56,017 bases of DNA from contig NC_068987.1 in assembly GCF_001194135.2 (NCBI RefSeq), forward strand, positions 4,276,261 through 4,332,277, in the 5' to 3' direction. The translations under genes and the position numbers were made by a program. This document shows positions 1 through 56,017 of this stretch, one piece after another. Position 1 is the first letter of the stretch; every line of letters begins with the position of its first letter. The stretch is from Octopus bimaculoides. Its lineage: Eukaryota. Below the pieces are notes generated by a model that was not told the origin of the DNA, did not search any database, and was given only the letters and a program-made list of their open reading frames with translations.

Positions 1-42
<42 letters not shown>

Positions 43-148
43 AGTATATGCATGTATATACAGATGTAGATACATAGATATAAATATACGCACACATACA
101 AACATTATATATATGCATATAAGAAAAGATTGGAAGATACATATCTAT

Positions 149-182
<34 letters not shown>

Positions 183-245
183 GCACACACGCAGACACAC
201 ACACAGAGGCACACACGCAGACATACACACAGACACACACATATA
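1..245. repeat. (CA)n/(TA)n microsatellites
   Basis: Direct reading. Confidence 0.95.
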
Positions 246-628
246 TAGATGCACGTACATAATAAATATTTCGTGTATGTTTATATCTAGAAGGAAATAA
301 TTAATCCAAGCGGCATGTGGTATTTTTCCTAATGATCGAAATCATTTAAAGTTATGTGCAGCTTGCTCTAACTTTAATTAGAGCTGCCGGTCTATGCCTG
401 TGGTATTGTTTTTGTTTTTGTTTTTCTATTGCTAATTGATAACATAAAGTTTTATTTGTTTCCGTCCACCTCACCCCCACCCCCACCCACATCTGTCTTA
501 ACGTTTTAAACTTTTAAGTTTTTCTCTCTCGACGACAACGTGCTCAGCATCCGTTGGTTCTTCCTTGTCGTCTTTCAGAGTCTTAAATGTTGAAACATGT
601 TGAATTGTAAATCGTTGTTTCAGTCGTA

Positions 629-648
629 AATGATGATGATGATGGTGG

Positions 649-683
<35 letters not shown>
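629..683. repeat. (GAT)n microsatellite
   Basis: Direct reading. Confidence 0.95.
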
Positions 684-684
684 G

Positions 685-1099
685 TTACAATCATCGGATC
701 GAAAGAGTACTGGAGTCGGAGAAATGTAAGATTTTGTGGGAATTTCCTATTCAAACGGACAAGAAGTTGAAAAATAATAGACCGGGCATAACAATTAGAG
801 ATAAAGAACAGCGAAGTTGCTTACTAATCGATGCATCATGTCCGTTTGATTCCAAGATCGTAAAGGAAGGGGACGAAAAACAAAGAAAATACAGTCCCTT
901 AAAATTTGAAATTGGAAGAATTCGGAGCATGAGAACAGTAAAGGCCGTGCCTATAATAATTGGTGCGTTGGAAACAGTAAGCCAAGATATAGACAAATGG
1001 TTGAAGGGGATTGGGATAGAATGCCCGGTAGCAATAAGAAAATCGAGGGAATCAAGAAGTGATATTCATCAACTTTTAGACATTACATTGGTCGATTAA
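685..1099 (+). mobile_element. Non-LTR retrotransposon remnant, R4/Dong-type restriction-like endonuclease C-terminus
   Basis: ILWEFPIQTDKKLKNNRPGITIRDKEQRSCLLIDASCP...VPIIIGAL matches the RLE 'W(D/E)..IQTD...NRPD..I.D...C..ID...P' pattern. Confidence 0.8.
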
Positions 1100-1287
1100 A
1101 TGGAGCCGCTTGAAACGGCCGTAATGTATTTACAGCTGTACATTCTTGTTACTCATTTACATTCTGTTCACCTAAATTGGAGCTGTGCAGACTATGCCGA
1201 ACTGGCAAGGTGCCTCAATTTAAGTACCTAATTCCACTGAATCTTAATTATATATATATATTTGCGTATAACAAGGCCATATTTGCG

Positions 1288-1336
<49 letters not shown>

Positions 1337-1455
1337 NNNNNNNNNNNNNNNNNNNNNNNNNNNNNNNNNNNNNNNNNNNNNNNNNNNNNNNNNNNNNNNN
1401 NNNNNNNNNNNNNNNNNNNNNNNNNNNNNNNNNNNNNNNNNNNNNNNNNNNNNNN

Positions 1456-1513
<58 letters not shown>

Positions 1514-2171
1514 AATACCTTGAATAGGAGAGGAAATCTAGTGTCAGAACAAGAGAGAGATGGGGGATACCACTGGGTTGGGGATGAATACAGATTAAGT
1601 GTAGTCAAAGGTTTTAGTGCTAGGGTGGGGACGGAGGTAGAATACAAATGGATTAGATGGCTAAAGTGTATGCAAAGAAGTTACCGAGGAAAAGAGTCAT
1701 AATTAAAAGGAAGTTGTTCGTAGAAAGAAAATTAATGATGCCCTGTCACAGATCCACGTAAATGACATCTCTCTACTCGCCATTATATGGAGGTACACTA
1801 AACGCAAAAATATTAGGCCTTAAATAGAACAAAAGAAACATAGGCCACGGAAGGAGGAGACAGACGTACAAGAAAAGTACAGAAATCATTGTCTTTTGTC
1901 TTTTGTCTCTCTCTATCCCCTATTTTCATTATAGTTTCTATTCTTTTTTACTTGTGTGTGTTTATCTCCGCCTTCCGTCACGTAGCCTTGCGCCTTTTCT
2001 TTCGTGTCAGATCCCTCAATTTCCAGCAAAAGGTGATGTCAAACACAAGGTTTATGACGCTTTATAAAGGAAGTATGAATTATGAATTGCAGAGATGTAC
2101 TTCCGCTGGCGACTGATTTGAGACCTGCGTTTAAACTAAAACAATTACAGAGTGGAAAACTCGTTCTTGTG

Positions 2172-2623
<452 letters not shown>

Positions 2624-2765
2624 TAAAACCGACAGGTTTTGTTAAAACGCGTTAAAATTATTGCAAGTAAATATTATTAATCAATTAATTCTTACCCTAT
2701 ATTATTGTTATATATATGTATATATATATATACATTAATCTGTTTTTCTTCTCTTACAATTTCAG

Positions 2766-2986
2766 TGGTCATCTACAACTCATTTTCCTGCGCTGTAAGG
2801 CCCACCTACGTGAAACCGGAAGGTTGTTATCTATCGACAGGATCCAGAAGTCTTACCAAAGTGTGCTATTGCTACGATTACTTATGCAACTCCGCCAACC
2901 TTCTTCGTAGCAACTGGGTGCCATTGTTGCTTCTCTTTCAGCTCCTCGTTATTCTGGCAATAAATCAGATGTGGACACTCGACTAG
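2766..2986 (+). CDS. Ly6-A: terminal coding exon of a Ly6/uPAR three-finger (Quiver/Sleepless-like) GPI-anchored protein; upstream exons not found in the window
   Basis: Pyrimidine tract plus TTTCAG acceptor ending at 2765, phase 1. Translation (x)VIYNSFSCAVRPTYVKPEGCYLSTGSRSLTKVCYCYDYLCNSANLLRSNWVPLLLLFQLLVILAINQMWTLD*. It has five Cys ending in C-x-C-x4-CN followed by a hydrophobic GPI-type tail, the same layout as the last exons of Ly6-B and Ly6-C. Confidence 0.85.
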
Positions 2987-3760
2987 TCGACTAAAAATGA
3001 ACATACGCATACATACACACACACACACACACACACACATGCACATACATGTGTGTGTGTGTGTGTGTATATACATATATATGTATGTATACACATATAT
3101 ACATATGTATGTATGTATATACATAGATATATACATACACATGTACATATAAGTTTCATACACATGCATACATATACATATAAGCCTCATTAACTTATTT
3201 CATACCCACATATTCACACACACACACACACACACACACGTCTACACACACACACACACGTCTACACAGAAATTGGTTGATTCGATGTTTCATATATTTA
3301 CTTACATATTCATATGCATATACACACACATACACATATACACACAAATATATATATATATATATATANNNNNNNNNNNNNNNNNNNNNNNNNNNNNNNN
3401 NNNNNNNNNNNNNNNNNNNNNNNNNNNNNNNNNNNNNNNNNNNNNNNNNNNNNNNNNNNNNNNNNNNNNNNNNNNNNNNNNNNNNNNNNNNNNNNNNNNN
3501 NNNNNNNNNNNNNNNNNNNNNNNNNNNNNNNNNNNNNNNNNNNNNNNNNNNNNNNNNNNNNNNNNNNNNNNNNNNNNNNNNNNNNNNNNNNNNNNNNNNN
3601 NNNNNNNNNNNNNNNNNNNNNNNNNNNNNNNNNNNNNNNNNNNNNNNNNNNNNNNNNNNNNNNNNNNNNNNNNNNNNNNNNNNNNNNNNTATATATATAT
3701 ATATGTATGTATGTATGTACACATATTCAATCGTACATACATACGTACACATATACATAT

Positions 3761-3806
<46 letters not shown>

Positions 3807-3963
3807 CATATCTTCGTACACGATTAAAGCCATGAATCATGAAATTTTGAGGGGAGGGGTAAATGGGAAGTCGTGACCTTTATGCCTTATAAAATCATAG
3901 ACTTGATGACATCTTACTTTCCGCTCTTCGACACTTGTAATAGTTTTAATATTCGCCCATAAT

Positions 3964-4512
3964 GTGTTGTATGTCGGGAGGGTCATTATGTCACTAATAA
4001 ACATGCACTGGTTCTATTTTACTTCTGTATTGTCTATTTTTGTTAGTTTCTTAACTTAGATAATAGAGAAGTGAAATGTAACCAGTGTGTGTGTACTTAT
4101 TATTGGTATAATGACTCTCCCGAGATACAACACTGTAGTAGAAGGAAAGAAAAGGGAAAAAACCGAGCAACGAATACAAAAGGATATTATCAAATGAAAA
4201 AAGTTTGAGAAGCAGTAAATAGTGAGAAAGACAAAAAACATAATAAAGAAGTATCATAGAACCAGTGCATGTGTTTACTATAGCATAATGACCCTCCCGA
4301 GATACACACTATAGCAGAGGAAGCAGACAGAAAAGAATCGAGCAACGAAAACAAAGAGTAATAAGTGAAATGAAGAGAATTTTTAGAAAGCAGTAAGTAG
4401 TAAGAAATACACGCCAAAAAATAAAGAAGTGTAGTAGAACCAGTGCGCGTGTTTATTATAGCAAAATGACCCTCCCAAGAAACAACAGTATAAAAAAGAC
4501 GAGCAACGAAAT
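3964..4512. repeat. Inverted partial copy plus about 2.5 degenerate direct copies of a ~180-bp unit
   Basis: The motif aaccagtg...ataatgaccctccc(g/a)aga(t/a)ac...cgagcaacgaa recurs at about 4080, 4260 and 4438. Its reverse complement lies at 3964-4026. Confidence 0.8.
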
Positions 4513-5282
4513 TTTTCCCAAAGGGTTTTACAGTTGTAAGCCATCTCTGTGTATCAGATATTTGTTGGAAAGACGACGTAATGTAACAAACAGCAACGAT
4601 CTTATGTCTCACTCGTGTATTATTACTTTGTATACAGCTAAATATCTAAGAGTGCAAGCAGGGTTTCTACATGTAACGAATGTTTCTTTATGCTTCTATA
4701 TCTAATCTAATCCTCACTGAATTAAAATTACGATCTGTTTACTGTATTTTAGAGAAGAAAAAGACCACATGCTGAGTTGCCGCATTGTAGTAGCTTAGCT
4801 GTAAACTCATTGGATGTTTTCCGTGGTGTTCTCTTTCTCTTTTTATTATTTGTTAGAATAAGAAAAGAAGAGGCGTATTCAGGTAGTTCTTGAATGAGCG
4901 AGAGGGATAATTGGATAAATCTAATACAGGTAACGATCCATTGGATTCCTGCAAATTTGGATAATTCCAGACTGAATTCCTTGAAAGAAAAGAACAATGA
5001 ATCGGCAGAGGATTTGAGGCAAACATAAAACATCAAGTTTTACGATTTCTATGGCATCTATTTAGAGAAAATAAATGGCCTAGTAGTTAGGGAGTTGCAC
5101 TCGCGATCATACGGTCGTGGTTTCGATACCCGTAAGTTGTGTTCTTGAGTACCAGTTGCGTACTGGGTCGATCTAATCGACTGGCACTCCCTCCCCCAAA
5201 ATGTCGGGCCTTGTGCCTAAAGTAGAAAAGATTATTACTCATTTGTTGTTGTACACTGGGGGACATCACTCGGTTTTGGCCA

Positions 5283-5622
5283 AAGGTGGGCACAATTAAT
5301 CGAAATGTTAACTTCGTTAACCGTTAATCCGTTAACTAAAAAGTTAACTTCGATAACCGTTAATCAGTTAATTCTTTAAAAATCTAACGGAAGTTATCGA
5401 TAAACCGTTAACGTAAATTTTTATTAAAGAAAAAAAAATCAGGTTTTGATCTAAAACCAACTAAAAACATCCTTAAAAAGTGCCAAAATTATAAAATCTA
5501 ACTTCAATTCAATTGAAGTTAACGGAAGTTAACTCAAGGTGACTTGAATTAACGGAAGGTCCGATAATGATTTTCCAAATTTAACGTAAACGTTAAATCG
5601 TTAACGAAAATGTTAACTTGGT
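5283..5622. mobile_element. GTTAAC-rich MITE-like element
   Basis: Starts aaggtgggcacaattaatcgaaatgttaac and carries many GTTAAC/TTAACG subterminal motifs in both orientations at both ends. Confidence 0.5.
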
Positions 5623-5968
5623 TTTGGTGCTAGTAAATATGTTTCTGATCGTATGTTTAACCGTCCAGGGATGACCTACGATTAAACAACAACGACATCA
5701 ACAACAACTCGTATCTGTTATCCAATTCTCGGATAATTACTGCACGGCGGTAGTTTTTATCAGTAGTTAACTTGTTTGTAGAGCGCTAAATATCGGCTGC
5801 TTCTCTGAACACCTGCGTCCAGTATTTTCTTTGTTGTCGGACATATTGTTATCTCCGTACCATGGGGAGAGCCTCAATTGAAAGTTTTTTGCTTGGCAGA
5901 TCTAGACATCATCATAACCATTAACATATTGAATGAGCGCAATTCTTTGTTGCTGTTGCTACTGATGC

Positions 5969-6004
<36 letters not shown>

Positions 6005-6929
6005 CACTGCTGTCATCATTTAACCCCACGCCCACCCAAGTCGGCCTCGATCGAGCAATCCCATAATCAGCCATACATTCCAGCCCTGATTAAGGACGTA
6101 GTTTTATAAATCCAGGCCTGAACCTCTCTCCATACGGTTTCGCTCTTCACTTTTTTTTAATACTGGTATGGCGTAATTGAGATGGAGATTTAGCTACTAT
6201 TTCTACCAAGTCGAACGACCACATAGCGGTTCCCTGGTTAGCTCGTAGAGTTCCTTCCCGACCCCCATATCCCCATATTGCGTTCCAAGGACAACGTAGG
6301 GGGCAATGGCGGTCCTATCGGTTATTGCTGTCATTTAATGCCAGATTAAACCTGATCGATTATCGATTACCCATTATCTCACCTCACCCATCTATTCCTA
6401 AAGTATGGAAACCTACTGCCACTATAACCAACGTGTACTGAACCCGAAACCAAGGAGTTGCAAAACGATCTTCTTAGCCACACAGCCGTATAACGAGAGA
6501 AAAATAAGGAACCTTAAATTATATATATTCATTACTTAGCTTTTGGCACAAAGTGCTCAACCGAAATTTGAGTGGTCGGGGATTCGATTCATGATAACGA
6601 CTTGATGGTCCCTTTCCCACGTCTTCTAAGGATTTCAATCCGATCTTCTAAGATGTTTTCACACCTACCCTGCGTTCCAGACTTCTTTTGTTTTCTGTAA
6701 AATACCATTAAATTACTATTTGGGTCTTTGGGCTTTAATAATGATTTTTCATAACAAACCGTTGTGAGAAATAAGGTTTACAGGTTTCTGGAGATTTGAT
6801 CAGCAGATGGCTTCTAATTTGAATGGGGTTGAAATTTCGTCTGCGCTGTAAGGGAGGGGTTACTCTAACCTTTACTCTAGAGAATCAGTCTAGCACTTTT
6901 TCGTATTCTTAGATACCCACTGGTTTATA

Positions 6930-7188
6930 GGGAAATTGTGTGTGTGTGTGTGTGTGTGTGTTGTAAAGAGATATATTCGTTTTATTTCTATCATCGCTTT
7001 AGATTGTCCTAAATTTTTTTCCTTCAACTTCTGCAGATATTCATACATAAAGACCACGTACATACATACATATATACATACATACATACATAGCATAGCA
7101 TACACACACATATATATATATATGCACACATGTATATATACATACATACATTATATATAGATATGCAAGTATATACTCTCACAGTTTG

Positions 7189-7241
<53 letters not shown>

Positions 7242-7420
7242 CACATATCAAATACACATACATACACGTGTATATGTCCTCATAGTTTGACATACATGCA
7301 TGCATTTACACACACATACACATGTATATACATATATATATATATATATGCATATATATATATATATATATACATACATATATGTATATACATATGCATA
7401 TATATATAAACATATATATA

Positions 7421-7492
<72 letters not shown>

Positions 7493-7966
7493 NNNNNNNN
7501 NNNNNNNNNNNNNNNNNNNNNNNNNNNNNNNNNNNNNNNNNNNNNNNNNNNNNNNNNNNNNNNNNNNNNNNNNNNNNNNNNNNNNNNNNNNNNNNNNNNN
7601 NNNNNNNNNNNNNNNNNNNNNNNNNNNNNNNNNNNNNNNNNNNNNNNNNNNNNNNNNNNNNNNNNNNNNNNNNNNNNNNNNNNNNNNNNNNNNNNNNNNN
7701 NNNNNNNNNNNNNNNNNNNNNNNNNNNNNNNNNNNNNNNNNNNNNNNNNNNNNNNNNNNNNNNNNNNNNNNNNNNNNNNNNNNNNNNNNNNNNNNNNNNN
7801 NNNNNNNNNNNNNNNNNNNNNNNNNNNNNNNNNNNNNNNNNNNNNNNNNNNNNNNNNNNNNNNNNNNNNNNNNNNNNNNNNNNNNNNNNNNNNNNNNNNN
7901 NNNNNNNNNNNNNNNNNNNNNNNNNNNNNNNNNNNNNNNNNNNNNNNNNNNNNNNNNNNNNNNNNN

Positions 7967-7995
<29 letters not shown>
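6930..7995. repeat. (TG)n/(TA)n/(CATA)n compound microsatellite spanning an N gap
   Basis: Direct reading; this is the source of several spurious YI/HT ORFs. Confidence 0.95.
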
Positions 7996-7997
<2 letters not shown>

Positions 7998-8559
7998 CAG
8001 GCTTATAAATGATGAAATGATATATGACTGAAATTTGAACCACAAGTCAGACAATATTGAAATAGTTCAAAAGACGGATTAAGATTCAGGTCGAGATAAG
8101 ATGGACAACGGCAATAGAATACAATAGCAATACTAACACAACGGCTTTTCTGAAGAGAATAACTTCGAAAGAAAATGGATATGTTTGTGACATTCTTGGA
8201 TTATTTTTATGATTATTACGAGCAGCTGACAAGAATCAAGTGAAGGTAAGCAAACATTTGTTCCTTATTATTTAAGTTCTATTGTTTCGCTATTGTCTGT
8301 GGATATTGGTGGTTGCTAGAGCCATGACCCAATGAGATATTTTGAGGCTTACGTGCCAGAATTTATATTTACAGGGTTGAGATGTTGACTTGTGAAGCAT
8401 TTAAATGTTTGGTCTCTCATCCTTTCGACAGATATGCAAAATATTGTGGAGACGGCGCTGGACTAACCATTAAGCAAAAAATAAGCCCGTGCTTCGGGCA
8501 TTAAATTAAGAGGGACATCAGAGAAATAGTAAATGGGTTACGGCACAAAAGAAATCAGT

Positions 8560-9010
8560 TTAAACTGCTAAAATAATATTCGAAATGATTTGTTTAATCG
8601 GAAATGTAATTTCAAAGTGTCCATGGGGCCATATTGAGGATCAGATCAAAGACTTTGCAATTCAAATCAGTGATTTCGTCTTCGAAGGCTCTTAATCCGG
8701 CCCCATGTTGAGACACTCTATGCTAGAGTAGTTGAAATGTTTCTTGTCGAGTGTCCAGGACTGTCCAATCATATAACAGGTTGGGAGAGCTACTGCGTGG
8801 TAATAGTAGGACTGATTCCTGTATTCTCCCACACATCCTCGTGCAGTCTGCCGAAGAAATGCTGCTGACTTTGGACATCCTGCAGTTGACTTCTTCCTTA
8901 ATGTTTGACTGTTCTTCCGGGTGAGGATTCCTGGGACTTGCTGATGCATAACTCCATTCTATTTTCTGCTTATCTTGTCGACCTTTTATTCTGTGTTTCA
9001 CTTCATAATC
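8560..9010 (-). mobile_element. RTE-clade LINE RT C-terminal remnant
   Basis: SKVSS...AVALPTCYMIGQSWTL resembles RTE 'SKAS..FGRL...AVVLPTLLYG.E.WT'. Frameshifted. Confidence 0.55.
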
Positions 9011-9616
9011 CGTTTCTCCTTATGATATAAATATTCTTACATATCTTTATTCTCTCAATAAATCACTTTATCTCTACCCATTTGTCTTTTCTATAATGAA
9101 GAAATACGTTCTGAGTGAAATGAGGACTCGGCTCGGTTTCGAACTTTTGTTCGAAACAATTCACTTTAACAACAGCAATATCTTTGCGAAGGGCATTTCC
9201 CTTCTCCCTGATACTTTGCGTCTAAACAGATAATCCTTTCTATTATGAACACAACGCTTAACATGCTAGGGGAAGGGGCTCAACTGGTACTTATTTTATC
9301 GACCCCGAAAAGATGAAAAGTAAAAAAAAAAAAAAAAAAAATTATCGACGTCGGCGATATTTGAACTCAGACCGTAACGACGGACGATATGTTGCTTTGG
9401 ATATTGTTCGATATGCTAACTATTCTGCCAGCTCGTCGCATTGTCTAAGCCATTAAGTTCCCATACTCTTCTAATTTTATGTGTAAGTGGGTGAATATAA
9501 ATATTCTTTTTTTCTTTTTCGTCTTTTTTTATTATTTAGTTTGATAGCAAACGGTTCTGAGATCAAATTTGTTTTCCTACCTTTCTTTCTTTCTCTCTCT
9601 TCTTCTCCCTCTCTCC

Positions 9617-9687
<71 letters not shown>

Positions 9688-9993
9688 GTACATACTATTT
9701 TCACTTTACTTTCGTTCTACATTTCTTTTGTTTTTCTTTTCTTTACATTCCTTCGTTATCTTATCTTATTCCTTTCTTACCTCCTTATCATAAAGATTTA
9801 TTTCACCCCCCATCCACCCCACCAACCTCGTTTTTCCTCTCTTTCGAACTTCCTTTTCAATTATTCATCCTTCTTACTTTAATGCTGTACTCTACCACAT
9901 AAGCGCAATGGCCCAGTAGTCAGAGCAGCGGCTTCGCGGTCGTAGTATCGCAATTTCAATTCCCAGACTGGGCGTTGTGAATGTTTATATATG

Positions 9994-10030
<37 letters not shown>

Positions 10031-11411
10031 CTATGTGTGTTTGGAAATGAACTCAGCTCACTGGAAAAAAAGTGATGGTTTTTATATATGGGAGATAACC
10101 CCATTTTTAATGGCAATTTTTTTAATGGGGGGGGAGATATGGCAGGGTGTATAGGAGCGTATGGCACAGGTGAGAAATTCAGGGGACATGTGACAAAAGT
10201 GTGTAAGGGACGTTTCTATATAGACAAAAAGAAAAAAAAGAAATCTGCTTGACAACATTCCATTATGTGGTTAGATTTAACTCACTTTAATTGTCCTCAT
10301 AGACACAGCTTATAATCTAATACCTCAATAGATTGGATTGACTGATTTGCATATATAACGCATTCTTGGTAGTTAGTTCAATTACTAATGCATTTAAAGA
10401 TGTTGTGCTACAAATACATTGACTGTTTTTCTAATCACATTTTCTTTGCCTATCGATTTGCCTTACTCTTTATCTCTCTCCTTTCTTATTCTTTCTCTCT
10501 ATTTCCTTCATTCTTACAGTTATTTTTCTCTATTTATATATTTATTTATTAGTTTTGTTTATTATTTGCTGTTTTTTTTTCCTATCTCTTTTCATTTTAT
10601 TATTTCTCTTTTGTTTCCGAGGTTCGATGCTTTTTTTCTCCTTCTCTTCTCTCTACCATTTTGCTGTATCTCGAAAGGTCATTCAGCCAATAATAGACAC
10701 ACGCATTGGCTATATTTCACTTCTTTATTTTAATTGCTAATTGGTTAATCAATTAAGCAGTTAACACATCGATTGCTTGATGAATCATTCGGTTTGTCAA
10801 TCAGGTTTGTAAAAGTCTTTTTATCGTCATTTCTGTCCTCATCAGTCACACTACTCTCCACTTGTCTGCTTCAGGTCTGTCTGTTTGTCTCCTACTCTAC
10901 AAGTTCTATATTTATATTTATATGAATGTGAGAATGTGAGACAGAAGGAGAGAGAGAGAGACATAGAGTTTGTGTTTGTGTGAGCGCGTGCGTATGTGTG
11001 CATGTGTGTGACTGCTTGTTCGTGCTGGTGTGTATTCTTTCATTCTGTTTGCTTCACACGCACACACGCACACACACACACGCTATCTTACGACATCTCT
11101 ATCACTGCTATGACAAATATTCAACTCGTTTATCAACAACATTTCATTCTACTGGACTGGGCACTGCCTACTGAGTTACCAAGGTAACGGGGGTGGCTTT
11201 TATGAGACAGGTCGACCAGCTAGAAATAGCACCCAAACCTCTCTCCCATTCTCTTTTTTTTTTTTTAATTTTTATTTATTTTTTTATTTTGAAAAGACAC
11301 TCCTAAATATGCTACGCCCGAAAACAATGTGATGGCCACAGCTGGAACGTATTAATCATAAGGTTGCTCCTTCAAGACTGACAGGGAGTTGATCAATAAC
11401 TTCAGCACACA

Positions 11412-11451
<40 letters not shown>

Positions 11452-11857
11452 CATATAGACACATATGAATGTATATATGTATATATATATATGTGTGTTT
11501 ATGTATATGTATTGTATGTATATATATTGCATTGCTTATGTATGTATGTATGTATGTATGTATCTATCTATCCATCAGTATGCATGTATTTCTGTATCTA
11601 TCTGTCTGTTAGTCTGTCTGTTTTTCTGTCTGTCTGTCTGTCTGTATGTATGTATTATGTAACTTACTTGCAAGGATGTATGTATGTATATATATATATG
11701 TATATATGCATGTATGTATGTATGTATGTCTTAAATAAAATCCGTCTTCGACCATTTGTCAAGATCTCACTTATCGACACTTAGGAACGAAAAATCAATG
11801 ATGGACAAATAATTAGGACACTGATTCGATTTTGAAGGCTGGCGTGAGATAAAGGAC

Positions 11858-11864
<7 letters not shown>

Positions 11865-11945
<81 letters not shown>
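11865..11945. repeat. (GA)n microsatellite (others at about 9595-9685 and 15330-15410)
   Basis: Direct reading. Confidence 0.95.
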
Positions 11946-11947
<2 letters not shown>

Positions 11948-12239
11948 GGAGAGCGGTAGGGATGGCGTTTTGAATAGATTTACTATTTAATCTATTGATT
12001 GTCATAGAAACGAAATCCATTCGCTTCGCTCGATTGTTGTTTGCTAAGAATATTGAAATCGTTAAATGAACTGGATGACCTCAAAAGCACGTGATTGTCA
12101 AGTGAAATTCATTAGCCCACAGCCACACCTGCGCAGGAAATCTATGGGCAAGAAATCTCCAAACCCCATTACTTAGCGTCATTTCCTAAGGCGATGGGTG
12201 TCATTTGGGGGTCATAAGGAAATATTTTCTAGAAAAGCA

Positions 12240-12540
12240 AGCGACCAACGTAGAGCGGGTTTGGACCTCATGCGGCCCACGGGACTTTCTGAATGGCACG
12301 CCTCACAAAAAAATTACCTTGAATATTTCTTAGCAGTGCGGCCCGCCTGATGATGAGCTATGTCCCATGCGGCCCACTTCTCGAAATGGTTGTCTGTGCT
12401 TGATGTAGAGCAGGGATTCTCAACTAGGGTCCTTATGAGTCCATATAAGATTCTTTCGATCAATAAATTGCTTATATTTCTACAAACAAAATATTTTAAC
12501 AATTTTTTTAATACAATTCCTAATAATATAAGAGGATTTG
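12240..12540. mobile_element. hAT-type MITE remnants
   Basis: Three (T)GCGGCCC motifs and a CAGGGATTCTCAAC terminal-like sequence at about 12411. Confidence 0.4.
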
Positions 12541-12560
12541 CTTTATATGGGCGTGGCTCT

Positions 12561-12835
12561 GTGAGTGGAGTTGGTAGACGGAAACTGAAAGAATCACTTT
12601 GTGTATATATGTGTGTGTGTCTTTGTATCCGTGTTTGTACCCCGCCACTGCTTGACAACCGGTGCTGGTATGTTTACGTCTCCATAACTTAGTAGTTGAG
12701 CAAAAAATCCGATAGAATAAATACTGGGCTTTAAAAAAGCAAAAAGGTAAGAACTAGGATCTATTCTTTCGTCTAAAATTCTTCATGGCGGTGCCCCAGC
12801 ATGGCCTAGTCTGTTGACTGAAATAAATAAAAGGA
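12561..12835 (+). mobile_element. SINE family A, partial
   Basis: Shared body and 3' end with the other copies. Confidence 0.75.
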
Positions 12836-13149
12836 AAAAAAAAACCCCAACTAAATACGCCCCCCCCCCGCCTTCACACATACACACACTGTATCAAGGC
12901 GGAAAGTGACACCCTTGAAGAAAGCAATGAAAACGAGAAGAAAAGTTTATTGCTTGGGGTGACGGAAACGGCTGAGATGAGAAGAGAACAGGAGTTTAGA
13001 GCGTCAGNNNNNNNNNNNNNNNNNNNNNNNNNNNNNNNNNNNNNNNNNNNNNNNNNNNNNNNNNNNNNNNNNNNNNNNNNNNNNNNNNNNNNNNNNNNNN
13101 NNNNNNNNNNNNNNNNNNNNNNNNNNNNTCTGATCGACTCCAATGGTGT

Positions 13150-13330
13150 TCTTTTATTTTTTTTACTCGTTTCAGTCATTTGACTGCGGCCATGCCGGAG
13201 CACCGCCTTTTAGTCAAACAAATCGACCCTCGGGACACTTATTCTTTATTCTATCGGTTATCTCTTTGCCGAACCGCTAAGTTACGGGAATGTAAATACA
13301 CTAACATCGGTTGTCAAGCGATGGTGTGTG
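13150..13330 (-). mobile_element. SINE family A, 3' part
   Basis: tttcagtcatttgactgcggccatgccggagcaccgcc block. Confidence 0.8.
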
Positions 13331-13376
13331 TGTGTGTGGGGGGGATAGGCAAATACATACATACATACAAATAGAT

Positions 13377-13418
<42 letters not shown>

Positions 13419-14286
13419 GATGGTGGTGGTGGTTGTGGTGGTGGTGGTGGTGGTGACGATGATGAAGATTAAAAATCTTCAAATTTTGTGCGAGTTTTGT
13501 TTTGTGGAGGTAACCCAAACGAAATTCATGCCATAGAATTCAATGATTTTCTTTTTGTTTTGTTTTGTTTTGTTTTGTTTTGTTTTGCGCGTGTTGACAT
13601 TGAAAATAAAGAACTTGTAAATCAACGGAATCGTATCCAATGACTGACTGCTTTGCTCGCCGACATCTCATTTAAAATGAGGATAGCTCACTCGCTCACG
13701 TTGTTAACAAACCCCGAGACATTAAATAAATCTACTCAGACATGCAAATGGTTTTCATTGGAAATGTAACAGATGTAACAGAACTCAATCGATTAAGAGA
13801 GATTCATAGTTTCCAGATCGTGAAGTAGTCTGTAATGTCTTGTTCAAATAACCTAGTTTCACTCTATAGATATATAACGGTTAGTGTGTTGGTTTGAAGC
13901 GCTGAAGGTCACCAGGAATCTAATGAATGGAATGGTATTGATGCAGTGGTGATTGGTAGAAACGACAAGAAATAAATAACAGCTGTAATGGCTTTATTTA
14001 TTGTTACGATATATACAACTACTTCGAGTTGTTAAATTATGAAGACTAAAAGAAGTTCTGTTGTCATTCGTGTAGATTGATGGATTGCTGTGGCCATTTG
14101 TTGTTTACTACTGTGTGACTGAAGGAAAAAGAAGAGAAAGAGAGAGTAAAAGAATCTACCTCTGTTGGTTGTTGAGTAAAGAGGGTAAGAGAAACATGTA
14201 AGCTTTTTGACAGTCATGAATAGAGAGAGTGGGAGGAGGGGGTAACAGTGTTGTATTTCTGCCAAAATGCCTCTTTCTTCCCGTGT

Positions 14287-14313
14287 CCGAAGAAGAGCTA
14301 TACTCGAAACGTA
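14287..14313 (+). ncRNA. Degenerate hammerhead-like core
   Basis: CCGAAGA-a-gag(ctata)ctc-GAAA-cg-TA with palindromic stem III ACGT. Stem I does not pair. Confidence 0.35.
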
Positions 14314-15032
14314 AAACTTCTACACTTTTCCTTCTCTGACCGTCTCAGTAATAGTTGTGTAAAGCCGGAATAATGTGTGCGTGCGATACATGAATAATCA
14401 CGGATCCACTTTTAGAATCCAAGATAAAAGCGCAATGTTACAACGTTAGCTAGTTATATAAGGCGATTAAAAGAGGAAGCACTGCTGTACAGAGTCAACT
14501 GGAAATTGCTGGGGTGAGCGGAACGGTATCTAAATAGATGTAAGCGTTGCAATGTTTGCGTGACGGAAAGGAGAATAATTTATTAAAAATAAACTCACAC
14601 GAACTGAGTTTTTTTCCGCGAACTCTAAAGGTGAAATATTCGGATGCTGCCCCCATGAACGGAAATTCATTTTGGCAATATAGTCCCCCTAATTTTTGGA
14701 CATGTACACGCGTGTGGGAACGCACAACTGATACGCTTCAACCATGGGTAACCTTAATCCAAGGGAAGTAATTATTCTTTTCCTCCAGGAAAACAAGATT
14801 TCACTGTTTCGTTCCGGTTCTTTTCAGCAACTTCGAGTCAACTAGGATCTATATATCTCTAGTATAATGGAAGCTATGCACTTCCGCTCAGAACCTCCAT
14901 TACGTATTCTTTTATTGTTTATTGCAGCAAATTTGACTCACGTCTGTTTCCAATAATCATTATAAGTTCGTTCACTGATCGGTTAATTCAATCATTAAAA
15001 TCTTGAGTTAAATTGAACGACCTTAAAGAACT

Positions 15033-15073
15033 AATGATACTCAGAGTTTCACGTTACCGATCATCAGACAGTC
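15033..15073 (-). ncRNA. Degenerate hammerhead-like core, same family as the 16.67 kb motif
   Basis: Minus strand actgt-CTGATGA-tcg(gtaa)cgt-GAAA-ctctgag-TA-tcatt. It shares cgtgaaactctgagta with 16686-16701. Stems I and II are damaged. Confidence 0.4.
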
Positions 15074-15332
15074 GTCAATTTTTAGAACAATGTAATGGTT
15101 TATAAGTATACATGATTACAAACGAATTGAGCAAAACATTTACAACTTAATGGGCAGCACACTCGCCCTAAACACCGATTGGCACATACACACTACCATC
15201 TTCAACCTCTCACCCAGCAAGTCAACGAAGAAACGTCTTCACAATCACTAGATTTGCCTAAAAATAACAGTAGAATCTCCCTGAGGTCGTCCACAATCTC
15301 ACAAAAGAGCGTGTCTTTGTGTGTGAGAGATA

Positions 15333-15414
<82 letters not shown>

Positions 15415-16561
15415 TGCAGTAGGCAGCACTCTCCTAAACGGATTCTAACCACTCGTATCTTACGCATCAGTTCAGCTTTGAGGCATGTGTAGTTCACATG
15501 GAAAGGTCGACTGGGTTTTGTTTCGAATTAACACGAGCAACATATCTAATTACTAAACGAGAGCTTTTATCCCACAGTGGAATCCCTCACTTTCTCTCGC
15601 TCTCTCTCCCCTTCTTTCTGTCCCTTACGAAGACATATCAAGCACACACACACGCACACACATACAAGTTCACGCACACACACAAAACTTATCTCCAAGT
15701 TACCTGGTAACATAGCAAAGGGACAGGAAGATAATCGCCTCTTCTTTCTTTCTCACTATCTTTATTTCCCTCCTCCCTCCCTCTCTCTCTCCCCCTCTCT
15801 CCCTCCCTCTTCCCCCTCTCTCTCTCGCACACACACACACCAAACGTACACACCGAGTTATCCCGATGTTAAATGTCTCAAATGAGACTCGAAACAATTT
15901 CATTTTTCCCCTTAAGTAAATCTTAGAGAAAATTAACGCTGATTCCACACAAGGGCCTCCCTCTTTGCGGATGTACGCGTGGGCGCGCGAACATGTATAT
16001 GTGCATTTGCACGTGCATGCGTATGCGTATATGTATATGTGTGTGTGTGTGTGTGTGAAGTGCACGTTGTGCATCAGTGTGCGTGCATGCGGATATATGT
16101 GCGGGAACAATCTGCGCGCGCGCGTATGTGTGTGCGTACGCGCCCACGCATTTGTGAGAGCGTGCGTCTTGAGAGAAATACCGTTTCCCTCTCGAGGCCA
16201 CAACAGTTGGTGGTCGGTTGCCACGTGAGGTCGTTCAGTTCAGTGTTGTAAATACACGGTTAAGAAACGGTTAATANNNNNNNNNNNNNNNNNNNNNNNN
16301 NNNNNNNNNNNNNNNNNNNNNNNNNNNNNNNNNNNNNNNNNNNNNNNNNNNNNNNNNNNNNNNNNNNNNNNNNNNNNNNNNNNNNNNNNNNNNNNNNNNN
16401 NNNNNNNNNNNNNNNNNNNNNNNNNNNNNNNNNNNNNNNNNNNNNNNNNNNNNNNNNNNNNNNNNNNNNNNNNNNNNNNNNNNNNNNNNNNNNNNNNNNN
16501 NNNNNNNNNNNNNNNNNNNNNNNNNNNNNNNNNNNNGTACTCGAATACCAGAAGTAGAGTA

Positions 16562-16739
16562 ATATGCTTTATTTAAAAGCAGCAAAAATATCACAGAAAC
16601 TGTTACTCAGAGTTTCGCGTTTCCGTTCGTTGGAGAATTTTGTTCAGAGTTTTGTTTCTCAACAAAACTCTCCGACGAACGGGAACGTGAAACTCTGAGT
16701 AACAGTTTTTGTAATACTTTGGTGGTTTTTAATAAAGTG

Positions 16740-16742
<3 letters not shown>
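16562..16742. mobile_element. Fold-back palindromic element with hammerhead motifs in both arms (Penelope-like terminal structure?)
   Basis: Arm acagaaactgttactcagagtttcgcgtttccgttcgttggaga is the reverse complement of tctccgacgaacgggaacgtgaaactctgagtaacagtttttgt apart from 4 transitions. Weaker pairing extends outward. Confidence 0.65.
16664..16709 (+). ncRNA. Minimal type I hammerhead-like motif (U4C core variant)
   Basis: aaaactct-CCGACGA-acg(ggaa)cgt-GAAA-ctc(t)gag-TA-acagtttt. All three stems pair, with one mismatch in stem I. A mutated mirror copy lies on the minus strand at about 16595-16640. Confidence 0.55.
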
Positions 16743-16796
<54 letters not shown>

Positions 16797-16999
16797 TTGT
16801 CAAAGTATATATTATATAGATAACAGACGTTTTATTTATTGATGCTTCCGGAATTAATTCACTGTTTAGTGATTGGATGTTTTCTCAACCATTGCGTGAC
16901 AAATTTAGAAATACACTAACAAAGCAGTCGCCGCTGTTGCTGTAGTTGCTATTGGTAACGGTACAGATAGTTGTATTACAGCAGCTGCAGATGTCGAGT

Positions 17000-17180
17000 T
17001 AATGTTGTTGTTGTTGTTGTTGTTATTGCTGTTGTTGGTGGTGGTAGTGGTGGTGGTGGTGGTACTGTTGTTATTGTTGGTGATGGCGGTGGTACTGTTG
17101 TTATTGTTGGTGATGGCGGTGGTGTTATTTGTAGTAGTTTTGTTGGAAATGGCGGTTTTGTTGTTGTTGTTGCTACAGCT
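17000..17180. repeat. Compound (TTG)/(GGT) trinucleotide tract with two copies of a 30-bp unit
   Basis: GGTGGTACTGTTGTTATTGTTGGTGATGGC x2. Confidence 0.9.
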
Positions 17181-17886
17181 GTCGGTGTTGTTGTCTTTCA
17201 CCAGGTCAGTATCCATCTAGTAAAACTGTAATCAAGTTATCACCACCGTGACCATCCCGTCTGTTTTTGCATAGCTACCCACGACTGCATTTCTTCATGT
17301 ATCCTTCCTTCCCTCTCCCGAATCGATGGTGTCGGATTTGAGGGAGATTTCACTACTACATTTAGCCAGTCCATCGTCCAGGTAGATGCCCTTTCTATTT
17401 TTCTCATTGTTGTTGTTTAACCCCAAGGATCTTTTCAGTTTGGTTGCCAATCTTCAATCTCTTCAATTCCTGCTCGAATTGATTTCATATTCAGTGCAAT
17501 GATATAGTTTTATATGCTAATCAATGCTATGAAATTCACTTTCGCAATAAATCAATAAATAAAGAGTTATTAGCTTTTAAAGTTTGAAAATTTTGGGTAA
17601 TTTTAACCAATCGAAAGCCACATACACATTCATGCCTGTTTCCATAGTAACAAGCCAAGCATGAGAACTCTTTTGTCTGCGAGATAGCACGTGTTGACAA
17701 ATGTATTCTACGCTGTGTTCTGCTGCTTGTACCCATCTGCTGCTTGTACCCTGGTCGAGAGATGTGCTAAAAATAACAGTGAAATAGGCCTTAAACCACG
17801 CACCTCTCCCCCCAATTCTTTTGGTTTACATAATCGCGTGAATTCCTGAATTTAGATTACAAATTCGCAAAAACTTTCTGAATTAA

Positions 17887-17973
17887 AATACTCCTCTGAT
17901 ACTTTAATACTCCTCTGATACGTTAATACTCCTCTGATACGTCAATACTCCTCTGATACGTTAATACTCCTCT
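17887..17973. repeat. 19-bp minisatellite, about 4.6 copies
   Basis: Unit AATACTCCTCTGATAC(G/T)T(T/C). Confidence 0.95.
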
Positions 17974-18837
17974 ACAAATTTGTCACCGACTGGAATCTCT
18001 ACAGTTCTTGAAACCCATTTTTGCCGCCCGAGGGAATTGGGGCCACGCAAAATAAATCGCTTCATTGGTTACGAATATTTAAAAGGATGTTTATGAATAT
18101 TCTTCTTTGACTTTTCAATAGTTTCGTTCATTGAACAGCGGCCATGCTGGGGCATTACCAAATCAATACTCATTCGTATTTTTCTTTTCAAGTCTGTTAC
18201 TTATTTTATTGGTCCCTGTAATCGAACTGCTAAGTTACGGTGCTTAAACAAACCAACGCCGGCCTTCAAGCGAAGTGGGACGGAAACAAACACAAACACA
18301 CACACTGATATACATACGGCACGGGAGAAGCTCAATACTGCATCAACGTAAAACATTGGTGCAGCCAGCAAGCAGACAACATTACGTTTCAAAACCTCCA
18401 TTAAAATGTTGTGCAGCGATGTTGTTTCTGAATCGTTACTATCTTTCGTTTCTCTGGAAATTCCAAATCAGTGAAGAAATAAATAGGAACATCAGTTTCC
18501 CAAATCTAGTCATCACCATATGTGTAAGAAATTGTTTTATATAAATCATACAGGGATTGTTAATAGTAATCTTTCAGGACCAGTGAGACCACTAAAAACG
18601 TCGATTTCATTTTACTGATTCAAGGGAGAATAGCCATGTGTAGTGTTAATCAGACAATTTTAAAGAGTAGTTTCCCCTTAAATTGTTGTATCATATGCTG
18701 CTTTAAATAATTGCATTGAACATGTGAGAATGTTTTCCTTACCGCTTCAAAGGCAAAACATACGCCATGATTTCATCCTTTCTTCATTTTAAATCTGAAG
18801 ATTTTCTTTACAAGAAGTAATCGAATGAAAGTTTTAC

Positions 18838-18987
18838 TATTATTATTATTATTGCCTTTGCACAGCTTCTAACGCTGGAGATGTACTACGGTGTCAGCTG
18901 TTCACTACCAGTGAACTAAGGTAACACCCGTTATTATTCGAGCACCTTCCAGAGTATTCGAGCGGTCCCAAGCAGTGCTGTTTTCTG

Positions 18988-18988
<1 letters not shown>
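18838..18988 (-). mobile_element. Second, heavily 5'-truncated R4/Dong-type 3' end with its own (AAT)n tail
   Basis: QKTALLGTARILWKVLE* followed by a different 3' UTR and (AAT)n at 18838-18853. Confidence 0.8.
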
Positions 18989-19030
<42 letters not shown>

Positions 19031-19665
19031 GTTCAGTAGTTTTATTTTTATAACGTGCTTTCACTTCACTACCGAGCGCAGCTCTGTGCGCCTTGGGTAT
19101 GTGCTGTGGTNNNNNNNNNNNNNNNNNNNNNNNNNNNNNNNNNNNNNNNNNNNNNNNNNNNNNNNNNNNNNNNNNNNNNNNNNNNNNNNNNNNNNNNNNN
19201 NNNNNNNNAGTGTTTTGCGTAGGATGTGTGCTGTGCCCAGTAGTGCAATTTTCTGTATGTTATATATATTTGTAAGTCCTGGTGTTTTTGTTATGTATTT
19301 GTCTGAATATTTTTTTATTATACCTAAGGCACCTACTATAATAGGAATTGTTTCTGTTTTTAGATTCCACATTCGAGTTACCTCTATTTCCAGGTCTTTG
19401 TATTTTGAAAGTTTTTCCATTTCTTTTAGAGAGACGTTGTCATCTGCTGGTATTGATACATCAATTAGAAAGCATTTTTTTTCTTCATGATCTTTGACAA
19501 CTATATCTGGTCTATTTGCCTTAATTTCTCTATCTGTGTGTATTGGCATATCCCAGAGTATGGTTGCTTTCTCGTTTTCTGTGACTTTTTCTGGCGTGTG
19601 TTTATACCATCTTTTTTCTGTTGTTATTCCATAGTGTTGGCATAGCTTCCAGTGTATATAGGTCC
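19031..19665 (-). mobile_element. R4/Dong-type LINE 3' part (RLE domain plus 3' UTR), ending in an (AAT)n tail
   Basis: IHWKLCQHYG...ILWDMPIHTDREIKANRPDIVVKDHEEKKCFLIDVSIPADDNVSLKEMEKLSKYKDLEIEVTRMW...IPIIVGALG...IQKIALLGTAHILRK. Tail at 18989-19030. Confidence 0.9.
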
Positions 19666-19959
19666 CTATTATTCAGACACTCCGGTTCGCATTCCTACCA
19701 TATCAATATATAAATTCTTCCGTAAAAACGCCTCGCATCTTTGCAGAACTTCTGTCCTTGGAAGACAGAGGACGGAGCCTATAAATTACAGTCAAATCTT
19801 TCACATGTGATCACTTTGGTGTCTTGAAAATACCAGCCCTTGTTGGAAAATGGATAAAAATAAGGGAATGAAAGAAAAAGAAAAGAAAGAAAAGAAATTA
19901 AAAAGAAAAATAGGAAAGATAACAAGAAAATATCTGATTATAGGAAATATTACGTAGAA

Positions 19960-20306
19960 CTGGAGTAAAAGTCACCAGCATTTTACACACGCAGAGACAC
20001 ACACACATATGCATGTATGTATGTATGTTTGTATGTATGTATGTATGTATGTATGTATGGATGGATGGATGTATTGTACATCTTTTGTTGGTAGGAGTCG
20101 GTGATGTGGTACGCGAGATAGTCCAAGCTGTTGAGCTCATTAGAGTGCTCCACATTTTCTTTGGAATCTGAAACAATGGTCTGCAGACTTGTATACAAAT
20201 TCATCCATGCAACTCAAAAACTATTTCCTCATTGTTCATCATAAACAGACCTCTTGGTTGAGTCAATTATTGCTCGTTCACAGAACCATTTGTAATAGAC
20301 ATCACC
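19960..20306 (-). mobile_element. Helitron PIF1-type helicase remnant (frameshifted)
   Basis: Across frames: WFCERAII...NEEIVFELHG.EFVYKSAD...LNSL...VPHHRLL...PVLRN. This parallels the Helitron helicase 'ERAILAP..NEEI...YKSID...FLNSL...PPHxL..MLLRN' segment. Confidence 0.65.
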
Positions 20307-20399
20307 TTATTTATAATGACTAGCACATACCACTTGTCACGAGGGTAGGGTGTACTATTATTACTATTATCCCCACTTCTCCCCTTTTAAGTTTTTTTC

Positions 20400-21900
20400 T
20401 ATTTCTTTTAATAGCAATACTTTTTATATCACCCCACCTCCCCTTTTTAGTTTTTTTTTTCTTAGTTACACATTTAATATTTTTTTCCATTTGGCATCTA
20501 CTTCCAAGAACTCTATACATTTTCTTTTTCTTACGCTTGTGCGTCTGGGTTCAATCACCTGTGGTGGCATTGTACTTGAAAAGTATCATATAACCATTCC
20601 ATTGGTTCTTCCATTCTCTTGGATTCGCTCTCAACGAACCTTTTTTCCAGTTGGTCCATGTGTCTCTTGTGTACGCCTTTTTTTACTTTTTGCCAAGCAC
20701 AGCATTTTTCTTATGCGTTTGGTAATCAATCCATCTTCCCAACTCTGTTTTCCATTCTTATATGCTCTCACAAATACATTTTCCGCAATCTTGGTGTATT
20801 TTCCATTGCAATTTTTCTTTTCTTGCCCGGTAGCAATTTATCGAAGAGTGGTTTTATTTTCCTCGCAAACATCAGCTCCGTTGGTGACATACCTGCTGGT
20901 ACATTTGAATCTGGTGTCACACGGTATACTCCTAAGAATTGTTATAGAGCTACTTCATCCATGACTTCCTTATTTGACATTCTTATGGCTCTCTTGAATA
21001 TATCGACAAAACGTTCTGCTTGTCCGTTAGATCCGGGATGGTATGGCACCGTAGTTACATGTTCTACAGCAAACGTTTTACAGGGGTTTTTAAATTCAAG
21101 ACACAAATTGTATTCCATTGTCAGACACTATAGCGTCTGAGATGCCAAATCTCGCAAACAACTCATGTAAAAAACTTGTCACAGTTGAGGAATTTAGTTT
21201 TTTAACACTTACAAATTTCTGGCCATTTAGAGAAACTATCAACTACCACTAAGTAGTATGAACCGTTCAAAAGACCAACGAAATCGATGTGTAGTCTCGA
21301 CTACGGAACATTTACTTTTGGCCAGGGTTCACTTTTTATCGTCCGTAACTTTGTTGCTAGGGCACATCCTCTGCAGCCTTTCACCAAATTTTTCATTTCT
21401 GTATCCATATTTGGCCAGTACTCGTAGCTGTGCATTAAAGCTTTCATCCTCAAAATACCAGGATGTCCAACATTAGATTCCCCCAAGATTTCCTTTCATA
21501 GTGTTTCAAGTATCACTACTCTCTGTGCATAAATCAGTTCGCCATCACAAATTGAGTGTAGGTTCATGTCTCGATTTTGTTTCGCACCAATCCTCTTCCT
21601 ATTTACTTTTCCTGACCACAGTGTTCTTTTCACTTCTCTTATGAATTTGTCTTTTACCGCATTTCGCTTCATGTCTTCTCGGCTTACTGGTCTCTTAAAG
21701 TTGCGATTACCATATCTTTGAATGGCTTGCAGTGTTTCGGTATCGGTCTGGACATACCATCCGCATGTCCTCTAGGTTTTTGACGGTAAATATTCCATTT
21801 TGTAGTCATAATTCAATAATGTAGTGTCCCATCGTTGTTTAGTGGGTCACCAATTTAGTGTAAACGGTCAGTAATTTAGAGTGAGTGTTCTGTGATTTAA
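20400..21900 (-). mobile_element. Ty3/Gypsy LTR retrotransposon pol remnant (RNase H end plus integrase)
   Basis: HPGILRMKALMHSY.YWPNMD...CRGC (zinc finger), RLHIDFVG...VVVDSFSKWPE, VSDNGIQF, VPYHPGSNGQAERFVD. Purine-rich PPT-like tracts at about 20370-20450. Confidence 0.9.
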
Positions 21901-22995
21901 TGTATGAAGTGTGTCCCTGAGAGAATCCATTGCAGTCTGCTTTTAATAAGCGTGAATAAAGAATGTTCAGAAGACAATTCATTTAAACATCATTTAAATA
22001 AAACGAGTGCTGGCAAGTAGCAACAATGATTAATCTGCAAGTGTATGCGAATGTACCGCTCATGGTGAAGCAGAGTTGTAGCTGATATCATTCACATGAG
22101 TTGTTGCATTTCAAAGAGATGCTGCTTCTAGGCTCTCAATTCATCAACTAGTTTGAAACTGCTACGTCACTGCTAGGGCAGATCACTGCCGTTTTTTATT
22201 CATACGCATCTATCCCTGATTAGCTGGAGTTCACCAGAGCGCAACTGAACTTCGGTTCCATCACGTCACGATACAGAACATTGTCTTTGTGTTGTACAGA
22301 ATTCTTTTCTTTTTTTTTTCTTTTTTTTTGTCACGTGTCATAATTCTTTCTAATTTTTGCACAAAACTTGAAATTTTAAGGCGAGAGGGCAATCGATTAC
22401 ATCGACCCCAACACTTGACAGGTACTTTAGTTTATCGATCTCGATAGGATGAAATGCAAAGTCGATCTCGTGGGTATGTGAACTCGGAATGTAAAGAGCC
22501 GGAAGAAACGCCGCTACGTACTTTGTCCGACGAACTTCCACACTGTTTCCATTTACAAACTTCACTCTCAAGCTATTGGTCAAGCAATAACAGAAGCCAC
22601 GTGCCCAAGGTGCTGCGCAGTGGGACTGAACCCGAACGCATGCAATAACAAAACGGACTTCTTGACCGCACAGCCATACTTGTGCTTGTAAAGATATACA
22701 TATAGACGAGATGGTTACGGTTGGAATGTCTTTGATCGTTGGCCAACTCAATTAGTATTGATCAATGATTAAGCATTAAACACTAAAACATGAGTCACTA
22801 AGTATCTGAATGTATTTTTATGATTTTTCGTAAACAGAGGAAAAATCGATGTTTCTAGATTGTTAGTTTCGCTACGAAAACACCTTTCTTAATCGTTTGT
22901 CGTCAAAAGATTCTTAAAGGCCATCAAAACAATTGTTCTTCGATCCCATTCGAACCCCCATCCACCGTTAAAAATATTTAACATTCCTTACCTGT

Positions 22996-23010
22996 CCACA
23001 AGGTGGCGGC
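22996..23010 (+). promoter_or_regulatory. CTCF-like motif about 220 bp upstream of the Ly6-B start codon
   Basis: CCACAAGGTGGCGGC versus consensus CCASYAGRKGGC (one mismatch). E-boxes CAGGTG and CACCTG and a near-CRE TGACGTCT follow within 90 bp. This is a motif match only. Confidence 0.35.
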
Positions 23011-23230
23011 AACAGTGAAACAATTATCTCCCTTCATCCAACCGGAAATTCAGGTGTGACGTCTTTGAAAGGTGTGTTTTCACCTGTGCGATTGTAACTG
23101 GAAGTTTTTTATTCGAGTTTCGTAAAGAAACACGTGAAAATTTTACCAAGTAATTAATTCATCCGACTCTTGATTAAAACACAAAGCTAGAAAACGAACC
23201 AAATCATTAATTATTTTACCTTTAATTAAA

Positions 23231-23279
23231 ATGTCGACCAGTTTGAAGTTTTTACTCATCGTACTTCTGATAAACAGAG
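23231..23279 (+). CDS. Ly6-B exon 1 (signal peptide MSTSLKFLLIVLLINR)
   Basis: ATG at 23231 after AAAA, hydrophobic 16-codon stretch, and donor AG|GTGAGT at 23280. The phase-1 end matches the exon 2 acceptor and gives ...INR-AFA-LTCHMC. It is too short for the ORF track. Confidence 0.75.
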
Positions 23280-24310
23280 GTGAGTTATTTATAACCTAGA
23301 TTATACTTTATTTGGTGAAACGTGGGATAACTAATATATTGAAAGTTACTATAACATTATGTGAAGTTATATGATGTATATGGGAATTAATATATGGTAA
23401 ATTTGAACCTCGTCTTCTAACATAAATTTGAATTTAGAAGCGTGTTTATGTGAAAAGGAAGACGAATTCTGACCCCACTTAAACGGAAGACGTCTTTGTG
23501 TGTGTGCGTATATATATATATATATATATATATATAATCAAGAGAGAGAGAGAGAGAGATGAGACTTTATAGCCATCATAAAACTTATCCAGAATGCCTA
23601 TTTGGCATAACTACATAGTTATGCCTATTTTTTACTTATAATTTGTTTGTAAATAAAGTCAATTGGTTGTCAAATCGTTCATTTTCTCCTGTAGTGGAGA
23701 TACAACAAACGGCAAAAATATTTTTAACAGCGTAAAATATTCATTGTCACCTTTTAAAAAATACTTTCATATATCTATTTATTTTGTCGCAGCAAGAACT
23801 TTTCACACTGAAGGAGTATCTTAAAACGAAAGCAAACAAATGTTTTTGAAATGAACCTCAACATGTTTTAGATAACTGTTATTATAATTTCCCTTCCTTT
23901 AAGTAAAAACTGACAAGCTCTGCCTAACATTAAATTACAATGTATACATTAAAAGCGAGTAAATCTTTCCAAAGGTTACTCGTGGTTTAATTCCGTTAAC
24001 TTCGGACATCGGCGTATTATAGTGACCTAGTTGAGCTACTTAGCTGTTTATGAGTTAACTTCTCTGGCTGAGAGAAAGACCAAATTCAAATGCTGCTGTT
24101 TGCTTCACTCATAGGTTCTGTGTCTTTCCGGTTAAGCTTTAGTTTCTGAATCGGAAGATCACGATTGCCAGAGTCGCAGACGTTTCTCGCCAAACATTCG
24201 CAAAAACCAAAAACGAAAAAAATGGCCGTGCATCGAAGTTGTTTATAAAATATTGCAATACGTGGTAGATACCAAAAGTAGAGTTTATTAAGAATACTAA
24301 CCTAACTGGT

Positions 24311-24820
24311 ACAAGCGTGGAAGAAGTTTTCTTCTCAACCACATGTTTGCAAGTTCAATCCCACTGTGTGGCACCTTGAGCAAGTGTTTTCTACTATAGC
24401 CTCAGGTCAATCAGAGCCTTGTGAGTGGATTTGGTGGACGCAAACTGAAGGAAGACCGTCGTAGATATGTGTGTTTGTCCCACCCACTAGCGTAGGGGGT
24501 GGCCAGGGGGGGTTCCGTCCTGGGGGAGCACTTTTAAAGGGGCACCACTTTTGGATCTGCTGTTGGCAATTTGTGTTTTTTGTGGGGTCCAGGGGGCCGC
24601 CCCGGACAGCACATACTCTCACTACGCTAGTGGTCCCACCACCACTTAACAATCAGTGTTGGTGTGTTTACATCCCCGTAACTTAGCAGTTTGGCAAAAG
24701 TGATGATAAAATAAGTACTAGGCTTAAAGGAAAAAATATAAGGACTGGGGTCGATTCGTTCAACTAAAAAAACCTCTTCTAGGCAGTGCTCCAGCATGGT
24801 CATGGTCTAAAGATGAAAGG
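24311..24820 (+). mobile_element. SINE family A interrupted by the hAT MITE
   Basis: The SINE body resumes in register after the TSD at 24640. Confidence 0.8.
24485..24632. mobile_element. hAT-type MITE (148 bp) with 11-bp TIRs and 8-bp TSD, inserted in a SINE
   Basis: TIRs CACTAGCGTAG / CTACGCTAGTG. The flanking direct repeat GTCCCACC lies at 24477-24484 and 24633-24640. Confidence 0.85.
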
Positions 24821-24869
24821 TAACAAAATTAACATCAGTCAATCAACGTCCTGAAAAGAAACCTAATTA

Positions 24870-25260
24870 TGTCTTAGTCTTCATATCTCATGGGTTGTGG
24901 TGAACATCCATCACCTTCTTCTTCCCACTTCATGCCAGATGGCACCTGAGGCTTCCACTCTCTCCCTCTCTTTCTCTCCAGGTTGCCCAGGTGATGACTG
25001 GGATTTGCACCTGGTTCTCTCTTTTCCATCTGCCAGACTGTCCCTCTCTTTTCCAATAGTTCTTCCCTAAATGTTCTTGGGTCTTCTCCACTTCCTCCTT
25101 CCATCCAGAGGCCATACCATCACTGTAATACAGCCTTGGAATCTTATAATGTGGCCAATGTGCTTCCAGCTTCTTCTCCATCCTTCGCTGCTCGTGCTCT
25201 CCATCCCAATTCTCTCAAACACAAGTGTTGGAAAAAATTCTTTGCTGCTAAAGTTCTTCT
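24870..25260 (-). mobile_element. RTE-clade LINE 3' ORF remnant
   Basis: RRSWKHIGHIIR...WPLDGRRKWRRPKNI matches RTE 'W.GH..R...W.P.GKR..GRP..TW'. Confidence 0.65.
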
Positions 25261-26600
25261 GATTCATTACATTCTGAGTTCAAATTCTGTTGAGGTCAAT
25301 TTTACCATTCATCCTTTCAGGGTCAATGAAAATAGATACCAGTTGGATATTGGGGTTGACTTTGCCTTTCATCCTTTTAGGTATCATTAAAATAAGTACC
25401 TGTTGCATATTGGGGTCAATGTAATCAACTTATCATTGACTTCTTTTATGCAGAGTTTTTTTCAATGATTCTGCTTCTTTATTCAGAAACACTGTAAGAG
25501 AACTGAAACACCATGTCTTTCTTTAGCCCTAGGATCCATAAGTCCATCTACCTGGTTTCCATGGCATGTAAGCAACTGAGAGCACAACCATCCACCTTGA
25601 TCTGGTTGCCAGTCCGTTACAGGGTTCAAGATCAGGAGTTTCAGATGGGAGGGGATGGGTCGATTACATTGACCCCAGTACTTGAGTGCTATTTTATTTT
25701 ATCAACCCTGAAAGGATGAAAAGCAAGGTTGACCTCAGCATTATTTGAACTCAGAAAAATAAAGAACTGGAAGAAATGTCACTAAGAATGTTGTCCAATA
25801 TACTAACAATTCTGCCATTTCACCACCTTATGGAACCTTGCATTCACAGATTCAAAATCTTTCCCCATGGCTGTAGCAGTCACCAAAATAAAGCTACTTC
25901 GCTTTATCACGGTGTATTGCCTTCAGTATTCTAGCTTTGTACTTTGTATCTCTCAGAATATTCTGTAACCACAATATAACCATTTTACTTCTTATCAGTT
26001 TAACACAACATTAAACATAACCTTTTTCTCTCTAAGAAATCCTCTACATGTTTAAGAAACTTCCTGAAATGGTATTGGTGTCTGATAAATATCTGGAATT
26101 AATGCTTCAAATACAGATTTGCATTCTTCTACACAAATCACTGTTTGAAAACCAAAATGGAATCTCAGCTATGAGAAATCAAAGGTTTGATGGAAGCTTT
26201 TCAAAAGAATGCTGACTACACTAGACTAAAGAATGGCTCCATATTCCTGCAGTTGGGTGATTGTTGATTTCAGTTCTACACTGAGTTTTTGTTTCCAGTT
26301 GCAGAATCAGTGCCATTATTTCCAAAGCAAAAACTATCACTGAACAATGGTACTGCCTACTTAATTTCAAGCTTTTTGATTTTTACAGAGCTTCAGAATT
26401 GTTCCTAGTCATAAGCATGGTTGCATATGTAAGAAGTTCATTTCACAACACCATGGTTTCAGGTTCATTCCCTCTGCATGGCAACATGAACAAGTGTCTT
26501 CTATTACAGGCTTGAACTAGTCAATGACTTGTAGGAGAAATCGGCCGATGGAAGCAATACACAAGCCTATCACATATATACATATACATAAGTATATGTA

Positions 26601-26990
26601 GGCGTGGCTGTGTGGTAAGTAGCTTGCTACCCAACCACATGGTTCCGAGTTCAGTCCCACTGCATGGCACCTTGGGCAAGTGTCTTCTACTATAGCCTCG
26701 GACCAACCAAAGCCTTGTGAGTGAATTTGGTAGACGGAAACTGAAAGAAGCCCATCATATATATGTATATATATGTGTGTGTGTCTGTGTTTGTCCCCCC
26801 AACATCGCTTGACAACCGATGGTGGTGTGTTTACGTCCCCGTAACTTAGTGGTTTGGCAAAAGAGACCGATAGAATATGTACTAGGCTTACAAAGAATAA
26901 GTCCTGGAGTCGATTTGCTTGACTAAAGGCAGTGCTCCAGCATGGCCGCAGTCAAATGACTGAAACAAGTAAAAGTGAGAGTAAAAAGAG
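26601..26990 (+). mobile_element. SINE family A, near full length
   Basis: tRNA-like head ggcgtggctgtgtggtaag...ggttccgagttcagtccc plus body and 3' end. Confidence 0.9.
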
Positions 26991-27364
26991 CATATCTGTA
27001 CTTTTGCTTCAAAATAAAGTGAAATTTTTTGTGCTGAGGAAGAGAAATAAGCTGTTTTACTATTTCAATCTTGAAATTGGACCAACACCCAATTGACTGC
27101 AGTTTTATTTTGTATTTTTCATTTGCTCATCTACAAGCAAAGTCCCAGGGTCGATATGCTCAACTAAAGGCGGTGCTCCAGCATGGCCGCAGTCAAAAGA
27201 TTGAAACAAGTAAAAAAAAAAATGGGAATCTGTATATTTGCAGGAGCTACAGGTGGTTTTATAATGTTTTTTGGGGAATATTCTTACATGTTGCAGAAGG
27301 ATTTTTTCCTGTTCCCTTATATAATTATATGGTTTATATACATTTTCTTTTCTTTTATTCTTTA

Positions 27365-27573
27365 TTTTTTTCTTTTACTTGTTTCAGTCATTTGACTGTG
27401 GCCATGCTGTAGCACCACTTTTAGTTGAGCAAATCGACCCCAGGACTTATTCTTTGTAAGCCTGGTGCTTGTTCTATCAGTCGCTGTTTGCCAAACTGCT
27501 ATGTTACGGGAATGTAAACACACCACCATCGGATGTCAAGTGATGTTGGGGGGGGGGGACAGACACATAAACA

Positions 27574-27621
<48 letters not shown>

Positions 27622-27845
27622 ATGTGTGTGTGTCAGTGTTTGTCCCCCACTACACTGCTTGACAACTGGTGTTGGTGTCTTTTCCCTTCTGTGACTTAGC
27701 AGTTTCACAAAAGAGATCGATGGAGTAAGTACAAGGTCTTAAAGAAAGACTATTGGAGCTGATTTGTCTGACTAAAATATTTCAAAGCAATGTTCCAGCA
27801 TGGCCACGGTCTAACGACTAAAACAAGTCAGAAGATAAAAAGAAA
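27365..27845. mobile_element. Two SINE family A 3' halves in opposite orientation sharing a (CA)n core
   Basis: Minus-strand half at about 27365-27545 and plus-strand half at about 27630-27845. Confidence 0.7.
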
Positions 27846-27864
27846 AAGGATGGTGATAATAAGT

Positions 27865-27905
<41 letters not shown>

Positions 27906-28032
27906 GTATTTAGGGAGATTAGAGATTATGAGGAGAAGAGATAATACATATTGATTAAATGGTATTATCATAAATTAATAATTCTAACAGAATCAGGTCA
28001 ACGAAGATCCTTTCTACATGATAATCACCTAT

Positions 28033-28247
28033 TTAACCTTTTCGATACCAACCTGATTGAAACTGCGTCTGGCTCTTTGTTTTCATAAGTTTTGAATTAA
28101 AATATTCCACCAAACCAAAGTCACAATTTATGTTCCTAACACTAGCTGAATGATAGCTAAGTTGTTTTATTAAATTCTTTGTTATATTTAAAGTAATTGA
28201 AAGAAACACGGAGCATCTCAACAGAAATATGGTAACAAAAGGGTTAA
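28033..28247. mobile_element. piggyBac-type MITE, copy 1
   Basis: TTAA-CC(T)TTTCGATACCA ... TGGTAACAAAAGGG-TTAA termini. Confidence 0.7.
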
Positions 28248-28270
28248 AATATATAATAGAGAAACAATTC

Positions 28271-28500
28271 TTAACCCTTTCAATACCAACCCTGCTGAAA
28301 CCACCTCTGGCTCTGTAGAACAAATGTCTTGTTTTCATAAGTTCTGAATTAAAATCTTCCACCAAACCTTAGTCACAATTTATGTTCCTAACATTAGCTT
28401 AATTATAATGAAGTTATTTTACTAAATTCTTTGTTATATTTAAAATTAATTGAAAGAAACTCAGAGCATCTCAACAGAAATACAGTAACGAAAGGGTTAA
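28271..28500. mobile_element. piggyBac-type MITE, copy 2 (a degraded third copy lies at about 31640-31865)
   Basis: TTAA-CCCTTT ... AAAGGG-TTAA, with the internal sequence colinear with copy 1. Confidence 0.75.
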
Positions 28501-28607
28501 TCCTTTTTTTTTAGATTTGGACTGGAATATGTTATAATATATGATTGCTGTTTTTGTTTATTTATCTTTTTATTTATTTATCTTTTTAAATGTTTTCTCT
28601 TCTGCAG

Positions 28608-28775
28608 CATTTGCCCTTACCTGTCATATGTGTACCACCCTTGGAACATCAGATTGTTTAGATAAGTTCATTGAATCACAGAGTGGTGATTGTGAGGAAG
28701 GAGAAAACAAATGTGTCAAATACAAGACTTATGCTGAAATGCGTGACACTGGATCTATGTGGTCTAAAAACACAG
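28608..28775 (+). CDS. Ly6-B exon 2 (Cys1-5 of the three-finger domain)
   Basis: Acceptor ttttctcttctgcag ends at 28607 and donor AG|GTTAGT starts at 28776. The exon is 168 nt, phase 1-1, and reads AFALTCHMCTTLGTSDCLDKFIESQSGDCEEGENKCVKYKTYAEMRDTGSMWSKNT. Confidence 0.9.
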
Positions 28776-29557
28776 GTTAGTAGTTCATTTTCTCTTTCCC
28801 CCCACCCCCCACTGCCACCACCATCCCCACCCTGTGAAGGCACGTGGCCTAGTGGTTAACCTTTAGCATGCTGTAGATGCATCATGTCACTGTGAGAGTT
28901 CTCTCCCCTACAGCATCAGGAGTCATTGTGTCACATTGAGTGCATTTTCTTTTTTGAGCAAAACACTTCATTTTAAATTATTCCAATTCACTCAGTTGTA
29001 AACAATTTACGAGCAACACCTGTATTAGTGACAGGTGCAAAACATCTGTGATTCTTACTCATCTCATCAGATAAAATGAGAACCCAAATCATTGAACCTG
29101 ATACTCTAAATTATGAATGAATGTCACCAAATCCTGATTGCTTGTTATATGGAAATCTAACAGAACAGCTTCACAGGATCCCTTTACTCCCTGGTGGACG
29201 CATTGACCATTCCTGGTCTGTCATCTTCAAGTCAGATGATTACAATAACTGATGTCTGTCAAAGAATTCTGAAAAAATTGCAACTTTAGGTGCAGGCATG
29301 GTTCTGTGGTAAGAAGTTAGCTTCCCAACCACAAGGTTCCAAGTTCAGTCCTACTGTGTGGACCTTGGGCAAGTGTTTTCAGCTATAGTCTTGGGCCAAC
29401 TAATGGTAACCATTTAGAGCCTGTTAAATAAAATTAAAACTGTTCTTATAAAAAAATAAACTCTTCCTATGTATGGTGAGTTTTGAATCCCCCTGTACAT
29501 ACATATATACATACATACATATTATATATACATTCATTTTCGTTTTTATATTTACAG

Positions 29558-29751
29558 TGGTATCCGCTGTAACCCGAGGATGTTTACAAACTGATGAAAA
29601 GGATTCATGCACCAGAACCATCATACATGGTGGTTACCATGACCGCTGTATTTGCAGCGGTGATGACTGCAATGCTGCCTCTGCCAAATCTACCAATTTC
29701 TTTCTCCTCTTTATCTCCACTGTGACTTTATTGCTACAGTTTCTCATCTGA
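29558..29751 (+). CDS. Ly6-B exon 3 (Cys6-10 plus GPI signal); full protein 136 aa
   Basis: Acceptor tttacag ends at 29557. Reads [64 protein letters not shown]. Joined CDS is 49+168+194=411 nt, in frame, with 10 Cys. AATAAA at 30207-30212. Confidence 0.9.
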
Positions 29752-29971
29752 AATGTTTTAATTCCTTTGTAGAGTTTTAAAACCATTTGTAGAGGTTTTT
29801 CTTCTTTTTTTTTTTCAAATTGCTTTGCTAGTTTTGTTATTGTCCAGTAATCTAAATCTCTTGGAATGGAAAACAGAAGAGTTTGCGGATAAAAGAAATT
29901 CCATGTATCTGTCTGAGTTATGAAGATCACTATTTCAATATTGTTTGAAAAAATTTTTTTTTTTTTATGTG

Positions 29972-30005
<34 letters not shown>

Positions 30006-30040
30006 ATGTGTGTGTATATATAATATATATATATATATAA

Positions 30041-30092
<52 letters not shown>

Positions 30093-30257
30093 ATGTATGT
30101 ATATATATATATAGATATAGATATATACACACATATACACATACATATATTTCAGAGAATTCTTGATACAGTTACAATAATTGAAGAAAGATCTTTTTAT
30201 ATATTTAATAAATTTTTAATTTAAGAAATTCTTTCTTCAAACATGTGTGTATGTATA

Positions 30258-30324
<67 letters not shown>

Positions 30325-32199
30325 ATTTACACCTTGTATTGTTTCGTCGGTAGGTCTTTTAGTTCTTTCATAAGATATAAAATTTTATTCAGGTTAACTG
30401 GTGCTAATTACAGATTTGTTATTTTTCAGAAAGCAAAGCACTTTTTTATTGTTATATCGTCTACAGAAAGGTTATAGACACACACACACTTCTCTTTCTC
30501 TAGTGAACTTTTATTACAAGGGAGATAATCATTTCTTTATAATATTTTGTGGGATATATATGTTATGTTCATATATATGTATGTACACATGTATATATGT
30601 ATGTGTGTATATATATATGTGTGTATGTATGTATATATATATGTATGTATAGAGAGAGAGAGTGTGAGTGAATGTATGAGTGAGATAGGCTTGAGAAATG
30701 TTCTTTGACTAAAAACTTTGGTAAATTTAGCATCGTACTTCAATACTAATTATTTTTCTCGTTAAAGTAAATAAGGTACCTTGTTTTTGTTTTGTTTCAT
30801 TTTTGTCCTGGAAAGAAATTTTAGTGAATATTTTTTTACATTTTAGTTACAAAAATATCGTTGGTCTCAGCTGAATATTGTCCTTAACCAATTTCAGTTA
30901 CTAGAGCTAAATTACAGCAACATTCGTACTAAACCAGGACTGCCATGTTATGTTGGCAAACAATCTTTATTACAAAGTACTGTTGCTGAATATCTCTCGT
31001 TGTGAGTTTTAAAAATAGTAATTTTCTAATTAATAAGAGTTGTTTAATTCGAGCCATCCAGGATGAAAGAAAATAACTGAAGTAATGAACTTAATCCATT
31101 GCCTGGTTAATCAGCATCCTCTTACTGATGAGTATCTTTAGTGGAGAGCATTCTTTGCTTTCAGGCCATCCTTCTGATCTGAGAATAACTATGCCAACCA
31201 CGACCACCACCACTAATATTGGTGTCAAATCCACAGATACTCTGATTGTTATATATTCTCTGCCATCACAAGTCTTTAATCTTTGCTAATTACTTCAATT
31301 TAATTTAGACTTCATTTTACATAACCATTCTTTATCTGCTTCCTGGCTGTAAATGCCAAATCCAATCCAATCTCTATAATTGTCCAAAAATTTCTATTAA
31401 TAGAGCTTATTGGAGTTATATCTCTTGGTTGTTGCTTTTTAAAAATATTTTTAGCATTATTAGGAGTTTTTACTTACTAATTGAATGGCTAATTTCAGTT
31501 GATCAGTTTCTCAACTCACTAGACACATGCATACCTGAGATTCAGTCAAAAGGTGTTAATTCCAACGAGATGAGTTGTTAAAGCCACTATTACCAATCGT
31601 TTTGCTTCTTTGTGCCAGTGTTCGTATCCAGTGACCGTCGCTGAACCCTTTTGGTGCCAACCTGTCTGACACATTCCCTCGTCTTATGATACAAACCACT
31701 TCTTTTAAAGTGATCTAAATTTAAACCTTACATCATTAATCTCATGTTAATTTATGTTAATTTATGCTCCAAATACCAACTTAATAATGTAATTGTTTTT
31801 CAAATTAATTGAATAAAAAAAGGCAGCATATTTCAACAGAAATATGTAACAAAAATGGTTAAGTGAGGAGTATTGAATGTTCCAAGTATCATATTTCTAT
31901 ATTGCAATGATAATATATGCGTGTGCTCTTTCATAATTCTGTCTGCTAGTACCATTCGTTTCTGTGTGCCATATTTGGGAATCTTTCAAAAAGTGAAGCA
32001 TTTACATTTAGTATAAACCCACTCATTGTAAAGTTTAGGGAGTAAATGTAGGGACCAAATATAGAGCTTGACTCTTTAAGACTGTGCTTGTTGTCAGTCT
32101 CTTTGGTCAAGCAACATTAGTGGCCAGGATCTCTTGGACGATGTCAATGGTTCCCAAACTTTGTCACAATTCATTTTGGTAAATTCATTATCCACCCAC

Positions 32200-32760
32200 A
32201 TTTTTTTCCCAATTTAAATTTTAAAAAAAACCAGTTTGATGAACTTCGCAGTCAATACTTGTTTTGAGAAGGAACTATTCCTATTCTTATTTGGGGTTGA
32301 ATTGTAGCCCTTATGCTTCCTGTAGTCTGTTGTACATCTCTCCCTCTTTATCATGATGAAGTTGATTGTAAAAGAATACAGTGATAAATGAATCGTCTCC
32401 ATGCACTTTGCAAATGAAACAAATAGATTTGTTGACACCAGACTTGTAATTCACAACAACAGAACTTTCACCATTAAGTACCTCTCTGATCTTTTGCTGA
32501 AAGGAAGACACTCATCTGCTTTCTTTGATCAGACCCCGTTGTGTATTTTTGTTTCTTTTCGCTGGTCCCATGTTAATGGGTATGAGTATGTAAATCTATG
32601 TAAGAAATATGCAGCCTTGCAACACAGCCATGTAAAAAGAAGCAATAGCCAGTGCATTCTGGGTAGCTGAACGTCGTGGGTAGTTACTGGGCTGTATTTT
32701 TGCAGTACAAACAGAATCTTTGACTGGTCATCGACTGGTGCTGTCACAGGTCAATTTGTG
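32200..32760 (-). mobile_element. Possible highly degraded LINE reverse-transcriptase fragment
   Basis: Several overlapping short ORFs with coding-like composition and weak resemblance to RT motifs (K..YSP.., HNG..., ICF). No intact motif. Confidence 0.25.
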
Positions 32761-34799
32761 ATGAGTGTAACTTGATTCACACTTGAGTGTATCATGTTAT
32801 CCCAGATCAGTGATAATTGAGGCTACATGTACAATCTATTAATAAAGTTTTATGTTCTCTCAAATATTTCAAATGTAGAAGATTTTTGTCTTTGTGATCC
32901 TGTCAGAATTTCCCTGCAACACATCAGTTGGCAACTGCTGGATTCTGATAATGCCACAGAGAGGAGTGACTTGTTGAATCAGCAATATTAATTGCTGATA
33001 AAGTAATGAGCTGGCAGAATTGTTAGTACACCAGTCAGAATGCTTCGCAGCATTTCATCTGTCCTTATGTTCTGAGTTCAAATTCTGCCAAGGTCAAACC
33101 AGCTCCTACCCACAAAATTACTGACCTTGTGCCAAGATTTGAAACCAATGTTGTAGCTGATAATCCATGTTACAATGGCCGGGTATACATTCCAGGGAGA
33201 TTTCAATGGTGCAAATCACTGATCTTCCAAGACTGAAAGTTATCTAAGACATCCTCCCTCTTGTCCCTTGTCTCTCATCCTTTCTTATCCCTCAATCTCT
33301 ATACCCCAACTAGATGAGGGGTTCTTGTCTTGTGGGCACTGGTGCCTCACAAAAAGCACCCTCTTAAGTGGTTGGCATATTAGGAAAGGCATCCAGCTGT
33401 AGAAACCGTACTAAAGCAGACATTGGAGCTTGGTACATCCTTGTTGCTTGTCAGTTCGTGCTGAACCATCCAACCCATGCCAGCATAGAAAAGCGGACAC
33501 TGGATGATGATGATCCCAAATATTGGCAGCGCAGAAGCTGCAGTCTAACACAACTGATTCTTATTACCACCCCCACCACTTCCCTGATTGTGATGAGTAT
33601 CCGTCTGCACCAGTTGTTTCGGTGTCTTGCAGNNNNNNNNNNNNNNNNNNNNNNNNNNNNNNNNNNNNNNNNNNNNNNNNNNNNNNNNNNNNNNNNNNNN
33701 NNNNNNNNNNNNNNNNNNNNNNNNNNNNNNNNNNNNNNNNNNNNNNNNNNNNNNNNNNNNNNNNNNNNNNNNNNNNNNNNNNNNNNNNNNNNNNNNNNNN
33801 NNNNNNNNNNNNNNNNNNNNNNNNNNNNNNNNNNNNNNNNNNNNNNNNNNNNNNNNNNNNNNNNNNNNNNNNNNNNNNNNNNNNNNNNNNNNNNNNNNNN
33901 NNNNNNNNNNNNNNNNNNNNNNNNNNNNNNNNNNNNNNNNNNNNNNNNNNNNNNNNNNNNNNNNNNNNNNNNNNNNNNNNNNNNNNNTGCTATTTTACCA
34001 CATTTTATTTTTACAAATGTTTCCAGTTACTTTATTACCAAAATGGAAAATTTCATTAAATAATATATCCTAATGAAAAAATAAAAATGATTTAAAAAAA
34101 AAAAGAAAGATGAATTTATTTTAGATTTTTATACAATATTAAACTAACAATGAAATACTAATTTGTGTATTAGTATGAATTTTTGTAATAAAGATATATA
34201 AATATTATCATGGTTTTGACTTATTATTTGTGAGTTTAGTACTGGCAAATCCTCATTAAGAATTTTCATGTATACAGTGATACCTCACAGTATGAGTCTA
34301 ATTCATTCCATGACCAAGCTAGTTTTATGATTTACTCATTTTAAAAATCAATTTTCCCCATTGAAATTAACTAAAATATAATTAAATCATTCCAGCCCCC
34401 AAAAGACCACAAAAAATAATTTTTTATGGGTTTTAAAACAGAAAAGGTGTAGTTAAAAGTAAAACGACAATTATAAAAAAGATAATTCATAAGAAATATG
34501 GAAACTGGTTTTATTAACTGAATTACTTTAAAGATGGGATGATCTGTGTGCTTGTACTGCGGATTTCTGATTGTACTTCAAGACAAAAATTCGCATGAGT
34601 CTCGGCTCATACAATGGGACAGTCGTACTGCGAGGTTCGACTGTATATATATATATATATATATTTGATTTTCAACTAGAAATGAAATTCCCTTAGATCG
34701 TCAATGTCTTCAAAAACACTTGGTTACTACACATAGACACTACCAGAGATGGAATTGCCGTGAGTGCTGGCACCAAACTTGCCCTCTGGTCAATCCTCA

Positions 34800-35250
34800 T
34801 TAATAGGTTTCAAGTATGATCATTCCGATCACAGAGCGTCAATAGTGTCACAGGTATGATGGAAGATAAAAGGAATGTACATATGATTGGAGTGTTGCAA
34901 AGCTAAAGGCTGCCTATGTATTTCTTGAATATGGCTTCAAGATACTTCCTCCACTTGCCTTAGTAACATTCCACTAAGTTGCAGAATACATTTCGAAGAC
35001 TTCTCTGCATTAAGAAGTTGCAGCTCTGGTACTATGGTCACGTGATGACAATGTTGCAAGAAATCAAGGAGTTGACCAAGAACAAGACAGTTGGATAATA
35101 TCCATTGTCTTGGTCAGGCTTGGGAATCCAGCTGCAAAAAGTAATGAAGAATGATTCTGATAGGACCGTGTGTGGAGGAGATTCCTGAGGTCTGTACCTC
35201 CTACCAGAAATATTTTTGATACTTTTCTCACTGGATTGTGTGTTCTTTTC
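34800..35250 (+). mobile_element. Degenerate RTE-like LINE remnant
   Basis: KKLQLWYYGHVMTM resembles 'RLRW.GHV.RM'. Confidence 0.45.
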
Positions 35251-35559
35251 TCTTTTCTTTTCCATCTGAGATTTTATTTTTGATCTTCTATATAGATGAA
35301 GATATTTCCTCTGTCTGGCTGCTTTTCTTTCTACAAAACGGGAAATTACAATGTGGAACAGTTATTTTAATGAGTTGTATTTATTTATCACCCAATGAGA
35401 TACATCATCTGCACCACTGGATGCTCCTGAACCAGTTGTTGAGTGTCCCACCCATGAGGAATCGATGCTAGATGTGTCGAAACAATTGTCATAACTAATA
35501 ATAATTTCTCATATGTTCCATCTTCCATCTTTCATTTGTCATATATGTGTGTATACATA

Positions 35560-35940
35560 TATGTATATATGTATGTATGTATTTGTGTGTCTTGGTGTTT
35601 GTTCCCTACCACCTCTTGCAAACCGGTGTCAGCTAGTTCACATCCCTCTAGCCTAGCAGTTCATCAAAAATGACTGATAAAATAAATAACAGACTTGATA
35701 TAATACTGGAGTCGATTTGTTAAATTAACCTTTCAAGGCGGTGCCCCAGCATGGCCACAGTCCAATGACTGAAACAAGTAAAAGATGAAAATTGCAGCTA
35801 ACTACTCCAAGGCTGTGGAGTGGTTCCGGGTTCAGTCCCACTGCGTGGCACCTAGGGCAAGTGTCTTCTCCTATAGCCTCGGACCGACCAAAGCCTTGTG
35901 AGTGGATTTGGTAGATGGAAAGAAATCCTTTGTATATTTA

Positions 35941-36006
<66 letters not shown>

Positions 36007-36410
36007 ATAGAGTTATTAATATTTCTAAGTCTCTCTAAAGGAGACTACGGCAGCGGTACTGGAAATTAATAGTTATCGCCAAGCCAACACGGCAGTCCCA
36101 AAATTAGGACGAAAGCTGCCGTGAATTAGCTCCAAGAAGCCATCGCCTCTAGCTAGCTATGTGACACACGAAACCTGTGTCCTTTATAACCTTCGAACAG
36201 GGGAGGTCAGCAGTGTCTGTATATGTAGATGTTTGTATTTGCCCCCCCCCCCACCATCACTTGACAAACAATGTTGGTCTGTTTATGTAACTTAGCAGTT
36301 CGGCAACAGAGACTGATAGAATAAGTCCTGGGGTCTATTTGTTTGACTAAAGGCGGTGCTCCAGCATGGCCACAGTCAAATGACTGAAACAAGTAAAAGA
36401 ATAAAAGAAT
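35560..36410 (+). mobile_element. Cluster of SINE family A fragments
   Basis: 3' half at 35560-35790, head at 35820-35940, and 3' half at 36230-36410. Confidence 0.7.
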
Positions 36411-36799
36411 GCATCAATGTACAGACTGTGACTAATGAGTGAAATATGGAGAATGGCTGCCAGCATTGTTAAGTTGTTGCGAGGAATTGTGAGAAAGTGT
36501 AAAAGCCATGACAGAAATGGAAATTTTCATTCTATAAACTGACCACAAAGGAACAATTGTGAATGGAAATATTACAGAAAAGCGAACTAAATTGCTATAC
36601 AATACAAAGAAAACTATTTCTACAGTACATAAATATGCGAAAAATTCAGTGTTTCATGTCTGCAATGTGTGTGTGTGGCCATTTTTAATAGCTCAGCATC
36701 TATGAATAGATTGAAGACCGGGAAAGAGGCAGGAACCTAGCAATGATGCTGCTGTGAAGCTGAATAAAATTACAGACCAGAGACAGGAGAACAATTATA

Positions 36800-37700
36800 A
36801 TGTGGCTGTGTGGTAAGTAGCTTGCTTACCAACCTCATGGTTCCAGGTTCAGTCCTACTGTGTGGCACCCTGGGCAAAAGAGACCGATAGAATAAGTACT
36901 AGGCTTACGAAGAATAAGTCCTGGGGGTTGATTTGTTTGACTAAAGGCGGTGCTCCAGCATGGCCACAGTCAAATGACTGAAACAAATAAAAGAAAGAAA
37001 GAAAGAAAAAATAAAAGCATCACCAAATATACCTTTATTTAGTTTCACTTATTTGACAGCAGCCATGCTGGAGCAACAGCCTTGAAGGGTTGCTCCTTGA
37101 AGGGTTGCCCTTCAAGTAAAATGACTTAACCTCTTTTGCTGAACTGCTAAGAGGAAACAAACAAACCAACACTGGTCATCAAGTGTGGTGGTGGGGAGCA
37201 AACACAAACACTGGTACTCCATTAGTTACAGTGACGAGTATCCCAATTGATCCGCTCAATGGAACAGCCTCCTCGTAAAATTAACATGCAAGTGGCTGAG
37301 TACTCCACAGACACACGTATACCCTTAACGTAGTTCTGAGGGAAATTCAGTGACGAGGCTGGTCCTTTTGGATTAGAGGTACAATTCATTTTTGCCAGCT
37401 GAGTGGACTGGAGTAATGTGAAATAAAGTGTCTTGCTCAAGGACACAATGTGCCACCAGGTATTGAACTCACAGTCTAATGATCATGAGTTGAATACCAG
37501 TAACCACTTAGCCACATGTTAACACACACACACATATATACGATGGACTTCTTTCAGTTTCCATCTGCCAATTCCACTCACAAGGCTTTGGTCGGCCCGA
37601 AGCTATAATAGAAGACACTTGCCCAAGGTGCCAAGCAGTGGGACTGAACCCAGAACCATGTGGTTGGTAAGCAAGATACTTACCACACAGCCACTCCTAC
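36800..37700. mobile_element. SINE cluster (family A + at 36800-37010; family A - at 37020-37210 and 37540-37700; another SINE - at about 37300-37520)
   Basis: Shared SINE blocks in both orientations. Confidence 0.7.
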
Positions 37701-39109
37701 GCCTATTTATATGATTTTTTTTCATTTCATGTTTATTTCATTCAATGTTTGCAATGTTCTTTCTCCCCCCCCCTCTCTCTCTCACACACACTGTCTCTGT
37801 AATATAAACACACACACACTCCAGTTATGATTTCGTTATTACACAAATATTGCATTAGAATTTTGCAATTCAACAAAGGGCATTCAAAAAAATATGCAAC
37901 TGAAAAAGCTTTTTTGCACACTAAACGTACTTGCACTACCTTGATGTTTATTCAACAAGAGAGATTATGATTATGATGAAATAATGAAAGTAATATTTAC
38001 TAAGCAAGCAAACACTATTATACAAAAAAATAATTAGACGTAAAACATAAAAATTATTAGTATTGGAAATCAAATATGAAAATATTATCAAGGGGTTAGC
38101 AGAAGCCTAGAGGGCAATCTTTCTCCTAGTATATGTAATGATTAAATTCTATATCATGTTCTTTGTGTTCTGTTATGCACATGATTCCTTGGTTTGCAGA
38201 AAAATTTGTCTTTCATGAAACCATTCCATGGTGCAAAAAATGTTGGGGTCTGCTGCCCCAGAGAACATTAATTATAAAGGAGATAATTATATTTTCATAA
38301 TATTTGGCAGGATTAGAAGCTTGAATTAGAAATTAAGGAATAAAGAAAAAGATTCATAGAATACACAGCTTTAAATTTTTTTCTTTTTCTTTTGTTGTTA
38401 TTTACTTATTACAAAGTTCTTAAAATTTCTGGTCAGCTGTAAACCAGCTCCTGAGTTCAATGGACATAATACTCACAACTCTACTAAATTTAGAGAAATT
38501 TCAAAACAAAAATATATTGAGAAAATATAAGGGTTTTTTTTTTTATTTTTGAAAAGAGAAAGAATAAAAGTATAGTATGTCAAATATATTATCATACAAA
38601 ATTTCTTTTTACAAATTAGAAAATGACAGAAATTCAATAATGAAATTACATTTCTTCCTTTTTTTTTTCTTTTTTTGCTTTAAAAAATTTCCTAAAATGT
38701 TTAAACATAGTATATATTACATGTATACATAAGACAGACACATTTTACATGACAACGATAAATTAGACATTTTAAACACGCATAATAGCTATATATATAT
38801 TTATATATATGGTGTGTGTGATGTATNNNNNNNNNNNNNNNNNNNNNNNNNNNNNNNNNNNNNNNNNNNNNNNNNNNNNNNNNNNNNNNNNNNNNNNNNN
38901 NNNNNNNNNNNNNNNNNNNNNNNNNNNNNNNNNNNNNNNNNNNNNNNNNNNNNNNNNNNNNNNNNNNNNNNNNNNNNNNNNNNNNNNNNNNNNNNNNNNN
39001 NNNNNNNNNNNNNNNNNNNNNNNNNNNNNNNNNNNNNNNNNNNNNNNNNNNNNNNNNNNNNNNNNNNNNNNNNNNNNNNNNNNNNNNNNNNNNNNNNNNN
39101 NNNNNNNNC

Positions 39110-39350
39110 TTGTGCGGGTGGCACATAAAAGACACCATTTCGAGCGTGGCCGTTTTCGTGCGGGTGACACGTAAAAGCACCCACTACACTCTCTGAGTGG
39201 TTGGCGTTAGGAAGGGCATCCAGCTGTAGAAACTCTGCCAAATCAGACTGGAGCCTGGTGTTGCCATCCGGTTTCACCAGTCCTCAGTCAAATCGTCCAA
39301 CCCATGCTAGCATGGAAAGCGGACGTTAAACGATGATGATGATGATGATG
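39110..39350 (+). mobile_element. LINE 3' UTR-derived repeat with (GAT)n tail (RTE-type); related copies at about 33340-33515 (+) and 41160-41335 (-)
   Basis: Shared block ggttggcgttaggaagggcatccagctgtagaaac...aacccatgctagcatggaaagcggacgttaaacgatgatgat occurs in three places. Confidence 0.65.
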
Positions 39351-39865
39351 ATATATACATACACACAAACATGTATATACACACACACAAACGTATACAT
39401 TACACACATACATATATATACACACACAAATGTATATAAGCTGCGAAAACATTGAAAAAACACTGATACTCAGATTTTCATGTTCCTGTTCATCAAACAG
39501 TTGTGATTCAGGATTCAGAATGGAACAAGAAATATGCAACACATATAATATATTATAATGCAATTCACATTTGAAAGTGTGTCTGTCCATTATATATTGT
39601 GAATACGACTTATTTCTTGTCCCAATCTGAATCACAACCGTCTTACAAACTGGAAGGTGAAACTCCTAGTAGTAGTGTTTTTGTGATGTTTTTGCAGCTT
39701 TAAGTATATATATATTATACACACATATATACATAACAAACAGTTATAGTGACGGCTGATATGTGAGTTCAAAGTATATATATATATACATGGAATTATA
39801 AAAAAATATTTTAAAAAATGATATACAAAATATTTGGAAGTTTGCTGTTGACTTCTGAGGTGGAA

Positions 39866-40131
39866 TTAATGTAGAACCAAAAGAAGTGTGAGGGAAACAG
39901 AAATTAGTTTCAAAAGAGTGAATCCCTGTAGTGGAGTTGCAGTATTGCAGCCATTCCAGTCTTTACAGAAACAATACTGAATTGAAGAATCTGTTAACAC
40001 TGATGGGTTGCGAGGATCGTTTTTCCGTGCAGGCTCACAGTATCCATGGCGTCTCAAAACTGGCATCATCAATCGATGGCGGACATTCTTATCCAATTCA
40101 TGTTCGCATTCACGAATGATTTTATATTCAC
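39866..40131 (-). CDS. Ly6-C exon 3 (Cys6-10 plus GPI signal); full protein 154 aa
   Basis: Minus-strand acceptor TTTCAG before 40131. Reads SEYKIIRECEHELDKNVRHRLMMPVLRRHGYCEPARKNDPRNPSVLTDSSIQYCFCKDWNGCNTATPLQGFTLLKLISVSLTLLLVLH*, with a CxC...CN motif then a hydrophobic tail. Confidence 0.92.
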
Positions 40132-40408
40132 CTGAAACAAAGTAAAAAACATTACAAAACACAATTATATAATTGTTTAACGTATTAACATTTCTATTAG
40201 CCATATCTGGCCCAAATATTCTTCCTGTTTTATGTTAAAAAGGCCAGATCTGGCTTCTCGTACCAAACCTACAATGTCTGGGAACATTTTGATTCCACCT
40301 CATGCATCTGATAGAGTAATCTGAAGAATGGTGAAGGATTAAAGTTAAAAAAAAACAATGAAAAATTTTGATTGTAAATATGTGCAGTATGTGTGTGTGT
40401 ATGTGTGT

Positions 40409-40440
<32 letters not shown>

Positions 40441-40506
40441 ATTGTTGGATTGTTTGCCAACATAACATGACAGTCCTGGTTTAGGACGAAGGAGACATCA
40501 TCTCCA

Positions 40507-40727
40507 GCTGGCTATACAACACAATCTGTGTCCTTATATTTTCGAACAAGGGAATCTAGCACCCCGCACTCAGCTCAAAACAATATCTCTAGCCAAACAA
40601 TTATTCTGTGCTGATGAAGGTAAATAACCCAGAAATCGCGATACACAGATATTGTTTTGAGCTGAGTGGGGGTGCTATATTCTCTTGTTCAAAAATATAA
40701 GGACACAGATTGTGTCGTATAGCCGGC
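40507..40727. mobile_element. Fold-back element: about 80-bp inverted arms around a hammerhead motif (Ly6-C intron 2)
   Basis: 40507-40588 is the reverse complement of 40647-40727 with only a few mismatches. Confidence 0.75.
40606..40649 (+). ncRNA. Minimal type I hammerhead ribozyme-like motif
   Basis: ctgtg-CTGATGA-a-ggt(aaata)acc-ca-GAAA-tcgcga-TA-cacag. The core is canonical, stem I pairs, and stem III is the palindrome ATCGCGAT. The stem II junction is non-canonical because of extra unpaired nucleotides. Confidence 0.6.
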
Positions 40728-40915
40728 TATAATAGGAGACACTAATAGAAGACCAAGGTAGCACACAGTGAAACTGAACCCACAACCATCTGGTTCCAAA
40801 TCAAGTTTCTTACCAAACAGTCACCCCTGCCCTTACAACTGGACATAGAAAGAAAATAATAATTGTAATTCATTCACAGAATGTGAAAACATAGAAAGGA
40901 ATGCCGTAGACTTAC

Positions 40916-41047
40916 TTCCAACTTTTTCCATAACTTTGACACAAAACTCGGAGTTAGGGCAAGACCGCCACGGATACATTCGCCAGTTAACATCGTAGCC
41001 ACAACCACCCATGGCACTGTAGCAGCGATGGCACATTATGGCATCAG
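40916..41047 (-). CDS. Ly6-C exon 2 (Cys1-5)
   Basis: Acceptor cacctttcag and donor A|GTAAGT (40915-40910). The exon is 132 nt, phase 1-1, and reads TDAIMCHRCYSAMGGCGYDVNWRMYPWRSCPNSEFCVKVMEKVG. Confidence 0.9.
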
Positions 41048-42049
41048 CTGAAAGGTGATCAAGAAAGAAACAGTTAATGAGAAGAAAGAAAAAAAAAAAA
41101 CAGTAATCTTCATAAGATTCAGACATAAATCACAAAAATGTCATTATCCTTGTCATCACACGATATCCCTCTTCCATGCTAGCAGAGGTTGGTTTGACAG
41201 GAACTGGAAAAAAAATGAAAGAACTGCATCAAACTCCAGGCTCTTCTGTGGAATGGTTTCTATGGCTGGATGCCCTTCTTAGTGCCAACCACTTTACAGA
41301 GTGTGCTAGGTGATTTTTAAGTGGCACCAACACCTGTGAGGTTGCCAAGTAATTCACAAGACAAGCCATCAACTGCAGGGCTGGGTAGGATTGAAAGAGG
41401 TAGCTTTATGTCAGGTGATGAGAGGTTAAACTATGATAGAAAAACAGACACAGGTATCTTGCTATAGATGAGATACATGGTTATCTCAGGTGGAAAAGAA
41501 AAGATCATTTGATGCTTATTTTTTGAAGTTTTGTGTTGCCTTCCAATATCCACTTAGATGTCTTTAAATTCAAAACCCAATGAATTATTATTTTTTACTG
41601 GCTTAACCAGATAAGAAATGGTAGCACCCTGTAGCTCTTTTTACAAAGTCTTTAAGAATGGTCAGAGAACAAAGTTTTGTCAGACCAAAGACTTGGCTTA
41701 AGTGCTTGTAAAAGATTGTTTGATGCACCATGTAACATTGTTAGATACTAAAACATTAGAAAACACCATTAAATCAAGTGTTTTGCTTGCCTTGTGGTTC
41801 AAAAATATAATACACTTAATACCGTCCCATCCCTGTACAATTGTACAAGGTTTAACAGAGTGAATAGCCACCATAACAGAACGCTGGGGTATGTAAGGGT
41901 ATCCGTGTACCACTCACAAGTGTTTAGTTGACCTTGGGTTATAATAGAAGACACTTGCTCATGGTGCTAAGCAGTGGGACTGAATCCAAGATTACATTGT
42001 TGGGAAGCAAGATTTTCATCTCTTACCAAGGGGACCTAATCAACAACAG

Positions 42050-42210
42050 TGCAGGCTGGCCAATGTTTAAGGGTGCTACTTTCTCCATTGAGGGAAGCCA
42101 GACTGTATGCTGCCTGTGTATGAACTTCAATGCTACATGGTAGTGAGACATGGGCCCTGAATGCAGAGTACTTGCAAAGGGTAGAAAGAAATGAAGCAAG
42201 CATGCTCCAT
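42050..42210 (+). mobile_element. RTE LINE remnant
   Basis: MLHGSETWALNAEYLQRVERNEASML motif. Confidence 0.7.
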
Positions 42211-42479
42211 CAGAGTCGTCTCAGCAGCATAATAGGTTTCCAGGCAAATCAGTGTACTGGGCCCTCAACTATTTATTTCTTGACAGCAAATCACAGCATC
42301 CATAGACTAGAATTGAACCCCTAGACCCATGCAACCCCTCTGAGAAACTACCCAGTCTGCCCATGCCTGAAACCACACTGTGCTCCATTAGATGTGCAAT
42401 GTTTGTGTGTAGCATCCAATATTTTGGTGCCAAACTAAGAAATTATTAAGAATGCGAAGATGGCTGGAACAGGAACTCA

Positions 42480-42860
42480 ATTCTTTCGGTTAAGAAGCTT
42501 GCTTTGCAACCATGTGGTTTCAGGTTCAAATCCATGTGTGACTCCTTTGGAAAGTGTCTTCTACTATAGCCTAGGGTTGATCAATGCTTTGTGAGTGAAT
42601 ATGATAGACGGAAACTGTGCAGAAGCCTGGATTATATAGGTATATACATCTGTGAGTGAGTGAGTGAGTGTCATTGAGTTTGTCCCCTTCACAACATTCA
42701 ACTGATGTTGGTTTGTTTACATTCTCATAGCTTGATAGTTTGGTAACGAGGTCAATAGAAGACTTATAAGCAATGGGGTTGACTTTTTCACCTAAATGAT
42801 TCAAAGTGGTGCCCCAGCATGGCCACAATCCAATGAGTGAAACAAGAAAAGATAAAGACA
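42480..42860 (+). mobile_element. SINE family A, diverged
   Basis: gtgtcttctactatagcc...gacggaaactg...ggtgccccagcatggccac. Confidence 0.7.
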
Positions 42861-43087
42861 CTATCAAATGTTGGAAAATATCAATTTGTATTATATACCT
42901 CATCGATTCAGCCACCTTAATGCTTTCCAAAACGATCCGGTTTCACAGAATTAAAAAGGAATTGTTTAATGGTTTAAACACACACAGGTCACAGTATATC
43001 TATTTGTGTAAGTCGTCAAAGAGTCCATAAGTCAGGGGAAAAAATGCCCTGTCAATAGCGTGGGTAGATTATCCAAAATGTATGGTG

Positions 43088-43242
43088 TTATATATCCATT
43101 ACGACCGGTCTTACCAATCGGTTTCGTGCTAGGAATTCAACGGAGTGTTAGCGCAGGGTTACATAATCGAATTGTTGAATTCAACTCCGTTGAATCCCTA
43201 ATGCAAAACCGAGTGGTAAGATCGGCTGTAATGGATATATAA
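43088..43242. mobile_element. Fold-back hairpin with about 59-bp arms (Ly6-C intron 1)
   Basis: 43088-43146 versus the reverse complement of 43184-43242, with a 37-nt loop. No hammerhead core seen. Confidence 0.65.
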
Positions 43243-43257
43243 TACTGTACACTTCAG

Positions 43258-43292
<35 letters not shown>

Positions 43293-44847
43293 NNNNNNNN
43301 NNNNNNNNNNNNNNNNNNNNNNNNNNNNNNNNNNNNNNNNNNNNNNNNNNNNNNNNNNNNNNNNNNNNNNNNNNNNNNNNNNNNNNNNNNNNNNNNNNNN
43401 NNNNNNNNNNNNNNNNNNNNNNNNNNNNNNNNNNNNNNNNNNNNNNNNNNNNNNNNNNNNNNNNNNNNNNNNNNNNNNNNNNNNNNNNNNNNNNNNNNNN
43501 NNNNNNNNNNNNNNNNNNNNNNNNNNNNNNNNNNNNNNNNNNNNNNNNNNNNNNNNNNNNNNNNNNNNNNNNNNNNNNNNNNNNNNNNNNNNNNNNNNNN
43601 NNNNNNNNNATATAATGATGGTAGAGTGACATCGGGGAAATTCAGTTGCTATTTCTATCAGGTCGAATGCCCACATTACGGCTCCCAGAAATTTATTCGT
43701 TGGAAGCTGACGGTCACTCGCGAAGTTTTTCGGGGAACAAAAATACATAAAACCAACTTGGAAAGGTAGACATTGAAATAAATCAATACTGTCATGTTTC
43801 CATAGGCAAATATGGCCTCGATATTTATTCATATGAGACAGTAAAAAGCAATCAAAATAGTTGTTAACTTTCAGTATGTATTACTGCGAACAGCTAATTA
43901 TGTAGTTTATTAGCCTGAAGAATGTGGCTATCATAACTGGCAGGGGAGTCTTTTATTGTTTACATAAAATGTGGAATGCAACAAGTTTCAGTGAAATCAA
44001 CCCGTCACAAACACAACAGAAAACAAGGCTAAACTTTATGAAATCAGGACGTTTTAATCTTCTTAAATTATTAGCTAAAGAAGAAAAGAAAAACAAAAAA
44101 CGAACAAATATTAATGATGATGATTTATCGACGAGGGCCCAAGATATTGAGGACAACATCAAAAGAGGAAATATGAACACAAAAGGGTGGGGTTTACACG
44201 GCTCAAAAAGGAAAACAACAACAATAAAGATATAACAAATAATAACAGAAATAAAATTCTGAAAGGTGCAAAAATGAATAAACAGAACCTCCATTGGATA
44301 ATTTCGGGGAATAAAATTAACCACAAAACAGTAAGTAAAAATAGGACATTTAGTGTACTTTTTGGTGTTAATTTTTTTTCTTAACTGATATACTAAATTT
44401 AGAGAAACCAAAATTAATATACATATATAGTGTTTGTGTATATATAGTCTTGGCTAAAAGGTCAAAAATTTAGCAAGCTTTGTAGATATAATAAACTTCG
44501 TAGTCCATCATAGTATTGTAACAAAAACATTCAACCTCATTATATTTTCTTTATAATACACCATACAGTCGTTTTTTTTTTAGTGTATATAGGTCACAGT
44601 TTTAAAAAACACACATTTGACCATTTCATGTTGAAAAAGGAACAAAAAAAAAAGGAATATAAACATCAAAGAAAAAGCATTTATCATTTTTTTAACTTAA
44701 TACCTATCATACTATTATACATGCCTTAAGTTAATCTAATTAATCAGAGGAGATATAAGATAGGTATAACTAATTATACGTATATGCGTGTGATTAAGTT
44801 AATGAATATTTTTAAGGTGGTTTAAATAAGAAGATAGATTCACTTAC

Positions 44848-44914
44848 TGTATTTAATAGACACTGTTATGAAGATCAAAATAACCAAGAGCTGGTAAGAT
44901 CTTAAGGGAGACAT
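44848..44914 (-). CDS. Ly6-C exon 1 (signal peptide MSPLRSYQLLVILIFITVSIKY)
   Basis: ATG at 44914, 22 codons with a hydrophobic core, and a consensus donor A|GTAAGT (44847-44842), phase 1. Joined CDS is 67+132+266=465 nt in frame with 10 Cys. Not in the ORF track. Confidence 0.8.
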
Positions 44915-46496
44915 GACGAAATTTAAATCATTCAACCTAATTTAATCTGACTTCCTACAGGTAAGTAACGTTACTTTCCGTCTTTCTCTCACTGTCCCTC
45001 TGTCTCTCTCACTAGCTCACACTAGCACTCACTCAATATCTAGTTCTCCCTCTCCCTCTATCTGTCTGACACTCACTTGGGCAGGTACTTCAATCCAGGT
45101 AATTAGTGTCTGTCTTTCTTTCTCACCTGTTCAACTAGGTGAGGTCGAGAAAAATATTTTCCCACCACTGCTCTGCGTCATGATCAAATCACGTCGGTTA
45201 ACGATGAAATTGTAGTAGGAGAAAAGCAAATAGCCATGCGAGAGTAGGACAACAAAGTTGAAAAAATTATGACGACGCCATAACCTGCTGATTCTGCGGA
45301 CTCCAGATTGAAAAACGGAAACAACAATACTGAGAAATATAACGAAGAATTTTATAAACACATAGTTATCTTTTGCTTGTTTCAGTCACTGGATTACGGT
45401 CATGCTGGAGCTAGTCTTGAAGGTTTACATCAGTGGTCCTCATTCGGGGGCTATACGACCCATGGAGAGATCTATGTAAGATTTTGTTGTTAAAATTTGT
45501 TTAATAAATTGGTTAAATTTCTACAATACATGAAATATATTGAGTAAAATCTATTTGCCAACGTAAAGTGGCAGTCCTGATTAGGACGATGTTACGATGG
45601 TACTACTTTTTTTTAGCCCCAGGAAAACATCTTTGCCAGCTCACAACTGCATCCTTATACCTCGAATAAGGGAGCTAATGTCCCCACATCGTCCTAATCA
45701 CTCAGTTGGCAAATAGGCTTTACTCTGTAGTACTGTTATTACTTACTTCTCGCCCAGAGATTTAAAACTAGTTTGTTTTCCTTTTTATGAAAGATATTAT
45801 TTTTTAAAACAATTTCTTATAATATTTAATTATTAAAATATAACAGGATTTTTAAAACATTTAATGGGTAGGAGGGTCCACCCGAGTAAAATGAGAATAA
45901 AAGGGGTCCATAGGGGGAAAATGGTTGAGGAAGATTGGTTTAGAAAAATAGATCGATAGACAGACAGACAGACAGACAGATAGATAGATGATAGATAGAT
46001 AGCTTTCTTTATTGGCCACACAGGGCCGAACACACGTTTGCGCCTTGTCGACCAGTTTCTCGATGACAAGTGCCACCCTTTCGACTAACACCTTGCGACT
46101 GCTTTCATCTCGTCACTGATCGCATTGTAAAAATCTTTAGCCAACACCTTATGGGTTTTTAGAAATTGAAAAGTGAACTAAAAAGTAATTTAAAGCAATC
46201 TCCCTTGTAGATCACATGCCAAAGCAGCACCTGATGTATGTATATATGCATGTATGTATATATGCATGTATGTATGTGTGAGTGTGTGTGTGAGTGTTTG
46301 TGCTTGTGTTTGTGCTTCTCACCGCTCGACAACTGGTGTAGGTTTGTTTACGTCCTCGTTACTTAACAGTCCATCAAAGGATACCGATGGAATAAATGCG
46401 AGATTTAAATAAATGCTGAGATTGCTTGACTGAAACGAATAAAAGATAAAATACACTCACCTTCTGTATTGTTTTGTTTTGTTTTTAATAATCAGA

Positions 46497-46530
46497 ATTG
46501 TGTTGTAACGAAACTTCGTTACAACACAAT
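46497..46530. repeat. Perfect 16-bp inverted repeat with 2-nt spacer
   Basis: ATTGTGTTGTAACGAA-AC-TTCGTTACAACACAAT. Confidence 0.95.
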
Positions 46531-46734
46531 CTTGAAGACGTTCAAGTATAATATATACTTTCTAAAACCTTAACTTATATTTGGAAGTGTGTGCAGCGAA
46601 CCCAGATGCCCCAAGAGGTGCACCGTTTGAAAACCTCTGAAATGGGGTTTGATTTAATGGAGGTTTGGCTGCCATTTCTAGCAGCCCGAACGACCACGTT
46701 GATGCTCCCTCATTTGTTCGTCGAACCACATTGT

Positions 46735-46830
46735 TGTTATTTCTGCTGCAGTTGCTGCTGCTGCTACTGTTTCTGCTGCTGCTGCTACTGTTTCTGCTGC
46801 TGCTGCTGTTGTTGTTGTTGTTGTTGTGTG
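46735..46830. repeat. (CTG)/(TTG) trinucleotide tract (another at about 5945-6010)
   Basis: Direct reading. Confidence 0.9.
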
Positions 46831-48240
46831 GCTCCAGTTCAGCCGAGATCAAGCTATGCACAGTGGCATAGCTCGAGTGTGTGACACAGGGCCCCTGAAT
46901 CTATACATGCTTATACAGCGGACCTAAAAGTACTTCCCTCATAAAAGTGTTGGCCGGCGTGGACCACCCCTATTATCCCTACCCCCTGTATCTATGCTAC
47001 TGACAGTGTATTGCATCAAAGACAACATTATCCAATGTGACTCATATCTTTTTAAGGAAGCAGGGTATAATCTGAGTGGAATTTCGCTACCATTTCTAGC
47101 AGGTGGATCAACCGCTTAAGACAGGGGTGGAAAATCCTTTCAGCATATAGAGTGAATGAGGAGCACATACGAACCAGTGAGATCACACCCTTGCTGAGAA
47201 GACTAAATCGATAACTCTACATACTCATAGTTTATTTGGAAGAATAAAAAACAAAATCTCCCGATGATATTTTAAAATTTTCATTTCTTTTGCTCTACAG
47301 CTGTTTATATAGTGTAACTGCAAACATCATCAACTCCATAATTGTTACATAATTAACATATAAGCAGAGGAGTGGAGGCTTTGTAGTTAAGAAACTCGTT
47401 TTTCAACCAAGTGTCTTCTATCATAGGTCCAGACCGACAATGCTAGTTATTATTATTTTTTTTATCGAATTGACACGACAGGTTTCTTTAAGTTTCCATC
47501 CACCAAATCCACTCACAAGCGTTTGGTCAGTGCGGGGCTATAGTTGAAGACACTTTCCCAGAGTGCCACGCAATGGATCACGCAACTGGAGCCATATGGT
47601 TGGGAAACAAACTTTTTACCCCACAGCAACACCTCGTATATTCAACAGGATTAGACTCAGCCGAAAGATCAGAACCTCTTCTAAGAATGTAAATTAGCTT
47701 TGAAAGATTAATTTGTAATCTTAAATTTTTAATGGCAATGAGCTGACAGAATTGTTGACACCCCGGACGAAATACTTAGCGTCATTTCGTCCGTCTTTAC
47801 GTCCTGAGTTCAAATTCCACCAAGGTTGACTTTGCCTTTCATAGTTTCAGGGTCGATAAAATAAGTACCAGTTGAGTATTGGGGGTCGATGTAATTGACT
47901 ACCCCCCTCCATGCACACACACTCCTACAAAGTTTCAGACCTCTTGCCAATAGTGGAAAGGAATCTTTTAAAATTATCTCCCTTTTGCTTTAACAGTCAA
48001 TCAATTGTTTCTTGGTTTTCGTTTTCTGCATCCTATTAAAATTTGGAAAAAGGTTTTGTAAGGGATTATAAGAAACTCCCATAATTTTTAACCCGATTTT
48101 TGACAAAAAATGGTACCTTATACACGTTAAAATACGGTATATTCCCCACTAACACAAAAAGAATACGATTTGTTAATCAAGAAAGAAAGCAAACTGTCAG
48201 CGTTGAAGATAAGCAAAAATGTTTTGTAACATTTTGTACA

Positions 48241-48578
48241 CGCAGGAGTGGCTGTGTGTTAAGTAGCTTGCTTACCAACCACATGGTTCCGGGTTCATTC
48301 CCATGGGCAAGTGTCTTCTATAGCCTCGGGCCGACCAAAGCCTTGTGAGTGGATTTGGTAGACGGAAACTGAAAGAAGCCCGTCGTATATATGTATGTGT
48401 GTGTATATGTTTGTGTGTCTGTGTTTGTCCCCGTAACTTAGCGATTCGGCAAAAGAGACCGATGGCATAAGTACTAGGCTTCCAAAGAATAACTCCTGGG
48501 GTCGATTTGCTCGACTAAAGGCGGTGCTCCAGCATGGCCGCAGTCAAATGACCGAAACAAATAAAGGAGTAAAAGAGT
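48241..48578 (+). mobile_element. SINE family A, near full length
   Basis: Head cgcaggagtggctgtgtg through 3' end gaaacaaataaaggagtaaaagagta. Confidence 0.9.
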
Positions 48579-49409
48579 AAACTAGAATTAGAAAAGAGGC
48601 TGGAAGAGGACGCTTAAGGGTGACACTGTACCATAAAATGGGCATTGAACATTTCCATGTGCGCTGCTAGAAACGTATTAAATGTAAAATATTAAGTGAA
48701 AGACCAAATGGAAATATTCCGCTAATATTTCTTGAGTTGATATGTCTGAATATAAGCGCAGGTTGTCTGGTTAAGAAGTAGGAGCTTGGCAGTCTCATTT
48801 CACATATGACCAATGGCTGGCCTTTAGTTTCTGCTATGAAACTATATTGCTTGGTATTGTGTGGTGAGATAATGTAAATAGAATGACAGTCTAAGTAAAG
48901 ACCACTTTCTTCTAATCGTAGTCGGGGGGCATTTCTCATGGCACTAGTAGACAAAATGGAAAAGGCATTGCCCCGGATGATAGCAAGGGAGACGTACTAG
49001 AACAGCCACCTTGACCCACGGGGCTCGCACTTACGGACAGCAATCTCCGCTCCGATAGCAGTGAGCAAGGATATGGTCCATAGGACCAAGAACGCCGGAG
49101 GTCTCAACCGTTGGAAAGCGACCGATCACTCATGATTTAAAGATCTCGGGATGTGTAAGGGAAATAACTCTTAATAAACACAATTATAGTTGTCCATCCT
49201 GCTTATTTACTGACGCGTACAACCAAACCACCTAAAAGAAAAAACACAGTATTCCTAAAACGCAAAATGCTTTTGATCGTGGGTCACCTCAGCCAACGCT
49301 GGCGTGGAGTTAAACGTCAACAACCGTATCTACGCTTTTGTTTTGTGCTTGTAAAGTATTTCCCTAAGTACCTCTTAGATCTTGATGGAAATGTCATGAT
49401 GTACCATAT

Positions 49410-49530
49410 ATGAAGCTGTCATGGCTCAGTGGTTAGTGCGTCGGGCTCACAATCATGCGGTAGTGAGTTCGATTTCTGGACTTGGCTGTGTGTTGTGTTC
49501 TTGAGCAAGACACTTTATTCACCTGCCTCC
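49410..49530 (+). mobile_element. tRNA-headed SINE, family C; related copies at about 5080-5170 (+), 9903-9975 (+), 54950-55080 (-)
   Basis: A-box/B-box-like tggctcagtggttag...gttcgatt followed by gtgttgtgttcttgagcaagacactt. Confidence 0.65.
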
Positions 49531-49544
49531 CAATGGGACATCTG

Positions 49545-50340
49545 TTTTACAACCTTGTGACCAAGGAATTTTACGCTCCATGCAGAGCAACTATAAAAAT
49601 TATTTTATGAACTGTGCCCTGATACAGTCAATAAAGGAGTAAGAATGCAAGACTCTCTGAAAGAGTTCATTGTTGAGGATGCCATTTGCTCAGTTCCGAA
49701 CGCTTGGAATGATATTGGTAAATTAACCGTAACAAATGCCTGGCACAGAATTTGGCCAATAATGATGTTGGATGAAAACGACTCAGATAACGAGCTCAGA
49801 GGATTTCGTGTCATTAATGAGAAGATGATATCAAAACTCGTAACTTAGGCTAAAAGTTTATCGTGTGGAAGCGGAAGTGATCCAGAAGAAGCGGACATTG
49901 GAGAAATGCTAAACATTGACAAGGATGCACCTGTTGTGTATCCTTTGAGTGATGGGGAAATTGGTGAAATGGTGTTAAATAGGGATAAAAATGAAAATGG
50001 TAGTGATGACGACATAGAGGAGACGGGTGAAAAAATTCCTATGGAACATATGGAGAAAAATTGTGATCAGTTAATAGCTGGCCTTGAACAACATGCATTT
50101 ATCAGTGAACAACAGATTAGTGGAGTTTATTCAATTATAGAGACATTGCTTGGACAGAAACCTATGCTAATGAGACAGATGACACCTGAATAAGTCTTCA
50201 AAAATGCCCTCTCTCGTAGTGCTACTTCATCACTTGAGAATCCCATTCCTGGCCCATCATCGGAAGTTTGCCAGGAACCTGATGACGACATTGCTGACAC
50301 TGACGGACCCTGTTCAACAACTTAACTGCAGCTACATATT
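49545..50340 (+). mobile_element. Tigger/pogo (DDE_1) transposase remnant
   Basis: KEFIVEDAICSVPNAWNDIGKLTVTNAWHRIWP followed by an acidic C-terminal region. Confidence 0.75.
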
Positions 50341-50569
50341 TAGCCTCGTTTGAACCAATTTATGGCTCTTGAATATAAATAAACTGTAATACAATTTGTA
50401 GTCTTCCTTTATTGAAATTAGTGCAAATACTTATGCGTCTCTCTACAGAAATATTACAGTAATGTGCATATCTGTACTTGTGGATCGTATATTCTTCTTT
50501 TAAACTATCCCAATATATATGTATTTTGTTATTTGTGATCTTCGCTATCTTACTATTTTATTTACCAGT

Positions 50570-51320
50570 ACACGAGGGGGTAACCGGAAACGTTCTTAGT
50601 GGGACAAGCCCGTTGTAGTTCGGGCTTCCGCTGCTAAAATCCACTTGGTGCGACCCTCAGGCATCAGTCTGCCAACCGGCGTCGTCGTGTGAGGTCGTAC
50701 TACAACGTGGTGTGTCTTTGTTTTGCAGTGCTTCTTCCCTGTTCGTCGATTTTTGCGATGGCTGAAACGAAGGAACAGTGTGCTTCTGTGAAATTCTGTT
50801 TTCTGCTGAGGAAAACGGCNNNNNNNNNNGAAACGAAGGAACAGTGTGCTTCTGTGAAATTCTGTTTTCTGCTGAGGAAAACGGCGGCCGAAACAGTTGT
50901 CATGCTTCAGACAGCTTACAAGGACGCTGCCATGAGCAACAAACAAGCTTACGAGTGGTTTCTACGCTTTAGGAACGGTCACTTGTCGCTTGAGGACCAA
51001 CCTTGTTCGGGATGACCGTCGACCTCTCAAACGAATGAAAACATCATAAAAATTCACGAACTGATCTTTCTTGGAAGACCGTCACCGAACAATTGACGAA
51101 TTTGTTGATATGACTGGTGTGTCCTGGAGCTCATGCCACGTTTTGAATGCATTTGTATAAAGCTTGATGTTTGGTGACGAGTGTTGCAGAGTAGAGACAA
51201 GCTTCTCATGAGTCACTTTTAAGCATTTATGAATGGAAATTGAAATCAACGCAAGATTATCGGTTCCACCACCGTAGTTTACATCTACAACATTCACCTT
51301 TTTAAATAATACCCCGAACG
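50570..51320 (+). mobile_element. mariner (Mos1/Hsmar-type) transposase remnant
   Basis: EQCASVKFCFLLRKTAAETVVMLQTAYKDAAMSNKQAYEWFLRFRNGHLSLEDQPCSG*PST...EDRHRTIDE (HTH region). The 5' end resembles TA-CGAGGGG. Confidence 0.85.
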
Positions 51321-51717
51321 ACGAAAACTTCGATTCAGCTCATCAATGTCGACATGTTTACACTAAAATCATTAGAAATTGAAAGGAAGTGATTTCGCAT
51401 ATGACGTTTTTTTTTTTTTCTTTAGTGGGACCCCATGGTACAAAGAAAATATTTTCTAGCGGGATTCGAAACAGAACTGCAGGTCTGTCTCATAGGAATC
51501 TTACCTCTACTCTACACAACACATCCCACTCGAAAACATCAAGTAATAAATCCTTAAACAACATTGACTTTCTTTAGCTTACAATTCTGTTTCGTGACTA
51601 ACAAATGTCCTGCTACATTTTGTACAAAGCGAGTACATTTTTCGATTACTAACGTACGTTATGAATCATTAATTACGTACAATTACTCTTCTAATATAAA
51701 TTAAACGGCAATTTAAG

Positions 51718-52801
51718 TCAGTTTACATCAATTTGCTGGTGAGTCCTCAGGTAATTAATGAATTTTACTTCGTTCATATTTAACAGTTTGCACGTTTGAT
51801 TGCTGACCAAAAATCTCTCATTCCACTCACTTCCGTCAATCACAAGCAGCTCTTGAGATACGCTTAAATTCAGGCAGTAATTTTCTACTTTTAGTTGTAT
51901 TGTTTTAAAGACTTCTACTTCTCTCCAAAAATCTGGTTTCATCTGGTTTATTCTCCTCCAAAATTTTCGATAAAAATATTCGTACAATTCAAGATCGGCA
52001 TGGGCCCATTTTTTAATACTGTTGAACATTCCAGCTTTCAGTGGCATGTTGAATTCATACTTTTTGAACATATTCATCCTCATGGAGATGATATCTTCCA
52101 TTCTCCAACACATCAGACGCTTCAACAAAACCAGCGACTCAGCAAAATACTCCATTATCATCACGAAATCAAACTCTTCATCAATTTTATTAATAAAACC
52201 GGTCAATAGCGCAGGTTGATCGAAAACTAGTCTCGGAATACCAAGATCAATTGTCATTCTGTTGTTTGTATATGAAGCATAGTTTGATACGGGTTCATAT
52301 TTCGCAGGATTTTTCAAATATTCTTCAACTGGATTGGGTCCAGGTATACGGACTAAATACGGGATTTTGTACACTGTACGATAGAAGTAAAATGCTGACA
52401 AAAACTGATTCACTGGATGACGCAAGATTGTTATGTATGCAGTATTATTATACATCAGTTTTGTTATGGCAAACCTGTTATAAATTGCGTGATTACACAA
52501 CAAATCAAATTTTTTATCTGTTCCATTGGGATGTGGAAGCAAACGATCGATAAAGGCATTACCATCGAACCATAAATAATTCTCCGGGTATTTCGGAAGT
52601 ACGAAGCTAAGGTGATGTTTTAATCCGAATCTCTGGATGATGTTTGTCACGGTTGAACTGGCAGTTTTGTGTGTTTTTACAAAAACGACATGAGTTCGAG
52701 CGGCACATTTAGGTCTGAGTACCGTTTCTATTTTAGCTTGGTTATCAGAAAGGTAGAACCACAGAAATACCAATGTCGAAATCATTCCAGTTAGAAGATA
52801 C
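51718..52801 (-). CDS. GAL3ST: Galactose-3-O-sulfotransferase family protein, main coding exon
   Basis: 355-aa ORF with the Gal3ST PAPS-binding motifs FVKTHKTASSTV and ILRHPVNQFLSAFYF, and a C-terminal W..D..LY..F pattern. Acceptor ttcctctttttcag precedes 52801 and adds YLLTG in front of the ORF Met. The symbol is family-level only; the orthologue was not determined. Confidence 0.95.
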
Positions 52802-53200
52802 CTGAAAAAGAGGAAATAACAGAGATATCACGTATAACGACAATGAGAAATATCAGTGATTATAAAAGTTAACACATATTTCATTTTAACAACTCATAAA
52901 TTCCTCGATGAGGGCAAAAAAGGGAGCAAGGGTGTTCGTGAATTTCATCAGAGTATAAGAAATTAATTAAAATAAGATGGCAAAAGGCGAAAGCATCAAA
53001 CTACATTTACATTGAATTGGCGGAGGTGAAAATATTTGTAATTCTAAGTGAATAGAGTTTACTTTGATGTGAAAGAGACTTCGTAAAATTAATGACGTCA
53101 AAATGAGGTTTTGCCACTTGAAGGTGAGAATAAATATTTCTTAGGGAAATGGATACAAAAGGACTTTCGTAAGTAAGCGCACGAAGCAGTAACGAGAAGA

Positions 53201-53581
53201 ATACAAAATTAAGACCAGTTGAAATATGTTTAAGAAGTATTTGAACCTGTAAAGGTTTTTCACTGCGATTCATCGTGGGGTAAAAAATTCTCACTTAAAA
53301 AAATTCTGGCTTAACCATAAAGCAGTTATGACCCAATAATATTGACTGGTTTCTGATAAAAGAAGTAAAGCTTTCTAGCTAGTTCAGAGTTGCCCCTCTT
53401 GGTATCGAGGAGAACTAGCGAGTTCGAAATACATCCATCAGAGGGCGTTTTGAACTGGGTATGGTGTTCTCACACCTTTTTTTGAATTAACGAAATTTTT
53501 TCTCCACAACAAACTTCAGCGAAAAGCATTTACAGGTTCAAATATCCCTCAAACATGTTTAAGCTGGTCTTAAGTTTGTAT
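53201..53581. mobile_element. Fold-back element: about 100-bp degenerate inverted arms around a hammerhead-like motif (GAL3ST intron)
   Basis: 53201-53303 versus 53477-53581. Examples: atttgaacctgtaaa / tttacaggttcaaat and ttaagaccag / ctggtcttaa. Confidence 0.6.
53380..53458 (+). ncRNA. Degenerate type I hammerhead-like motif with long stem I
   Basis: TCGAGGA-gaact(agcg)agttc-GAAA-taca-TC. Stem II is a perfect 5 bp. The flanks ctagttcagagttgcccctcttggt and atcagagggcgttttgaactgg pair imperfectly. Core positions 3-4 deviate. Confidence 0.4.
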
Positions 53582-53699
53582 AAAAAGATTTATTTAAAAA
53601 AAAAAATAAATAACGTACCATCATTGTTAGTTGATTTCAAGCTTTCATCAACAAAGCAATGAGGCAATATGTTCATCGTATAATTGTAATCTTTTCTAC

Positions 53700-53900
53700 T
53701 CTAGGCACAAGGCCTGAAATTTGGCGGGAGGGGGCCAGTCGATTAGATCGCCCCCAGTACGCAACTGGTACTTAATTTATCGACCCCAAAAAGATGAAAG
53801 GCAAAGTCGACCTCGGCGGAATTTGAACTCAGAACGTAAAAACAGACGAAGTACCGCTAAGCATTTCGCCCGGTGTGCTAACCATTCTGCCAGCTCGCGG
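53700..53900 (-). mobile_element. tRNA-derived SINE, family B; other copies at about 9270-9440 (-), 22370-22545 (-), 25262-25440 (+), 25610-25830 (-), 33005-33160 (+), 47735-47960 (+)
   Basis: Shared block gagctggcagaa...ctgagttcaaattccgccgaggtcgactttgcctttcatc..ggggtcgataaattaagtacc. Confidence 0.85.
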
Positions 53901-54249
53901 CCTTCTCTTCAGAAGGATCAGATTGACGTCCACGGATGCCTCTGTTCAATTCCTCCAAAAACTTTGCTACATATAATTCCAGTTTTGTTTTAGGAAGTTA
54001 AATATAGGATCAGTTGTTTTAATAACCTTATACTCAAAATGTGTTCATGAACTGTAACTAAGATTCGTTATGGCCTTTTAGTAGATAAAANNNNNNNNNN
54101 AATAGAACGTTTCTGTCACATTGTAAAATAAAAAAGTCCTTCTGAGAAATAATTACAACGACAACAATGGCAACACAAATTAAGCGCATACTTTCACAAA
54201 CACTTTATTAGACAGGTAAGTCACCAACCTCTGGTTCGCTGTCACATTT

Positions 54250-54840
54250 TCATCGCAGTAGCAGCACTAGAAATAATGTTTGAATACTTTCAGAAATGGT
54301 GGAGGAGATCGCCCTTTTCTCGGTGCCAGATGCAGATACTATCAAAGTCACCTCTTCCCAGCAAAAGTACCCTATCCTCTAGTAGAAAGGATTGCTGTCC
54401 GACGGGCCTGTATAAGGTGTGTGCAGGGCGACGAAACCGTTCTACATGCACTCGTCCAGAGTCCGTGTATTACTGACTTGTGGAGCTTTGTCGAACAGCT
54501 GTTATCGCATGTAGGTCGGGTCCGGTCATCAGTTAAGTCCATCCTGAAGATCGCTCCGCCGCCTTCCTTTTGATAGGAATTAAAGACACAGTTTTCCTCC
54601 GTCTGGTGGCTATGGCGAAGGAGGTAGTATGGTGGGTGAGATTGAAAGGTACCTCTCTATGCGTAGAGCTGTGAGTCAAAGAAAGGGAATTGGGGAGGGT
54701 ATTTGATCTTGCTGTTCAGGGAGATTTTGGACAGTGGGGTTCCTCAATTATCCCTAGAGGTCATCCTTTATCAGGAGGACTACATCTTTGTCATCTGCCT
54801 CCCAACCACTTTTTAAAAAAACTTTTTGTAAACTATGAAT
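54250..54840 (+). mobile_element. L1/Tx1-type LINE C-terminal remnant (zf-RVT)
   Basis: CIRCVQGDETVLHALVQSPCITDLW matches the C-x2-C...ET..H....C...W zinc knuckle. Confidence 0.7.
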
Positions 54841-55074
54841 ATTTCCCTTCCTTTTCATTGAATGCCGTGGATTCGATTTCGATTTCGATGACCTGTAAGT
54901 GACGAGATCACAACATTTGCCCCGAATGGTGCGAGAGTCTGGTGCAGAACTTACTCAGCTGAGTGGGCTGGGGCAATGAGAAATAAAGGGTCTTGCTCAA
55001 GAGCACAAGGCACTGCCTCGACCGGAAATCGAAACCACGATCTTATTATCCTGAATGTAACACCCTGGCAATAA

Positions 55075-55486
55075 GCCACACATACATACATGCATATGTC
55101 CATACGCACATACATACGTACGTACGTACATACATACATAAACATACACTCATACATGCATACGTACGTACATCCATACATACATAATACATACATACAT
55201 AAAGTTCAGGTTTATACCTGTAATTATTGGGGCCCTATGATATGTAACACACTGCCTAAATACCAATCTTGGGAAATTAGGCTTCACAAAACCAGAAAGG
55301 AGAAAGCTAATTGGAAGACTACAGATCTAAAGCCATCACTGGAACTGTAAAAATATGTAAAACTTTCCAGAAGTTTAACATTTAAATATATACCAGCATG
55401 TCTAGATATGTGACTATATGCATGAGAATACATACAAAGGCAAAACATACAAATCTGCACAAATACATACATATATACATTCATGC

Positions 55487-55517
<31 letters not shown>

Positions 55518-55623
55518 CATACATACATACACATACATACACACACATACATACATATATATATACACACATACGTACATATTATACATACATACATACC
55601 CACACACACATACACACACATTT

Positions 55624-55654
<31 letters not shown>

Positions 55655-55772
55655 ATAATACATACGCACACACATACACATATATACATACAGGCACATG
55701 CATACACACACACATACATACATACATACATACAAACATACATACATACATACGTAAATACATACATACGTA

Positions 55773-55807
<35 letters not shown>

Positions 55808-55810
55808 GCG
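55075..55810. repeat. (CATA)n/(CA)n compound microsatellites in the GAL3ST intron
   Basis: Direct reading. Confidence 0.95.
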
Positions 55811-55885
55811 CATACATATACGCTGCCTGCACGCGCGCCTGCATTTCCTTGAACGGCAAAGGGTGCCAGCGGCGGTGGTACTCAC

Positions 55886-55911
55886 CGTTGATGTCTCGAA
55901 ACGGATTTCAT
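55886..55911 (-). CDS. GAL3ST: GAL3ST first coding exon (MKSVSRHQR)
   Basis: ATG at 55911, 26 nt, donor CG|GTGAGT (55885-55880). The phase-2 end exactly fits the phase of the 52801 acceptor. The join gives a basic cytoplasmic tail plus the TM segment YLLTGMISTLVFLWFYL (type II Golgi enzyme), 369 aa in total. Confidence 0.75.
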
Positions 55912-56017
55912 GTTTCTCCTTTGTTTTTTACTCCAGCGAGGAATCCATGACGCCGAGCTTCAACACGCAGACCAAGCAAATGAAGGAAAGACACAGGGTG
56001 GGAGAGAGAGAGATGGG

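What the first reader, a model, noticed from the sequence alone, without database searches (positions are those of the whole stretch)
2766..44914. Cluster of three highly divergent Ly6/three-finger GPI-anchored protein genes
Seen: three genes within 42 kb (+, +, -), two fully reconstructable and fragmented or missed by the ORF track. Each complete gene has signal exon / Cys1-5 exon / Cys6-10+GPI exon with phase-1 introns, and there is almost no shared sequence beyond the Cys scaffold. Established: this exon layout matches vertebrate Ly6/CD59/three-finger toxin genes. The C-x-C...CN end is the invertebrate Quiver/Sleepless type. Sleepless modulates Shaker channels and nAChRs, Lynx1 modulates nAChRs, and other fly Ly6 proteins build septate junctions. 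Inference: if this is an octopus, which has expanded nAChR-derived chemotactile receptors, the cluster is a candidate set of accessory or modulatory subunits, or a reservoir for toxin-like recruitment.
Basis: partly seen in the sequence, partly recalled or inferred. Interest (0 to 1): 0.75.

Follow-up and report, generated by a model that had tools for sequence, protein, structure and literature searches.

The report
Ancient three-gene Ly6/Quiver cluster in octopus
The window, from Octopus bimaculoides, does hold three small Ly6/Quiver-type cell-surface protein genes, but they are old, slowly evolving genes found in the same arrangement in chitons, snails and mussels, so they are an ordinary conserved cluster and not an octopus novelty.

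Summary
The window is Octopus bimaculoides chromosome CM046607.1.

- **G2** (+, 23231-29751) and **G3** (-, 39866-44914) each have three coding exons with phase-1 introns.
- Their products are identical to RefSeq XP_014777241.1 and XP_014777225.1, and both pass Pfam QVR (33.3 and 31.9 bits; cut-off 27.3).
- **G1** is present only as its last exon (2766-2986). Its earlier exons lie upstream of the window.
- No assembly gap touches an exon. One gap lies in G3 intron 1, and its flanks are collinear in gap-free O. sinensis.

The three paralogues share 8-17% non-cysteine identity because the duplications are ancient, not because the genes evolve fast.

- Each gene has its own orthologue across molluscs.
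- The chiton Liolophura has the same order and orientation (G1+, G2+, G3-).
- Pomacea and Sinanodonta keep the G1-G2 tandem, with G3 about 60 kb away.
- G3 is 50-60% identical across molluscan classes.
- Against O. sinensis, dN/dS is 0.07 for G3 and 0.18 for G2.

This does not fit an octopus-specific set of chemotactile-receptor accessory subunits or a toxin reservoir. Expression could not be tested. What is new is modest: G1 is unannotated, and the microsynteny runs deep.

The parts
2766..2986 (+). G1, last coding exon only: Cys6-10, CN, predicted GPI-signal tail and TAG stop. It enters in phase 1. Exons 1-2 lie upstream of the window.
   Evidence: The sequence was read directly. No exon 2 is present in 1-2765. 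The first 19 residues are identical to part of the O. vulgaris model CAI9725104.1, which also carries the G1 Cys1-5 exon. Orthologous exons sit immediately upstream of the G2 orthologue in Pomacea, Sinanodonta and Liolophura. No annotated protein contains this exon.
23231..23279 (+). G2 exon 1: ATG and signal peptide MSTSLKFLLIVLLINR, ending in phase 1 with donor gtgagt.
   Evidence: It matches XP_014777241.1 exactly.
28608..28775 (+). G2 exon 2: end of the signal peptide (AFA|L) and Cys1-5, with phase 1 at both ends.
   Evidence: AG/GT are conserved in O. sinensis.
29558..29751 (+). G2 exon 3: Cys6-10 (C-x-C...CN), predicted omega region NAA, a 17-residue hydrophobic tail and a TGA stop.
   Evidence: The spliced exon 2-3 junction is seen in RNA-type contigs of a related cephalopod.
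44848..44914 (-). G3 exon 1: ATG at 44914 and signal peptide MSPLRSYQLLVILIFITVSIKY, ending in phase 1 with donor gtaagt.
   Evidence: It matches XP_014777225.1 exactly.
43293..43609 (.). Assembly gap inside G3 intron 1. This is the only gap inside a gene.
   Evidence: The flanks 40725-43209 and 43613-46034 map collinearly to O. sinensis L002 13992-11428 and 11208-8903, with no gap there.
40916..41047 (-). G3 exon 2: signal cleavage region (TDA|I) and Cys1-5, with phase 1 at both ends.
39866..40131 (-). G3 exon 3: Cys6-10, a conserved basic stretch RHRLMMPVLRRHGYC, C-x-C...CN, a hydrophobic tail and a TAA stop.

Best explanation
The locus is an ancient, conserved cluster of three paralogous single-domain Ly6/uPAR genes of the Quiver (QVR) type in Octopus bimaculoides.

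**Protein product (inferred from sequence).** Each gene encodes a signal peptide, one ten-cysteine three-finger (LU) domain, and a C-terminal small-residue site plus hydrophobic tail of the kind that is replaced by a GPI anchor. The mature proteins would therefore sit on the outer face of the plasma membrane. As in other family members, they would act by binding other membrane or extracellular proteins through their loops.

**Age of the cluster (shown).**
- The three genes arose by duplication before the last common ancestor of living molluscs.
- They have been kept since as three separate 1:1 orthologue lines.
- In chiton and octopus they still lie in the same order and orientation.
- They are under purifying selection, extreme for G3.

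**Function (inferred, not shown).**
- The conservation pattern matches the 'hard-wired' invertebrate Ly6 genes, not lineage-specific or toxin-like ones. The hard-wired genes serve basic cell-biological tasks: in Drosophila, septate-junction assembly by bou, cold, crok and crim; chitin-matrix organisation by rtv; and Shaker and nAChR modulation by qvr.
- NCBI labels point to crim for the G3 line and rtv for the G2 line. I treat these as leads only.
For: **Identity.**
- Exact match to two RefSeq O. bimaculoides proteins. L003, the fetched stretch of CM046607.1 (GCA_001194135.2), is identical to window 13231-39751.
- Pfam QVR is above its gathering score for G2 and G3, matching the full model 1-86.
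- The G1 composite matches the full QVR model at E = 0.003.
- The canonical LU gene structure is present (PMC6600238).

**Orthologue lines.**
- G3 has 35 hits, at 50-63% identity, in bivalves, gastropods and a chiton, all 150-155 aa.
- The G2 profile finds molluscan proteins sharing CVKYKT...DSG...VVTRGC...C-x-C-S-x-D-x-CN, in Solemya, Haliotis, Ostrea, Dreissena, Pecten, Pomacea, Sinanodonta and Liolophura, plus a nemertean.
- G1-type exons were found by tblastn in Pomacea, Sinanodonta and Liolophura.
- A neighbour-joining tree recovers three monophyletic groups with bootstrap 85.5, 61 and 69.5.

**Synteny.**
- Liolophura CM072725.1 has G1(+), G2(+), G3(-) within about 35 kb.
- Pomacea and Sinanodonta have G1 then G2 in tandem, with G3 about 60 kb away.
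- O. sinensis has G2 and G3 tail-to-tail, as in the window.

**Selection.**
- dS is about 0.3 against O. sinensis.
- Omega is 0.18 for G2 (0.12 in the LU domain) and 0.07 for G3 (0.013 in the LU domain).
- The G1 exon is 19/19 identical to O. vulgaris.
Against: - Fold predictions are only moderate (pLDDT 66-67), and Foldseek gave no significant match. Three-finger proteins (TGF-beta-family receptor ectodomains, snake toxins, Lynx1, uPAR) do figure among the top or highest-probability hits.
- The GPI anchor and signal cleavage were judged by eye only, because no predictor was available.
- G1 is incomplete in the window, unannotated in O. bimaculoides and O. sinensis, and scores below the QVR cut-off (19 against 27.3 bits).
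- Bootstrap support for the G1 and G2 groups is modest.
- No expression or partner data exist.
- The crim and rtv links rest on names given by NCBI to other species' proteins, not on a test made here.
Confidence: 0.8

Rival explanations
1. The cluster supplies accessory or modulatory subunits for octopus chemotactile receptors (nAChR-derived), evolving together with that octopus innovation.
For: The genes belong to the QVR family. The founding member of that family, and Lynx1, modulate nAChRs and Kv channels (PMC4735452 and PMC6502960, listed). The organism is an octopus.
Against: - All three genes predate cephalopods and are kept 1:1 in chiton, gastropods and bivalves. That chemotactile receptors are a cephalopod-specific expansion is my own background knowledge, not tested here.
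- There are no extra copies in the window.
- Strong purifying selection gives no sign of co-evolution with a new receptor family.
- No paper in the searched library links Ly6 proteins with chemotactile receptors.
Confidence: 0.07
2. At least one of the three acts like Drosophila Quiver/Sleepless or mammalian Lynx1. That is, it is a neuronal, GPI-anchored, cis-acting modulator of conserved Shaker-type K+ channels and/or ordinary nAChRs. This would be an ancestral role, not an octopus-specific one.
For: QVR is the best Pfam match. UniProt's automatic names are 'Protein quiver' and 'Protein sleepless'. High conservation fits a conserved partner.
Against: The Pfam QVR family covers most invertebrate Ly6 proteins, whatever their function. 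NCBI names for orthologues point to crim and rtv, not qvr. Orthology to qvr was not tested.
Confidence: 0.25
3. The cluster is a reservoir for toxin-like recruitment: secreted three-finger toxins for the salivary gland.
For: Only the shared fold with snake three-finger toxins. Some toxins appear among the weak Foldseek hits.
Against: All three keep a C-terminal hydrophobic anchor signal. Omega is 0.07-0.18, not accelerated. The genes are single-copy and conserved across non-venomous molluscs.
Confidence: 0.02
4. G1 is not a working gene but a relic exon or pseudogene, so the window holds two real genes, not three.
For: No annotated protein contains the exon. Exons 1-2 are not in the window. 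The composite scores below the QVR cut-off. The only model that includes it is a chimeric O. vulgaris prediction spanning 135 kb.
Against: - The 73-codon frame is intact, with a strong polypyrimidine-AG acceptor and the correct phase.
- It is 19/19 identical to O. vulgaris, although dS is about 0.3 between O. bimaculoides and O. sinensis, a close relative of O. vulgaris.
- O. vulgaris has a matching Cys1-5 exon.
- Annotated orthologues of 140-157 aa lie at the syntenic position in three other molluscs.
Confidence: 0.1

Closest known systems
Drosophila 'hard-wired' Ly6 genes: crimpled, coiled, crooked and boudin (septate junctions), and retroactive (chitin matrix)
   Same: They are single LU domains with ten Cys, a C-terminal CN and a membrane anchor. 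Paralogues differ in almost everything but the cysteines, yet each has well-conserved orthologues across a whole class or phylum (PMC3058042). Some lie in small clusters with a conserved exon structure (PMC4476152). NCBI names G3 orthologues 'crim-like' and a G2 orthologue 'rtv-like'.
   Different: Orthology to any fly gene was not tested here. The molluscan trio is kept as one microsyntenic block. The function in molluscs is unknown.
Drosophila Quiver/Sleepless (Pfam PF17064 founder)
   Same: It is the best Pfam family for these genes, with the same C-x-C...CN ending and a GPI-type tail.
   Different: Family membership does not establish orthology. There is no evidence of Shaker or nAChR modulation here.
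Vertebrate Ly6/uPAR genes (CD59, Lynx1, Ly6 clusters) and snake three-finger toxins
   Same: They share the three-exon layout with phase-1 introns, an intron at the tip of loop 2, and clustering of paralogues (PMC6600238). Three-finger structures appear among the weak fold matches.
   Different: UPAR_LY6 scores only 14.4 bits, below its cut-off. Cys8 and Cys9 are separated by one residue instead of adjacent (my own knowledge of the CC form in CD59; read directly). Unlike toxins, these genes are anchored and slowly evolving.

Membership tests
Ly6/uPAR (LU, three-finger) superfamily | Ten-cysteine pattern ending in C-N | tested here: met
   G2 and G3 have exactly 10 Cys between C-x-x-C and CN. 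The G1 exon has Cys6-10 plus CN, and the O. vulgaris exon supplies Cys1-5.
Ly6/uPAR (LU, three-finger) superfamily | Three coding exons (signal, then the LU domain split in two), phase-1 introns, and an intron between Cys5 and Cys6 | tested here: met
   compared with PMC6600238. The same structure is seen in the chiton and Pomacea G1 orthologues.
Ly6/uPAR (LU, three-finger) superfamily | Three-finger beta fold | tested here: inconclusive
   AF2 pLDDT is 66.1 and 66.7, with beta strands in the expected core. Foldseek found nothing at E <= 0.001. Three-finger proteins (TbRII, BMPRII, AMHR2, MT7, cobratoxin, Lynx1, uPAR, C4.4A) are among the best hits.
Ly6/uPAR (LU, three-finger) superfamily | N-terminal signal peptide and C-terminal GPI-attachment signal | not testable with these tools
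   By eye only. Signal cleavage would fall at AFA|L and TDA|I. The omega candidate is the N of CN, with Ala at omega+2, followed by 13-18 hydrophobic residues. AF2 predicts terminal helices. No signal-peptide or GPI predictor was on hand.
Pfam QVR (PF17064) | HMM score at or above the gathering score of 27.3 bits | tested here: met
   G2 scores 33.3 bits and G3 31.9 bits, both matching model positions 1-86 of 86. The G1 composite (O. vulgaris exon 2 plus window exon 3) scores 19.0 bits, E = 0.003, over the full model length but below the cut-off.
Orthologue of Drosophila qvr, crim or rtv | Reciprocal best hit or a phylogenetic grouping with the fly gene | not tested
The only evidence is source names: 'crim-like' (Littorina, Liolophura), 'rtv-like' (Argopecten), and UniProt 'quiver/sleepless'.
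Secreted three-finger toxins | Loss of the membrane anchor, plus accelerated, duplicative evolution | tested here: not met
   A hydrophobic C-terminal tail is present in all three. Omega is 0.07-0.18. The genes are single-copy 1:1 orthologues.

The most novel reading that the evidence does not exclude
The three Ly6/QVR genes have stayed neighbours, in the same order and orientation in chiton and octopus, since before the molluscan classes split. The novel reading is that they are functionally coupled: they share regulatory elements and/or act non-redundantly in one cell-surface complex. This would resemble the way four unrelated-looking fly Ly6 proteins are all needed for septate junctions. 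If so, this would be the first defined Ly6 orthologue set and conserved Ly6 synteny block in Lophotrochozoa.
Probability: 0.3. Interest if true: 0.45.

Novelty: new member of a known kind. Interest (0 to 1): 0.3.

Why it matters
Ly6 proteins diverge so fast that orthology is usually untraceable beyond a class. Here three lines can be followed across Mollusca by sequence plus synteny, and G3 is unusually conserved (about 66% non-Cys identity across classes). That gives a clean entry point for asking what invertebrate Ly6 proteins do outside insects, for example in septate junctions, chitinous matrices or channel modulation.

It also flags an unannotated octopus gene (G1) and a chimeric O. vulgaris model. 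It removes these genes as prime candidates for an octopus-specific chemotactile-receptor accessory role. Apart from that, this is an ordinary family cluster.

Tried and rejected
- **G1 exon protein search.** A word-index protein search with the G1 exon alone found nothing. The link came later through a cluster mate of G2.
- **O. vulgaris locus.** It could not be fetched because the gene range is 135 kb. The O. sinensis locus reaches only 10 kb upstream of G2 and does not contain G1. G1 exons 1-2 of O. bimaculoides therefore remain unseen.
- **Structure.** PDB sequence searches with the G2 and G3 profiles gave no usable hit. The Foldseek results were not significant.
- **Literature.** Searches for the LOC and XP identifiers, for Ly6 with octopus or cephalopod, for Ly6 in molluscs, and for Ly6 with chemotactile receptors found nothing relevant.
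- **Recent gene conversion.** The near-equal lengths of intron 2 (782 and 784 nt) suggested recent gene conversion between G2 and G3. The introns share no similarity, so I rejected this.
- **Further LU exons.** I looked for more LU exons in the window and found none.
- **Coordinate errors.** My first-pass exon ends for G2 exon 2 and G3 exon 2 were off by 1-2 nt. They were corrected.

Full report
**What the window is.** The 56 kb window is AT-rich eukaryotic DNA (about 37% GC) with eleven N-gaps and many microsatellites. L003 is a 26,521-bp stretch of Octopus bimaculoides chromosome CM046607.1 (GCA_001194135.2), fetched. It is identical to window 13231-39751, which places the window start near position 4,276,261.

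**Checking the observation.** A six-frame scan for cysteine-rich open stretches and for the patterns C-x-x-C... and C-x-C...CN-tail-stop picked out exactly two Cys1-5 exons and three Cys6-10 exons. I read the DNA at these places and searched for phase-1 signal exons. This gave the following models.
- **G2 (+):** 23231-23279, 28608-28775, 29558-29751; 136 aa.
- **G3 (-):** 44914-44848, 41047-40916, 40131-39866; 154 aa.
- **G1 (+):** only the last exon, 2766-2986.

All introns are GT-AG and phase 1. The domain-splitting intron lies between Cys5 and Cys6. My first coordinates for two exon ends were off by 1-2 nt and were corrected.

The spliced translations of G2 and G3 are exact matches to RefSeq XP_014777241.1 (LOC106874138) and XP_014777225.1 (LOC106874124). 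O. sinensis keeps AG and GT at every boundary. Intron-free contigs of about 1 kb from several sequencing runs of related species encode the G3 orthologue as one uninterrupted CDS, and the G2 orthologue with exons 2 and 3 joined. An HMM scan of all open stretches found no further LU exon in the window.

**Gaps.** No gap touches an exon.
- Five gaps lie between G1 and G2.
- Two lie between G2 and G3.
- One (43293-43609) lies in G3 intron 1.
- For the gaps at 33633 and 43293, the two flanks map collinearly, on the same strand and at similar spacing, to gap-free O. sinensis DNA.
- The five G1-G2 gaps could not be checked this way, because the O. sinensis locus reaches only 10 kb upstream of G2.

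**Family.** G2 and G3 match Pfam QVR (PF17064) over the whole model, at 33.3 and 31.9 bits against a cut-off of 27.3. UPAR_LY6 scores only 14.4 bits. The gene layout is the one described as typical of LU genes: three exons, phase-1 introns, an intron at the tip of loop 2, and frequent small clusters (PMC6600238).

AlphaFold models are of moderate confidence (pLDDT 66-67). Foldseek gave no significant hit. Three-finger proteins are prominent among the best matches: TGF-beta-family receptor ectodomains, muscarinic toxin, cobratoxin, Lynx1, uPAR and C4.4A. I rate the fold test inconclusive. The signal peptides and GPI-type tails were judged by eye only.

**G1.** The G1 exon alone finds no annotated protein. 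However, the O. vulgaris model CAI9725104.1, a cluster mate of G2, is a chimera. It contains:
- a Cys1-5 exon (LTCYECNRFRGSVLDTCAEDGHLQRKMKGCYACLKVHTRMEMHDYWNRPK);
- then 19 residues identical to the start of the window's G1 exon;
- then G2 exons 2-3.

So G1 has an upstream Cys1-5 exon in a congener, and G1 lies upstream of G2 on the same strand there too. Nineteen unchanged residues, at a synonymous divergence of about 0.3, argue for constraint; this step is inference. A composite of the O. vulgaris exon and the window exon aligns to the whole QVR model at E = 0.003, below the cut-off.

**Relatives elsewhere.**
- G3 has 35 close relatives of 150-155 aa, at 50-63% identity, in bivalves, gastropods and a chiton.
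- A full HMMER search with an octopod G2 profile found 38 proteins. The best are molluscan proteins sharing a clear motif set, plus a nemertean.
- tblastn with the G1 composite found matching exon pairs immediately upstream of the G2 orthologue in Pomacea and Liolophura, and a matching last exon in Sinanodonta, with the same phase-1 junctions.
- A neighbour-joining tree of LU domains recovers three groups, each with cephalopod, gastropod and chiton members, and bivalve members too for G2 and G3. Bootstrap support is 85.5, 61 and 69.5.
- Non-Cys identity is 8-17% between the octopus paralogues. Within lines it is 66% (G3), 33% (G2) and 27% (G1).

**Synteny.**
- In the chiton Liolophura sinensis the three genes lie G1(+), G2(+), G3(-) within about 35 kb, exactly as in the window.
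- In Pomacea and Sinanodonta, G1 and G2 are tandem neighbours and G3 is about 60 kb away on the same chromosome.
- O. sinensis has G2 and G3 tail-to-tail.

The cluster therefore predates the split of the living molluscan classes.

**Selection.** Against O. sinensis, dS is about 0.3. Omega is 0.18 for G2 (0.12 in the LU domain) and 0.07 for G3 (0.013 in the LU domain).

**Interpretation.** The three genes are old paralogues kept as 1:1 orthologue lines under purifying selection. This is the pattern of the 'hard-wired' insect Ly6 genes. Those genes differ from one another in nearly everything but the cysteines, yet are conserved across insects, and they serve septate junctions, chitin matrix or channel modulation (PMC3058042; PMC4476152).

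NCBI names some G3 orthologues 'crim-like' and a G2 orthologue 'rtv-like'. UniProt's 'quiver/sleepless' names appear to be family-level labels; that is my reading of them, not something tested here. None of these links was tested here.

The genes predate cephalopods, are not expanded, keep anchor tails and evolve slowly. A general QVR-like action on conserved channels remains possible. No paper in the searchable library treats these genes, or Ly6 proteins in cephalopods or molluscs.

**Verdict.** This is a real and correctly read gene cluster of a known kind. Two of the three genes are already annotated. The modest new points are the unannotated G1, the chimeric O. vulgaris model, and the deep conservation of the three-gene block. 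Interest is 0.3.

Noticed in passing
window 51718-52785 (-): An intact 355-aa single-exon ORF matches Pfam Gal-3-O_sulfotr (PF06990) at 203.7 bits. It is a galactose-3-O-sulfotransferase-like gene beyond the G3 end of the cluster.
   Followed up: partly
window, e.g. 2174-2622, 12560-12833, 24317-24818, 26571-26995, 27372-27843, 35564-35951, 37532-37700, 48236-48581: An interspersed SINE-like repeat of about 400 bp is present in at least 22 copies or fragments, including inside G1 intron 2 and G2 intron 1. Many copies also occur in the O. sinensis loci. Its translated 'CPRCHAVGLNP' stretch produces false cysteine-pattern hits.
   Followed up: partly
window 734-1099 (+) and 19061-19549 (-): Two mutually similar ORF fragments (…DIVVKD…LIDVSIP.D.NV…KY..L..E..RMW…GALG…) look like remnants of a transposable-element protein. 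They have no Pfam hit. The second is interrupted by the gap at 19111-19208.
   Followed up: no
O. vulgaris protein CAI9725104.1 (P0041), GCA_951406725.2: This annotated 206-aa 'Protein quiver' is a chimera of G1 (the Cys1-5 exon and the start of the last exon, using an internal GT) and G2 exons 2-3. The gene range is 135 kb. It is either an annotation artefact or a read-through transcript.
   Followed up: partly
window 28776-29557 and 40132-40915: Intron 2 is almost the same length in G2 (782 nt) and G3 (784 nt), but the two introns share no detectable similarity. This is probably coincidence.
   Followed up: yes
window gaps at 38827-39108 and 43293-43609: These two gaps lie inside the finding's span but were not in the list added by the scan's program. 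The second is the only gap inside a gene, in G3 intron 1.
   Followed up: yes
G3 residues about 76-104 (window 40131-39866 exon): The G3 line carries a long, nearly invariant basic insert between Cys6 and Cys7 (E..L.K..RHRL.MP.LRRHGYC.PARKND). AF2 predicts it as partly helical, and it makes the domain unusually long for an LU domain (102 aa between the first and last Cys). Its role is unknown.
   Followed up: no
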